A DNA stretch of 64,000 nucleotides, taken from positions 7,564,001 to 7,628,000 of the forward strand of contig NC_135258.1 of assembly GCF_964204865.1 (NCBI RefSeq). Reading direction: 5' to 3'. Made by a program: the position numbers and the translations under genes. Shown piece by piece: positions 1 to 64,000 of this stretch. Under the pieces are notes generated by a model that saw nothing but the letters and a program-made list of their open reading frames with translations, made no database searches and was not told the origin of the DNA. The DNA comes from Styela clava. Its lineage: Eukaryota. Every line of letters begins with the position of its first letter. The first letter of the stretch is position 1.

Positions 1-1648
1 TGATAGCCGCAACATTTCCGGGATCGCAACAGACACCTTCAGATGAAATAAGATAACCAAGATAAGAGGTGCTTCGACGGAAAAGTTTACATTTTGAGGG
101 CTTCAAGCGTAAACCGGCACGGCGAAGTCTTATAAAAACTTCCCGGAGATTTGAGAGTGCCATTGAGAAATCACTACCATGAGCCAAAACATCATCAAGA
201 AAATTGAAACACCCGTTCCACAGGAGATCACCAAGGATATTGTCCATCATCCGTTCGAATGTTGCGGGAGCATTCGCCAAACCGAAAGGCATCACTACAA
301 AGTGAAAATGACCACGGCCTGGGATGCTGAATGCTGTCTTTTCACGGTCTGCAGGATCAACCTCCACTTGCCAATATCCGCTTGCAAGATCAAGAGTTGA
401 GAACCATTGGGCTCCGTTTAAGGACTCAATGATATCCTCAATACGCGGCAAGGGATATGCGTCCTTGTATGTGACGTCATTAAGCAATCTAAAATCCACG
501 CAAAATCTGGTAGAACCATCCTTTTTGGGAACTAGGACAATGGGAGAAGAATATGGGGAATCGCTGGGTTCTATGACACCCTGAGCCAGCATATTATCAA
601 CAACTTCTTCGGCTATCTTCCTACGCGCCCACCCCATTCGACGAGGAGCCTGCCGAATCGGCTGTGGTGTGGTTGTGATGATCCTATGCTTTGCTACTGA
701 AGTACGGCCAAGTTCACCATTTGGCCCTACAAATACATCATGGAATTCGGAAATCAAATTGACCAACTGTTCACGTTGATTCGGGGTTAGATCCTCAGAG
801 GAATTGACCATGTCATGTAGATGTTCTGGTAATTCAGAAGCTATAACTCCTTCGGATTCGTCAACTTGAATCTGTGCTACAAGTTGAGGATGTGCAATAC
901 CAATCAAAGATCCAGCCCTGATCTTAAGTTGTCTGCCTTTTTGGTTCACTGCTAGTACGGGAACAATGGACTTTCCTGGGTCCACCACAGAAGAGATCAG
1001 CTGAACGCCATCAGCGAGGAAAGAAGAATTCAACGGTTCGACAAGAGCTGCAACATCAGACACAATGCTTTTCGGCCATGGGCGACTAAGTCGTGCAGGG
1101 ATAACAACCTTAGAATATGGCGGTATAGTAATATCTTCTCGAACAGTTACACGGCAACATGGTACAGACTTTTCAGTAAAGAGTTTGATTTCATGACCCC
1201 CTATCATCATGTGTCCCGATGATAAGTAAAGAACACAGTCATGTTCTCGGAGATAATCCATGCCTAAAATACCACTAGTCATGCCTAAGTTGGCAACAAT
1301 CACAGTGCGTCGTGATACAAACGAATCAATCGATAAATCAACCTCCAATGCACCCAGTGGTGATAAATCATGCCCTCCCACTGCAACAAGAGATTCTTCG
1401 AGCGGTGCCAATTGTGCTTCCTTCCCACCTATAGCCTCAAAGATGGAAATGTCAATAAGAGTAGTCATAGCACCACTATCTACAAGAAAGTTGAACGGTT
1501 GATTGTTTACAAGTACCTTCGCATGCCAACTATTGTCATATTGAATGGAACAATTATTCAGGTCTATATTCTGGTTTGTTGGTCCGTCATCAAGTAATAA
1601 TTCAGCGGACACTGAGGACCTCAAGTCCGCTGAGTGTCGTTTAAATTT
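1..1648 (-). CDS. pol: Ty3/Gypsy pol (protease + reverse transcriptase), partial, runs off the left edge; in the -1 frame relative to gag
   Basis: Manual translation of the -1 frame gives the aspartic protease motif FLVDSGAMTTLI (~1455-1490) and the RT motif NFLDDVL (FLDD at 191-202) in the same frame. It is absent from the ORF track, consistent with no stop before the window edge; I did not read every codon in between. Confidence 0.9.
1602..1648 (-). promoter_or_regulatory. -1 programmed ribosomal frameshift signal (slippery site + stem-loop)
   Basis: Minus strand reads GCA AAT TTA AAC, i.e. overlapping A_AAU_UUA and U_UUA_AAC in the gag frame (1639-1648). After a 5-nt spacer comes a 9-bp perfect stem TCAGCGGAC/GTCCGCTGA (1602-1633). 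Confidence 0.85.
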
Positions 1649-3174
1649 GCGGTCGAAGAAGAAGCAGATGTTGCAGGATCAACAGGATTCTGGAGATGTG
1701 GACAATCCCGTTTCAGATGACCAGTCTGCTTGCAATTAAAACATGCCTTGCAATCCCTACCCCAATGACCATGTTTACCACATCGAGGACACGGGTTGCG
1801 TGGTGTACCAGCAAAGTTGCGATTGTTGTTAGAGCGTGGCGCCACATGTCCTAGTATCTCATCCAGTTTTGCTAAAATGCGCTCGCCAATACTGCCTTCG
1901 AAAGATAAGTCGTTTTGCTGGTTAGCTGCATTACCAGGATTACTCTGTTTCACTGCCGCAATACGCGGTTTGGAAACGTCTTTCCTCTCAGAGTGGTTCG
2001 TATCCACAGAGTAATAAAGTGTTGCAAGAGACAAAGCACTTTCAAAATTATCAGGCTGTTGCATGGTAACATGTTTGATCATGCTTTCATCGGTTAAACC
2101 GGCGAGAAACTGCGATTTCAAAATATCATCCTGACCAGCAATATCAAGATTTGGGTAAGCCAGAATAACAAGCTCTTTCAACTTGTTACCATAATCCCGT
2201 GGCGCTTCATTTGGCTTAATCCTACGACAGTGAAATGTAGTACGGTATGAACTCTCATTTCCAGCAGGTTTAAAGAAATGATTAAAATGAGCCACAATAT
2301 CACGATAGCTAGTACGTTTCATTTCGGGTAAATCTTTCAACACATTAAGAGCCTGCCCTGTCATGCAAGTAGCCAATTCTAACCCTGCAGTGTCATCATT
2401 CCACTGATTATAACTAGAAACCAATTGAAAATGACATAAATAACTAGGCCACGCCATGACAGTTGACCCATCGAAATACATAGGCCTTTTGGCATTTCTC
2501 ACCATCATCGTAGCATTGGCCGTGTTATTGAGAACACTATTGCTAACGTTGGCATTTGCGACACTGCTAGAACTCACTGGAGGAGCTGATTGTGTAGCCA
2601 CTGAAACCATTTTCGGATTAGCCCTGGGTTGTTTTTTGACAGTATTAGAGCCCTCTTTACCATTAGTACTCAGAAAAGGGACCACAGGTACAAAATTACT
2701 CACGTGAGCTTCCTCCGAAAATTTTACTTCCATTGTCTGCGAGAATGCGTTCCGCTTTCCTTCTGGCTGTCCATCTTCAGACCCAAAATCTGAAATTTCA
2801 TCATCCTTGAGAATAGGTAGTAATTTAGGAACAACCGCTGCTGGTGTTGAAGTGATCAGACTGACATCCGGTTCATGTGACATGGGCTGGGTTTCCTCGG
2901 GATCAGCAACTTTTCCTCTTTCTATCTTGCCAGAAATATCTTGCAGCATGCTGAAAATTTGCGAGCCCATTTTTGAATTCTGAAGTTCAACCGATTCCAA
3001 CTGAGTTCCAATCTGTTCTATACGACTGTCCATCAGCTGCAAACGGCTGTCCATATCCTCTTGCATTTCCTCTGAATCTTTAAGTTTCGCTTTTAATACC
3101 TGTATTTGCAGATGCAAAAGTTCATTCTCCTTTGCTTCCTTTGGTGCCGGTACAATCTTTCTTCTCTTAACCAT
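1621..3174 (-). CDS. gag: Ty3/Gypsy gag with two CCHC zinc knuckles
   Basis: 517-aa ORF with N-terminal coiled coil, capsid-like region (YFDGS...W..YL.HF, QFLAGL) and knuckles CPRCGKHGHWGRDC and CFNCKQTGHLKRDC; lies directly upstream of pol. Confidence 0.92.
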   Translation of the reverse strand: MVKRRKIVPAPKEAKENELLHLQIQVLKAKLKDSEEMQEDMDSRLQLMDSRIEQIGTQLESVELQNSKMGSQIFSMLQDISGKIERGKVADPEETQPMSHEPDVSLITSTPAAVVPKLLPILKDDEISDFGSEDGQPEGKRNAFSQTMEVKFSEEAHVSNFVPVVPFLSTNGKEGSNTVKKQPRANPKMVSVATQSAPPVSSSSVANANVSNSVLNNTANATMMVRNAKRPMYFDGSTVMAWPSYLCHFQLVSSYNQWNDDTAGLELATCMTGQALNVLKDLPEMKRTSYRDIVAHFNHFFKPAGNESSYRTTFHCRRIKPNEAPRDYGNKLKELVILAYPNLDIAGQDDILKSQFLAGLTDESMIKHVTMQQPDNFESALSLATLYYSVDTNHSERKDVSKPRIAAVKQSNPGNAANQQNDLSFEGSIGERILAKLDEILGHVAPRSNNNRNFAGTPRNPCPRCGKHGHWGRDCKACFNCKQTGHLKRDCPHLQNPVDPATSASSSTANLNDTQRT

Positions 3175-3311
3175 TTTTCCAAAATATCAGGCAAGCGCAG
3201 TAGTAAAAAAAATATCGGCAATTATCTGTCCAATATTATCCAAATATTATCCGTCACAGACTAGCCTACCTAATCGGCTTAGTCTTAATAGTCCCTGTTT
3301 CGAATAATATA

Positions 3312-4200
3312 TCCTGGCGTGTGCTCGCCAAAAATTCGTATATGTGGCGTACCAAAATTGATATCACCACTCAGGTTCTTTCTGCCAGCTTCTTGGACGT
3401 TGTAATTGCTACCGGTATAGATGTTGATCACCAAATAATCTTCTCGAGGTTCCGAATACAGCAGAGTAACTAAGTTAACTATACACCTGTAAGAACTTAA
3501 TACAACCAAATACTCCAATAAGAAATACAATAAACAAATAAAAACACAGTACAAATACCGTAGGATACATACGTAACACAAGATACGGAATTGGTCTATG
3601 ACGTCACAGTCATGAACTATTTACTTATAATGAGATACTAAAAACCGGGTAAAACATACCTAGAAATACATAAGAATAACTAGTATGACACTAAAGATAC
3701 AACACAAATCCTATCTTATCGACAAACACGTAATATACATGGAAATACGCATAGAAATCACACAGGAAATAAACTGCGAAAATAGACTAGTTACGGAAGT
3801 GTTAAATACAAGCTAACTAGTGAACAGAGCTATGCCAAACTAGAGAAACAGTAAACCTGTACTACTAATATCATTTTACAACAAGAATTACATAGATTTA
3901 CGGCATTAAAACACTATAATAATAACCTAATACACAGAGGAATATCTACACTGCCGGCAGTCTGACAAACCAGCTACAAGAGAAAGTTACACAGTTGTTC
4001 ACTAGTGACTCAAGTGGTAAGGATAAATATGGGCGAACAGAACAAAACAGAGTTATAGACGTGGTCGTCTCAGTATCATTTAGGTATTAGACCATTTTGG
4101 TTTTAGTTGTCATAATGGCTGAGACCTCTGCTCGCGCTTCCACGTGGAGTGAAAGACCACCAATAGTTCAGGAACAGCATTACGGGCTAGTGTCCAGTAA
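3312..4200 (-). mobile_element. Putative primer-binding site and 5' LTR region of the left Gypsy element (outer boundary approximate)
   Basis: TGGCGAGCACACGCCAGGA (3312-3330, minus) resembles the complement of the tRNA-Arg(ACG) 3' end. It is preceded by ~0.9 kb of non-coding DNA up to hAT-like sequence at ~4200. The partner LTR is outside the window. Confidence 0.5.
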
Positions 4201-4785
4201 CTAGTGGGCGATTTTTGCTAGAAATAAAGCGGTGAGCAATATTGTGCCCAAATTTTGCAGTTTCATCAGTTTGAATATCAAATATCTCTTTTCGTTCACC
4301 AGTTCCTACAGGTAGGATCGACGGAGAACGTATTACCCATGTATATGGGCAATATATAATATCCGTTAAATAATGCATCAATTCCGTTTTCAGCAATCTT
4401 AGATGATCTGGAATTTCCTGATATAATTTTTCACTGTGCTACTTCGGAATAGTGATAAGGAATTCGAACATTTCTTAACGTTTGTTCTCCACATTTTTCA
4501 CCCAAATGTCCAGTATCCAAGCGAACGCTTCAAGCTCCGAGGCAAAGTCTTCGATAGATCTGTTTTGCAATTGGATTGACATGTTTGGCCATTGAAACGA
4601 AAGATTCATATGATTAAGAGCCAAAAAAATATCCGAGTGAATAAACTGTAAGATAACCTCTTTGCTGTCCGAATCGTTTTTGAAATTCGTGTATCTTATC
4701 TTTGAAAATTGTGAATAGTTCTTGTCGAAGTTTGAAGACTCTTCTTGTCGTATTCCCGCGGGAGAGCCAGTGCACCTCTGTAGGT

Positions 4786-5033
4786 TTATTGGACACGTAG
4801 TGGACATAACGATCGTTTCAATATTATGTTGTTGTTGTTCTTGTTCTTTGACACGTTTTTAAAAAGTCGCTTTTTTCTTCGAATACTGGACCAATTGCTT
4901 TGAAATTTTTAGTGGTTGAAGATAAAATTTTTCTTCAGAAGGCTATTACTTTTTTTTCTCGCTATGACGTCATCAAAATTATTGCCATTGGGTGGCGCTA
5001 CGTGTCCATATATTTGAGCATAGCTCTCTTGTT
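4786..5033 (-). mobile_element. Short non-autonomous element (HINE/Helentron-like), copy 1
   Basis: Begins AACAAGAGAGCTATGCTC; asymmetric inverted repeat TGGACACGTAG/CTACGTGTCCA; internal (AAC)n; absent from the equivalent site of repeat copy 2 (~7472). Confidence 0.6.
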
Positions 5034-5196
5034 TAATAAGACACTTGTGATCAGAATTCAAATCTTCACAAATTCTTGCGTGTTGACGTAATTTACCATT
5101 TTTATCCTTCGATTCAAGCATGACAATAAATCCAAAGGGAGTACCTTCAAGATAAAAATGTAATTTGCTGTTGGATTTGTATCGCGTAGTATCTGC

Positions 5197-5427
5197 ATGA
5201 CCAAAGCCCATCCACCGGAATTAAAGTTTATGGATAAAAGATTGGATTTAAAGTTAAATGGTGGAGGATCTGTTAGGGGTGTTTTGCGAGCTTTCGATCC
5301 TTTTGTGGGTCTAGTTGTGGATGATGAAATAGAGCGCAGAAAAGACGGGACCACTGCACCTGTTGGAATGGTGGTCGTTAGTGGAAATTCGATATCAATG
5401 TTGGAAGCATTGAAACAGATACAATGA
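5197..5427 (+). pseudogene. SNRPG: Intronless small nuclear ribonucleoprotein G (SmG) copy inside the hAT element; ORF open but key residues altered
   Basis: [36 protein letters not shown]....[16 protein letters not shown] matches SmG ([24 protein letters not shown]...GMVVIRGNSIIMLEAL). Confidence 0.88.
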
Positions 5428-6236
5428 TTTTGAATTGAACTAATCGAAAACGACAAAAGAACCCGATACCCCAATCCATGAATTGTGTATGGACTGTTAT
5501 AGAACATTCAATCTATTTAACGAGCTTGTTTTTTAGTAACAATTTTGTGGTTGTGTTATTTTTGCAATGAAATTGAACTACAGCACCACCATTTTACGTC
5601 AACGAGTGTTTTTTTATTCCATATTTTTGTAGGAAAGCACTCTTATTATACATATACACGTCTCACATTTTGAAATCGATTTAAAAGGTATTGCCCGATT
5701 GCTTGTACTTTATTATTATTAAGTTATGCCCGTCCTCCAGGTACTTTGTTGTTGCTTTGTTTCCTTCAGAGTGACCGAAATAAAACTGATTGATTGATAA
5801 TTGAAAACATTTGGTGATATCAGTCGATTCATCAAATTGTATGACAAAACCATCTTTTAATCCTCTCACTTCAACAATCACTTCTTCAGTGTCAACAGAC
5901 ATTTCTTGGCCATGTTGTTTCACATTATCGTCAGAAAGCGATACACGATCCAACTTCGGCAGCAAGAAGGTTAAAACTGGCCTGTCTGTTACATGCGCTG
6001 GCGCTTCACATGTTACCCAAGTCGCTCAAAATAACTTCATCGTGTTTTTTCTTATCTGGGTGATTGGACTCAAGATGTCGCCTGAGGTAACTTCTGAACA
6101 CAAGCTACAGTCATATAAAATCAACGTCAATTTCTACGTTTTTTGTTAATTCAGCACGCATTTCTTGTGAACAGTCCAAGACTTATGTGATGACTTCATC
6201 GAACCACGTTTTTCTACTTTATATATTCAAATGCCT

Positions 6237-6863
6237 CAGGCTTACCATACGTCCCTCTTCAGGCGGGACAGTCCCGCTTGTTAGCGTCTTGTCCCGCCGT
6301 CCCGACAAGACATCCAAGAGTCCCGCTTTGGCGTTCAGCCATCCAGCATAATACACGAACATTACCAATTAACATGTTCTCGTTATTGTTGTTGCTATGT
6401 AGCGCAGCACTACTTGCTGAAGGCGAATGCGTTATTTTGTTTGTTTTGTTGTTTCCCGCTAACATTTTTAGCGAACGTATCACATGTAACATTGAACAAC
6501 GTTTTTTTGAAGAAGGTGTTATCTACGGAAAAGCATGATTGGCGAAGTAAATTCTCAATGCGTGAAAACGCAAGGCTATTTTTCTATTCTTTCTTTCTTT
6601 TGCTGCACATTAAAAATCGAAATTCGAATTATTTGTATCATTAACGTCAATTTCTTTCTATTTTTCGAACTGAACCCGATATTTGGACAGAGAATATGCG
6701 CATGAACTCTCGATGACAATATGGCTAATGAAAACAGCCGGGATAATTTAAAAAGTAACCCTATGTAGTAAAATCGGAAAATGTAAAGTTACAAAATCAC
6801 AGTAAAGGGTTCGTTGTCTTTGGAGGCGTCCCGCTTTGAAGTCACAAAAATATGGTCACCCTA
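6237..6863. mobile_element. hAT Blackjack/Tip100-like non-autonomous element (also 13592-14218; truncated 12609-12700)
   Basis: Imperfect TIRs (C/T)AGGCTTACCATA ... TATGGTCACCCTA with subterminal GTCCCG repeats; no TSD recognised. Confidence 0.55.
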
Positions 6864-7626
6864 CCTTTACCCCAAATACACTGCTATAAACGCCTTCCAG
6901 CGAATACATATATAGTAATATGGAAGATGAAGAGAAAGCGTTGTCGGCATATTTTAGCCAATTCAATTATCTCTTTTCGTTCACCAGTTCCTACAGGTAG
7001 GATCGACGGAGAACGTATTACCCATATATATGGGCAATATATAATATCCGTTAAATAATGCATCAATTCCGTTTTCAGCAATCTTAGAAGATCTGGAATT
7101 TCTTGATATGATTTTTCACTGTGCTACTTCGGAATAGTGATAAGGAATTCGAACATTTCTTAACGTTTGTTCTCCACATTTTTCACCCAAATGTCCAGTA
7201 TCCAAGCGAACGCTTCAAGCTCCGAGACGAAGTCTTCGATAGATCTGTTTTGCAATTGGATTGACATGTTTGGCCATTGAAACGAAAGATTCATATGATT
7301 AAGAGCCAAAAAAATATCCGAGTGAATAAACTGTAAGATAACCTCTTTGCTCTCCAAATCGTTTTTGAAATTCGTGTATCTTATCTTTGAAAACTGTGAA
7401 TAGTTCTTGTCGAAGTTCGAAGACTCTTCTTGTCGTATTCCCGCGGGAGAACTAGTGCACCTCTGTAGGTTTATTTAATAAGACACTTGTGATCAGAATT
7501 CAAATCTTCACAAATTCTTGCGTGTTGACGTAATTTACCATTTTTATTCTTCGATTCAAGCATGACAATAAATCCTTTAAGATAAACATGTAATTTGCTG
7601 TTGGATTTGTATCGCGTAGTATCTGC

Positions 7627-10600
7627 ATGACCAAAGCCCATCTACCGGAATTAAAGTTTATGGATAAAAGATTGGATTTAAAGTTAAATGGTGGAGGATC
7701 TGTTAGGGGTGTTTTGCGAGCTTTCGACTTGTAACAGCGTACCGAATCACTAATGTCACATGAGGTTCTACAAGAATGATGCAATGGTAAACACTTAACG
7801 CCAGCTAGTGGAAACATAAAATACATGAAAAGTCAATACACAACATCTTCCCCCCTTCCTGAAAAGAAAAATTTTATTTTTTCAACTTAACTCACAGTCT
7901 TGTAGATACGATGGAAGTCTTCGGTTTCTAGAAGGATTTCGTCGTGCATTTCTTGGACTTTGTCTCAAATTAGGAATATCATCATTATTAAATCCAAAAG
8001 TCTCCACATGAAAATCATTTCCGTTTTGAAAACTATGTTGATAGGAACGTACAAGTCTTCTTGCATTCCACATTGAACCACCTTCTAATTTATAAGTTGC
8101 AGGTCCAACTTTCCGTGTAATTTTGTGAGGATTCGACAAACTTGATTTGAACTTGTGACCTCGAATTGGTCTTTTTATTCGAACCCAATCTCCGACTTCA
8201 AATATAGGTACTTTTGCATGTCTTTTATTATCAGTGTACAATTTTGACTTTTGTTGACTAATTGCAATTTCTTTTTGCATTTTCGGAATGTCAATATTTG
8301 TTTCGGTATTCGAAGGTTTGAGACATTCTAATGACAATCTCATTTTCCTTCCAGTCATCAATTCTGCTGGAGATTTTCCTGTTAAAGCATGAGGAGTAGC
8401 TCTGTAGTTTTGTAGAATTATTTGAATAGCTTTACCAACTGTCTTCCCTTCTCTCAAATGAGTTTTTAGTCCTTTGGAACTCTGTTAAATCTCTCTGTGA
8501 TAGAGTTTGAAGTAGGATTGTACAAAGCACATAATTTCTGTTTTATCCCATGTTTTGCAAGAAAATGTTTAAACTCATAGGATACAAAAACAGAACCATT
8601 ATCAGATGTTATAGATTCAGGAATTCCCCATCTTGCAAATAATCCTTCTAATATGTTTATTAGATATGTAGATGTTACATTAGATGTCAAAGCAACTTCA
8701 GGCCATTTTGAATGTAGATCATTTATAACAACAGCAAATCTATCTTTCACAGGTGCAATTTGCATTTCTCCAAATACATCAATTGAAATATCTTTCCAAG
8801 GCTCACTAGGCCATGGTATTGATTGAAGTGGTGGTTCGGCAGGTTTGATTGATTTCCCACTCATTGCACAAGGTTGACAATTGTGAACAAAATCTTTGAT
8901 TTGTGCATTTAATCTTGGCCACCATACATTCTCTCTGCACCTTTGCTTCATTCTGACCATACCAGGATGTCTACTGTGTGCCATTTCTAGGACTCGTTTT
9001 CTCAGTACGAAGTATAAATATTCTTCCATACAGATAAATATGCCAGTGTTCACATGCATAAATTGATGCAAGTGCTTCTCTTTCACAAGTTGAGTATTTC
9101 CTCTCTGTGTTACTCAAAGTTTTTGATGCAAATGCAACAGGTTTTTCATTACCTTGTCTGTCAATTTGTGAAAATACAGCACCAACAGCATAACCAGAAG
9201 CATCTGTAGTTACAATAGTTTGAGCATTTGGTTTGAAATGAGCAAGTATAGGTGGTGATGCTATGCTTTCTTTTAGCTTATTGACATCATTTGACTGTAA
9301 GTCAGTCCATTCCCAAGGAATATCTCTTCTTAAAAGTTTCCTCAATGTTTCAGCAACATTTGCATAATTTTGAACAAATTTCAAATAAAAGTTAGTAGTT
9401 GCAAGAAAAGATTGTAACTCTTTCTTATTTTTAGGCATGGGGATATTCAAAATAGATTCAACATTTGACTCAAGTGGTAATACACCAGAACCAGAAATTT
9501 TGTAACCAATAAAATTAATACAATTTTTAGAAAATTGACACTTATCCACATTCAATGTTAAATTATACTCAGCAAGTTTTCTGAGAACTTTATCAAGCTT
9601 TTCATCGTGGTCTGCTTGATTTATACCATGCACAATAACATCATCAATATTATTGACTGTGTTCTCACAATCTTTCAAAATTATGGACAGAATTTTTTGA
9701 AAACGAGAGGGCGCTGAACATAAACCATACGGTATTCTTTTATACTGATATATAGAATCATGCGTTATAAGAGCAGTAAGATACCTTTTATCTTTAGCTA
9801 ATGGCACTTGTTCACAACTTCGACGCAAGTCAAGTTTCGAAAACACTGTAGAGCTATGAAATTTTGATGTGAGCTCTGTCATTGTAGGTAATGGATATTT
9901 ATCAGGTATTATTGCCATATTTACTTGTCTGAGATCCACACATAGACGAATCTCATTATTTTTCTTAGGGACAATGACAATATTAGAAATCCATGGTGAA
10001 GTTTAAATTTTTTCAATAACATCATTATCTTCAAGCCTTTTCAATTCTGCAGACACACTAGCACGAACTGAAAGTGGTAACCTTCTCAGTTTTTGAGATA
10101 TTGGCTTGACTGTATGATCAACCATGGGATCATGTTGGAATTTTGACACTTTACCTAAGCCAGTAAATACTTTAGCATACTCAGCACGAAAATCAATAGA
10201 ATTCACAGTAGCACCATTACATGTAACTTTAAAATTCAAACGATCAAACAAATCGACTCCCATAAGACTAACTCCCTTTTTAGTTACAAAAAATGAAAAT
10301 ACATCAATGGTCTCATTTCCATACTGAATATTAGGTAAATCAATAACCCCAATACTTTCAATAGATGACCCTCCATATCCACACAATTTCTGGGTTGTGG
10401 GCTTAAGCTTATACTTTGAAAACAATTTTCGATACATGGTTCCATTCATTATTGAGATTTTGGCACCCAAATCAATTAAAAGCTTGGTTTCTATACCATC
10501 AATCATTAAAGAACAATGTTTAAAAATACCATTAACAGAATCACTGTTATTTTCAACAGAAAATACATTTTGCACATCATCACTTTGTTTTTGTGATGGC

Positions 10601-11788
10601 AACACTTGTCTTGTAGTCTTTTGTTTCAAAGACCTACACATTTTCATGAAATGAATTCTTTTGCCACATGCATGACAAATACGATTTTTAGCAGGACAAT
10701 TACTACTATATGAAGCATGAGAATTTGATCCACAACAAGTACAATGTTGTTTAGCATATGATGAATTTGCTTTTTGATTTTTCCATTGATTGTGATATCT
10801 TTGCCTTTGAATTCCTTGCACAACAGGATTTTCTTCTTTTTTGAACTTTGGTTTTCCATTGAAATTGGTTTCTTTCTGAATACGATGTGATTCTTCATGA
10901 GCAGTTTCAATTTGACAAGCCAGTTTTACTGCTTGATCCAAAGTCAGTGTATCAGGTTCCATGAGCAACCTTTCTCCAATTCTTGGTGAGATGGTGTGTT
11001 CGATTATTTGACCACAGATCAATCATCTGACATATCTGCAAAATTACACTCTGACACTATTTCTCTGAGTGCAGCGACATATTCTATTATTGACTCACCA
11101 TCATGCTGTTTTCTATTCCAAAATAGATGTCTTTGCATTTTTACACTGTCTTTTTACCAAACGGCTTCTCTAGAGCAGCAACTGCTTGTTCATAAGTATC
11201 TGTGTCTGATAACGAATATTCTTTGGCCTTCAATGCCTAAACAATGCAGTAGAATTGCACGTTTTTTATCAGCAGATACATTTTCCTGATCAAGTCCAGT
11301 AGCTTTCATATATGTTTCAAAGCTATTGTACCAACGTTTCCAAGGTACTGGTGGTTCACCTGGACTTTGCAAGAAACATTGCGGTGGTGGTAAATGTAAT
11401 TCAGCCATTTATCACACTTTTCTTCTCTTCCGAAATATGACGTCACCAGTAGTCTACTACCGTAATTTGCCTGTTTTCACTATGTCGTATTTTCAACGAC
11501 CCTTTAAAAACCATCCCATCCTCATCGCCAATCTGTTGTGTCCCTGACACTGACTAATGAACTATACAAGAATCCAACTTGATAGAAACATCAGTTTAAT
11601 GAAAACAAACATTTACAACGCTTAGCAAGCAAACTTGTAACAGCGTACCGAATCACTAATGTCACATGAGGTTCTACAAGAATGATGCAATCGTAAACAC
11701 TTAACGCCAGCTAGTGGAAACTTAAAATACATGAAAAGTCAATACACAACAGATATCAATGTTGGAAGCATTGAAACAAATGCAATGA
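7627..11788 (+). pseudogene. SNRPG: Second SmG copy, split by an LTR retrotransposon (5' part 7627-7727, 3' part 11752-11788)
   Basis: 7627-7727 matches 5197-5297 and 11752 onward matches 5391 onward; 93 bp are missing at the junction. Confidence 0.88.
7727..11751 (-). mobile_element. Degenerate Ty3/Gypsy (Mag/K02A2.6-like) LTR retrotransposon
   Basis: 5' LTR 11534-11751 (218 bp, TGTTGTGT...ACACAACA). 3' LTR remnant 7727-7845 (2 differences in 119 bp). PBS 11513-11530 TGGCGATGAGGATGGGAT matches the tRNA-Ser(GCT) 3' end as I recall it (17/18). PPT AGGAAGGGGGGAAGA 7846-7860. Broken ORFs: gag/protease (LIDLGA), RT (NIDD), RNase H (TTDASGYAVGA), integrase (HPG, CQPC, SDNG, ERFNR). Confidence 0.95.
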
Positions 11789-12820
11789 TTTTAAATTGAA
11801 CTAATCGAAAACGACAAAAAAAACCGATACCCCAATCCATGATTTGTGTATGGACTGTTATGGAACATTCAATCTATTTAACGAGCTTGTTCTTTAGTAA
11901 CAATTTTTTGTCGCTGTGTTATTTTTGTAATGAAATTGAACTACAGCACCACCATTTTACGTCAACGAGTGTTTTTTATTCCATATTTTTGTAGGAAAGC
12001 ACTCTTATTATACACATACACGTCTCACATTTTGAAATTGATTCAAAAGGTAGGCTATTGCCCGATTGCTTGTATTTTTTATTATTATTATTAAGTTATG
12101 CCCGTCCTCCAGGTACTTTGTTGTTGTTTTGTTTTCTTCAGAGTGACCGAAATAAAATTGATTGATTGGTAATTGAAAACATTTGGTGACATAAGTCGAT
12201 TCATCAAATTGTATGACGAAACCATCCTTTAATCCTCTCACTTCAACAATCACTTCTTCAGTGTCAACAGACATTTCTTGGCCATGTTGTTTCACAGTAT
12301 CGTTAGAAAGCGATACACGATCCAACTTCGGCAGCAAGAAGGTTAAAACCGGCCTGTCTGTTACATGCGCTGGCGCTTCACATGTTACCCAAGTCGCTCA
12401 AAATAACTTCATCGTGTTTTTTCTTATCTGGGTGATTGGACTCAAGATGTCGCTTGAGGTAACTTCTGAACACAAGCTACAGTCATATAAAATCAACGTC
12501 AATTTCTACGTTTTTTGTTAATTCAGCACGCATTTCTTGTGAACAGCCCAAGACTTATGTGATGACTTCATCGAACCACGTTTTTCTACTTTATATATTC
12601 AAATGCCTTAGACTTACCATACGTCCCTCTTCAGGCGGGACAGTCCCGCTTGTTAGCGTCTTGTCCCGCCGTCCCGACAAGTCATCCAAACGTCCCGCTT
12701 GACTGTTTTTTATTCCATATTTTTGTAGGAAAGCACCCTTATTATAGGCTACACATACACGTCTCACATTTTGAAATTGATTCAAAAGGTAGGCTATTGC
12801 CCGATTGCTTGTACTTTTTA

Positions 12821-13069
12821 TTATTGGACACGTTTAGTGGCCATAACGATCGTTTCAAAATGTTGTTGTTATTGTTATTTGTCTCCGTCTCCATTTTTAA
12901 AAAATCGCTTTTCTCTTCGAATACTGGACCGATTGCTTTGATATTTTCAGTGGTTAAAGATAAAATTTTTCTCCAGAAGGCTGTTACTTTTTTTTCGCTA
13001 TGACGTCATCAAACTTATTGCCACTGGGTGGCGCTACGTGTCCATATATTTGAGCATAGCTCTCTTGTT
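12821..13069 (-). mobile_element. HINE/Helentron-like short element, copy 2
   Basis: Same sequence as 4786-5033, inserted at a different T-rich site; empty sites at ~5712 and ~12085. Confidence 0.6.
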
Positions 13070-14617
13070 ATTATTAAGTTATGCCCGTCCTCCAGATACT
13101 TTGTTGTTGTTTTGTTTCCTTCAGAGTGACCGAAATAAAATTGATTGATTGGTAATTGAAAACATTTGGTGACATCAGTCGATTCATCAAATTGTATGAC
13201 GAAACTATCCTTTTTTCCTCTCACTTCAACAATCACTTCTTCAGTGTCAACAGACATTTCTTGGCCATGTTGTTTCACAGTATTGTTAGAAAGCGATACA
13301 CGATCCAACTTCGGCAGCAAGAAGGTTAAAACTGGCCTGCCTGTTACATGCGCTGGCGCTTCACATGTTACCCAAGTCGCTCAAAATAACTTCATCGTGT
13401 TTTTTTTTATCTGGGTGATTGGACTCAAGATGTCGCTTGAGGTAACTTCTGAACACAAGCTACAGTCATATAAAATCAACGTCAATTTCTACGTTTTTTG
13501 TTAATTCAGCACGCATTTCTTGTGAACAGCCCAAGACTTATGTGATGACTTCATCGAACCGCGTTTTTCTACTTTATATATTCAAATGCCGTAGGCTTAC
13601 CATACGTCCCTCTTCAGGCGGGACAGTCCCGCTTGTTAGCGTCTTGTCCCGCCGTTCCGACAAGTCATCCAAAAGTCCCGCTTTGGCGTTCAGCCATCCA
13701 GCATAATACACGAACATTACCAATTAACATGTTCTCGTTATTGTTGTTGCTATGTAGCGCAGCGCTACTTGCTGAAGGTGAATGCGTTATTTTGTTTGTT
13801 TCGTTGTTTCCCGCTAACATTTTTAGCGAACGTATCACATGTAACATTGAACAACGTTTTTTTGAAGAAGGTGTTATCTACAGAAAAGCATGATTGGCGA
13901 AGTAAATTCTCAATGCGTGAAAACGCCAGGTTATTTTACTATTCTTTCTTTCTTTTGATGCACATTAAAAATCGAAATTCGAATTATTTATATCGTTAAC
14001 GTCGATTTCTTTCTATTTTCCGAACTGAACCCGATATTTGAACAGAGAATATACGCATGAACTCTCGATGACAATATGGCTAATGAAAACAGTCGGGATA
14101 ATTTAAAAAGTAACCCTATGTAGTAAAATCGGAAAATGTAAAGTTACAAAATCACAGTAAAGGGTTCGTTGTCTTTGGAGGCGTCCCGCTTTGAAGTCAC
14201 AAAAATATGGTCACTCTATCTTTACCCCAAATACACTGCTATAAACGCCTTCCAGCGAATACATATATAGTAATATGGAAGATGAAGAGAAAGCGTTGCC
14301 GGCATATTTTAGCCGACTCAAAAGTTGCTTGATAATAAATAAATAGTAAATAAAATAAATAATGAATAAAATATCGCAAAAGTTGCTTGTTGCAATATTT
14401 TAAAGCTGATCGCATCCCTGAAATCTTCCGCGGTGATACGCAGGTTGAGGGCCACTGGTCTAAAAGTTAACAATTTATTATTTACTTATTGAACAATCCA
14501 CATTGTGGAACCATTAAAAAAATAAAAGTTACCAAGTAAAAGTTGGTTTTTAATATTGTTAATTGTCAACTCTTTTATATTGTTTTTACGAGACGAAAAA
14601 ACATGCATACATGTAAG

Positions 14618-14660
14618 CAGTGGTGGGATTCAGTCGGTTCGAATTTGAATCCCACCACTG
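14618..14660. mobile_element. 43-bp minimal hAT-type MITE
   Basis: 15-bp perfect TIRs CAGTGGTGGGATTCA/TGAATCCCACCACTG; 8-bp TSD CATGTAAG at 14610-14617 and 14661-14668. Confidence 0.85.
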
Positions 14661-14898
14661 CATGTAAGTTTAGGGTTTTGCACGATTTTCTTGGTTTCGC
14701 ATGTTTCCATTTGCTTTTGATCCGTTTTCTTTTGTTTCGCGTTGTAAGCAGAATGTTAAATTTTTAGTAATTCCCTTTGATCTAGCTGTTTGTTACATGT
14801 AACCCATTTGTTTTTCATTTGATTTTTATAAAATAAAAATAACCCGGTATATCATATATTTACGGTTATATGCATGTGCAATGTGTATGTCTGATAAT

Positions 14899-15396
14899 GG
14901 ACCTTTCCCCGACCTTTGACCCCCGGAAAAATCTTTCTATACTTTACTATTGCAAAATTTTCAGTGCTATTTTAGGGGTGATTTTGCGAGTTGGCGCCTG
15001 TAAAATGGGGTATGTGTTTCAAACCATCATTATGATTCAACGCACATAACAATCTGTTTTTTAAAAGTACCGGTAAAGATTTTCAGGCTAGTCTATCACA
15101 GCTATTTCTACACTAATTTTTATTACTGCAATTAAATTAAAACTCCTAGATAGACAGAGTGATCATTAAATTATCTGATTTTTATTTAAGTTTCCGAAAC
15201 ACAACTGAAAACTAACGAATAGAGTTCAAAAACGCAAAAACGAGGTAATGTTTACAACCACGCTCGAAAATCTGTCTGAGTGAGAAAAGTGTCTGAGCGG
15301 ATGCAAAAAGGGGGCATTGTTACGTCACTTTTTGCATCTTGCTGATTGGCCAATATTACGAAGTAAACAAGGAAGTCGATGCTCGGGGAAAGGTCC
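14899..15396. mobile_element. MITE (PIF/Harbinger-ISL2EU-like)
   Basis: 14-bp perfect TIRs GGACCTTTCCCCGA/TCGGGGAAAGGTCC, with AT on both flanks. Confidence 0.65.
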
Positions 15397-16339
15397 ATAG
15401 TGAACAGCCCCAGCGGGTGGCGTGTTGGCTTGAATTGTTTTGAATTTTCATATTCATTTACAGCTGTCTATGAGCTACAGATTTATGAGAATACAGTTTC
15501 GGTATGTAGTCTATGCATGTAAGTTTGTTTTCAGATGGTCAAGGAAGCGGTGTGTATGTACCGGTATGGTATGGTAGTTGGTACCATGTAGCACTTACAG
15601 CTGTCTATGCAGCTACAGATTTGTAAGAATACGGTACCGGTATCGGTACGGCACCGTACCGGTACCGGTACCGGTATATTTGTATATAGCAGCAGTAAGA
15701 ATATTCCGAAGAGGTTTGAAAGGCGTACTAGTATTTATAACATTTAAAAAAAATATTTTTTTGCATTATATTCAACATATCACACCTATCGTTTCATCAC
15801 TCTGTAACTGCATAACTTCAGCTTCAGGGTGCCTAATTGAAAATTAAATAATCTCTTTTCATGAATTAACAAGCATGTTTGTGAGGTGTTGTTAGATCTT
15901 ATTCTATAATCTCCTGACAAAACATGATAATAAAACTGTAAAGACAAAGGTCATGGAAGTATCTAAAATTCAGCAAATGTTATTCTTATTCATCACTCCA
16001 ATATTGGCAATATAGTGGTTTGCAAAATTCTTAAACTACGTACCGTATCATTTTGAATTATTCCCCCCCCTCCACACACACCTGCACACCCTTCTTCCTA
16101 CTACACATAAAAATCTGTCCACATTCAGACATTAATTATTCAAGCTTTAATGAAATATTTACATGTCATGTACGCACATCTGTGTCTTAGGTCAGTAAGG
16201 TCTTGAACATGTATCCTGTCTCTGTTTTACTGTTTAATTATTATGCAGATACTGTTACATTTTTGAGGCAAATAAACATACATACATACATTTACCAGAT
16301 ATGTACAATATCTTAATGCTACACTCAATACTCGAATAC

Positions 16340-17050
16340 CGGTCTTACTACTTACTGAATACAGCGCGAAACACCGCAAAGAGCGCAAAATAGCGCGAAA
16401 CAGCGCAAAGCAGAGGGAAAAGCGCAAAACAGTGGGGAAACAGCGCAAAACAGCGCGAAAGAGTGCAAAACAGAGGGAAACAGTGTGAAGCGGAAAATTT
16501 TTTTGCAATGAGTTCGGGGCACCTTGTTTCGAGTTGGAGTACCACGGCAGCAAATTAAAAACACAAACCAACGTATGTAGCCAGTAATGCTGTAATTGCA
16601 GGTCTGCCCCTGCTTGTGACACATTTTGGGTACCATAATTTAGAACATTTTCCATATGGATGTGGTTGGCTTTAGGGTTAGGGTTAGGTAAAAAGGGACC
16701 TCCAGAAGTATGTGCACCAAGGTGGCGCACAACCTGAAAATAGTATGTGTGTGTGTGTGTAGCGGATTCAGGTTGTGCGACATATTGCTGCACATACTTC
16801 TGGAGCACCAAAAAGGTAGATAAAATTTCGCATGATGACCTATAATCCGGTACATAACCTTGTAAATATACCGGAAATAGCGCCATAAAACCATGGCGAG
16901 AGGCACCGTGGTTCTTTCGTGGCAGGAGGTGGTAATGACTGCGTCTCCTGTTTTGCGCTGTTTGCTTCTGTTTCGCGCTGTTTTCCTCTGTTTCGGCTGT
17001 TTTGCGCTCTTTGCAGTGTTTCGCGCTGTATTCAGTAAGTAATAAGACCC
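16340..17050. mobile_element. Foldback (MULE-like) element with modular TIRs and 9-bp TSD
   Basis: GGTCTTA(C/T)TACTTACTGAATACAGCGCGAAAC inverted at both ends, followed by ~10-bp AAACAGCGC(G/A) tandem modules; CTCGAATAC duplicated at 16331-16339 and 17051-17059. Confidence 0.8.
16696..16809. mobile_element. ~110-bp hairpin element (related copies 37895-38004 and partial 18702-18772)
   Basis: GGACCTCCAGAAGTATGTGCA...TGCACATACTTCTGGAGCACC, flanked by the direct repeat AAAAAG. Confidence 0.65.
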
Positions 17051-17311
17051 CTCGAATACATACAAAGTAAAACATTCAATTCCTCTTTGTTTGAAAACGC
17101 TGCTCGAATACTATCATGTTTGAGCATTCGTGTGTCAATTGTATGGACAGTAATATCTGAATATGGACGTCAGGAAGTTCTCGTACCTTTTGTATTATTT
17201 TATACAGTTATAACAACCGATTTTATATTTAATTTGTCCTTTATCAGATCATAGAAACAGGAGTTAACCATTTGCAAATATAAAAAGTTTAAAAGTAGGC
17301 GGCATTTTGCA

Positions 17312-18319
17312 ATGGCAACCATTGTCAAAGATGTAACACTGAAGCAGGGCGCTTTAAAGGAATTGCTAATGACAAAGCATTCTACTTATTTAGCTGCTTA
17401 TGGATCAAAGAAAAATGATTATGAATACTGCATGACAGAGTATCTTCGACTAAGTGGGATATATTGGGGTTTAACCGCGATGGATCTGTTGGGACAAATT
17501 GAAGAAATGAATAAAGATGAAATTCTGTCCTATTTAAATTCTTGTAAGCATGATTGTGGTGGATATTCTCCTGCACCACAACACGACCCGAGTATTTTAT
17601 ATACTCTCAGTGCGATACAGATTGCATGTATTTATGATCGATTGGATGTTATAGATGTGGAAAAGACTGTGGAATATATTGAAAACCTTCAAAATGAAAA
17701 TGGGTCTTTCGCTGGTGATAAATGGGGTGAAATTGACACCCGTTTCTCATTTTGTGCAATTGCATCACTAGCATTACTCAGTAAGTTGAAAGAAGGTGAC
17801 AGCAAAGTTGATTTGGAAAAAGCTGTTGATTTTATTATTTCATGTATGAATTTCGATGGAGGTTTTGGGTGTCGGCCTGGATCAGAGTCGCATTCTGGAC
17901 AGATATATTGCTGTCTCGGTGCATTGTCAATTCTTGGTCAACTCCACAGAGTCGATGCAGATTTACTCGGTTGGTGGTTATGTGAACGACAGCTTCCATC
18001 TGGAGGCCTCAATGGCAGACCTGAAAAGCTACCTGATGTTTGTTATTCCTGGTGGGTTTTATCTTCACTTTCTATATTAGGAAAAGTTCATTGGATTGAC
18101 AGTAAAAAATTAATCAATTTTATTCTTGCGTCACAAGATGATGAAACTGGTGGAATTGCTGATAGACCTGGTGATATAGTTGACCCTTTTCATACTTTGT
18201 TCGGCATCACTGGTCTTTCACTTCTTGGTGACTCTAGATTGAAGAAAGTTAATCCTGTGTTTTGTATGCCACAGTATGTCATTGATAGAGTTGGTATACA
18301 GATACAAACTTTGAACTAA
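17312..18319 (+). CDS. RABGGTB: Geranylgeranyl transferase type-2 subunit beta, single-exon CDS
   Basis: 335 aa; [68 protein letters not shown]. Confidence 0.97.
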
Positions 18320-19394
18320 TATTGAAAACTTGTGCCACACTGTAATTCAACACGATCAGTGTACCACATGTTGATGCATGCTTTTGCACTATTTGATGTT
18401 TAAAGTTGATAGCAAACAATGTTAAGCAGCCTCGAGTTGAACTCAAAAACTCGTACTCAACTAACGCCAGTGTGACTTATCTAAGTGATTAACTCAACTC
18501 TTTAGACTCTGATTACCTGTGATTCGACGTGACTCAGGACTTGTGGTTCAGGGGTTTATACCCAACAATGATATTAAATCCTTCCAGAATATTGTTTTGT
18601 CACATTCACTTAATTGGAATGTCAATTTGTTAATGGTTCTACTACCAGGAGGTGGGTATGGTTTGCTATTTAATTTACTCTTGATATTGGAATAAAAGTA
18701 TGGCCTAACCATAACCTGGTACACATACTACGTTCTGGTGTCCGTCATCTTGGTTCGCGTACTTCGGGAGTACAGATATGACTGCCATGGCAGATAGGTA
18801 CAAACAGTTTTCGACTTGTATATCAGAGCAGACTATGGACAACATGGCTTTCTAACACCCTAATATGCGTGATTAATTTATCTTGGTTTAATGTGAAACA
18901 CATTGAGATTTCAATAGATTAATCATTCATTTATTAATATACTACTTTTAACAAAATGCCGACTTAAATTATTTGTATAGGTAAATTATTATTGTTGAAA
19001 AATTGGACTGAAATAATTTCATGAAGATAACTAAGTGGATTTTTTTTTTAATTTACATTTGTCAGACTTCTTACAGGATGCCAAGTTTTCGTCGTTTATA
19101 TGTTTATATAATTATATTCATATGTATTTTAAGATATGTAAATCATGAGTGATCTTATCATAGTAATAAGATGTTTCACAATAGAAATTGGTAATATGAA
19201 TACATTTCCTATTCCCAAGCATAACATAATTATTACAGATCATGAATAAGCATCGCATCATTACTTATATTTAATTTATCATATTTTAAATTGAACGCTT
19301 AAGACAATATCTTTTGATCACTGTTTAAAACATTTAAACACTACTATTATATTTGTAGCAGTCATTTCGAATAAAATAATATCATTAATGAAAT

Positions 19395-22300
19395 ATGGAA
19401 ACAGAGGTTGAAATATCTCCAAACGAAAAAGTTCTAGCCGAACAGTTGAAGGCAGTTTGTACACCCTTCGGTGATGAAAGGCGATCAAAACTAAAGGAAT
19501 CAACTGATATTTTGTTTGAAATGGGCAAGTTATATCTTGAAAAAGCAAAGTCATCTACAGGAATGAAACAAAAACTTGATTTTATAAAATGTTCTGCTTT
19601 ATTACACGGTGCTAAAGTTCGATATGAAAGAATATTATACGATATAAAAGGAGGAAATGAAGTTCACAAATTCCTCTTATCAATGGAGAAAGTGTTGTTG
19701 CAAGCTTGTGGAGGTAAACAGTGTGATATAACTCTCTCTGAATTATCCTCTCATATTTCAAAAACATTCAAGAATCTAAGAAAGGATGAAAAAGCTAAGT
19801 TACGTGAATTGGAACCACTTGATGAAGATCTTTCTGAAGATGAAATTCTTGAAAAACAGTTGAATAAAATTGAAACTATCCAACACATGATGAAGGAAAA
19901 CACACAAAATTATATTGATTTAATGAAATGCATTGCTTATTATTGTATGAAGATTCTAGGAGATTGTCCATGTTCGTTTGCTCTCGTTGGTTTGGGATCT
20001 TTGGCTCGGGAAGAAATAACTTTATATTCTGATTTTGAACACATAATAATTCTTGAAGAGGGTATCGATGATTCTCCAAATTATCATGAAGTGAAAGAAT
20101 ATTTTAGATGGTTTGCTGTGATATTTGAGATTATTATGATTGGTTTGGGTGAGACTATAATCAGAAGTGTTGGCGTGAAAAGTATAAATGACCTTTATTC
20201 TGAGGATAAGTCTAAAAATTGGTATTACGACAGTTTTACTACTAGTGGTGTATCTTTTGATGGAATGGTTCCCCATGCATGTAGTACACCTCTGGGTAGA
20301 CAAGAACCAACAAAAAATCGTAAGCACAAAGTTGAACTGATTCAACCTGTCAGTAAAATGGCTTCGTATCTAACATCGGATGAAGAAATCAAAAATGGTT
20401 ACTATTTGAAAGAAATGCTCATAAGAACTTGCTTCGTTGGGGGAAATAGGGAGTTATATGATGAATTTCAAAGTCATAAAATAGCAATTCTTAATAAGGA
20501 GATAAAGTATGATGTTTCAAAAAACATTGAAAGACAAATAACCAGAAACGTAAACTTGATAGTTACAGGAAGGATTGTTACAAATATTGCTCGCAAAATT
20601 GATGTGAAAAACTTGTTTTATAGACCAATCACTGCGCTTATTAGTTATTGGGCTCGCCTTCTTGAGGTTCTAAATAATTTTTATCTGACAACATCATCCA
20701 GCTTTCTTATTTCTGAGATGATGTGTAATTTTCCTCTTACATATGCGCTTGCAGTTGCTCATGAACTGCGCTTGAAAATATATGCAAAATCGGGATGTCG
20801 TTGGTTCAAAATTTATACGGAGGAAATATTTGAATATGTCAGTAAAAATTGTGCTACACATTGCCTCACACAAATATTTGTTCTTAGCGATAATCTTCAT
20901 GAAAAGGCCAGAGAGGCCATGCTTATAGATAAACCTTCATTTGAAAATCGGCCTAAAACAATATCTGATGGAAAAACTTTGGCCCAGATGCAATTAGCAC
21001 GTTTTGAAGATGCCATTCCTAAACTTCGGGAAGAAGCAAGTTTAGAAAAAGATTTATTGAGTGCTAAACCTTCTACTGATAATGAAATCGGGATATACGA
21101 TCTGAGGGTGATTGAAGCCACATTGATGGCAGCTAGACAAACCAATAAATTACCTCCAACAGAGTGGATCAACCATACAGAGATTTATTTGAAAGAAATT
21201 ATTGAAGATGGTACAGAACATCCAGCTAGGATTTCGTTTGCAATGAACTTGCTGGACATTGTGTATATATTTCAAGTTAATCCTAAAGAATCAATTGAAT
21301 TAAATAATCATCAATTTGAAAGATTTATTGGTCATGCGGGGACCCAATTTCTGATGCAAATTCGTTTCACCCAAGTAATGCAAATGACGATTTGCATGAG
21401 TCCTGCAGAAATGTTAGAGTATTGTATGGAAGGGATGAAAAAAAACAATGACATATGCTCACTCTATGGCTTTAAACTTGGAATAGCTTTTGCAGAAATA
21501 GAGATGGGAAACAAAGTTGAAGGTGCCGACAAGTTGCTTTCTTTGGTAAAAGATCTTTTTGAATGCAAGTGTCGTATGTTCGGGAAATTACTTACCTTAG
21601 AAATTGTGGCGTATATATTTGAATTTCAGATGGTACAAAACTTATTAGAGGATGCATATCAGACTTTGGAATTAGCAAATATCATTGAAGAATCTCAAAT
21701 TGAAATTGTTAACTTGGAAGCTGTGAGTGAAGGTATTTTATCAAGTGGACTGGTTGGAATGTGTTATGTGGAAAGAGGCATTGAAGAACAAGACATTAGT
21801 AAGGAGAAGGAACTTCTTTTAAAAGGCATAAGTTTCTGCCGGTCACCTCCTACAAGAGAAAGATTGAAGAAATCTACCAAGCACTATTATGAATTGGGCA
21901 TCAAGTCATATATACGTACATGTTTGGTTTCTACGGAATTGCAAGACGTACCAAATATTTGTAGTCTTTACTCTGATGCTCTGACCTCCTTGAAAAATGA
22001 CAGTTTCTTTCGTTCATATTTTCTTATGGTTATCCCAAATTTACTTGCTATTTTTATTGCAGAAGAAAATCTGATGTTAGTCCTCTATTCAATATCATTT
22101 ACTATTGATCATTTACAGAGTTTGTTGTGTCACCCATTCGTGATTAGTGAGATGAAAAGTTTTTTGACCAAAATACTCAAAATTGTACTGTGGGAATCTG
22201 TGTTCTGCGATCCTGCTTTGACTGCTATAGTAATGCAAGCAGAATTGGATTCTAATTGTTTAGAAAGTTTGAACAATATTTTATCACATTATGAAGAAAA

Positions 22301-22739
22301 TTATTTCTTTGCATCAGTTGCTACTGTATGGAAAAGATTAATTAAGGGCTGCTTTTCAGCTAAAGATCTTCAACAGATTAATTTTTTTGTTGGACTCAAA
22401 CTCTTTATCTCCCTTGGACAACATTCTTGTGATTTTGTAACAAAAACTATAAAAGAATACTCTTTGATTGGTGACAATATGACCAGTAATTTGTATAACA
22501 AAGGTGTTCAACAATACATAGACAATGACTTCCAATCTGCTGCCCGTTATTTTTGGAAAATAGTCAACAATACCAAACATCGATCAACTACACAAGTACG
22601 TTCTATTGTAATGTTGTATCACTCGATTATCAAAAATCCATCCGGATTTGATCGTTGTGTCATCAAAGGTTATTTGAGTTTGACTCAATCTCATTTTTAC
22701 AAAGGAAGACAAAAGTATCATGTTGCTGGAATACGATAA
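19395..22739 (+). CDS. Nucleotidyltransferase (GlnD/GlnE/DUF294-like) + helical/TPR-like protein, paralogue A
   Basis: 1114-aa uninterrupted ORF; FALVGLGSLAREEITLYSDFEHIIIL; TPR-like LYNKGVQQYIDNDFQSAARYFWKIV near the C-terminus. Confidence 0.8.
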   Translation: METEVEISPNEKVLAEQLKAVCTPFGDERRSKLKESTDILFEMGKLYLEKAKSSTGMKQKLDFIKCSALLHGAKVRYERILYDIKGGNEVHKFLLSMEKVLLQACGGKQCDITLSELSSHISKTFKNLRKDEKAKLRELEPLDEDLSEDEILEKQLNKIETIQHMMKENTQNYIDLMKCIAYYCMKILGDCPCSFALVGLGSLAREEITLYSDFEHIIILEEGIDDSPNYHEVKEYFRWFAVIFEIIMIGLGETIIRSVGVKSINDLYSEDKSKNWYYDSFTTSGVSFDGMVPHACSTPLGRQEPTKNRKHKVELIQPVSKMASYLTSDEEIKNGYYLKEMLIRTCFVGGNRELYDEFQSHKIAILNKEIKYDVSKNIERQITRNVNLIVTGRIVTNIARKIDVKNLFYRPITALISYWARLLEVLNNFYLTTSSSFLISEMMCNFPLTYALAVAHELRLKIYAKSGCRWFKIYTEEIFEYVSKNCATHCLTQIFVLSDNLHEKAREAMLIDKPSFENRPKTISDGKTLAQMQLARFEDAIPKLREEASLEKDLLSAKPSTDNEIGIYDLRVIEATLMAARQTNKLPPTEWINHTEIYLKEIIEDGTEHPARISFAMNLLDIVYIFQVNPKESIELNNHQFERFIGHAGTQFLMQIRFTQVMQMTICMSPAEMLEYCMEGMKKNNDICSLYGFKLGIAFAEIEMGNKVEGADKLLSLVKDLFECKCRMFGKLLTLEIVAYIFEFQMVQNLLEDAYQTLELANIIEESQIEIVNLEAVSEGILSSGLVGMCYVERGIEEQDISKEKELLLKGISFCRSPPTRERLKKSTKHYYELGIKSYIRTCLVSTELQDVPNICSLYSDALTSLKNDSFFRSYFLMVIPNLLAIFIAEENLMLVLYSISFTIDHLQSLLCHPFVISEMKSFLTKILKIVLWESVFCDPALTAIVMQAELDSNCLESLNNILSHYEENYFFASVATVWKRLIKGCFSAKDLQQINFFVGLKLFISLGQHSCDFVTKTIKEYSLIGDNMTSNLYNKGVQQYIDNDFQSAARYFWKIVNNTKHRSTTQVRSIVMLYHSIIKNPSGFDRCVIKGYLSLTQSHFYKGRQKYHVAGIR

Positions 22740-23177
22740 CTTGGAGACGCATTATTATTTGATGATATACATGTGCAGATATTGGTTTACAAACTGTGTA
22801 ATTAGAATTTTTGTGGATTTTTTAATGTCTGATTAATGTGTGTTATGTCTGGTTACCCTGATAAACAATTGAAGCTTTTCAATTTTGCAGAAGTTTGGAT
22901 TAAATTGCACCAAAAGTCTGTGATTTGTTTATACAAATATGGCTCATTTTTTCGGTATGTTTGGTTCTATCCATGTTTTGCTGTTTGCTTTGCATTTAGT
23001 GCAACAAGTCTTCAAACCATTTTGTGTTTTATTTTCAATACACTGATTATGTTATAGCCTACATATTATATTCTTTATTTGAAATACTACATATTGTTAG
23101 ATAATTAGTAATTTATTTTTTGATTTTGATTTAGAAATTTCCTATTCTGTTAGATAATTTGTACCATTGTGAAATTA

Positions 23178-23630
23178 CCGTATATCCTTGCATATTAGCC
23201 GAGTTTAAAACTCAAAAAAGGGCTGGAAATGCAGAAATTTCCCATTATGCTTGGTCACTATCGTATGAAGACAATTAGGACACAATTTGCTTCTAGATTT
23301 TTTGCTGTGGTCGCCCAGGATATCTCGACTATGTTAAAATAGGTTATACAATAATAATTGTAAAATATTTTCAATCAAAAAATTCATTAAAACATTAAAT
23401 ATAATAATCAAAAAATGTTTGGAAGGTGGGTGCCAGGCTGTGTGGGCTTTGTTCGAGATTAATATAATCACTAAAAATGATATTCTGAAGGTAGTGAATT
23501 GCGATATTGAATATTAAATTCAAATTGAACATCTCTGGCTTTGATATGGCATTATACGATTTGTAGGGTCGGCTTATATGCGAATTTTCACAAATTTGCT
23601 GTCTAGGGCTGTTTAAGTGAGGATATACGG
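23178..23630. mobile_element. Tc1/mariner-pogo type MITE
   Basis: TA|CCGTATATCC...GGATATACGG|TA; absent from the paralogous position (~62240). Confidence 0.8.
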
Positions 23631-24044
23631 TACATTTACTTTTGCCTGATAGACATATACTAACTAATCTATTTAATGATATTCTGAATTCCAGTGGAAT
23701 TCAAAGTCTGTTGTTTTTCCATATTCTTCTCTTTAAATATGGAAGGACATGTTATAATTAGTGTGTATACTTGGCACACTACAGTGCGACAATCATACAT
23801 ATGACTGTGGGATGGCTATGTTTCTCTTAGCTGCCGCCCCTGGAGCTTCCATTTCATCATTTTTGTTGTTTTCTTGGTGGATAACTGTGGAATATATTCT
23901 GTTAAGTGCACTTTTTCTAATGAACATTTTAGCTATGCTTATGAAAGATTTTCTCTGATGTCCTGGAGAAATACAGTATGCTGTTCTATATATTCTTCAC
24001 TGTAAATATGGAAAATCATTTTTTATTGAAGAGTACCTGTATGT

Positions 24045-25969
24045 ATAATTGCCAATATTTTCGAGCTTACTTTTCATTTATATATGTCTTAGCGCAACAA
24101 GTGTTAAACACAATTTCCAGTTTGAATAATTGCCAATATTTTGCAGCTTGCTTTTCATTTAAATATGTCTTAGCGCAACAAGTGTTTAACACAATTTCCA
24201 GTTTGAATAATTGCCAATATTTTCGAGCTTTTCATTTAAATATGTTTTAGCGCAACAAGTGTTTAACACAATTTCCAGTTTGAATAATTGCCAATATTTT
24301 CGAGCTTGCTTTTCATTTAAATATGTTTTAGCGCTACAAGTGTTTAACACAATTTCCAGTTTGAATAATTGCCAATATTTTGCAGCTTGCTTTTCATTTA
24401 AATATGTCTTAGCGCAACAAGTGTTTAACACAATTTCCAGTTTGAATAATTGCCAATATTTTCGAGCTTGCTTTTAATTTAAATATGTTTTAGCGCAACA
24501 AGTGTTTAACACAATTTCCAGTTTGAATAATTGCCAATATTCTCGAGCTTACTTTTCATTTAAATATGTTTTAGCGCAACAAGTGTTTAACACAATTTCC
24601 AGTTTGAATAATTGCCAATATTTTGCAGCTTGCTTTTCATTTAAATATGTCTTAGCGCAACAAGTGTTTAACACAATTTCCAGTTTGAATAATTGCCAAT
24701 ATTTTCGAGCTTGCTTTTCATTTAAATATGTTTTAGCGCTACAAGTGTTTAACACAATTTCCAGTTTGAATAATTGCCAATATTCTCGAGCTTATATTTC
24801 ATTTAAATATGTTTTAGCGCTACAAGTGTTTAACACAATTTCCAGTTTGAATAATTGCCAATATTTTCGAGCTTGCTCTTCATTTAGATATGTTGTACAA
24901 CAAGTGTTTAACACAATTTCCAGTTTGAATAATTGCCAATATTTTGCAGCTTGCTTTTCATTTAAATATGTTTTAGCGCAACAAGTGTTTAACACAATTT
25001 CCAGTTTGAATAATTGCCAATATTTTGCAGCTTACTTTTCATTTAAATATGTTTTAGCGCAACAAGTGTTTAACACAATTTCCAGTTTGAATAATTGCCA
25101 ATATTTTCGAGCTTGCTTTTCATTTAAATATGTTTTAGCGCTACAAGTGTTTAACACAATTTCCAGTTTGAATAATTGCCAATATTCTCGAGCTTACTTT
25201 TCATTTAAATATGTTTTAGCGCTACAAGTGTTTAACACAATTTCCAGTTTGAATAATTGCCAATATTTTGCAGCTTGCTTTTCATTTAAATATGTCTTAG
25301 CGCAACAAGTGTTTAACACAATTTCCAGTTTGAATAATTGCCAATATTTTCGAGCTTGCTTTTAATTTAAATATGTTTTAGCGCAACAAGTGTTTAACAC
25401 AATTTCCAGTTTGAATAATTGCCAATATTCTCGAGCTTACTTTTCATTTAAATATGTTTTAGCGCAACAAGTGTTTAACACAATTTCCAGTTTGAATAAT
25501 TGCCAATATTTTGCAGCTTGCTTTTCATTTAAATATGTCTTAGCGCAACAAGTGTTTAACACAATTTCCAGTTTGAATAATTGCCAATATTTTCGAGCTT
25601 GCTTTTCATTTAAATATGTTTTAGCGCTACAAGTGTTTAACACAATTTCCAGTTTGAATAATTGCCAATATTCTCGAGCTTACTTTTCATTTAAATATGT
25701 TTTAGCGCTACAAGTGTTTAACACAATTTCCAGTTTGAATAATTGCCAATATTTTCGAGCTTGCTCTTCATTTAGATATGTTGTACAACAAGTGTTTAAC
25801 ACAATTTCCAGTTTGAATAATTGCCAATATTTTGCAGCTTGCTTTTCATTTAAATATGTTTTAGCGCTACAAGTGTTTAACACAATTTCCAGTTTGTATA
25901 ATTGCCAATATTTTCGAGCTTGCTCTTCATTTAGATATGTTGTACAACAAGTGTTTAACACAATTTCCA
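24045..25969. repeat. Minisatellite, 24 copies of an 81-bp unit (77- and 78-bp variants)
   Basis: Unit ATAATTGCCAATATTTTCGAGCTTGCTTTTCATTTAAATATGTTTTAGCGCAACAAGTGTTTAACACAATTTCCAGTTTGA; unit starts at 24045, 24126, 24207, 24284 ... 25898. Confidence 0.97.
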
Positions 25970-26376
25970 CTAAAGTGGTAAAAACTTGTACTAAAATAAA
26001 ACCTGTGTCTCGTCACAGCCCAATAACCCTACAGAAAAGGCCATTACTCCGCTTATCACTATTTTCAATCTATTTCACATGATTATGGAATGTTTTATGC
26101 TATTTCCTAATCTCTGATCTATTTTAGGTGACTATGGAATGTTTTATTCTATTGATGTTGATATGCAAAAGTTTCATATAATGTGTCATATGTATTTACC
26201 ACTTTTTTTATTTCCATATGTTAGTATTTTGCCAATTCATTGCTACAGAAGAGAATATATAATAATAAGAGTAATTATCACCTAATTTGCATTTTACGTT
26301 AATTTTTTTCTCAAGGTGTACCAATAGTATTTCTTATGTAAAATATACGAGTTACTAAATAACGATTAGTTTGAAA

Positions 26377-29300
26377 ATGGAAACAGAAGATGAAATATCT
26401 CAAAAAGAGAAAGATTTAGCCGAACAGTTGAAGGCAGTTTGTACACCCTTCGGTGATGAAAGGCGATCAAAACTAAAGGAATCAACTGATATTTTGTTTG
26501 AAATTGGCAAGTTATATCTTGAAAAAGCAAAGTCATCAACAGAAATGAAACAAAAACTTGATTTTATAAAATGTTCTGCTTTATTACACGGTGCCAGAGT
26601 TCGATATGAAAGAATATTATATGATATAAAAGGAAAGAAGAAGGTTCATGAGCTCTTGGTTTCTTTGGATGAAATTTTATTTGTAGCTTGCAAAGGAAAT
26701 AAGTGTGATAAGAGTCTGTTTGAAATTTCTTCTGTTGTTGCTGGAAAATTTAAATATTTGAGAGAAGCTGAAAAGCAAGATTTAAACAGTTTGAGAATCA
26801 TTGATGAAAATCTTCCAGAGAATGAATGTCACCAACAACAATTAATTAAAATTGACGTGATAAAAGATTTAATGAAAAAGAACACAAAGAATTATATAAG
26901 TTTGATGAATTATATCGCTGAATATTGCCTACGGATACTTGGCAATTCTCTCTGTCCTTTTGCTATAGTCGGTTTGGGATCTTTAGCTCGCGAGGAAATA
27001 ACTTTATATTCTGATTTTGAACATGTAATAATTCTTGAAGACGGTATTGATGATTCTCCAAATTATGATGAAGTGAAGGAATATTTCAGATGGTTTGCTG
27101 TGATATTTGAGATTATTATAATTGGTTTGGGGGAGACTATAATCAGAAGTGTTGGCGTGAAGAGTATCAACGATTTGTATTCAGAAGACAAAAGCAAAAA
27201 CTGGTTTTATGATATGTTCACACCAAGTGGTATTGCATTTGATGGTATGGTTCCTCATTCATGCAATACACCACTAGGTAGACAAGAACCAACAAAAAAT
27301 CACAAGCACAAAGTTGAACTGATTCAACCTGTCAGTAAAATGGCTTCATATTTAACATCGGATGAAGACATCAAAAATGGTTACTATTTGAAAGATGTAT
27401 TGTCTCGTACTTGTTTTGTATTTGGTAACGAAGAGTTGTATTTGAATTTTAAGGAAAAATCCAGACATATCTTAGATGGCCAACCAAAACAAGAAATTGC
27501 TACTGATATTCTTAAGCATGTAAGAGAGAATGTCAACCAAGGTGTTAAATCTAAAATTCGAACACATATCAGCGCATCATATGAATTAGATAGCAAAGTC
27601 AATTTTTACAGACCGTTTGCAGTGTTGTTGGGTTACTGGGCTCGATTTTTTAAGTTGAAAGAAGAATCCAGTTTTGAAATTATCGTAAAATCAAAATTCA
27701 ATGAGACGTATCATCATCCAACCATGTATGGCTTTGCTGTTGCTTGTGAAGCAAGATTGAAGCTTTACAGTCGTTGTGAGGGAAATCGAAAGTCATCAGA
27801 AAATATTCTAAATTATATCGGTAAAAATTGTGCCATCAATTGTATATCAATTATTTTGCATCTTGCAGATTCGATAGTGAATTTGGAAAAACGTTATATA
27901 AAAGGTGAATTACTGACCCATGTTTTTCCTGGACCTTCTCCATGTCCGGGTGCATTTGATGGCTCTTCACTGTCGCTTTTATCATTAGGTTTTCTTGAAG
28001 AAGCCCGGGTTAAATTTGAACTGGAGAAATCTTTGCTTGATGAAGATCCATGGAAAGATAGGTTTCCCTATGCTGGTGTACTTCTTCCACTTGCCATTAC
28101 GTACTACCAACTTCACGATAGGTCTGAGGATGTGAATTATTTCAGAAAGGCTGAAAAAGAGATTGAGTGTTTATTAGCAATAGATGAAGATAGTTCAGAA
28201 TCTTTCCTCATTTGTACCATGTTACTGGAAATATATTTTGATTCTGAACGTTATGAAGAAGTTCTAACTCTTGTGGAAAAGTGGTTTAAAAAGGATACTG
28301 TAAAAGATAAAGGCATCACTTTCTATTTACGATTGAGGCAATTCTCAGCTATGGGATTATTAAAAAAGCCAAATGAAATGCTCAATTTTTGCTTGGGAGA
28401 AATTTCAAAGCATGAGGATGATGTTTCACAGTTGCTTTTTCAATTTGGTTCTGCTTTATTTTATATTGACTTGAAGAAAGACGTGCAAGGCAAAGATATA
28501 TTGAGCAAATTATCCGATTCTGTGATGCAAATGAGAGGTGTTCCCAAGGTGGCGGTATTGATTTTCATGTCGTTTGTTTTTAGGACTCAAATGAAGAATG
28601 ACTGGTGGGGAGATGCCTTTATGACATTAGAGAGGTCCAGAATAATACAGGAGTCGCAGATGCAATTGGTTGATGTCGCACATGCCGGTGGGGCTTTAGT
28701 ATGCCCTGATGCTGCCTTGTGCTATACTATAATAGCCAAACATTTTATGCCTGAAGCCAAAAGACCAGAAGTTCTAAACAGAGTGATCGAAATTTGCCGT
28801 CGTCCTGAAAATTTGGTAGTCTGCGTCAAGCATTACCAATATGCTCTCACCTTAATGTTGACTTTAGAGAGCCAAAACTTGGAAGTATTTGATATCAAAG
28901 CATTTAACACAGCATTATCAGAAGCACCGCATGTTGTTATAAGTGACATTACTTTACAAAGTACCGCTTTAAGAAAAGAACTTATTCTTCTTGATTATTA
29001 TCAAGAACAAATATCAAATGGAAAGATCATGGATATTTTTCCCTTGGTTATTTCATTTCTTCACACGTTTAATTTCAATCTTTCCCACCCTTTGCTATCT
29101 GTCAGTATAAATGCACTTTTCATTTCTCTCATAGATGCCTTGGCATTGTTGATATGTCCAGGCGATGGCCAACAAGTAATAAACAGCTTTAATGTTTGCT
29201 TTTGTGTTGAACGACTGCAAGTTTTTCAAATATTTTATGATACATTAATGCTGGAATTAAAACATGAATTAAACCACAGTTCAAATTTCTTTTGGAAAAA

Positions 29301-29667
29301 AGTGCGATCACACCTAACTGTCAATAAACAATACATTTATAAATTGTTGAATCTTGTTATCAAAGCTGTGTCTATTGATAAATGGGGCCAAACTCAAAAA
29401 ATGATAGAGGATTATGCTAATAGGATACTAATAACTGGTCCCAGTGACCCTATTGAATCTAAATACAATTTTGCTATTGCTAATTACCATGTATGCAATT
29501 TTCCTGTTGCTGCAAAATGCTTGTGGGAGGTTATTTGTCAGGTAAAAAAAGGTGACATTCTCCACATTAGAGCTATTGTAACTCTACTGTTTGCTGTAAT
29601 ATTGCACATGAGATCATTTGGCTATATGGTAGATTTTGGCCCAAAGTATATTTCATTGTGCCTGTAA
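26377..29667 (+). CDS. Nucleotidyltransferase + helical/TPR-like protein, paralogue B (divergent C-terminal two thirds)
   Basis: ATG at 26377; FAIVGLGSLAREEITLYSDFEHVIIL; C-terminal KYNFAIANYHVCNFPVAAKCLWEVI aligns with the TPR-like motif of A. Confidence 0.8.
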   Translation: METEDEISQKEKDLAEQLKAVCTPFGDERRSKLKESTDILFEIGKLYLEKAKSSTEMKQKLDFIKCSALLHGARVRYERILYDIKGKKKVHELLVSLDEILFVACKGNKCDKSLFEISSVVAGKFKYLREAEKQDLNSLRIIDENLPENECHQQQLIKIDVIKDLMKKNTKNYISLMNYIAEYCLRILGNSLCPFAIVGLGSLAREEITLYSDFEHVIILEDGIDDSPNYDEVKEYFRWFAVIFEIIIIGLGETIIRSVGVKSINDLYSEDKSKNWFYDMFTPSGIAFDGMVPHSCNTPLGRQEPTKNHKHKVELIQPVSKMASYLTSDEDIKNGYYLKDVLSRTCFVFGNEELYLNFKEKSRHILDGQPKQEIATDILKHVRENVNQGVKSKIRTHISASYELDSKVNFYRPFAVLLGYWARFFKLKEESSFEIIVKSKFNETYHHPTMYGFAVACEARLKLYSRCEGNRKSSENILNYIGKNCAINCISIILHLADSIVNLEKRYIKGELLTHVFPGPSPCPGAFDGSSLSLLSLGFLEEARVKFELEKSLLDEDPWKDRFPYAGVLLPLAITYYQLHDRSEDVNYFRKAEKEIECLLAIDEDSSESFLICTMLLEIYFDSERYEEVLTLVEKWFKKDTVKDKGITFYLRLRQFSAMGLLKKPNEMLNFCLGEISKHEDDVSQLLFQFGSALFYIDLKKDVQGKDILSKLSDSVMQMRGVPKVAVLIFMSFVFRTQMKNDWWGDAFMTLERSRIIQESQMQLVDVAHAGGALVCPDAALCYTIIAKHFMPEAKRPEVLNRVIEICRRPENLVVCVKHYQYALTLMLTLESQNLEVFDIKAFNTALSEAPHVVISDITLQSTALRKELILLDYYQEQISNGKIMDIFPLVISFLHTFNFNLSHPLLSVSINALFISLIDALALLICPGDGQQVINSFNVCFCVERLQVFQIFYDTLMLELKHELNHSSNFFWKKVRSHLTVNKQYIYKLLNLVIKAVSIDKWGQTQKMIEDYANRILITGPSDPIESKYNFAIANYHVCNFPVAAKCLWEVICQVKKGDILHIRAIVTLLFAVILHMRSFGYMVDFGPKYISLCL

Positions 29668-29887
29668 CAATTTTGATTTTATTGGCCCTTTGTGTTGCAA
29701 ATATTTATTTAACAGTTAACAATTATGAAATATTTCCATTCAATCCATATATGCAACTCTTTAGAACAAGTTATTCCTATGTGATCAAGTACAATTTGTT
29801 CCCAGTGTAATACTTTGTCAATAGCAATATTTTTCTTTTTAGAAATGTATATGTAATATTAAAGACCACTCGTATTGGATATTGAAA

Positions 29888-31171
29888 ATGTCCCAACGTA
29901 ATTCGAATACGCCTTTGGACGTTAACAAACAACCAAAGAAACCTGCACCTCCGATCCCCACACCCAGGAATGCTTCATGTTCACCACTCTCAGGTAATGC
30001 AAATGGAATCACTGTCAGAAAGCAGAAAACGCCAAGACAAACAAAAAGTGAAGATGCAGCAAAGGTGATTAAAATGAATGGGGAAATTTTAAGATATCGA
30101 AAAAATCTTCAAGAAGGTTTTAAAAATTCAAATAATGTGAATGATAATTCACAACAAAAAGATGCTGATTTGATAAAAGTCGATGAAATTCAAACATTAA
30201 AAAAAGATTTGCAAGATTTATTAGAGAAGAATACTCAATGGCAAGTATACAATGAGCAAAGGGAAGATTATGTACGAAGTTTGCATGAAAAGTATAATAC
30301 TTTGCAACACCAATGTCATCATATGCATGAAAGAATTGCTTCATTAACAGACAATCCAAATCAGTTATCTGAGCAGCAACGAAAATATTATGATGGCCTG
30401 CTAGTGGAAGCACGGCAGCATCTTCAAGTGAGTCGTGACGAAGCGACACAATGGAAACAAGAGTTGGAAATAGCTAGCAAGAAATTTGAAGATGAAAAAC
30501 TCAAGCTAAGAAGGGAATTAGAACATTGGAGAGTCAAATATGATCGAGAAAGAAATGCAAATATGAGTTTACAAAAGGAAATGGAAAGACACAAAAAACA
30601 GAATTACGATAGTTACAACAAAGAAAACTTGGATGAAATATCAATACTGAAAATGGAAATGGGAAAATGTAGGGAAGACTTCAAACTAGAACGCCAGAGG
30701 AGAGAAGATATTGAAAGAAGATTAAATGGCCTTCAAAAGAAATTTAGAGATTCAGAAATTTCCTCCCAAAAGAAAAGATCTGATCATTTGATGGAGTATG
30801 AACGTGATAGAACATACATTCCTAATACATCTCATGATGCTGCACGAAATTGTCACGTTTCTCCACCTAAAGTTAAAAAAATTACAATCAGTCATGAAAA
30901 ATCGCAAAGTAGGATGCATAAAGAACGAAAATCTTATCCTGCAGAACCTTTACCATATTCTTCTAGACATGAGAGACCACACAAGGAAAGGTCAACGACA
31001 AAAAGGGAAGACAGAACCGGAAAATTGAAGCAAAATAAAAAATTAAATCAAACTTATAGTGAGTTTGGACATCATCATGCTGCTGAGGAATTAAAATGTC
31101 CGAATTGTGGGAAAGTATATGGGGTAGAGGAACATGAGTTTTTATTGATACACATTGATTCTTGTGTGTAG
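29888..31171 (+). CDS. CEP55/TNIP2-like coiled-coil protein (EABR-like, UBAN-like, C-terminal UBZ zinc finger)
   Basis: LLEKNTQWQVYNEQREDYVRSL (cf. CEP55 LEKNQQWLVYDQQREVYVKGL), CREDFKLER, CPNCGKVY..EEHEFLLIHIDSC. CEP55 versus TNIP2 orthology not resolved. Confidence 0.75.
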   Translation: MSQRNSNTPLDVNKQPKKPAPPIPTPRNASCSPLSGNANGITVRKQKTPRQTKSEDAAKVIKMNGEILRYRKNLQEGFKNSNNVNDNSQQKDADLIKVDEIQTLKKDLQDLLEKNTQWQVYNEQREDYVRSLHEKYNTLQHQCHHMHERIASLTDNPNQLSEQQRKYYDGLLVEARQHLQVSRDEATQWKQELEIASKKFEDEKLKLRRELEHWRVKYDRERNANMSLQKEMERHKKQNYDSYNKENLDEISILKMEMGKCREDFKLERQRREDIERRLNGLQKKFRDSEISSQKKRSDHLMEYERDRTYIPNTSHDAARNCHVSPPKVKKITISHEKSQSRMHKERKSYPAEPLPYSSRHERPHKERSTTKREDRTGKLKQNKKLNQTYSEFGHHHAAEELKCPNCGKVYGVEEHEFLLIHIDSCV

Positions 31172-32285
31172 CACTCCTTACTCATACACTATATAGTTCC
31201 ATTCTCAACTAAAAATGTAGCTGCGTGCCACAATCATTTTAGTACCACATTCATAAATTCATAGCTATGTCAATAATAGAAAAGAAGTTGGATTACCAAT
31301 CAATAATTGCTTCTTGATGCAGATGATTAGAAAATATTTATCATAGCTTTGCCGGATAAAATATTGCTTGAACCAAAAGCTACTCGTAGTATGGATAAAA
31401 AAAGTTAGAAGTAATAGAATTTAAATTTGTATAAATCCTAGAAAGAAACAAAGTATGTAATCTTTATTTCATGTGTCATCAAGACGAGTCTTGATTTGTG
31501 TATTTCAGTAGCTTCCTTCTTCGCAGAGGGTAACTGATTCAAATCCTGAATCCAAATCATAAGTTCACCTTGTATAAGGGATGGTTCCGGACTTCTTTGC
31601 ATACAACATGCTTCATTTTTTTTTTGCAAAAAATAATACAGTTCGGGTATTAATATTTATTCTCCGTATGAATAAAATAAGGTAAAATTTTGAAATTGCA
31701 AAAATGATTTATTTGTTACACTGCATTTTTGGTGTTTGTACTTGTTCTGATGTTTATTTTAACTTGGATTGAGTTTTTCAGGATTTTTTTTATTCAGAGT
31801 ATTGCTGTCTTGTTGTTTTAAAAGATCGCAAACACTTTGTTCACATTTTTATTTCTGTTTCGAGAATTTTACCGCACTTTTTTTGCTGCTTTTGTTAAGT
31901 TTCATATTTGCTAAGACAGGGGTCACCGTTGTTGTTTCTTTTATATGTGAAATTTTACTGTTTTATTCCATATTTAGCATAAACGCTGCCAATTCTTCAC
32001 TGCCTTTTTTATTACAAATACATTTGCAATGAATATTTTGAGACCACCTGTAGATTTAGATAATGAAAAATTTGAATACATGATTTTTGGTGTTATCTAC
32101 TTGGTTCATTTTTACCTTGTCCAGAAAACAACTCGATGGGATGTTTTGATTTTCTGGTGGAGGAAAAATAAAAATGTTACTTTAGATTTATTATATATTT
32201 GGTAGAATTTTTATTTGAATTAAGTCACTGAAAATATTATTTTATATCTTTGTATTCAGTCAAAAATATAATAAAATTATTGGTC

Positions 32286-34452
32286 ATGGACGACGTTGGG
32301 CATAAAAAACGAAGGCACGATACACATTATGGGTCTTCTGATTACCATCCTCGTTACAAGAAACACAACATGGGAAACCAAAGGGATGATTGGAGATCAG
32401 GTTTGTGATATAATATAAGGACTTCAAATTGAATTTACGAAGCAAACTCAAAATCTATTGGAACTCAAAAGAATTAATCTGGACAATATGGGCTTAGTAA
32501 ATTTGAAGTGCCTAATATTTGTTTGCTGACCTTTGATCCAGGAAACGGATATCAGTATTCTCCACAGTTGATTTTGAACTAAAATCTTTCAATTAAAATA
32601 AGTTCATTTCTTTTCACTTGGCACCATTGTAAATTTTACAGGTCAAAATTTTCGTGACAAAGATCGCTACAATGAACGACAAGAAAGAAATCGTGGTGGG
32701 AATAACCAGTACAGAGATAATTCCGATTCAATATGGGATGTTGAGGTTTGCTTTGAGTATTCATCTATGTATTATTATTGGTTTATTACAATGTATATGT
32801 CATAGCTGAATTGGTGTGTTTTTTTAATATCGGTTTCATGATTCTCAGATGATGGATTCTAAAATGTTCTTGACAATTCAAAATGCAGTATTTCATATAA
32901 ATTTTCACTTAAAAAACTCAGAAATAACAATAATTATACATAAAATTTAAAATTGAATGAAATGACTTTATATATTTTCAGATCAATCTTATTGGGCAGA
33001 AAGATCCTAATCCAATGATACATCTCTGTGATACATGCAGACTGCCCATAAGAAGTTATGGACGATTGGTAAGGATATCGCCCTTGTTATATGAATTGAC
33101 CAGCGGATTTGTAACTTAATATGGAGAGTTATAGGAGATATGAAAATGTGGATAGGGTATTTTGAACCTTGCTTTGGTATTAATTGAATCGGAAAACTAG
33201 TCCTGAACTGGTAATTCGACATGATATCATGGTTTATCATATAATTAGGCCTTTATGTTGGATATTTTCCAGTAAAGTACTTCTGTAAATTAGTTGGTGC
33301 TTCATAGAAATGGAGTTTTCCAAACCTCAATTCACCACCATTATTCTTTATATAACCATTATTTTTAGATTCCTTGCAAACATGTTTTCTGCTTCAAATG
33401 TGCAAAAAAGACAGACAAGAATTGTCCAAGGTGGGTTAGATGTTTGAACATTTGTTGTAATAGCACCATTAAGCCCAGATGGATTCATTTTTAAAAAGAA
33501 TGGTTGCAATTCTGTGCTTGCTAACTATTCTATACTATTTTTAACGATCAGTAACAATGCATCAGATCGTTTTTTGCGAGTGGCAAGATTGGTGGAGCTA
33601 CCTGATCGGTTCGCTAACACATATTTGCTAATTACCAGTTACCGCTATTAATTTTTTCCATCCTTCTGAGCACGAAGTGGACCTGGGATTCTAATTGCAA
33701 AATTCTGTTCGCTGTTATGATTTTTGTTGCTGGATAATATTGCTGTTGTCTGCAACTAACTTCAATGTGCCTGAAAAAGATGGAAGATGTCGCAAGAAGA
33801 TTTACTTATTTTATCTTCACTAATTTAACAGTTTTATAGGTCCGTATATTTCAACCACTATTGAACCATTTATTTTCATTATAGATGTGGAGATGAAGTT
33901 CATCGTATTGAACAATGTCGTCATGGCACAGTTTGGATGTGTGGTGTTTCAAACTGCAGCAGAACATACTTATCACAAAGAGATTTACAAGCTCACATAA
34001 ATCACCGCCATGACAAGCCGCCTCCTCCACCAACTTTACCTACTGTTCCTATGCCACCATTGACAGCAGGAGGGATACTGGTGCCACCTCCTCCAGTATC
34101 TACAATCCCGCTCCAAAACCTTCCGCCAGTTCCTTCCCCTTATGTCCTAATGCCGAATGTTTCTACAAATCAGCCCCCTCCATCAATTATTCCTCAGCCT
34201 GCCGATCAAACAATCCCATCATCTCAGCCTATGGACATGCTTACTCGTCCAAGCAGCAATCTAATAACAATTCAAATTCAGGATGATCAACAAAATATCA
34301 TCAATTACAATCAACCCCCTCCCCAAGCACAGCAGTCTGTAACATACACTTCAACAGCAAACCAACAACCCCCAGGATCGAACAGCCAAAACAATGCTCA
34401 ATGGCTGCCACCCCGTTCTAATAGATCACAAAATCATTCGTCTAATTACTAA
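32286..34452 (+). CDS. CBLL1: E3 ubiquitin ligase Hakai; exons 32286-32400, 32642-32745, 32982-33068, 33369-33430, 33885-34452
   Basis: Spliced translation with phase-compatible GT-AG introns gives [43 protein letters not shown]...[19 protein letters not shown] and a Pro-rich tail. Confidence 0.93.
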
Positions 34453-36007
34453 GTATTTGTTATTCTTGCGTGTGAAAAACTTGTTTCAAAGCGAATTCTC
34501 AGCATAGATGTTTTGGGTCACGACTTAGACCTATGAATCGCGTTTGCTAATGAGTAGTCATGTTGGTCTGGGGACAAAGAATCATCATCTTTCAACTACT
34601 GGCAAGATGCTTTCAAATTTTCAGTAGTCTAATTGGAAATGTCTATTAAAATTGTTTCCATTTTCTTTAGGCTTCTTTCAGCCTGTTATTCACTCACTCG
34701 TTATTTCTCTAAATAATTGCATCACCAAATTAAATGCACATTCAGTTTTTCCTTCCCATGTAATTGTGTTGCATGTAATGTTTTTTTTTTCATGCAATAA
34801 ATTGCAATGTTTTGGATATTGTTTTCACAACATTCTGAATCAATAAAATATTTGTTTTCTACATGTTTCAATCATTATTGTGTGTGCTTTCCTCTATAAC
34901 AAACAAGACTTTGTCAAACCTTCTTGGTCCGACAAGTTCAGACTATTTGCGTTTTAGAAATCAAGGTTCCAGTGTGCAAACCGATTATGCGTGATCACTG
35001 AAAAGCGAACCATTATGGATCAAAACAATTCGATGAAGTTTGTGGGTTCTCATTTATTTGATGCACAAAGATTTTTATTGCATCAGAAATATGCAGTTTA
35101 TGCAGTCACATACCCTGCTCCCAAATCAAGTGACTTCCGTGAAGTTTATTTGATTAGTCACTGATTTGCTGAAACCATATTGTTCTTCTACAACTCATAT
35201 TTCACCGTAAATACTATGTACCGAGAAAGGTTTACAAAAGGTCCTATCAAACCATGATGGTCCATGAGGTAACGTTTCAGGCTTTTCATCAGAATGCGCA
35301 CACATACTCAGCTCCTAAAATAAGGGACTTCCACAAGGCTGTAGTTTAATTGCTTAGTGTCATGGTCACTGACTCGCTAAGACCATTTTGACAGTGTTGT
35401 TTCTCTACTATTCAAATTACACTGTGAATGCTATGTACTGAGAAAGGTATGTTTACAAACCTATCGAACAATGAGGTAACATTAGGCGGTTCAGGTAACG
35501 AGTTTGATTTTAAGCTGCTTAATAATAATATACAGTAAATTGATAGGACGCTTGGGCATATTATATTCAACACTGTAGCGACATATTTCAGTACCATGAC
35601 GGTGAACTTCAAATCCTAAATCCACATGCCATCCTGTGGTCCTAGGAGTCTGTATACCGCGAACCTAGTCTTAAGAAATTTCTATACTTCCATTCCGGTC
35701 TATACTATAATAAATTTTGTTTGGCTTGGCCTCCTATTTTTCAGTTCCAACTAGCCTAAACTATCGTAATTTAAACCCAAAAGCTTTGGTGGAGATTTTA
35801 TTATAAAACAGTGCAGAGACAAAAAATATGATTGTAGAAAACTACCATCAGGATTTGAACTTACACACAGGATTGTGAGCGAAATGTTCTATCGTCCCTG
35901 TACTGTCATCACAGCTACATACGGAGATTGTTTGCAAGTTACTAGAATGAACAGCACGCATAGATCCAAGATCTGCCTAGATTTTGTGGCTCATTTTTCT
36001 TTTTTGA

Positions 36008-38975
36008 TCAGTCGACAGGATACGCCTTTTTAATAAAAACATCCTCCGTCGGTCGATCTTGATTATTAGTTTCCACCATTCCCAAGTTTGCGACAATCGG
36101 CATTCCTTTGCAAACACGACCAAATATGGCATGTTTACCTGCAAAATTGGATATAAAACAGCAATTATTTCTTAATAACTTCACACAGGATTTTGGCAAA
36201 AATATTGAGGTTATTTAAAAGATATTTTAACATGACTGGCCCAAGTCCTGATCATGTAAAAATCAAAGCAATGATTTCGTTTTCTTTCGCTATTTGTTTG
36301 TCTGAATTGAAACTGAAAACACCTGAAATGAGATATGGCCTAGATTCCCAACATGTGTTACTTTTTCCAAATAGTTCAATTGAGGTGTGGCTGGCTTTCA
36401 GAAATCTTATTCTTGCGGAGTTATATAAGAGATTTCATCATACATGAATAATGCCAAAGTTGGCTTCAACTTGCATGGGTGGACATAACCTATCCGGTCA
36501 GTGGTTGAAATGTCAATCCTTCTTAAATTCATTGTTGTGAACACACAATAAATACAACTTACCATCCAACCACTGAGTTGGAGCAAGTGTGATAAAAAAT
36601 TGGCTTCCATTTGTATCAGGTCCTGAGTTTGCCATTGATAATATTCCTGCTCCTGCATGTTTGAGTTCTTTATGAATTTCATCTGCGAACTGAGGTCCGT
36701 AAATTGAAGCCCCACCCCGACCTGAATTAACAATAACATCGAAATTACAGTTTCATGATACAAAGTTGTAATTTAGAACCATTGCATAAGTCAGAATCTA
36801 AATTGGTTCAGATTCCAATAGTGGGCCAAATCTGACTCGTTGGGTAACTCAATTTGGCCCGCTTGATGCTGCCACAACCAAACAAGAACCAAATTTCAAT
36901 GTTTCAACTGAAAAATAGCTCACAGAATTTGTTGAGATTGTGATTAAATTCAGTTTTGGCACGAGGCTTATTCTTTTCCACTTTTGTTTTTGTAACACTG
37001 TAAATATTGTTCATAAAATGTAACTTTTTTCATCACACTTTCATGGCCAGTCTAGGTGGGTATAAATTTGGTTCTTGGTCCAAAACCTTTCCCATCCCTG
37101 CAATAGACTGTTGTTGCTGCTTGATAAAAGTTTGGGAATTTCCAGTTTCAATTGCCTGCAAATATTCTCTTCCCAAGAACACTTATCTGCGAACTTGGAT
37201 ACTTGGTCGAATTACTGTTTTTCTGTTCTGCTAGTTTACTACAATGAGTGATTTATATACAGTATAATTAGGCGGACATCAAGAGGTCGCTGCTTCGTGG
37301 TTCCAGTAAGATGTAGGACGAAACGTTACATAAATACATTTGTGTTTATGTGCAGCAGGACTCTTGAATTGCATAATTTAGTCATTTTTATTCCTGCTAC
37401 AGCATTAACTATCATAAACTCATAGAGAAAGGATAGGAAGTGTGTCTCGCACAACCCAACTCATAACCAACCTACCGTGTTTCTCGAAAATAAGGCCTAA
37501 GCCTGAATTTTAAGAATGATTTTAATATAAGTCCCCCCCCCCCATAAAATAAGACGCAGTCAATAACGCGAAACTTTTTTGACCTAGTCGATAGTAATAA
37601 ATCTCTCCTACATGTTTTAAGTAATTAATCTAAAACGTGTGAGAGTGGAAAACGTGTTATTTAATTAAATGGATATCGATTTTCCTATTTTGTATATTTG
37701 AAAATCTCATAATTCTCTACTGTGTAATTTTGTTCTCTATGAAAGAAAATTATAGACATCTCCTGAAAATAAGCCCTAGTGTTATTTTTTTAAAGAAAAC
37801 TGAAGTAAGACCCGGTCTTATTTTCGGGAAACACGGTATTTGGACATGAAAACTTTTTGACGCCAACAATGCTATATTAAATAATCAAATAATCGGACCT
37901 CCTGAAGTATGCGCACCAAGATGGCGCAGAACCTGAACGCAGGTTGTGTATCAGGTCAGGGTTCAGGTTATGCGACATTTCAATGCGCATACTTCAGGAG
38001 TACCGAATAATCGAGTCAGCTGGAGAACAATAATGGTTTCGGTATCTCCTTACCAGTGGCAGTAGGATCTCCACCTTGTATCATAAAATTTTTGATAATT
38101 CTGTGAAATTTAGTGTTGTCATAGTAACCTCTTCTTGCAAGTTCGGCAAAATTTGTGCAAGTCCTGGGTGCGTGTTTCCAGTATAATTCAATCACAATGG
38201 TTCCTGAACTGTTAGGAAATTTGAAACAGGAAGTTGAACAAGTATAAATTCATTGATGAACATTATATAATTATAACAGCTAATGAATCGAATAAGTTCA
38301 GTACCAAACAAATTTGTCATTCTTATCACAATATGACAAAATTTATTGAAAACACAGCCAAAAAATGCAGACTTATTACATACCTTGGCAACTATCTTTA
38401 CTAATTGTAGCAGTAAATTGCGAAGAACATCACAGTAAATCATAAAATAGTGAGTTTGATTAAAAACAATTTGGAAATCGAGAGATATAGATTCTCAAAA
38501 CAATTTTGCAAGTTGCAAGTGTGGCAAAACAGCTTGAAAGGAAACCAAATTGTTTATTTTTTTAAGAATATTTTCTTGCACAGCAAGGTCATAAAAACTT
38601 ACTCATAAGAATGATCCCAGAGCAAAGCTATCATATAAATGCCAAGAGCTGCTGACTCTAAAGTCTAATAGCCTGGGATTGCATTGTTAATTGACACGAT
38701 ACCTGAAGTAGTTTGCATCAATGACAGTTAAGAGGTAGTGAATTTAACATAACTGGAGTTCGTGAAAAAAAACTTTGGGTGTAGAATTTTTTTGTCTGCA
38801 AACATCCCAGAAAATAGAAAAAGTAGATTACAGTCGTATTCTAAATAGACTGTGTAGGTTCAGTCAGTGCAAGATGAATACAAAAACTATGATTGACATG
38901 AGTCAAAAGCAATACTTACGAAGTTTCCATTGCTACTTGGCGAGGTTGCCATGATGCAGAAGGTATACCAGCCAT
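36008..38975 (-). CDS. PPIL1: Peptidyl-prolyl cis-trans isomerase-like 1; exons 38975-38920, 38208-38054, 36721-36563, 36138-36008
   Basis: Spliced translation [67 protein letters not shown]...[24 protein letters not shown]...AYPVD; GT-AG introns in compatible phase. Confidence 0.96.
37475..37836. mobile_element. pogo/Tc2-type MITE in PPIL1 intron 2
   Basis: TA|CCGTGTTTCTCGAAAATAAG...CTTATTTTCGGGAAACACGG|TA. Confidence 0.8.
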
Positions 38976-41420
38976 GAGAAATTTATGAAACTTCTATTTT
39001 TAATTAAGTTAATTTAAGTTATAAATATGGATGAGAAACAGGAGCTTGTATTCTAACATATAAATGACAAAAATGTATAATTTGACACAACATAAAATAC
39101 TCTGGGTGCAAATAGATAGCAACAACAATTATGAAGCAATGGGTCAAAACAGCAGAACTGGGGAAGAGACTGGGTGTGAGTCTTGGGGCAATGCGAATGA
39201 TGCTACAATGCAACATAAAATTACTATATTCTAGTCAAAAGCTTGAGGAATTAATGGAAAGTTTTTCATTTTATTAGTACAGTTAAAATATACCAATTGT
39301 GACAAAACCAGCAATTTGTAATACACAATAACAGTGAAAATATGTTCATACTTTCAAATTGATATTCACGATAATGGGACTTCACTATAATATGGCTGAT
39401 AGGTGAATTTTTGAAATTGAATGTGAAAGTGTGAATTTTTTATATGGATGCATCCGAATGTCGTTAACGTAAGACAACACTTTGCGAAAATATGCTTTGA
39501 CATTAATCTATCCAATGTCAATAATAAGAGTGAAAATGTTAACTATTTCAACTTTATAACGAAATTTATCTTAGGTGTATCAGAAAACTGAATAAATATA
39601 TTGATTCATGTCGCAAATATTAAAGAAATAGGATAAAATCAAATGCAAAATTTAATACAAATGACAACATTCTTTGCTCAAAGTCAATATAAATGGCAGA
39701 AAAGCAACAATAAATGCGCAGGCAGTGAAATTCAAACAACAATGCTGCTGTAAGCCTGTATTAGATAAAGCGCTGTGAAACATTAATTTATATAGGCTTG
39801 ATCAATATTCATATACTATTTGAATTAGCTCTTCGATAAATTTTTATGACAACATATAGTGAGTACACTCACTCAGAAGAAAGAATCGCACCTATAAGCA
39901 AGACTTCCAGGATTACAGCAGTTTATTTTGAAATTTGAACAGAATTATTTTGAGGGTCTTGTTTTATTAAATGTCTATATTCAAATAGGTACAGTATTCC
40001 AAAAATGGATGCTAAAGGGAATAAAGTAGTAACTTGAAACATCAAATTTTTGAATAGCCTACTCTTTTTTTGATGAGATAGATTTCATGGACACCCCAAT
40101 TATAATTCTGAAAGTAGGGTATATTGAGCCTAGATTTAAAAAAAAATGAGACTAGAATGAGCAATGAATTGTATATCAGATTTTGTATTGTTGAATTGCC
40201 TGTAGTCTGTGTCAATATATTGCCTCTAATCATTGGTAAGGCATCATAGTGCATCATCAAGTAAATGACCTGCACATTAGGAGATATTGCTTACACACTA
40301 GAGTGAAAGATAATGCAATTCATATTATGTATACAGCACAATGACAAACTCACAAATATATAAATAAAAATTTCATCAATCAAAAAGAAAAAATATGAAA
40401 AATAAAAGTCAATTACGTGTTAGTTTTAATAATAATTGCAATCAAGATGAAACAATTAATATCATAGAATGATCTCAACCCATATTTTCTATCACACAAT
40501 AAAGTGTGCACTTGGTTGTGTAGTGAATAGAAGTTGGCATAACTGGAAAGATCACTATAGGCATTTTCAAAATTCCCAACTAAAACGACTTGCCAAATTT
40601 GCAAGCCACCCCCTGGATCATGGAATGTTTTCTTAAAACTTTTAACAGGTTGCTTTTAAAAACTAAAATAACATTTCAAGATGCATAACAAAACATTCCC
40701 TATCCTCATCACGGGCATTATACCATAACCAAGTTTCTGTTGAAAAGTACAGTTCAAACCACATGCCAAAATTCACACCAATGCTACTCCTTGAAAAAAA
40801 CGACACACATCAAAATATAACCATCATTGATGACTGAATATACCACCAATTCACTTCCCAGAAAGATTGCAGTGCATGCCATGGAATGTCTAAAACCAGA
40901 CCAGACAAGGGCAGATTTGGATAGCATTCGACATGAACCAATGATCCAGCAACACAATAAAGAAACATCAAGGAATTTCACAACTAAAGGAAAAGTTTCC
41001 GCAATGTTAATACAGTTTTTTTAGGTCAATTTATCCCACAAAATTTATGAATAATGCTAGATGTGTTGGAAACTTGAAATTAAATACACTATGAAAGAAT
41101 GGTCATCACTTAGCAGATCTATTGGAGTCCCTAAAAGAAAAGACATTGTGCGGTACTCACTCAAAATTGTATTTCAGAAACTGTCTTAGTTTACACAATG
41201 TGTATAGAAATTTCGCTGGAATAAGCGATTGTATAACTAGATTGTATCTATTAAAACAAAAAGTTTTTATGCTTCAGTTGGAATTGTACTCATCTGTAAA
41301 AAATTATCAAAACCAAAAAGTTCACCTCGAGTTGAAAAAAATATGAAGAAAAGCGAAAAATATGTGCAGTATGGTGTTTCCTAAAAATCATACCATTGTA
41401 GGCAATTTTATCAACTCACA

Positions 41421-43859
41421 TCATAAAATAATCACATCAGTCTGGCCTTGTTGACCTTTATTATTCATATTACATTTTCCAGATGGCGTTGAATCAGACA
41501 TTGGGTCTACAAGGTCAGTGCCTTCTAACAAAGTACCTTGCAAAGGGGATGAACTTTGAATAAAACAATTTTCAACATCGGTGTCATTTCCGACTACTTC
41601 ATGTATAGCGCTTCCTAAAATAGGATTTTTATTGTCTTCATCATTACTTGTTTCTTGATAAACTAAAACATCTGATGTGGTGATGACATCATCATGGCGT
41701 GGTGATGTCATATCACTCGGTGAGGCTACTCCATCCCCCTCATCCATGTTATTTCTTACATCATCAGTTGATGATGTAACATCGTTTCTTGATGCGTGAT
41801 TAATATATGACAACATTTCCGGTGTGAAGTCGACACTATTTACATCATCAGACATAAATAATACTAAAGGATTGTTGGAATCAGAATTTTGAACAAGATA
41901 AACACCTGCAGCAGATGTAGGCGTCAACTGAAGTGTAGTGTTCACATCTAAACTCTCTTCTGCAGAGATAGTTTCAGTTTGTAATGGTTTAGCAAGATAA
42001 CCATCTGCAATTTTCTTCTCATCTTCTTCTGAAGCCTGAACTTGCACCTCGTTAAACGTATCGTTTGAGGTCGAGAGATGTGACATCACCAAGTTTCCAT
42101 TCGAATCTTTGTCAAGAACAACCCGACTCTGAATATCATTATTAGTATCGGTAACATAAACTAAGTTACTTTGTGTTGCAAGTGGAGAAATATTTTCAGA
42201 GTATGATAAAGTTATTCTATCGCCCAGCTTGTTGGTAACCTTCGATTGCTGATCGAGATTAATTTTAGCGGAAATTTTACCGTCATCATCTGACAATTTA
42301 GAACCATCCCGATGAACATATAATTTAACTTTGTGGTCACTCGAATCCCAAGAATTAAGTTGTCTTGAAATAATCTTCGATAATCCATTCAATAAATCTT
42401 TCAATTTAACGTTTTTAATATTAGGGTTCTCGTGTAGATAAACTTGTTTCAATGACCACCATTTAATTCTAAGCCATTGAGGCGAACGTGAACTTTTCCA
42501 TCCGGAACTTAATTTTCTCCAATCAATTTCATCCTCTGCCTCAACACCGAGTGCGTCAATTCTTTCAACCAGAGTTGCATCTTCAGCTTTTGTCCATCTT
42601 TTCCCATTGCACATTTTCCAATTCAAATAGTTCAACCATTTTGCACGGCATTGTTTTTCAGTTCTGGTACCAACTAATGCAGCAACCGTCGTCCAACCTA
42701 TATTAGCTGTGACTGATGTTCCATATTTTTCACCTGTTAATGTATAAACGGCTCGAGCAAGTTTCAATTCTTCTTCTGCAGACCATTTTCCTAAACTGTG
42801 CTCATTGTCCAAGACCAGTCTGCAACGATCTTTAACAGAATCTGAACTACGGCCCATTTGATTGCCAATTAAAGTCCAATCACGACCATGTTTCGCATGT
42901 AAATCTTTTAATTTTTTAATCTCTTCATCGGAATATTTTCCTCTGTAATTTTGGGAATCATACATTCTTTTCACCCTACGATAAACGGCAAATACAGGGC
43001 GATTTAAACCCACTGAAATCGTAGGATAAAACTTTGGTCTATCATATTTACTTCCATGGAAAATAATTTGTTTCGCATCATCAATTCCATGCTCCTTACA
43101 ATACTTTTCAATGTTGCTTTCGAGGAGGTCCACTTCATCTTGTGTCCATTTTCCAGTCTTCCAAGAATGACCACTATTTCGCAGTTGCACTTTATCTGCT
43201 TTTGTTGTGACCCAAGTATTTCGAACAGGGTCTGCATTCTCAGGATCTGACGTATACTCAAACCTTTGATAAGAGTGGTCAACAGAATCATTGTTTTGGG
43301 TTTGATTATCAAGTGAAGTTCTGCTGTTTAAATTCACTGGCGGAACTCCTAAACTTATGTCATTATTTATTGAAATACGTATTGGTACACCAACCTTATC
43401 TCCACCTTTTATTGCACACAAAGTCAAATCATCCTTACTACTTTCTTCAATTACAAGCATTCTGTTTTGGTTCGATACATCATCAGCCGAAACAAAAACT
43501 TGACTTTGTCGATGAGTTGCTTCAACATCTGTTACAAAATCTTTATCAAGAATATCTCTTTCAGCAACAGAAATAAAATAATTTCCACCTTGACCAAAGT
43601 TTATATCAGATTTCACAGATTGTGGTAATTTCTCGCTATTATCCTCCCTAATATATTTTGCTAAAGGAACATAGGGATATCCATAACCTAACGAAGGATC
43701 AGCAGCTTTTCGTTTGCTTCTTGAAGAAGTACCGGTATCAGGCAAGTTTTGATCAATAGAAAGATTGATCTCATCAGACATAGAATTCCCACCGTCCATC
43801 TGTGAATCTAAAGTGCTGCTGGAACATCCAAAAGAACTCTCATTTTCCAAGCAGTCCAT
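41421..43859 (-). CDS. DMTF1: Cyclin-D-binding Myb-like transcription factor 1 homologue, single-exon CDS
   Basis: 812 aa; WKTGKWTQDEVDLL..NIEKY, GLNRPVFAVYRRV.RMYD..NYRGKYS, MGRSSDSVKDRCR, VGTRTEKQCRAKWLNYLNWK, RSPQWLR.KWW; acidic termini. Confidence 0.92.
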   Translation of the reverse strand: MDCLENESSFGCSSSTLDSQMDGGNSMSDEINLSIDQNLPDTGTSSRSKRKAADPSLGYGYPYVPLAKYIREDNSEKLPQSVKSDINFGQGGNYFISVAERDILDKDFVTDVEATHRQSQVFVSADDVSNQNRMLVIEESSKDDLTLCAIKGGDKVGVPIRISINNDISLGVPPVNLNSRTSLDNQTQNNDSVDHSYQRFEYTSDPENADPVRNTWVTTKADKVQLRNSGHSWKTGKWTQDEVDLLESNIEKYCKEHGIDDAKQIIFHGSKYDRPKFYPTISVGLNRPVFAVYRRVKRMYDSQNYRGKYSDEEIKKLKDLHAKHGRDWTLIGNQMGRSSDSVKDRCRLVLDNEHSLGKWSAEEELKLARAVYTLTGEKYGTSVTANIGWTTVAALVGTRTEKQCRAKWLNYLNWKMCNGKRWTKAEDATLVERIDALGVEAEDEIDWRKLSSGWKSSRSPQWLRIKWWSLKQVYLHENPNIKNVKLKDLLNGLSKIISRQLNSWDSSDHKVKLYVHRDGSKLSDDDGKISAKINLDQQSKVTNKLGDRITLSYSENISPLATQSNLVYVTDTNNDIQSRVVLDKDSNGNLVMSHLSTSNDTFNEVQVQASEEDEKKIADGYLAKPLQTETISAEESLDVNTTLQLTPTSAAGVYLVQNSDSNNPLVLFMSDDVNSVDFTPEMLSYINHASRNDVTSSTDDVRNNMDEGDGVASPSDMTSPRHDDVITTSDVLVYQETSNDEDNKNPILGSAIHEVVGNDTDVENCFIQSSSPLQGTLLEGTDLVDPMSDSTPSGKCNMNNKGQQGQTDVIIL

Positions 43860-44018
43860 GGTTGTTCTTTTGTTTATTTCAGCAGTAAAATTTCACAGTG
43901 CAAATTACTCATGATTTAAAACTAATAGTATCGGTATTACATCATGAAAATCCTGCAAAACAAATAGACTATATTCAGATATTTTAACAAAATACGTAAA
44001 GGGTGACAGTTCATAGGG

Positions 44019-44501
44019 GGGTCTCGTGTAGTTTCGTACCTAACATACTTCTAGTGGGCGTAGCATCACAATTTTTTGACATATCAATCCTAACCCCCAC
44101 CTGACTATGCCATCCAAAAATTACGTCACTACGACATCACAATCACGTCATAGAGCTTGCCAAATATACGTACGATCACCCGAAATGGCATCGGCGCCGA
44201 CGATAAAGAACTTACTAACGTCAGCGTTCTCTCCCATATTGGATCGTCGCGACGAAAAAACGAGAGAAATAGTCGTTCGATTTCGGGTGCGCAGACCAGA
44301 TATTATATATACGCTTTGGCGCAGACGAGCTCGTCTCGGATGACAGTTCGTAGAGTTTAAGGGACTGTATTACGTCACTGTGACGTCGTAGAGACGTAAT
44401 TTTTGGATGGCGTAGTCAGGTGGGGGTTAGAATTGACACATGCAAATATTGTTATTCTACGCCCACCAGAAGTATGTTAGGTACGAAACTACATGAGACC
44501 C
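44019..44501. mobile_element. Long-TIR MITE/foldback element just upstream of DMTF1
   Basis: ~135-bp imperfect inverted arms GGGTCTCGTGTAGTTTCGTACCTAACATACTTC... / ...GAAGTATGTTAGGTACGAAACTACATGAGACCC; extra arm fragment at 44517-44537; no TSD seen. Confidence 0.8.
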
Positions 44502-44537
44502 GTTTTTGCATATGTTAATCCTAACCCCCACCTGACT

Positions 44538-44700
44538 CAGTAATCAGTAATCAGTAATTTATTTCTTCACCAAGCTGAAAGTACGAATTTTACATACACA
44601 AATAAAGAAAATATAAAAGACCGCATTCCAGGGTGAAAGGAGACGCCGAAAACCAATTCTGGTTATCGAGCGGCGGCACCCTCGGGGAAGTCTAACAAAA
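44538..44700 (-). mobile_element. Probable 3' end of a non-LTR retroelement
   Basis: Minus strand ends AATAAAATTACTGATTACTGATTACT (short tandem tail) after a GC-rich stem-loop-like segment; 5' extent unknown. Confidence 0.35.
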
Positions 44701-46799
44701 ACGTGATAAATATAATTAAATCGAACAAAATATATTACTTGATAAATAAATAAAGAAACGCAATCGATGCGTCAAGGCGACCCGGTAAAAACCAAGCAAT
44801 CGCCGTTTAAAAATAAGAAAATCGACTCCATGCACCACAGTCTAGGTAACCATGGAAATTATTAAGTGAACCAAACAGACTTGCAGTGTGGTCATGGCAG
44901 GTAAATAGTTCGGCTACGGTAAAGTGCAACACAAGTCGATTGTGTGTATATAAGTGTCCAGATTGAAATAAAACTGGATGTTAAGAGTACGCAAATTGTA
45001 AAAGTATAGAATACCGTACCAATCAAGTATGCAAATAACAAAATATTGACACTTTGAGGCAGAAACAAGCTAGTAGTGTAAAAGCTAAAATGTTGACCTG
45101 GACTAACAAGTGTTTTGATGCTGGAGTCAAAGATTCACATACGGGAATTGTATAGACATGAGGAAAATATACATCGAAATATTCAGCAGTATTAATACAA
45201 CACAATGAAGTGAGTATCATACCATAGAAGTAGACTAGGAAAATTTAAAAAAAAATTAAGTTAATCAAAAGGATAAAAACAATTGACCTGGATCACTGTT
45301 ACCGAAGCATTATAAATAGTAAAAACAAATACAACATTAGGCTTGACTGCCCATAATGAAAGTAATCAGAAGGATGCCAATTAAGTTTGGATCCCAGTTG
45401 AGGCATGTAAAATGGCATGGTAACAATAAGTGTATTTATGGGCATTGGACTGTAGGCATGAATTTGTCATTGGCAGTTAACAGAATAGATATCAAGAAAT
45501 TACACACTAAATAGGAGACCAAGATCATTGAGGAGCGGGCTCAATAGTAGGGCAAAAAGCCTGCAATATTTTTTTGTTATACTGCGTCATCCAAAACGTC
45601 TACTGTTAGTTACGTCGCTTTTCCGAAGTGGAAATGGAGATTTTCCAAAAATGCTAAAGATTTTCTTGCTTCATTAGAGAAGCTTGGCTGGGAAGTTTTT
45701 CCAACTTTTTGCATTGCATATTGTTTATTACTCAAAATTAAATACGGTACTCAATTGCTAGTTGCGAACGATCTTTCTCAAAGTTGCAACAGATAAAAAC
45801 ATATTTGAGGTCTTCGATGTCAAATTAGCGCCTGTCAAATTCATCTTTGAGACTTTGATTAGCGTCGAAAAGAAATTCCTGGCGAGCGAGGTGTCGTTAA
45901 GACATTTGCTTACAGCTAAGTACCGTACCGTACCTAGCGATTGGACATAGAAAGAGGTGACTAGCTTTTTGTTATGAAATGAGTTCGTTGCTTAGTTTCT
46001 ATCTTACGGACGAGCACTATCCTGCCATCCGCAACCGGTATATTTAATGATCTGGCGATGCCGTACGATACCGGTACCGGTAACGAAATCTGAAGATGCT
46101 GAACCTGACGTAATCTACCGACGTTAGTATGTAAGTGAACAACGATAATGTCGCCTACTTCCTTGTACGTATTTATTTTTACGGATTTTAATGGTCATTA
46201 CGATTTTGCAAGTCCAATATCGAATTTTAAAGGTGGGTTATCACGCAAACCTTTTTGTAGCAAATCTGATTCTATATAATTTATTATGATTTTTGTCGTT
46301 TACCGTTTGCATAAAGTGGACTTCGTTTGCGAGATTCGAATTTTCAAATGTCAACCCTGCCGAAATCGAATGCAAATTAGTATGTCCCGTTTATGACGTA
46401 GTAGTGAGGACTCGTCGGCAAAATTTTGCATTTAGGCCGCGAGCCGAGGCCATTTATCTTTCAGTTTCGTAGCGCACATAAGGTAACTACCTGAAAATGA
46501 TTTTAAAATGTTCCTTAGAAATTTAGTAACAAATATTGCCTTGTTCCCACTTCCAAAAGTTGCACGTTTTACAGAAAAGACGCTTATACTACAATAAATA
46601 TGTGTTACCATCTGTCCTATTTTCTCTGCTTTTCCGGTATCATGGGCCAATGAACGCAGACTTCTGCATGACGCAACAATCAAATTAGTCAGCTGTAGGT
46701 GGATCCCCAGTGGTCGGATGAATATCAGATGTACTACTACTGCTCGCTTTTGCATTGAGTAGCCTTTCCATAGTTTTTCTCAGTTATTATTAGTTCAGT

Positions 46800-47479
46800 T
46801 ATTCTAAGGAGGTGTTGAAAAGTATAAGTAAGATATTAAACAGTAAGATATTAACAGTAAGATATTATTTGAAAAAATACAAACTAAAGAAAGATTTCAG
46901 AACTTGTTTAATGCTTGATTTCAGTGAATATGCATTTTATCAAAATGCTGAAGAGTTGGAGTGTATAATCCTTGTAATGTCAATCACCAGACATAAAATA
47001 TGGCTCGAAAGAAATGAAGCTGTATTTCAAAACGTAATGCCTAATGTGGACAGAGTTGTCAAAAAAGTTAAAATGTCGATTGTTGGTCGTAAAAATATAG
47101 AGAATCAAAGGAATGACTCTAAGTACGAAAATGTTATGCAAAAACTGTATAACATTTTATTTAGAACGTTGTAAAGGCTTTAATGGACTAAATCTACTAT
47201 TGTATTGTACAATATACAGATCTAATTATTCCTTGTTTTTTTTACATGTATATATATGTTAACTGTAATAATACAAGAACCTAAATTAATTATGAATATG
47301 TGAAAAATATGTTGGAATATGACAACCAATGGCTTGGATCTTCAAATGGAATACATGTTGAATGAAAAAATTATACATGGAATTGGTGAATGATTCATTA
47401 ATCAAATTAATATTCTTATTATGATGAAAATGCATGGCTAATTAACTTATTATATTATTAAAAAAAAGAGAAAAAAAAA
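46800..47479 (+). mobile_element. 5'-truncated L1/Tx1-like LINE 3' end
   Basis: ORF fragment with the L1/Tx1 ORF2 C-terminal motif HKIWLERNEAVFQN, ~300-bp 3' UTR and A-rich tail (47460-47479). Confidence 0.65.
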
Positions 47480-48135
47480 GGTATTAAACACTTGTATATC
47501 CTTATCATAAATAGCAATTTTAGTTGAGCACTAGCTCATAAGACGTTGTTAAATAGCTACGGTGCGGTAACTCCAAGGAAGGCTAGACCTAGAATAATAT
47601 GACACAAACAACGATATTTTCTGGCTTGCATGAAATGTTTATGATTAATTTAATGACTCTTCTTGACTATTCAGCAGACTTATACTACTGTATAGGCCAC
47701 AGCATATTTTGAAATATAAATTAATGGCTGTTTCTGTAATGCACGGTTGTGTGAAAGAGAAGAAAATAATCAATTTGCTAATGTCGGTTGGTCTAAATCT
47801 AAATTCATAGAGTCGACAAGAACCTGGGAAGCAATGATAAGTTATGCCGGAGTGGAAAGAAAGTAGCAGAAATGAAAGAAAAGAAAGTTGGAAACGATTG
47901 AGAGGTGAGAAATCAAGTTGTAGACAGACAGTTGATGTTTTAAAATATAGTCTATAGTCCATACTCATACTGTCATAGGGCATTTCAGACTGTGATATAT
48001 AAAAAAAAGGGTGTAGATATAGTCTAGTAATGGTATGTATGTATGTTTATTCGTCTCGTAAAAGCAATACAAAAGAGTAAGTAAATATAAATACTGAAGA
48101 CGGGATGTATGTACAAGACCATATTGGCCTAAAAC

Positions 48136-48367
48136 ACAAATGTGCGGCATACACCCCTTTTGATATATATAAATTATAATAGGGTAAATCAAATATGTAC
48201 AATATGGTCCTTTATACAGGCAGTTGTGCAAGGAGGGTGGGTGGGTGTGGTAACAGGGATAAGGGTGGAGTGTACAAAACTGTCTGTATAAAGGACCATA
48301 TTGTACATATTTGATTTACCCTATTATAATTTATATATATCAAAAGGGGTGTATGCCGCACATTTGT
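48136..48367. repeat. Perfect 84-bp inverted repeat with 64-bp spacer
   Basis: 48136-48219 is the exact reverse complement of 48284-48367. Confidence 0.95.
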
Positions 48368-51300
48368 TAGCCAAAACAACATCTATAAATAGAGACACAA
48401 CATGAAACACACTGCATATGAATATAGTAATAAAAAAATTAAGAATTTGGATGAATGTACAACACCATTGAGTGATGATACCACATACTATAAAACGCGG
48501 GAATGGTCAAGTTTAAAGGGTGTGTACATATATGGTATGCACCACTCAAGGGCGATAGTGTTATAAGTGGTTTATGGCGGTTCTGGCCAAAATGTGACCC
48601 TACAGGTTTTGATGAAATATGATAAAGTTATGTATCAAATTACTCACTATTGTAAGTTTTTTTTTTGAAATTCTGGATTCAGCCAAAAACGATGAAGTTT
48701 CAAAAAATAAAATAAAATTAATAAAAAGCATTTCCACACAATCTATTATTGTTGCATTTCAGCCAGAAGATTAGAAAGGTATAAAGGTACAGTGGGATAG
48801 GGAATGATAAGTTATAAAGAGAAGTCATTTTACCATGTCATGGATTTTCCAATGTAAATTAAAATAATAAAATTATATGATATCCTGGGATGAGCAGAAG
48901 AAAAAGTGTGATTTGGTGATAGGTAGCAACAATGGAAATAAATTGAACAGCATGCTACTCAAACAAAAACCATTGTCCCTACTCCCTACTATTTGTGCAT
49001 TGAAGTTCTATCGTATTGTACTTTCTATAACCTAAATTGCTGTGCTTTTGTCTTTGTCTAATTACGCATGATAATGAAATTAGAATGGTGTGCTAGTTAT
49101 TAATTCAGTCCATTGTTCTATATTGAATCCGGGTGAAGTATCCTGTGGAGTTATTGAAATTGTCAGCTGGTCTATGGTGACTGAAGAGGAGGACAGTTTC
49201 CTGATAGTTCATTCAATCCAAATAATCAACAGCTCTCCCTTTAAGTGTTGAATTCACCTAAAAATCTCCAAACAGTAACATGTTCAAAGCAGAGAAAATT
49301 GCTAATATGATGATATTGTTTGGAACAAAATTCTGAGTTCGATTTTGAATTTTTGATGTCATCGGGTAGGGAATTCCAAGCTTTTGGTCCACATACTGCG
49401 ATTGATTCTTGTGAAATACTTTTACTGACAAATGGAATAAAAAAATTATCTTTATTTCTGCTGTTTGAATTTGGGTTTGCTTGGAACAGGCTGGACGGAA
49501 GCTCTCCAATGTGACAAGAGAACATCATAGCACATAGTTCGAATTTAGCTAAATCCACAACTCGTAGTAGCCTATGCTCTTTAAATAACTCATCAATTTT
49601 TTCGCGATTACCTCTATGAAAAACTCTTCTAATAAAGCGATTGCAAACACTTTGAATTTTTTTGAGAATTGGCGATGAACATAAGCTGAGGCACAATAAC
49701 GAATATGGCTTTCTATCAGAGAGTGGTATAGAGATATTAAACAAGATGTATAATGTTGTTGGCTATTTTGGTAATGGCACTAAGAGACGACGACCTTGTT
49801 TTCGATAGAACCATATTGGTGTGTTGTTTTCAAGACAATTTATTATCGACCATTACACACAGAAAGCGAGTCTGATTAACTCTTTCTATATTTATTTCAT
49901 TTAATTCCAAATTTTGCTGCAGTGTTGGACACTTTTGCTTCGGCGTGCTAAATACCATATATTTAGTTTTATCGACATTAAGAGTGAGTTTGTTCGCAGA
50001 CAACCAAGCTTGAATATTTTCTAAGTCGGTATTTGCTTTGGTCAAAAGTTCAGGCAAGTTTTTGCCTCGAAGATATGGCGTTGAGTCATCAGCAAAAAGT
50101 ATGATATCAGAGTGAAGAAGAGTATTCGGAAAGGCGTTAATAATGACTGAAAAACATAATGGAGCCAAAATAGAACCTTGTAAAGTGCCTACAGTCAAAT
50201 TACAGTATGTGCTAGATGCTACATAATTGTATATAACTACTTGTTTCCTTCCTGATAAGTAGCTTTTAAACCAATTATAACTCTGACCTCTAACGCCAAT
50301 ATGGTGCAATCTGACTAGTAATGTCATGTCATGGTCAATACCATCAAATGCCTTGGAAAGGGGTAAGAACATACTGAGAGTATACTCATTCTTATCAAAT
50401 CCTTTTAGAATTTTACTGACAAGCAGGGATGTTGAATGATTTTGACGAAAGCCAAATTGTTGTGAATAAAAGAAATTTTTTTGGTCTAGAAAATGGTTGA
50501 GTCGTTTGTACATAATATTTTCTAGAATTTTTGAAAATCGGTCGGTAGCTTTTTACATCTTTTGCATTTCCTTTTTTGAACAATGGCATAACTTTGGATG
50601 ATTTGAACTGGGTATGTATTTACCAGATTGTAATGAGCAGTTAAAGATATGTGCGAGAGTACAAATACAATTCCAGGGCATCATTCGTATAACTTTAAAG
50701 GGAATTCCATCTATTCCACAACTGGTTTTGGGTCGAAAAGATTTCAGAATATTTTGGACTTCGAAAGCTGTTGTCGGGGCAAGAAACATGGAGGTTTTAC
50801 TGGGATGCCCCATATATTGCTTAAAGTCATCCCTTCTAGTATGAGTAAACCGTTCGACCATTTTATTTCCAATTGTAGAAAAGTGCGAGTTAAAATGATC
50901 TGCTATTTTGACAGCATCCGAGGTTTCCTGGCTGTTAATAGAAAATACTTTTGTTAGATTTGGTTTAGAACGCCCAAGCAGATCGTTCATAGTACGCCAA
51001 GTTTTCTTAAGATCATTACGATGTCTACCTAGTAATGACTTGTAATAATTTTGTTTTTTAGCAGTTATCAATTTCTCATATTTTTTCTTGCATTCTGAAT
51101 ATTTAAATTTGGTCTGCTCTGATTTTTCAGTAAGATAGTTTTTGTATAGTTTATGCCTTTTTTTCTGCATTTTTAAGAGTTCCTTGTCAAACCATTTATT
51201 AATATTTTTAATATTTCTTTTCTTTAGAGGGAAGCAAGTGTTAAAAGATTCAGAAAAATACTCATTAAAAATTCTGAAGGCTATATCAGGATCTGTTTTG

Positions 51301-51729
51301 CTGAACACAGTAGAAAAGGCACTTTGTTCTAACATGAGTTTAAAATTATCTAAATTTGAGATATTATATTGCCTGAAGTATTCGTTTTTTTCCTAATGGA
51401 ATGCAAACCAGGACTGGCAGGTGGTCTGAAATAGGATCCACTATTATTGCACTGCGGGGTTTACAATCAAAGATGTTTGTCCAAATATGGTCAATGATTG
51501 TAGAGCTGCTTTGAGTGATTCGAGTTGGCTTTGACACCACAGGGTAAAATGAAGTAAAATTCATCAGCTCACAAAATCCATCTACAGTCTTGTTTGTTTC
51601 CCGAAGATTATAATTGAGGTCTCCCATGATAATACAATTTTTCGATAAGGTTTGGAGTGTCGATTCCAGGATACTAATAAATTGATTATTGCTTTGACTA
51701 TCTGATAAGGGAGATCTGTAAATTGTTCT

Positions 51730-53030
51730 GTATGTATGTATGTATGTTTATTCGTCTCGTAAAAGCAAAAACACAGGAGTTAGTAAATATCAACATTGAA
51801 GACGGGATGTATACACAAGACCATACTGGCCTAAAACACATGAACGTGCGGCATACACCCCTTATGATAAGCATAAAATGCAATAAATCGAATAAGTATA
51901 ATATGGTCCTTCATACAGACAGTTGTGCGAGGAGGGTGGATTAGGCAATGGGTAACGGTGGAGTATGCCCAACTGTTTGTACAAAGGAGTTGGTAGGACA
52001 AGACAACATCAATAAATAGAGACAATACAACATGAAATATAATACATAATATATATACATAAGAATAAAATTTGGACATATAGCACCCTCGAATAATGAT
52101 ACCACATACTATAAATGGGAGAAATAGTCAACTTTATAGGAGAATGTGCATATATGGTATGTACCACTCAAGGGTGAGTGTCTTAAGTAATAAATGGCTA
52201 ATCTAGCAAAAATGCGTTCCTTCCAGGCTTGGGGAAATGCAATGTAATAAGTTTTGTCAAGTTATACGCTTTTTTAAGGTACTTTGTATTTTATAGTTCT
52301 GAATACCGCTAAAAAAGATCAGGATTCAAAAAAAAGGATATTCAGGTTGCATTTCCATAAAACCTATCATGATCGCATTTCAGCCAGACAATTCAAAGGT
52401 ATAAAAGTATATTGAAATAGAGAACAATAAATTATAAAGAATATCATTTTGCCATGTCATGGAATTTCCAAATTGAATTAAAATAATAATAAAATATGGT
52501 ATCCTGTGATGAAGAAAGGGTTAGGATTGTTCGATTTAGTGCTGATAATAAAATAAAAACAATAATATAATTGAATAATATGATATCCTAGAATAAAGAA
52601 AGGATTGAGATTGTTTAATTTGGTGCTGGGCGAGAATAATGGAATGAAGTTAAATAAAGCAGCATGCTACTTTAACAGTGATCATTGTCCCTATTGTTTG
52701 CTACATTTAAATTTTGTTTCTTTGTCTGATTATTTAAGCATGGTGATGAAATTAGAATGGTGTGCTAGTTATTGAATCAGTCCATTGTTTCATGTTGAAT
52801 CCGGGTGAAGTATCCTGAGGAGTTATTGAAGTTGCCATCTGTTCTATGGCGACTGAAGATTTCGACCGGTTCCTGATAGTTGTCCAATCAAAATCATGTA
52901 AGGTTCTCCTTTTCAGTGTTGAATTCACCTTAAAAAATAATCTCAAAGACAGTAATATGTTCAAAGCAGAGAAATTTGCTAATATGACGATAATATATAT
53001 TGTTTAAGTTTGGAACGAAATTCTGAGTTC
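51730..53030 (-). mobile_element. 5'-truncated second copy of the same LINE family (3' UTR only), nested in the first copy's endonuclease region
   Basis: Colinear with 48033-49340; GTTCT duplicated at 51725-51729 and 53027-53031. Confidence 0.85.
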
Positions 53031-53191
53031 TACACGTCACAATTCTATCTTTCAAATAAATGTCTACAAAAGTGAATTCAAAAATACGCTCATTCATGAT
53101 TGAAATGTCAGGTAGTTACCTGATGTGCGCTACGAAACTCACTTTCTAGGCGTTTTCAGGGCCTCGGCTCACGGCCTATATCTTCTAGTGA

Positions 53192-53459
53192 AACAAGAGA
53201 GCTATGCTCAAATATATGGACACGTAGCGCCACCCAGTGGGAATAATTTTGATGACGTCATAGCGAAAAAAGAAGTAATAGCCTTCTGGAGAAAAATTTT
53301 ATCTTCAACCACTGAAAATTTCAAAGCAATTGGTCCAGTATTCGAAGAGAAAAGCAATTTCTTCAAAACGTGTCAAAGAACAAGGACACTAAGAACAACT
53401 ATAAGAACAACAACAACATAAGATTGAAACGATCGCTATGTCCACTACGTGTCCAATAA
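53192..53459 (+). mobile_element. HINE/Helentron-like short element, copy 3
   Basis: Reverse-complement homologue of 4786-5033. Confidence 0.6.
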
Positions 53460-55201
53460 CGCATACCAAGTAATTTCTTGTCTCAAATTATCCAGATTTT
53501 ATAATTTATGTGGGTTTATTCTGTTTCCTGATCCTGTAACTAGTTTTTTTTTTTGTCATATTGTCGGTATGTTTATAGACTAAGCTATATTAGAATGAGA
53601 ATATCGGTAGACGGTATATGTGCTTTAAATCACTACCGTAGCGGATGGAATGTGTAGTTGGTGGATACAGCATAATTCACAGTGATGGGTCTGTTTTAGA
53701 GCAGGTAACTCTGGATCAAATTTTCTCAAGTAACGTTCCAGCCTTAAAATTATGTTGGAATCCCCATGCAAACTTCTAGACAGCCCGAAACAACAATATC
53801 TGACGCAGTTATTCAAATCAGTTTTTATTTAGCTTCACCATTTATTACAAGTTTTCATCATATGTAATTCATTCATGCCAATAAACGTTTTGTCACGAAT
53901 CTTCATTAGTTGATCGATGGCAGCTGGTCTGTGTTGTGTGTGGACTGGAAAACATAAAGTATGCAAACTAAATAGATAGAACTGGCATAATAAAGATCGG
54001 GGTAATATCACCAGGCGGTTTAGTAACGTAACAGTGTTTTGTTGCATAATAATGTGAAATGAATAAAAAAAACTTAAGCATTAAAAAAAATTCTTTTTTT
54101 AGGGGTCGGTCGACATAGTTGACCTGCAGTCTTGCCCGCCCCCTCCCGATTATATTCTATCATTGTTCTTTTCCATTTATTGTAACTTTACATTTTTTGA
54201 TATATTCAGAAAATAAATCATTCTCTCTCTCTCTCTGGGCGACGAATGCAAGTTCTGGGATGAGTTCTCACTACTACGTCACCAAAGGCCATTTCCGAAC
54301 TGTGGTCGATTTTCTTGAAGCGGTTTTTAAAAATTCATAAGTAGAAAACTAAGTCCACTTTATGCAAGCGGTAAACGTCAAAAATCTCAAAAAATTACAA
54401 AGAATAAAATCTTCCACAAAAATGCTCGTGTGATAACCCACTTTTAAAGACCGAAAACCAATGAAGATTTTAAAACGAACGAAGATTTTGAAGAATTGAG
54501 GCCAGAATTATGTCAAAAAAATGGGCATCAATGGTGTTGTGTTGGTAGCTTAAACAAAACTTTTTTTAACATAATTATTAAATGGCGTCATCCGTAGATT
54601 CGTTAAACGTTAGCCGTGAATAAATATCAATACTCTTTAGCCGCTGCGGCGCTTTGCTAAGTGGGCCACGAAAATGAACAAAATTGTGTTAAACATAACT
54701 AATATATGATTGGATATTTTACACATTGTATTCACGAAATAACAAGTTTATTTTGACTCCATGATCAGCATAAAAGACGATAAAAAAATCAAAATAAATA
54801 AAACGGATTACAGAATCAGGAAAGCGAACAAAAACCTCAAGCAAGGTCCAAAACGTCCAGATTTTAGATTGAAATGTGTTACGTTTTCGCTTAACCCTAA
54901 TTAAAACACGCACACACACGCAAACAAAATAAAATTAGAAGAGAGAAACATAAGATGAGATATATTATAAAACATAAGATATATATATTATAAATATTTA
55001 TTGTAACAATTTTATTGTTTCTTAATTTAAATGCTGTGTATATGAATCAATAAATTCATTTAACCTTTCAACGTCGTTTACTTTCTGTTACACACTAAGG
55101 ATCACAAGATTGAGTTTTAGTTAAAGGGAGTTAGTTTTTTCCTTGATAATTTGGCGCCGCAGGAACAAAAAGTTTGGAAATCGCCGGAGTAAAGTAAAAC
55201 A

Positions 55202-55416
55202 TTACAAACATAGTTGCCACAATGTTTCAGCTGTTTCCAACTACAGTAAGTGTCCTGTACGGTGTGCCATCGTTGTCACTAGTAAATTTTACAAACATAG
55301 TTGCCACAATGTTTCAGCTGTTTCCAACTAAGTGTCCTGTACGGTGGGCCATCGTTGTCACCAGAAAAATTTACAAACATAGTTGCCACAATGTTTCAGC
55401 TGTTTCCAACTAAGTG
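55202..55416. repeat. Tandem repeat, ~2.5 copies of an 83-86-bp unit
   Basis: TTACAAACATAGTTGCCACAATGTTTCAGCTGTTTCCAACTA at 55202, 55288 and 55371. Confidence 0.9.
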
Positions 55417-58143
55417 GCCTGCCTTAAGTCATGGCACAAATCTTAAACAGTTTCTTCCTTTGACTGCCGAAATAGCAAAAGTACCACCAGGTACGGTATC
55501 GACTCTACGTCATCGTTTTGCAATATATGTCTTAAAGTTTTTTTTTATCAGGAAAAAATACTACAACTTGTGGCGAGCGGGAATAATCTTCGATTTAGGG
55601 TATTTCATGTCATAAATATAAATAATTTATAATAAATACAATACGTTAAATATTCAATCATAATTTAGTTATGTTTAATTCTCTCAATCTTCGCGGTGCA
55701 CTTGGCAACTCGCCGCACCCTTTGGGAACCGCTGCTGTATTCAGTTACAACTTGTTGATCATCGCGAGGGCACCAAAATTGAAGCCCTGCCGGATCTAGC
55801 TTGTTATTTTCAGATTATTATTCCGATATTCTATCGAGAGACACTAATTTCAGTATGAACTTTCCAACAAGGATTCTACTCTGACGCTCGGGTTCTAAAA
55901 CGTTGGGTCATGAAGATACGTTAGGACTGAAAGGTTAGTCACTGGTAGGGACTATTTGCTCCCAAACCCAAGTATTGTTGAACTTTTCAATGTCACTTTA
56001 TAGGATACTTTACTGGACAAATCAAGTCTTGGTTTAACGATTGCATTTAGAATCAATATGTGATGTTTTCCATCGCCGACAATATAGAAATTCGTTTGTT
56101 GAATAGACGTCTACTCCACACTCGACGCAGATTGATAATATGCATATCATATGGATTTATTTATGTGAATACTTATTCGCCTCGATAGCCATTGGGGATG
56201 CAAATTACGGGTATTTTTTTCGAATCGAATCAGCAATCCGATTCTATTTAGTATAATCACATTAACTTCACGTCACGTGAAAATCACGTTAATTTTCTTT
56301 AAATTTGGAAGAATTACAGGATATATTGTATATATTATATAACAATAGTGAACATGAAGAATGGGTAAAGTTAGTCGGTCAACTACCTCGTATATTAGAG
56401 AATATTTATTTTTTGTTGAGCAAAACTACTGGTTCCGCTAAAGCTGGGACCCATATGAAATATTATAGCATAAACAAACCAAATGTACCCCATTTCATGT
56501 TGAAATTATCAAAACAAAGTTAATTTTTCTCAAAATTCAAACAAAGACTTTCGTGGGAATCAAATTACACCACTTTTAGGACAATAACAAGTTTCTTCCG
56601 ACAATTATTAAATTGAAATTTATTTTATCACGATACCTAAACACTAATTATATGTAAGTTCCCATCCGTACGATGTTCATAATTACATATTTCATAATTA
56701 AAGATTTGTATTCTGTGTAAATGAAATCTGAGAATAAAATCAAACAGAGTTTTCTAAAGTTTCTTCATTAACGTGGGCATTGGAGCTGAAGGGTGAACGG
56801 GCGACTGGCAGTTCTGAGACGGTCTACGAAATAGCAATATACGGTGACATCACATTCATTTACCAATAAAATATGCTATAATATAACAACCCCCGGAGCG
56901 TTACTTGGGAAAATGTAAACGCATGGAAAATAAACGCTTTTGGTCGATGACGAAACAATGCCGCTTCGTCGTGGAATCGTCTAGTGTTATCTTTATTATT
57001 ATTATTTTCAAGCAGTTTTTTTCAAATTCTCAAACATACATCCCAAGTAGCCACATATACCGATTACCAGCCGACACTGTTACAACCCTGAATATGCCCT
57101 ATAATCAGCAGTCAGCACGTATTTGTATATATATATATATTACCGGTATTATTTTTAAACAACTCCAAAATCATAACTCAAACAGTCTTGTGGTCGGAAA
57201 AATTCGTGGTGCGAAACATGGTTGTATTTTTATCGCATGCCATATATACAGCAGTTTATTCGTTATTATTGAATAGCAGATACCGTGAATTCGCAAATAC
57301 AAAATGAATTTCATACATTGATATAAAAATATCTGAACAAGAAAATATCCATACAGATCATCATCACCTTTTGAAGAGAAACAATTTCAAAACAATCAAA
57401 ACCCATATAAAGTTGAAATACTGAATTGGAAGAATCAAAAAACAATGGTAAGTAAATATATACTATACAACGTAAGAAACATACATAACATAAAATTTTC
57501 ATTCAGTAGCAAACATAATGTCATATATTTTCATACCGTATTATGAAACTTTGAACAAGGCTCTAATTTACTTTTTGATTAACACAAAAAGATTCACAGT
57601 ACTATTTTTAGAATAATTTGAATCTTTCTGATTCTGCGTCACAACACTATAACCTAGGCGAGCCAGCATGTTGAATTCAATGATAAAACTGCCGCCTATT
57701 GAACACAGAAGCTTGATACAATTATTAACAAAATCAAAGAACTCATATCAGGCCCGATGCATCCAAAACGCTTCACATCCTGTTTAAAAATAAAATACAA
57801 ATTGCATAAAAGGAACATTTGAAGAAGAAAAATTTCAAGTACAAAATGAAAACAATATATTTATGAACATAGGAAAATAAGAATATTATAATAAAAAATA
57901 TAGGGTAATTGAATTTTATGGCAAGATGCAGAAGTCGAACAAATGTAACATGGTTTGAAAAAGATTAGCGATGGTAATAATAGGATGCAACATTTTTGAT
58001 GTGTGATCAGTGATAAAACACAAAACTTAATTTCAGGTCAGGTGTACAAGACATACATTACCAATCTAGTGCTAATCAAGTTAAAGAATTGTTGGAATAT
58101 AACATTTTTTAAATGCTAAGTAGGCATCAAAATATGGGTAATT

Positions 58144-61100
58144 TTATGGTTTCATTGGAAATGCATCTCCAAGTTTTTGCCTTCCTTCATGGCAACTATA
58201 TTGAGTAAGACCTATATATCCTTCAATGACACAGGGATTAAAACCAAATGGATTTTTAATAATGGAATAATACAACATCACAATTGAACGTATTTGTGTA
58301 GTCGAGCGGTGTTTGGTATTGTTGACTAATTTCCAAAAATAATGGGCAGCAGATTGGAAGTCATTGTCAATGTATTGTTGAACACCTTTGTTGTATAAAT
58401 TACTGATCATATTGTCACCAATCAAAGAGTATTCTTTCATAGTTTTTGTTACAAAATCACAAGAACGTTGTCCAAGGGAGATAAAGAGCTTGAGTCCAAC
58501 AAAAAATATAATCTGATGAAGATCTTTAGCTGAAAAGCAGCCCTTAATTAATCTTTTCCACACCGTAGCAACTGATGCTGAGAAATGACTTGCTTCATAA
58601 TGCGAGAAAATATTGTTCAAACTTGCTAAATAATCTGAATTTAACTGTTTTCCTTGATATACTATCCCAGTTAAAGCAGGATCCAGGAATACAGACTTTG
58701 AGAGCGCCATTTTAAGTACTTGAGCAAAAACATTTTTCATTGCACTAATCACAAATGGGTGAGACAACAAACTCTGTGAATTATCAATGGTAATTGACAT
58801 TGAATAAAGAACTATCATCAGATTTTCTTCTGCAAGGAAAATATCAGGAAAGTTTGCCGTAACCATAAGCAAATATGAACGAATATAACTATCATTTGTC
58901 AAAGAGGCAGGAGCATCAGAGTAAAGAGAACAAATATTTGGAATGTCTTGCAGATCGGTTCGAACTAAACATGCAAAGATATATCTTATGATTCCTATTT
59001 CATAGTATTGCTTGCTTATTTTATTCAATTTTCTATCTGTTTGAGGCAACTTGCAGAAACTTATGCCTTTCAAGAAAAGTTCCTTCTTCTTACTAATGTC
59101 TTGTTCTTCAATGCCTATTTCCACATAACACATTCCAACCAGTCCACTTGATAAAATATCTTCAATCACAGCTTCCAAGTTCACAATTTCTATTTGAGAC
59201 TCTTCAATAATATTTGCTATTTCCAAACTTTGATACGCATCTTCCACTAAATTATACAACATCTGATATTTGAATATATACGCCATAATTTCCAGGGTAA
59301 GTAATTTCCCAAACATACGACACTTACATTCAAAAAGGTCTTTTACAGAAGAAATTAACTTGGTAGCACCTTTAAGTTTGTTTCCCATTTTCATCTCAGC
59401 AAAAGCTATTCCAAGTTCAAAGCCATAGAGTGAGCATATGTCATTGTTTTTTTCCATGCCTTCCGTACAAAACTCTAACATTTCTACAGGATTCATGGAA
59501 ATTCTCATCGACATAACTTGAGTGAAACGAATTCGCATTAGGATTTGGGTCCCCGCATGACCAAGAAGTCTTCCAAATCGTTGATTATTTAATTCAATAG
59601 ATTCTCTGTGTTTATGTTGAAATACGTACAAAATGTTCAACATGTCCATTGCAAACAAAATCTTAGCTGGATGTTCCGAACTATCGTTAATAATTCCTTT
59701 CAAATAAATTTCTGTGTGCTCCATCCACTCTGTTGAAGGTCGTGTGTGGGTTTGTCGTGCTGCAAACATTGTGGCTTCAATCACCCTCATGTCAAATACT
59801 GCAGTTTTATCATCAGTAAACGGTTTTTCATTTAATAAATCTTTTTCTAATCTTGCCTCTTCCTCAAGTCTAGGAATGGCATCTTCATAAAGTTCTAATT
59901 GCATCTGGGCCAAAGTTTTTCCATCAGTAAATGTTTTTTGAGATTTTCCAAACATTGATGAAGAGAGTTCATCCCTAGGCATGACCTGTCTGATTTCTTC
60001 GAGAAGATTACTGACAAGAACAATCGTCTGTCTTAGGCAATGTATTGCACAATTTTTACTGACATATTCAAATATTTCTTCCTTATAAACCTTGAACCTA
60101 CGGCATCCTGATTTAGCATAAATTTTCAAGCGCAGTTCATGAGCAACTGCAAGAGCATACTTGATAGGATTACCAAGATAATCACAAAGATCAAAGCTAG
60201 ATGATGTTGTTAAATAATTATTATCTGTACCATCTGTATCTTCGAGAAAACGAGCCCAGTAACTAATTAGTGCAGTGATTGGTCTATAAAATAAATTTTT
60301 CACATCAGTTTTGCAAGCAAGATTTGTTACAGTCCTTCCTGTAACTGTAAAGTTCACGTTTTCCATTATTTGCTTTTCAATGTTTTTAAAAACATCATAC
60401 TTTGACTCTTTTTCTAGAATTGCCAATTTACATCTTTGAAACTCATCATATAACTCCTTATTTCCCCAAACAAAGCAAGTTCTTATGAGCATTTCTTTCA
60501 AATAGTAACCATTTTTTATATCTTCATCCGATGTTAAATAGGAAGCCATTTTACTGACAGGTTGAATCAGTTCAACTTTGTGCTTGCGATTTTTTGTTGG
60601 TTCTTGTCTACCCAAAGGTGTACTACATGCATGGGGAACCATTCCATCAAAAGATACACCGCTAGTAGTAAAATTGTCGTAATACCAATTTTTAGACTTA
60701 TCCTCAGAATAAAGATCATTTATACTTTTCACGCCAACACTTCTGATTATAGTCTCCCCCAAACCAATCATTATAATCTCAAATATCACAGCAAACCATC
60801 TGAAATATTCCTTCACTTCATGATAATTTGGAGAATCATCAATATCGTCTTTAAGAATAATTACATGTTCAAAATCAGAATACAAAGTTATTTCTTCACG
60901 AGCCAAAGATCCCAAACCAACAAGAGCAAACGAACATGGAGAATCTCCCAGAAGCTTCATACAATATTCAGCAATGTATGTCATCAACGTAATATAATTT
61001 TGTGTGTTTTTCTCCATCATGAGTTGGATCGTTTCAATTTTATTTAACTGTTTTTCCATAATTTCAAGTTTTGAAAGTTTTTCATCAAATGGTTCCATTT

Positions 61101-61527
61101 TCTGCAACTGATCTTTTTCATCCTTTCTCAGATTCTTGAGTGTTTTTGAAATATGAGAGGATAATTCAGAGAGAGTTTTATCACACTGTTTACCTCCACA
61201 AGCTTGCAACAACACTTTCTCCATCGATAAAAGGAATTTGTGAACTTTATTTCTTCCTTTTATATCATATAATATTCTTCCATATCGAACTTTAGCACCG
61301 TGTAATAAAGCAGAACATTTTATAAAATCAAGTTTTTGTTTCATTCCTGTTGATGACTTTGCTTTTTCAAGATATAACTTGCCCATTTCAAACAAAATAT
61401 CAGTTGATTCCTTTAGTTTTGATCGCCTTTCATCACCAAATGGTGTACATACTGCCTTCAACTGTTCAGTCAAATCTTTTTCTTTTTGAGATATTTCATC
61501 TTCTGTTTCCATATTCGAACCAATCAT
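58144..61527 (-). CDS. Nucleotidyltransferase + helical/TPR-like protein, paralogue C
   Basis: 1127-aa ORF colinear with A; same GSLAREEITLYSDFE motif; the ATG homologous to A/B is at 61512. Confidence 0.8.
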   Translation of the reverse strand: MIGSNMETEDEISQKEKDLTEQLKAVCTPFGDERRSKLKESTDILFEMGKLYLEKAKSSTGMKQKLDFIKCSALLHGAKVRYGRILYDIKGRNKVHKFLLSMEKVLLQACGGKQCDKTLSELSSHISKTLKNLRKDEKDQLQKMEPFDEKLSKLEIMEKQLNKIETIQLMMEKNTQNYITLMTYIAEYCMKLLGDSPCSFALVGLGSLAREEITLYSDFEHVIILKDDIDDSPNYHEVKEYFRWFAVIFEIIMIGLGETIIRSVGVKSINDLYSEDKSKNWYYDNFTTSGVSFDGMVPHACSTPLGRQEPTKNRKHKVELIQPVSKMASYLTSDEDIKNGYYLKEMLIRTCFVWGNKELYDEFQRCKLAILEKESKYDVFKNIEKQIMENVNFTVTGRTVTNLACKTDVKNLFYRPITALISYWARFLEDTDGTDNNYLTTSSSFDLCDYLGNPIKYALAVAHELRLKIYAKSGCRRFKVYKEEIFEYVSKNCAIHCLRQTIVLVSNLLEEIRQVMPRDELSSSMFGKSQKTFTDGKTLAQMQLELYEDAIPRLEEEARLEKDLLNEKPFTDDKTAVFDMRVIEATMFAARQTHTRPSTEWMEHTEIYLKGIINDSSEHPAKILFAMDMLNILYVFQHKHRESIELNNQRFGRLLGHAGTQILMRIRFTQVMSMRISMNPVEMLEFCTEGMEKNNDICSLYGFELGIAFAEMKMGNKLKGATKLISSVKDLFECKCRMFGKLLTLEIMAYIFKYQMLYNLVEDAYQSLEIANIIEESQIEIVNLEAVIEDILSSGLVGMCYVEIGIEEQDISKKKELFLKGISFCKLPQTDRKLNKISKQYYEIGIIRYIFACLVRTDLQDIPNICSLYSDAPASLTNDSYIRSYLLMVTANFPDIFLAEENLMIVLYSMSITIDNSQSLLSHPFVISAMKNVFAQVLKMALSKSVFLDPALTGIVYQGKQLNSDYLASLNNIFSHYEASHFSASVATVWKRLIKGCFSAKDLHQIIFFVGLKLFISLGQRSCDFVTKTMKEYSLIGDNMISNLYNKGVQQYIDNDFQSAAHYFWKLVNNTKHRSTTQIRSIVMLYYSIIKNPFGFNPCVIEGYIGLTQYSCHEGRQKLGDAFPMKP

Positions 61528-62344
61528 TATTTACTTACGTATACATTTCATATAAGAAATACTATTGGTGTACCTTATAAAAAATAAAACGCTAATTAGG
61601 TGAGAATTACTCCTTATAATCTATATATATACACTTTTATATCAAGGGATTGGCGAAATCAAAAAAAATGGAAATCAAAAAACAGTATTAAATATATATT
61701 ACACAATATATAAAACTTCTGCATATCAACATCAATTAAATAAAACTTCCCAGTTCCCATAGTTACTTAAAATAGATTAGGAATAGTCATAAGTAAAGTA
61801 CTGGCCTTTACTGTCGGGTTATTGGGCTGTGATGAAGATGGCAGGTTTGATTTTATCTATTGGAAAGTTTGTTAAAAACGCGCTACAACATAGTTAAATG
61901 CAAAGCAAGTTCCAAAATATTGGCAATTATACCCTCCAATAAAAAATGTTATGTCACTCATATTTACAGTGAAGAATATATGAAACAGCATACTGTATTT
62001 TTACCAGGATATCAGAGATATCTTCAATTAAAAGGCATAGCTAGAATGTTCATTAGGAAAAAGTGCACTTGAAAGAATATATCACAGTTATCTGACAAGT
62101 AAAAAAAAAAAACACCACAATAGTGATCCATGTCGATTAATAAAAGAAGGTACCTACATCTATTGACACTGAGAATTCAGAAAATCATTCAAACGATTAG
62201 TTAGAATATGTTTATCAAGAAAAAGTACCGGTATATGTAAATATCACAGTGGTACAAATTACCTAACAGAATAGGAAAATTCCAAGTCAATCAATAAATA
62301 TACCATGTATCTGCTACATGTAGTATTTCAAATAAAGAATATAA

Positions 62345-62535
62345 TGATTCCATTACATTTGAACCCACGACAATTGCACTTGCATACTATTGCACCTATG
62401 GCAATTTTGTTTGTTTCACAGATATTATTTGTTTTACTGATATTTGAACCCATACTAACCCTAACCCATGGGTTTTAGCACCCGCATATAGATTGAACCC
62501 GCGGATATACACATGGGTTCAAATGTACGGTCACC
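62345..62535. mobile_element. Short TIR element with internal CTAACCCTAACCC
   Basis: TACATTTGAACCCA...TGGGTTCAAATGTA inverted repeat; flanking direct repeat AATATAA; absent at the paralogous site ~23060. Confidence 0.6.
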
Positions 62536-62636
62536 AATATAACATAATCAGTGGATTGAAAATAGAATACAAAATGATTTGAAGACTTGTTGCACTAAAT
62601 GCAAAGTAAACAGCAAAACATGGATAAAACCATATA

Positions 62637-63012
62637 CAGTAAATGCTCGTTTTAACGCCCGGTCTTGTTTAAGGGCCCGTTTGAATAGCCGCCCGTGTGA
62701 ACAGGACATGAAAATAAATAAGGGCCGGTGCTTGAATACCCGCCCGGTGTAAAAGTTTTTTTTTGTTTTTGCGGATTTGTACCTGCCGTGCAGAGAAAAA
62801 GTCAAAATTTTCATTATTCTCGTTTAAATCATACGTGAGAACTGGAAATTACAATATACGGTATTAATTAATGTAACGATCGATCTTATCTACCGGTATT
62901 TTTGTGTGTAATTTTACTTTAAAAATAACAAGCGCCCCTACTTGAATGAGGGCCCGGTTAGTGAGTATGTTTAAAAAAATAAGCGCCCGGGCTATTAAAC
63001 GAGCAAATACGA
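62637..63012. mobile_element. Tc1/pogo-type MITE
   Basis: TA|CAGTAAATGCTCGTTT...AAACGAGCAAATACGA|TA; empty site at the paralogous ~22958. Confidence 0.7.
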
Positions 63013-63234
63013 TATACCGAAAAAATAAGCTGCACCATATTTGTATGAACAAATCACAGATTTTGGTGCAATTTGATCCGAACTTATGCAAAATTGAAAA
63101 TCTTCGTTTATCACGGAAACCAGACATAACACATAGTAATAAAACATGTAAAACCCAACAAAAATTCCAATAACACAGTTTGTGAAGGCATATCTGCCCA
63201 TGTATATCATCAAATAAAATGCGTCTCCAAGTTA

Positions 63235-64000
63235 TCACATCCTAGCAATATAAAAGTTTTGTCTTCCTTTGTGGAAATGAGATTGAGTCAAACTTAAATA
63301 ACCTTTGATGACACAACGATCAAATCCGGAAGGATTTTTAATAATCGAATGATACAACATCACAATAGAACGTACTTGTGCAGTTGATCGATGTTTGGTA
63401 TTGTTGACTATTTTCCAAAAATAACGGGCAGCAGATTGGAAGTCATTGTCAATGTATTGTTGAACACCTTTGTTGTATAAATTACTGATCATATCGTCAC
63501 CAACCAAAGAGTATTTTTTTACAGTTTTTGATACAAAATCACAAGAACGTTGTCCAAGGGAGATTAGGAGCTTGAGTCCAACAAAAAATATAATCCGTTG
63601 AAGATCTTTAGATGAAAAGCAGCCCTTAATTAATCTTTTCCACACAGTAACAACTGATGCTGAGAAATGACTTGCTTCATAATGCGAGAAAATATTGTTC
63701 AAACTTGCTAAATAATCTGAATCCAACTGTTTTCCTTGATATACTATACCAGTTAAAGCAGGATCCAGGAATACAGACTTTGACAGCACCATTTTAAGTA
63801 CTTGAGCAAAAACATTTTTCATCGCACTAATCACAAATGGGTGAGACAACAAACTCTGTAAATTATCAATGGTAATTGATATTGAATAAAGAACTATCAT
63901 CAGATTTTCTTCTGCAAGAAAAAGATCATAAAAAGTGGAGGTGACTATAAGGAAATATGAACGAAAGAAACTGTCATTTTTCAAGGAGGGCGGGGCATCA
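63235..64000 (-). CDS. Nucleotidyltransferase/TPR-like family paralogue D, C-terminal part only (continues beyond the window)
   Basis: Frame is open to the right edge (DAPPSLKNDSFFRSY...) and colinear with the C-termini of A and C. Confidence 0.8.
   Translation of the reverse strand, partial: DAPPSLKNDSFFRSYFLIVTSTFYDLFLAEENLMIVLYSISITIDNLQSLLSHPFVISAMKNVFAQVLKMVLSKSVFLDPALTGIVYQGKQLDSDYLASLNNIFSHYEASHFSASVVTVWKRLIKGCFSSKDLQRIIFFVGLKLLISLGQRSCDFVSKTVKKYSLVGDDMISNLYNKGVQQYIDNDFQSAARYFWKIVNNTKHRSTAQVRSIVMLYHSIIKNPSGFDRCVIKGYLSLTQSHFHKGRQNFYIARM

What the first reader, a model, noticed from the sequence alone, without database searches (positions are those of the whole stretch)
19395..64000. 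Cluster of four single-exon nucleotidyltransferase + TPR-like genes: candidate undescribed sensor-enzyme (immune/conflict) system
Seen: ORFs A (19395-22739), B (26377-29667), C (58144-61527) and partial D (63235-64000). A, B and C share the invariant hVGLGSLAREEITLYSDFEH, a later conserved FDG, then D.K..FYRP and A.AVA.E.RLK.Y helices and ~600 aa of helical sequence with TPR-like motifs. Established: hG[GS]x[AG]RxExxxxSDx[DE] is the signature of the Pol-beta-superfamily nucleotidyltransferases GlnD/GlnE/DUF294, which are mainly bacterial protein uridylyl/adenylyl transferases followed by a helical substrate-binding domain. Other Pol-beta enzymes (cGAS, OAS) serve animal immunity. Inference: a conserved catalytic head, a variable solenoid tail and local expansion suggest ligand-gated NMPylating or second-messenger-producing receptors. 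I do not recognise this as a characterised animal family.
Basis: partly seen in the sequence, partly recalled or inferred. Interest (0 to 1): 0.88.

Follow-up and report, generated by a model that had tools for sequence, protein, structure and literature searches.

The report
Animal AMPylase-like enzymes with TPR tails
This sea-squirt (Styela clava) region holds five intact, intron-free copies of a large, unstudied chordate gene family. Each copy joins a bacterial-type (GlnE/DrrA-like) protein-adenylylating enzyme domain to a long, fast-diverging helical-repeat tail, an enzyme type so far described only in bacteria.

Summary
A (19395-22739 +), B (26377-29667 +), C (58144-61527) and partial D (63235-64000) are intact paralogues with the quoted motifs. 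C and D lie on the minus strand. A fifth intact copy lies just past the window, and the genome (Styela clava) has at least 19 full-length copies.

Pfam calls DUF294 above its cut-off. An AlphaFold model of residues 1-520 (pLDDT 89) matches the Legionella AMPylase DrrA/SidM (Z 22) and both GlnE domains (Z 18), far above all other chains and not cGAS or OAS. The ATase motif G-X11-D-X-E is kept in 265 of 270 family domains. The tail is a degenerate TPR superhelix. dN/dS is 0.2-0.5.

The family is large: 620 clusters at E<=1e-30. It is massively expanded in amphioxus, and each lineage expanded it separately. Its closest described relative is the Neochlamydia NEX2 family (F-box-DUF294-TPR; 27% identity, E 2e-26). 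I found no paper on the animal family; databases name it only automatically.

Most likely these are active protein NMPylating (probably AMPylating) enzymes whose TPR tails select or sense partners. An immune role is plausible but not shown, and transcription could not be tested.

First readers of this scan noted other members of the family elsewhere in this genome.

The parts
19395..22739 (+). Paralogue A, intact single-ORF gene, 1114 aa
   Evidence: ORF list; Pfam DUF294 at aa 158-241, E 1.2e-5; alignment A1
19989..20039 (+). Catalytic G-X11-D-X-E motif of A (GLGSLAREEITLYSDFE)
   Evidence: Translation
26377..29667 (+). Paralogue B, intact, 1096 aa. Its tail is only about 20% identical to the others, while its N-terminus and core are much closer.
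   Evidence: dS is 0.35-0.5 in the N-terminus but saturated in the tail, which fits gene conversion.
26971..27021 (+). Catalytic motif of B
   Evidence: Translation
58144..61527 (-). Paralogue C, intact, 1127 aa. The conserved start, shared with the other copies, is the Met at 61512.
   Evidence: Pfam DUF294 E 2.6e-7
61168..61509 (-). C aa 7-120: N-terminal TPR-like helical hairpins
   Evidence: AF2 model, pLDDT above 90; VIA-align matches to TPR proteins at Z 8-10
59968..61314 (-). C aa 72-520: GlnE/DrrA-type adenylyltransferase module. It comprises the NTase alpha/beta core at about aa 195-355 and a HEPN/KNTase_C-like helical bundle at about aa 375-516.
   Evidence: DrrA 6yx5_B Z 22.0 over 309 residues; GlnE 1v4a Z 18.3; GlnE 3k7d Z 17.8. 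Foldseek E 4.5e-6 to 6e-6.
60868..60918 (-). Catalytic motif of C: G204-L-G206-S207 ... D218-F-E220
   Evidence: Translation; invariant in 48 homologues
58228..59910 (-). C aa 540-1100: degenerate TPR-like superhelix, the fast-diverging tail
   Evidence: AF2 model, pLDDT 78, all helical hairpins. Foldseek top hits are TPR superhelices: IFT-A TTC21B, APC/C subunits, CTR9, Naa15, TTC7B, OGT.
63235..64000 (-). Paralogue D: its C-terminal 249 aa. The gene runs off the window; the whole gene is intact (1115 aa) and 90% identical to C.

Best explanation
These are functional, intron-free genes of a lineage-expanded chordate family. They encode cytosolic enzymes built from three parts: a short TPR-like N-terminal cap, a GlnE/DrrA-type nucleotidyl (most likely adenylyl) transferase module, and a roughly 600-residue TPR-like superhelix.

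Shown: the fold, the intact G-X11-D-X-E metal and nucleotide site, purifying selection, the expansion, and exchange of segments between copies.

Inferred: by analogy with the only characterised enzymes of this fold (GlnE on glutamine synthetase, GlnD on PII, DrrA on Rab1), the head transfers, or removes by phosphorolysis, an NMP on a hydroxyl side chain of a protein. The variable TPR tail recruits the substrate or binds a regulatory ligand, so each paralogue would address a different partner. The TPR-plus-AMPylase logic parallels FICD, which uses a different fold.
For: - Pfam DUF294 scores above its cut-off in A, B and C.
- The AF2 model of aa 1-520 has pLDDT 89.4 and pTM 0.91.
- The top structural matches are exclusively DrrA/SidM and the two GlnE domains. 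Foldseek E is about 5e-6. VIA-align Z is 22.0, 18.3 and 17.8, against about 10 for the next unrelated chains.
- G[ST]-x10-D-x-E is present in 265 of 270 domain instances from Styela, Ciona, Clavelina, Branchiostoma and unnamed relatives. The G-X11-D-X-D motif defines ATase-type AMPylases (PMC12409994).
- Relatives carry DUF294_C and bona fide TPR_12/TPR_10 arrays.
- The tail of C folds as a TPR-like solenoid.
- dN/dS is 0.17-0.35 in the NTase core and 0.34-0.70 in the tail, and all five local ORFs are intact.
- At least 19 full-length open frames lie on 8 contigs of this genome.
- The proteins start without a hydrophobic leader.
Against: - No biochemical data exist for any DUF294 protein, so the nucleotide, the acceptor (protein or small molecule) and the direction (transfer or removal) are all unknown.
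- Pfam does not detect DUF294_C or TPR in A, B or C themselves. Both come from predicted structure only.
- Transcription was not shown. The runs guessed to be RNA cover the intergenic flanks at the same depth as the gene, so they behave like DNA.
- The third catalytic carboxylate could not be pinned down. E258, D284 and D294 are all invariant.
Confidence: 0.6

Rival explanations
1. Innate-immune or conflict receptors. The TPR tail senses a pathogen-derived or danger ligand and releases the NTase head. The head then NMPylates a host or pathogen protein as the effector step. This would be an NLR-like logic without a STAND NTPase.
For: - Each lineage expanded the family separately: all 21 Styela rows form one clade, Clavelina has its own clade of 12, and Branchiostoma forms one clade.
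- There are hundreds of copies in amphioxus.
- The genes lie in tandem or inverted clusters with mosaic exchange between copies.
- The tail is far more divergent than the head: 14-24% against 40-50% identity.
- One amphioxus model, P0355, has an N-terminal CARD (E 7e-12).
- The TPR_12/TPR_10 arrays are of the type found in invertebrate NLR-like and TPR-CHAT expansions (PMC12314368).
- The nearest described relatives are predicted chlamydial effectors acting in host cells (PMC4209131).
Against: - There is no robust window with dN/dS above 1.
- There are no expression or induction data.
- No death-fold, TIR or other immune adaptor domain is found in the Styela proteins.
- The CARD fusion is a single predicted gene model and may be a merged annotation.
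Confidence: 0.25
2. Nucleotide second-messenger synthases, working like cGAS, OAS or CD-NTases and gated by the TPR tail.
For: They belong to the same Pol-beta superfamily and keep the catalytic carboxylates.
Against: - No cGAS, OAS, Mab21 or CD-NTase chain appears among the significant structural matches. The specific matches are GlnE and DrrA only.
- The helical domain after the core is the KNTase_C/HEPN-like bundle typical of GlnE/DUF294.
- No STING-like or other receptor partner is evident in the window.
Confidence: 0.05
3. Decaying, selfish or artefactual copies: pseudogenes, cargo of a mobile element, or bacterial contamination of the assembly.
For: - The genes are intron-free and multicopy, are dispersed over 8 contigs, and sit next to repeats (an 81-bp array and a high-copy element at 62225-63012).
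- Four loci carry copies with in-frame stops or only fragments.
Against: - Nineteen copies have long open frames of 740-1210 aa.
- dN/dS is 0.2-0.5 and the catalytic core is nearly invariant.
- The genes lie in a 23.5-Mb contig between ordinary animal genes (a prenyltransferase beta subunit, a Myb, a CEP55-like gene) with the same 32-35% GC.
- Runs from four separate studies hold the sequence.
- Orthologous families exist in Ciona, Clavelina and Branchiostoma.
Confidence: 0.05

Closest known systems
DrrA/SidM adenylyltransferase domain (Legionella pneumophila; PDB 6yx5, 3nku)
   Same: Best structural match: Z 22.0, 309 of 339 residues, rmsd 4.0. It has the same G-X11-D-X-[DE] motif, and the same NTase core followed by a helical bundle. 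Pfam SidM_N gives weak hits in Ciona, amphioxus and Neochlamydia relatives.
   Different: Sequence identity is about 14%. DrrA is a secreted bacterial effector whose ATase is followed by a Rab-GEF and a PI4P-binding domain, not TPRs. The substrate here is unknown.
GlnE (glutamine synthetase adenylyltransferase; PDB 1v4a, 3k7d) and GlnD
   Same: Same fold: Z 18.3 and 17.8, Foldseek E about 5e-6. Same catalytic motif. Databases name the animal proteins 'Protein-PII uridylyltransferase N-terminal domain-containing'.
   Different: There is one NTase module, not two. There are no HD or ACT domains as in GlnD and no PII-binding regulatory domain. The module is fused to TPRs, is eukaryotic, and is multicopy rather than a single housekeeping gene.
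Pfam DUF294 / DUF294_C (PF03445 / PF10335)
   Same: A, B and C pass the DUF294 gathering score. Relatives also hit DUF294_C.
   Different: Typical bacterial DUF294 proteins combine cNMP-binding and CBS domains with the NTase (the Pfam family description, from my own knowledge). None of these are present here. DUF294 itself has no demonstrated activity.
Neochlamydia NEX2 gene family (Domman et al. 2014, PMC4209131)
   Same: The core architecture is the same: a DUF294 domain followed by many C-terminal TPRs, in a large expanded family of 50 members. Sequence similarity is direct: 27% identity over aa 99-471, E 2e-26. The two share blocks such as GSLAREE.T.YSD.E, NLGETI, FDG, ELIQP..KMA.Y, VKN.FYR and RLK.Y.
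   Different: NEX2 proteins carry an N-terminal F-box (with or without OTU) and are predicted effectors of an amoeba symbiont. The Styela proteins have a TPR-like cap instead. In an unrooted tree the one Neochlamydia sequence used joins on the branch between amphioxus and tunicates, nested in neither. It is a long branch, so the direction of any transfer is open.
FICD/HYPE (metazoan Fic-domain AMPylase)
   Same: Works alike in outline: an AMPylase joined to TPR motifs. That the TPRs hold the substrate BiP is from my own knowledge. The review read here names the FIC fold as one of three AMPylase folds (PMC12409994).
   Different: The catalytic fold is unrelated (Fic against Pol-beta NTase). FICD is a single-copy, ER-membrane-anchored gene.
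Enzyme-TPR expansions of marine invertebrates (TPR-CHAT, glycosyltransferase-TPR, NLR-like NB-ARC-TPR)
   Same: An enzymatic or signalling head is joined to a variable TPR array. The genes are tandemly duplicated and expanded independently in each lineage (PMC12314368).
   Different: The head domain differs, and no NTPase switch is present.

Membership tests
GlnE/DrrA-type adenylyltransferase (ATase) fold of the Pol-beta superfamily | G-X11-D-X-[DE] catalytic motif | tested here: met
   G206-S207-x10-D218-F-E220 is invariant in A, B and C and in 48 homologues. It is present in 265 of 270 family domains. The motif definition is from PMC12409994.
GlnE/DrrA-type adenylyltransferase (ATase) fold of the Pol-beta superfamily | NTase alpha/beta core plus following helical domain, superposable on GlnE or DrrA | tested here: met
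   AF2 pLDDT 89; Z 22.0, 18.3 and 17.8 to 6yx5_B, 1v4a and 3k7d; the next unrelated chains score about 10.
GlnE/DrrA-type adenylyltransferase (ATase) fold of the Pol-beta superfamily | Transfers AMP (or UMP) to a protein hydroxyl | not testable with these tools
   This needs enzyme assays.
Pfam DUF294 (PF03445) | Score above the curated gathering threshold | tested here: met
   25.6, 26.0 and 31.0 bits against a cut-off of 21.
Pfam DUF294 (PF03445) | Followed by DUF294_C (PF10335) | tested here: inconclusive
   Pfam does not detect it in A, B or C. It is found in relatives P0087, P0040 and amphioxus proteins. The model shows a HEPN/KNTase_C-like bundle at aa 375-516.
GlnD (PII uridylyltransferase), as the automatic database names imply | HD phosphohydrolase and ACT domains after the NTase | tested here: not met
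   No Pfam hit other than DUF294. The tail folds as a TPR-like solenoid.
cGAS/OAS/CD-NTase second-messenger synthases | Mab21/CD-NTase-type fold | tested here: not met
   None appears among the significant Foldseek or VIA-align matches. No Mab21 or OAS Pfam hit.
Neochlamydia NEX2 | DUF294 domain followed by C-terminal TPR array, with direct sequence similarity | tested here: met
   tblastn found 11 places on plasmid pS13. BLASTP gave E 2e-26. Pfam found F-box, DUF294 and TPR_12 on the plasmid protein.
Neochlamydia NEX2 | N-terminal F-box (with or without OTU) | tested here: not met
   No F-box or OTU in A, B or C. The N-terminus is a TPR-like helical cap.
STAND/NLR-type receptors | Central NACHT or NB-ARC NTPase | tested here: not met
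   No such Pfam hit. The whole 1-520 region is accounted for by the cap and the ATase module.

The most novel reading that the evidence does not exclude
Invertebrate chordates have a large class of cytosolic receptors of a kind not described before. In each, a hypervariable TPR sensor gates a DrrA/GlnE-type AMPylase, so AMPylation serves as an innate-immune effector or signalling step. The same module is shared, by ancient horizontal transfer, with effector families of intracellular Chlamydiae.
Probability: 0.2. Interest if true: 0.9.

Novelty: new variant of a known kind. Interest (0 to 1): 0.62.

Why it matters
Protein AMPylation in animals is currently ascribed to two enzymes, FICD and SelO. 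The third AMPylase fold, the GlnE/DrrA adenylyltransferase, is treated in the review read here as bacterial (PMC12409994).

This family would place that fold in chordates, and in large numbers: at least 19 genes in Styela and hundreds in amphioxus. Each gene has an intact catalytic site and its own TPR tail. That makes it testable whether animals use ATase-type NMPylation, on what substrates, and whether the expansion serves recognition or immunity.

The specific similarity to the Neochlamydia NEX2 effector family also gives a concrete case for studying gene exchange between intracellular bacteria and eukaryotes.

Tried and rejected
- A sequence search of PDB with protein C found nothing.
- A profile search of PDB with alignment A2 was swamped by the TPR tails of the homologues. 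It gave no residue-level alignment to GlnE or DrrA.
- The motif-based scan of 185,579 bacterial and archaeal genomes found no relative. The patterns came from tunicate sequences and were too specific, so this is no evidence of absence.
The unnamed ENA, JGI and Logan relatives could therefore not be assigned to organisms, and the listing of cluster members gave them no names.
- Expression could not be judged. The only runs found are kept as contigs and merely guessed to be RNA. They cover the intergenic flanks (57300-58143 and 61604-62374) at the same depth as the gene, so they behave like DNA.
- Sliding-window dN/dS among A, C, D and E shows mosaic dS, which indicates recombination. A few windows in the tail have pN>=pS, but the counts are too small to claim positive selection.
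- AATAAA and sigma-70 scans are uninformative in this AT-rich DNA.
- A recent survey of horizontally transferred genes in tunicates does not list this family (PMC13390645).
- Literature searches for DUF294, uridylyltransferase, or nucleotidyltransferase with TPR in tunicates or amphioxus found no description of the animal family.
- I ran no complex prediction, because I make no specific binding claim.


Full report
OBSERVATION

The window is animal DNA with 30-45% GC (mostly 32-39%). It lies on a 23.5-Mb contig of a 377-Mb genome (G000:C10:7564001-7628000). Several of this genome's own paralogues are identical to proteins that NCBI names Styela clava, so the organism is this ascidian.

The four ORFs are real:
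- A: 19395-22739 (+), 1114 aa.
- B: 26377-29667 (+), 1096 aa.
- C: 58144-61527, 1127 aa, on the minus strand.
- D: 63235-64000, also on the minus strand. Only its last 249 residues lie in the window.

Beyond the window end, D is complete (1115 aa, 90% identical to C). A fifth intact copy, E (1118 aa), follows it. The cluster is therefore A and B on +, then about 28 kb holding a Myb gene and other ORFs, then C, D and E on -. This forms an inverted duplication with arms of 81-91% identity.

The stretch GLGSLAREEITLYSDFE was verified by translation in A, B and C.

WHAT THE PROTEINS ARE

Pfam finds a single family, DUF294 (PF03445), above its gathering score in A, B and C. A plain sequence search of PDB finds nothing.

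I aligned residues 1-520 of C with 47 homologues (A2). AlphaFold2 then gave a confident model, with pLDDT 89.4 and pTM 0.91.

Foldseek's only significant matches (E 4.5e-6 to 6e-6) are the two halves of E. coli glutamine synthetase adenylyltransferase GlnE (1v4a, 3k7d) and the AMPylation domain of Legionella DrrA/SidM (6yx5_B). An exhaustive VIA-align search agrees: DrrA Z 22.0 (309 residues, model 72-520), GlnE Z 18.3 and 17.8. The next unrelated chains score about Z 10.

From the same search:
- Residues 7-120 resemble TPR hairpins.
- Residues 375-516 resemble the HEPN/KNTase_C bundle that follows the NTase in this clade (3l0i, 7ae2). This agrees with the classification in PMC3710099.
- No cGAS, OAS or CD-NTase chain is among the significant matches.

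The motif that defines ATase-type AMPylases is G-X11-D-X-D (PMC12409994). Here it reads G206-S207-x10-D218-F-E220 and is invariant. Across 270 domain instances from Styela, Ciona, Clavelina, Branchiostoma and unnamed relatives it is kept in 265, almost always as D-x-E. The later [FYW]DG is kept in 248.

Further invariant acidic residues are E258, D284 and D294. I could not decide which of them is the third metal ligand.

The C-terminal 627 residues of C gave a usable model (pLDDT 78, pTM 0.71) built only of helical hairpins. Its best Foldseek matches are all TPR superhelices: IFT-A TTC21B, APC/C subunits, CTR9, Naa15, TTC7B and OGT, with E 3e-4 to 3e-3.

In Styela this tail is too degenerate for Pfam. 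In Clavelina, amphioxus and many unnamed relatives the same position holds canonical TPR_12, TPR_10 and TPR_1 arrays, and DUF294_C is detected between head and tail.

ARE THE GENES FUNCTIONAL?

All five local ORFs are intact.

| Comparison | dN/dS |
|---|---|
| Whole gene, pairwise | 0.2-0.5 |
| NTase core | 0.17-0.35 |
| Tail | 0.34-0.70 |

In sliding windows, residues 200-350 have pN about 0.01-0.02 against pS 0.1-0.2. This is purifying selection on an enzyme, not decay.

Synonymous divergence is mosaic. C is close to D over residues 250-700, and D is close to E over 750-870. B is close to the others only in its N-terminus and core (dS 0.35-0.5, against saturation in the tail). The copies therefore exchange segments, as two other first-reader notes on this window proposed. 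No window gives a statistically meaningful dN/dS above 1.

Transcription could not be assessed. The only runs on offer are contigs guessed to be RNA, and they cover the intergenic flanks as evenly as the gene.

Just upstream of A's ATG lies a polypyrimidine-AG (ttgtag). This is compatible with a 5' acceptor or trans-splice site, but that is only what the sequence shows.

FAMILY AND DISTRIBUTION

A domain profile (A4) finds 26 matches in this genome. Nineteen of them lie in open frames of 741-1211 aa, on contigs 3, 5, 8, 10, 14, 17 and 19. There is also a divergent copy on contig 2 and a few broken copies (one search gives the same picture).

Against 1.84 billion representative proteins, the profile finds 620 clusters at E<=1e-30, 1514 at E<=1e-10 and 2204 at E<=1e-3.

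Every named relative is from one of two groups:
- Tunicates: Styela clava, Ciona intestinalis, Clavelina lepadiformis.
- Amphioxus: Branchiostoma belcheri, B. floridae, B. lanceolatum and hybrids.

In amphioxus the expansion is massive. A search with one amphioxus domain returned 837 hits, and the top 120 were all Branchiostoma at E<1e-179. Several predicted proteins hold two or three NTase modules.

These proteins carry only automatic names: 'Protein-PII uridylyltransferase N-terminal domain-containing protein', 'TTC28', 'KLC1' or 'uncharacterized'.

One amphioxus model, P0355, starts with a CARD (E 7e-12) and an fn3 domain. Others are joined to MAM or CUB/LDLa domains, and these look like merged gene models.

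A quick maximum-likelihood tree of the domain puts all Styela copies in one clade (SH-aLRT 100), twelve Clavelina copies in another, and Branchiostoma in a third. The expansions are therefore lineage-specific. The careful tree search did not finish, so these are quick-tree supports.

Whether other phyla have the family was not settled.

A BACTERIAL COUNTERPART

A tblastn search of plasmids found one record, pS13 of Neochlamydia sp. S13. It has 11 matching places lying in genes annotated 'tetratricopeptide repeat protein'.

One of these genes encodes a 1667-aa protein with F-box-like, DUF294 and 14 TPR_12 units. It aligns to residues 99-471 of C at 27% identity (E 2e-26). The two share the family-specific blocks around the catalytic motif, NLGETI, FDG, ELIQP..KMA.Y, VKN.FYR and RLK.Y.

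This is the NEX2 family of Domman et al. 2014. It has 50 members, with an F-box (with or without OTU), a mid-protein DUF294 and C-terminal TPRs. They are interpreted as effectors acting in the amoeba host (PMC4209131).

In an unrooted tree the Neochlamydia sequence is a long branch that joins between amphioxus and tunicates, nested in neither. Common origin is clear, but the direction of transfer is not.

A motif scan of prokaryotic genomes found nothing, but its patterns were too narrow to count as evidence. A 2026 survey of horizontally acquired tunicate genes does not list the family.

HOW IT MOST LIKELY WORKS

Shown: the fold, the catalytic motif, the constraint and the architecture.

Inferred: all characterised enzymes of this fold modify proteins. 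GlnE adds and phosphorolytically removes AMP on glutamine synthetase. GlnD uridylylates PII. DrrA AMPylates Rab1 (PMC12409994). The most likely activity here is therefore NMP transfer to a protein hydroxyl, or its removal.

The TPR superhelix, a protein-binding scaffold, would provide substrate choice or ligand-dependent regulation. Its rapid divergence among paralogues suggests that each copy has a different partner.

I put about 0.6 on 'active protein-NMPylating enzymes with a TPR-specified partner'. Within that space, I put about 0.25 on an immune or conflict sensor-effector role. I put about 0.05 each on second-messenger synthesis and on non-functional or artefactual copies.

NOVELTY AND VERDICT

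The catalytic domain belongs to a known fold and Pfam family. The DUF294-TPR architecture has been noted once, in Chlamydiae. Sequence databases hold hundreds of automatically named animal members. What is new is the following:
- The family is recognised as an animal (chordate) family of DrrA/GlnE-type AMPylase-like enzymes.
- The catalytic site is intact across hundreds of copies.
- The copies evolve by lineage-specific birth and death, with gene conversion.
- The family is specifically related to NEX2.

I found no paper describing it. I class it as a new variant of a known kind, with interest 0.62. Its enzymatic assignment is supported. Its immune and second-messenger ideas remain conjecture.

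Other first-reader notes of this scan flag members of the same family elsewhere in this genome (s1-812129, s1-817528, s1-825805). The last of these corresponds to the intact paralogue I fetched as L006.

Noticed in passing
window 23907-26085: A tandem array of about 27 copies of an 81-bp unit (62-99% identical) lies between paralogues A and B. The 287-aa 'ORF' at 24502-25365 is just this 27-codon repeat read through.
   Followed up: partly
window 62225-63012: A very high-copy interspersed repeat lies between C and D. Summed contig depth is 10^3 to 4x10^5 in all four runs, against about 20 in the flanks, with many loose ends and joints.
   Followed up: no
window 29882-31171 (+): A 429-aa ORF with the CEP55 EABR (TSG101/ALIX-binding) domain (E 4.7e-10) starts only 215 bp after B's stop, on the same strand. 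No AATAAA lies between them on that strand. This may be an operon-like pair of the kind known in tunicates.
   Followed up: no
window 17312-18319 (+): An intron-free 335-aa ORF matches the full prenyltransferase alpha-alpha toroid domain (E 1.9e-96), i.e. a protein prenyltransferase beta-subunit-like gene. It lies about 1 kb upstream of A.
   Followed up: no
window 41421-43859 (-): An 812-aa single ORF with two Myb DNA-binding repeats (E 6.5e-25) lies in the spacer between the two arms of the inverted duplication.
   Followed up: no
window 1621-3174, 8971-9939, 10003-11022 (all -): Pieces of LTR-retrotransposon type: a gag with a CCHC zinc knuckle, reverse transcriptase with RNase H, and an aspartyl protease.
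   Followed up: no
P0355 (Branchiostoma belcheri LOC109461677): An amphioxus family member is predicted with an N-terminal CARD (aa 3-83, E 7e-12) and an fn3 domain ahead of the NTase-TPR body. This is either a true death-fold fusion or a merged gene model.
   Followed up: partly
L013 (Neochlamydia sp. S13 plasmid pS13, 4239-17072): Several adjacent genes of the DUF294/TPR (NEX2) family lie next to an IS4 transposase. One pair (a 341-aa DUF294-only gene followed by an 880-aa gene with DUF294_C and TPRs) looks like a single family member split in two.
   Followed up: partly
G000:C19:5226073-5228435, C10:21597755-21598948, C10:10193388-10194394, C6:13160982-13161293: Copies of the family with several in-frame stops, or only fragments, lie here. 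Some of them sit near intact copies, which suggests ongoing birth and death.
   Followed up: no

Follow-up and report, generated by a model that had tools for sequence, protein, structure and literature searches.

Genes of the cluster and their predicted product

The window analyzed here is a 64,000-nt stretch of the Styela clava genome (NC_135258.1, positions 7,564,001 to 7,628,000 of the forward strand) that contains gene B, its paralogues A and C and the end of D; a fifth paralogue, E, lies to its right. The features of the cluster are as follows.

19395..22739, + strand: gene A, 1114 aa, a member of the young A/C/D/E group and the tandem neighbor upstream of B
21502..21727, + strand: C-terminal tract of A common to E, with two 105-base identical runs
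22740..26376, + strand: A-B spacer, to which the E-D and D-C spacers are collinear
24045..25969, no strand assigned: 81-bp tandem array of 23.9 copies inside the A-B spacer
26377..29667, + strand: gene B, an intronless ORF of 1096 aa
58144..61512, - strand: gene C, with its ORF opening at 61527 and the start aligned with those of A and B at 61512
61513..63234, - strand: D-C spacer, the inverted homologue of the A-B spacer
63235..64000, - strand: 3' end of gene D, 1115 aa, which extends right of the window (L027:1239-4583)
L027:5712-9065, next after D, right of the window: gene E, 1118 aa

Gene B encodes a DrrA/GlnE-like nucleotidyltransferase module (about aa 1-510) followed by a TPR-like solenoid. 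It represents an old lineage, and no close paralogue of its C-terminal part was found, all paralogues being at most 30% identical there. Its 5' flank, the last 480 bases of the A-B spacer, is matched by C's flank at 71% over 490 columns and by D's at 77% over 231, and not by the flanks of A or E. Gene C, which is inverted relative to B, has an A/E-type body behind a B-type 5' flank, and its 3' flank matched none of the other cluster genes' flanks. Judged by these alignments, C and D are likely chimeras of a B-type 5' flank and an A/E-type body. The 81-bp array is an expansion of a unit that is present singly in the D-C spacer (61861-61930).

Long family members number 19 to 20 in the genome of S. 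clava, and named relatives come from Ciona, Clavelina and three Branchiostoma records; 352 cluster representatives were counted at E <= 1e-30. An endosymbiont relative, the 1295-aa protein L053 of Holosporaceae bacterium 'Namur', is 36% identical to B aa 128-325 and has the same motifs; in a prokaryote collection, one of 127 candidate stretches was confirmed as a relative. A literature search listed nothing that treats the animal family or describes conversion at the locus, although subscription papers and supplements could mention either. Among the matches listed, papers on DUF294 had titles on bacteria, Leishmania, Pfam or the HEPN survey, and a paper on tunicate HGT was free of all six terms looked for (PMC13390645). 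Interlocus conversion is a known process; the animal family is apparently undescribed.

The predicted structure of B's transferase module (pLDDT 90.3) consists of a transferase core and a C-terminal helical lobe. The four best Foldseek rows were all GlnE or DrrA (E 1e-6 to 1e-5), the best fold match being DrrA 6yx5 (Z 23.0, rmsd 3.9, 325 aligned, 14% identity), and the GlnE domains matched with Z 18.8 and 18.6. According to the accessible parts of two papers, AMPylases of the GS-ATase/DrrA type, which have a pol-beta fold, carry the motif G-X11-D/E-X-D/E (PMC8097203, PMC7815794). G201, S202, D213 and E215 were invariant across 118 aligned sequences, and the spacing of G201...D213-x-E215 in B equals that of G98...D110-x-D112 in DrrA. 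Candidates for the third metal-binding acid (D150 of DrrA, D753 of GlnE) are E253 (99%) and D279 and D289 (100%); a weak profile alignment to GlnE (5% probability) points to D279, and strand bridges at 214 and 288 of the model give a hint of D289. Matches to DUF294 (PF03445) exceeded the curated cut-off of 21 bits in A (25.6), B (26.0) and C (31.0), spanning only profile positions 16-91 of 138, and the SidM_N profile gave weak matches, below its cut-off, in C and relatives. The C-terminal 596 aa form an all-helical repeat with TPR-type solenoids as best fold matches; B itself has no Pfam TPR match, and such matches occur in relatives. No Rab GEF or P4M Pfam domain was found after the transferase domain. 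When solved structures were searched by sequence, B aa 1-508 gave four chance matches, none of them relevant, and the family profile gave only TPR proteins among the best 60 matches listed. On the strength of the modeled fold and motif, we rate it an even chance that the cluster proteins are protein AMPylases.

Three homogenized tracts in gene B

A two-state HMM comparing B with A, C, D and E gave the three tracts sharp edges; the segments of the gene are as follows.

26377..26635, + strand: tract T1, aa 1-86, N-terminal helices
26636..26970, + strand: gap G1, aa 87-198, a long helical hairpin, currently unconverted
26971..27161, + strand: tract T2, aa 199-261, with the G201-S-L...D213-x-E215 motif and E253
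27162..27276, + strand: island G2, aa 262-300, 115 bp between T2 and T3
27277..27395, + strand: tract T3, aa 301-339
27396..27900, + strand: unconverted helical lobe at the C-terminal end of the transferase module, about aa 340-508
27877..29664, + strand: aa 501-1096, a TPR-like alpha-solenoid with 22% identity to A

A further HMM segment of 19 bp (26801-26819) was treated as chance. T1 is 95-97% identical to A, C, D and E at the DNA level, the next-best place in the genome reaching 69-75%, and includes 88 bases identical to A (26417-26504). From 27068, T2 is identical to E for 52 bases and to C for 49, and T3 shows 3-5 differences from the four genes and 74 bases identical to E (27322-27395). 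Bases private to B number 2/259 in T1, 4/191 in T2 and 1/119 in T3. The first-pass annotation had reported three near-identical stretches between B and A, and our recount agreed (6/216 differences for B 26419-26634 against A 19437-19652, 16/201 for B ~26965-27165 and 5/119 for B 27277-27395), except that the first tract begins at the ATG, 26377, and not at 26419. Its description of the segments in between as barely alignable did not hold, as G1 and G2 are 46% (52/112) and 82% (32/39) identical to A as protein; after ~27400, where it had said the same, aa 340-500 are still 40% identical, the first indel falls near aa 394, and only after about aa 500 does identity drop to 22%.

Silent divergence was far from uniform along the gene: dS between B and A/C/D/E was 0.06-0.23 in T1-T3 and at least 1.57 or saturated elsewhere. 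Among A, C, D and E themselves, tract dS was 0.00-0.30; the body of B is as distant from these genes as is the distant paralogue F, and T1-T3 lie within their diversity. Degenerate codons for the same amino acid differed at 13-17 of 171-174 positions inside the tracts and at 123-127 of 225-235 outside. A permutation test that needs no preset boundaries, scoring the longest stretch of identical synonymous codons over 20,000 shuffles, gave p <= 1.5e-4 for B against A, C, D and E in turn, versus p = 0.86 against F. GC at third positions did not rise inside the tracts. Against 14 distant paralogues the same three segments are saturated at silent sites, and a 14-residue peptide of G2 (aa 262-275) is the same in B and A with 11 of its 14 codons changed, which together argue for conversion rather than purifying selection, as had been proposed earlier.

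T1-T3 are a patchwork in which the nearest neighbor changes from place to place. Variants of B are common to A only, to E only, or to D/E at adjacent sites; 23 of the 36 pairs among nine informative biallelic sites are incompatible, and six switch points occur in B within 1020 bases. Several donors imply many conversion events. A genome search found no outside donor for T1, identity above 75% being limited to the five cluster genes. Outside the cluster, high-identity matches between otherwise diverged paralogues were only 29-179 bases long and lay in the conserved core, and the paralogue pairs c19c/c19d (91%) and c5a/c5b (99.8%) are similar end to end. Exchange is confined neither to B nor to the enzyme half, contrary to the initial reading: D and E share identical runs of 213 and 115 bases in their C-terminal half, as A and E share the two runs of 105. 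The putative sensor half is distinct between B and A/C/D/E, as first suggested, and is itself exchanged among A, C, D and E. Nor is the enzyme module of B kept uniform, since only 569 of its about 1530 bases (37%) are homogenized and the segment with D279 and D289 is excluded. The label "recent" that had been given to the conversion is only partly apt, the tract dS being 0.06-0.23, with a few long identical runs (88 and 74 bases) in addition.

Separate trees favored different topologies for T2+T3 and for aa 340-1096. The T2+T3 DNA tree placed B with A/C/E (UFBoot 99) and rejected the C-terminal topology (AU p 0.009); the tree of aa 340-1096 placed F with A/C/E (UFBoot 93) and did not reject B+A/C/E (AU p 0.071). 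For G1, B+A/C/E was best and the alternative had p 0.052; for G2, B+A/C/E was not rejected (AU p 0.16); the T1 tree was star-like with weak support (UFBoot 59). These segment-wise AU tests used 9 of 20 family sequences, and the first trees 17 of 20 members, with c19d, c5b and c2 omitted as truncated or very distant. At the protein level, AU tests with 15 family members rejected neither main topology on T1, G1, G2 or T2+T3. No B orthologue of a sister species appeared among the best 120 of 383 matches or in runs X14-X16, of which X14 gave short near-identical pieces at low depth and X15 and X16 only motif matches of 35-65 bases.

The mosaic recurs in contigs from runs of independent studies and in another annotated allele, which argues that the tracts are not an assembly artefact, in answer to the concern about collapsed reads raised at the outset. 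Contigs of run X5 tile 26100-28100 with 0-4 differences each and cross the flank/T1, T1/G1, G1/T2 and G2/T3 edges; contigs of X6, X13 and X1 cross the T3/G3 edge from 27318. G2 was of B type in all four runs that had this piece (0, 0, 1 and 0 differences over 27132-27332). Hi-C run X17 yielded 12 reads only. The separately annotated B allele P0121 differs from the window's B at 27 residues, with the paralogue state at 3 of 3 differences in T1 versus 4 of 22 outside the tracts, and with no amino-acid difference in G2. Residue 38 is swapped: N38 in P0121 is the state of E, and the E-like P0002 has D38, so that across two annotations D38/N38 varies in B as well as in E-like proteins, a protein-level observation in which a polishing error is possible. 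P0121 also has T232/R234 at the start of the 49-52-base stretch over which the window's B equals C and E, suggestive of a conversion into B that is still polymorphic.

The conserved island G2

G2 is a divergence peak of fixed differences with homogenized DNA on both sides: 32 of its 115 bases are private to B, versus 4/191 and 1/119 in T2 and T3 alongside. Its 5' edge holds 14 purely silent differences within 42 bases. A, C, D and E differ from one another here at only 2-4 of 120 positions. D279 (27211-27213), G285, D289 (27241-27243) and P299 are invariant, and the fixed differences between B and the others, P283/T, I286/V, A287/S, S295/A and N297/S, are mostly conservative and flank D289. 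Across 12 distant paralogues, G2 was the most conserved segment (aa 0.715, DNA 0.69), compared with 0.48 and 0.556 for T1. The longer hairpin G1 had dN of 0.37-0.39 to A-E versus 0.63-0.65 to F, which suggests an older round of exchange there.

In a neutral toy simulation, G2 diverged with T2 and T3 still homogenized in 2 of 1594 runs, and in 0 of the 70 runs in which G1 and G3 had escaped too. The simulation covered nine parameter sets, in four of which G1 and G3 never escape; a few restarts of conversion after full divergence fall outside it. We consider that G2 was probably kept by selection against conversion. The tract dS is also compatible with a few older events, and G2 could be a chance gap if conversion had resumed just a few times once divergence was complete.

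Origin of the mosaic and comparison with known systems

On the sequence evidence, the tracts very probably arose by interlocus gene conversion among the clustered paralogues. Three alternatives to this can be set beside it. Purifying selection on the protein or on silent sites, through RNA structure or a regulatory element, might hold the tracts alike, and T2 and T3 are indeed strongly conserved as protein; however, against F and every other distant paralogue the silent sites of T1-T3 have reached saturation, and G2, equally conserved as protein, is silent-saturated as well, so that we give this reading next to no credence. Nor do we credit collapsed paralogue reads, left as assembly or polishing artefacts, with any appreciable probability. 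Short-read contigs do break within tracts, none spans the whole gene, and the T2/G2 edge is overlapped by 30 bases only, one below the bridging rule, yet every tract has private B bases, B is identical to no single paralogue, the other edges are crossed by contigs of four runs, and the mosaic is repeated in the protein of the separately annotated allele. B might instead be a one-time chimera, formed when an old allele or paralogue underwent multiple crossovers with the A/C/D/E ancestor, with no continuing conversion. The overlap of tract dS between B and A/C/D/E with that within the group, and the star-like T1 tree, would be expected of such an origin, which is nevertheless very improbable given the six switch points, the adjacent variants of differing affinity, and two B alleles that differ in the tracts toward paralogue states.

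The alternative that concerns G2 itself is neutral conversion, with tracts formed where identity allowed pairing and G2 a chance gap locked by mismatch density. There are only three tracts, the silent differences at the G2 edge would themselves stall heteroduplex extension, and the differences in G2 are conservative. Against this, prior identity predicts that G2 would be converted first and T1 last, the longer and less conserved G1 was apparently exchanged later than G2 (by dN and by the tree, p 0.052), such islands were rare in the neutral simulation, and multiple donors mean many events. We therefore hold neutral conversion to be unlikely, while giving it more weight than the three preceding alternatives. 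The reading that we prefer, repeated conversion of B with A, C, D and E in which selection spared a G2 predicted to set specificity, is assigned a probability of roughly 0.68 as a whole.

Under repeated conversion with a selected island, the ancestral locus would have been A-spacer-B, an inverted duplicate of which would yield E-spacer-B', and unequal crossovers within the homogenized T1 would have generated C and D. Tandem and inverted pairing over 7-45 kb could then provide four donors, and with four donors now, flow is probably mostly into B. Conversion would be tolerated wherever the two enzyme types interchange, and conversions that overwrite type-specific residues, in G2, G1, the C-terminal lobe and the solenoid, would be removed; segments so spared would diverge too far for pairing. 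The proteins are predicted to modify protein targets with AMP or another NMP, like DrrA and GlnE, with G2 at the active site and B differing from A/C/D/E in target or nucleotide preference.

In the accessible text of one review, the animal AMPylases named are Fic enzymes and SelO alone (PMC8097203). As a tentative and rather doubtful extension, the family might be an undescribed, lineage-expanded third class of animal AMPylase in ascidians and amphioxus, with a DrrA/GlnE fold and a TPR arm, probably derived from intracellular bacteria and serving in defence of the cell. The conversion-resistant parts, namely the D279/D289 island and a hairpin that by motif spacing matches the allosteric Rab-binding patch of DrrA, would set the target, and conversion together with promoter-swapping crossovers in the first 260 bases would reshuffle the rest. 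If active, the proteins would be a new class of writer enzyme for the cell biology of invertebrate chordates.

The N-terminal AMPylase domain of Legionella DrrA/SidM is the best match in fold and has the same G-S-L...D-x-D/E spacing (6yx5; PMC7815794, accessible part). Unlike DrrA, the family is chromosomal in an animal, its activity is a prediction, and a TPR-like solenoid takes the place of GEF and P4M. The AT and AR domains of E. coli GlnE match in fold, with a weak profile alignment of the motif region; unlike GlnE, B has a single transferase domain and an insertion before the putative third acid, and unlike GlnE and DUF294 proteins it lacks CBS or regulatory domains. In the available part of a HEPN survey, the GlnD/GlnE/DUF294_C family is counted as bacterial (PMC3710099). 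Neochlamydia NEX2, as far as the accessible text describes it, and 'Namur' L053 have the same domain order, transferase then TPRs; NEX2 usually carries an additional N-terminal F-box or OTU domain, which B does not (PMC4209131). The bacterial TPRs are canonical and those of B degenerate.

That clustered paralogues undergo patchy conversion is well known, and the pattern noted in the first-pass annotation would by itself be an ordinary case. Here, the sole unhomogenized core segment is also the family's most conserved, which yields a short list of candidate specificity residues. Frog ATP1A1 duplicates reportedly combine conversion with a divergence peak maintained by selection. Such peaks under conversion are described for the human red/green opsins and RHCE/RHD in the accessible part of Fawcett and Innan (2011, PMC3924837). 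As in the opsin and RH systems, the S. clava cluster has clustered paralogues, sharp-edged tracts, a flanked peak of fixed differences and hints of shared polymorphism. Unlike them, it has four donors, in tandem and inverted; most of gene B is saturated, with only 569 bases still common; and the peak is a 115-bp island, of predicted role only, within the best-conserved coding segment of a gene without introns.

The mosaic of paralogue B

The window, C10:7564001-7628000, contains three full intronless paralogues (A, B and C); a fourth, D, has only its 3′ end inside, and the fifth, E, is located directly beyond the window edge. Three tracts of B delimited by HMM carried few bases private to B, and the 115 bases separating T2 from T3 (G2, 27162-27276) carried 32.

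19395-22739, + strand: gene A, full intronless paralogue
26377-29667, + strand: gene B, full intronless paralogue
58144-61512, − strand: gene C, full intronless paralogue
26377-26635, + strand: tract T1 of B, 2 B-private bases
26971-27161, + strand: tract T2 of B, 4 B-private bases
27277-27395, + strand: tract T3 of B, 1 B-private base

The A-B differences counted in the first-pass annotation (6/216 and 5/119) were exact, and the middle tract differed at 16/201. The gaps had been described as barely alignable; in fact they were 46% and 82% identical to A, and the first indel occurred at ~aa 394. Values of dS between B and A/C/D/E were 0.06-0.23 in the tracts and at least 1.57, or saturated, in all other segments, while pS between B and F, the closest relative outside the cluster (same contig, 2.6 Mb off), was 0.62-0.80 across all seven segments. 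Codons for the same degenerate residue differed between B and the cluster at 13-17 of 171-174 positions in the tracts, 20-21 of 31-32 in G2 and 123-127 of 225-235 elsewhere (Fisher p of 2e-10 or less, an optimistic value because tract edges were chosen after inspection). An edge-free permutation test gave p ≤ 1.5e-4 for B against A/C/D/E and p = 0.86 for B against F.

Purifying selection alone had been judged insufficient to preserve these silent sites, and we agree: the T1-T3 segments were silent-saturated against all 14 distant paralogues covering them, and the peptide at B aa 262-275 is that of A, yet 11 of its 14 codons differ. An assembly artefact was likewise rejected, since the mosaic was present in contigs of other studies and, identically at the protein level, in P0121, a separately annotated B allele. 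Contigs of sequencing run X5 tile 26100-28100 and span the flank/T1, T1/G1, G1/T2 and G2/T3 edges (G1, 26636-26970); the T2/G2 edge is not formally bridged because the contig overlap is only 30 bases. The edge beyond T3 was crossed by contigs of X6, X13 and X1. Runs X5, X6 and X13 come from three other studies; X1, possibly the source sample itself, is not independent.

B shared identical runs of 88 bases with A (in T1), 78 and 65 bases with D, and 52 (T2) and 74 bases (T3) with E. At nine informative biallelic tract sites, 23 of 36 pairs were incompatible. T1 DNA of >75% identity was found only in the five cluster genes. The T2+T3 DNA tree placed B with A/C/E (UFBoot 99; the alternative topology had an AU p of 0.009). 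For aa 340-1096, it was F that grouped with A/C/E (UFBoot 93; p 0.071 in the reverse test). The T1 tree was weakly supported, and protein-level tests on short segments were not significant. P0121 differed from B at 27 residues, with the paralogue state in 3/3 differences in T1 and 4/22 outside the tracts. Both T2 differences, T232 and R234, match no paralogue and are located at the start (27068) of B's run of C/E identity; they may represent an unconverted remnant, in which case conversion into B would still be polymorphic. The observation is largely confirmed; ectopic conversion stands as the interpretation, but a uniform enzyme module does not. Nor is exchange restricted to B or to the N-terminus and core, as had been claimed: in the solenoid half, D and E were identical over 213 and 115 bases, and A and E over 105 and 105.

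Relatives, cluster history and neighbors

A search of the genome (377 Mb) with the B core gave 26 matches; 22 matching ORFs were obtained from 20 retrieved stretches plus the window, and 20 long ORFs were aligned. P0002, an E-like protein from another annotation, differed from E (L027:5712-9065) at 82 of ~825 residues; allele pairs of B (27/1096) and F (13/1114) differed far less. P0002 agrees with C at several sites in aa 741-819, and may reflect reshuffled haplotypes in the young group (A/C/D/E) or else another copy. A tandem pair on C5 (24.10-24.12 Mb; L037 and L038), 99.7-99.8% identical, with an early stop in one and a later start in the other, is either a very recent duplication or an assembly duplicate. 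Broken copies were seen in L045, L046 and L020/L026 (C10:21.6 Mb, C10:10.19 Mb, C19:5.227 Mb), that at C10:10.19 Mb being ~91-93% identical to F. In the remotest member (L044:1380-5528, − strand, 1383 aa) the D-x-E motif is gone; this protein may be a pseudo-enzyme.

The A-B, E-D and D-C spacers were mutually collinear. Among 10 pairs of 500-base 5′ flanks, only B-C, B-D, C-D and A-E were alignable; 3′ flanks aligned only within A, D and E. On the simplest reading, an old A-spacer-B pair would have given rise to an inverted duplicate, E-spacer-B′; unequal crossovers in T1 would then have produced C and D, with a B flank and an A/E body, and B′ would have been lost or overwritten. B would therefore face four donors within 45 kb. 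Other features of the window were as follows.

1-14300 and 48000-53500: remnants of LTR retrotransposons and LINE-like elements (gag zinc knuckle, protease, RT, integrase)
17312-18319, + strand: prenyltransferase beta subunit gene, presumably Rab GGTase beta; single long intronless ORF, only full match in the genome
24045-25969: 81-bp tandem array, 23.9 copies, ending ~400 bases ahead of the B start
29888-31171, + strand: CEP55-like gene (EABR), single long intronless ORF
33937-34452, + strand: Hakai-type zinc finger exon (PF18408), between B and C
41421-43859, − strand: Myb-domain gene, which we take to be DMTF1-like; single long intronless ORF

The array expanded from a unit present once upstream of C, and it incidentally creates ORFs 24502-25365 and 25390-26082. 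Several retroelement remains are in pieces with long repeats flanking them (RT at 49830-50513). The prenyltransferase, CEP55-like and Myb-domain genes are of housekeeping type. Gene A, whose best fold match modifies Rab proteins, begins 1.1 kb downstream of the Rab-prenylating subunit gene, probably by coincidence. Styela clava has fewer intronless genes than Ciona, according to an excerpt of the genome paper (PMC7540406).

Predicted transferase module and the unconverted island

For the model of B aa 1-520 (pLDDT 90.3), the best match was the AMPylase domain of Legionella DrrA (Z 23.0, 325 residues at rmsd 3.9), followed by the two GlnE domains (Z 18.8 and 18.6); the next unrelated entry scored 7.7. 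By fold and motif, the protein is predicted to be a GS-ATase/DrrA-like transferase. Candidate third acids are E253, D279 and D289, two of which are inside G2; D279 is favored by a weak GlnE profile alignment (5% probability), D289 tentatively by modeled strand bridges. The C-terminal 596 aa were modeled as a helical repeat (pLDDT 73.7) closest to TPR-type solenoids, with low TM-scores; Pfam TPR found no match in B itself, but matches many relatives. Named relatives occur in Ciona, Clavelina, Branchiostoma and one Holosporaceae endosymbiont; Branchiostoma P0124, P0125 and P0126 have at least three transferase-domain copies per chain, plus TPRs. Literature searches turned up no description of this family in animals or of the present locus.

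Among 12 distant paralogues, G2 was the most conserved segment (identity 0.715 in aa, 0.69 in DNA), ahead of T2 (0.69/0.67), T3 (0.56/0.60) and T1 (0.48/0.56); in a wider set of 112 homologues, G2 ranked below T2 and T3. It was also the most uniform segment within A/C/D/E (2-4/120 differences), whereas B differed from them at 34-35/120. D279, G285, D289 and P299 are invariant, and five fixed B differences surround D289. We favor, with a probability of roughly 0.6, the reading that selection has kept G2 unconverted. That G2 is simply a gap left by chance is about half as likely. In a neutral toy simulation (2505 runs, nine parameter sets, late restart of conversion lying outside the model), G2 diverged in 2 of 1594 runs with T2 and T3 homogenized, and in 0 of 70 in which G1 and the region beyond T3 also escaped, four parameter sets yielding no such runs. 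G1, which is longer and less conserved, had a dN of 0.37-0.39 to A-E vs. 0.63-0.65 to F; exchange there seems, with moderate tree support, to have been later than in G2.

B is not a member of DrrA proper. Its G201-S-L...D213-x-E215 is spaced like G98...D110-x-D112 of DrrA, and by motif spacing the counterpart of the DrrA allosteric patch (R70, Q71, K74; excerpt of PMC7815794) would be B aa 173-177, in G1. Neochlamydia proteins combining DUF294 with TPRs are described in part of PMC4209131. A new class of animal AMPylases, with specificity residues marked by unconverted islands, is a tentative and rather doubtful proposal. Interlocus gene conversion that leaves a divergence peak is a process of a known kind, and G2 carries the same 'peak of divergence' signature known from opsins (PMC3924837, in extract).
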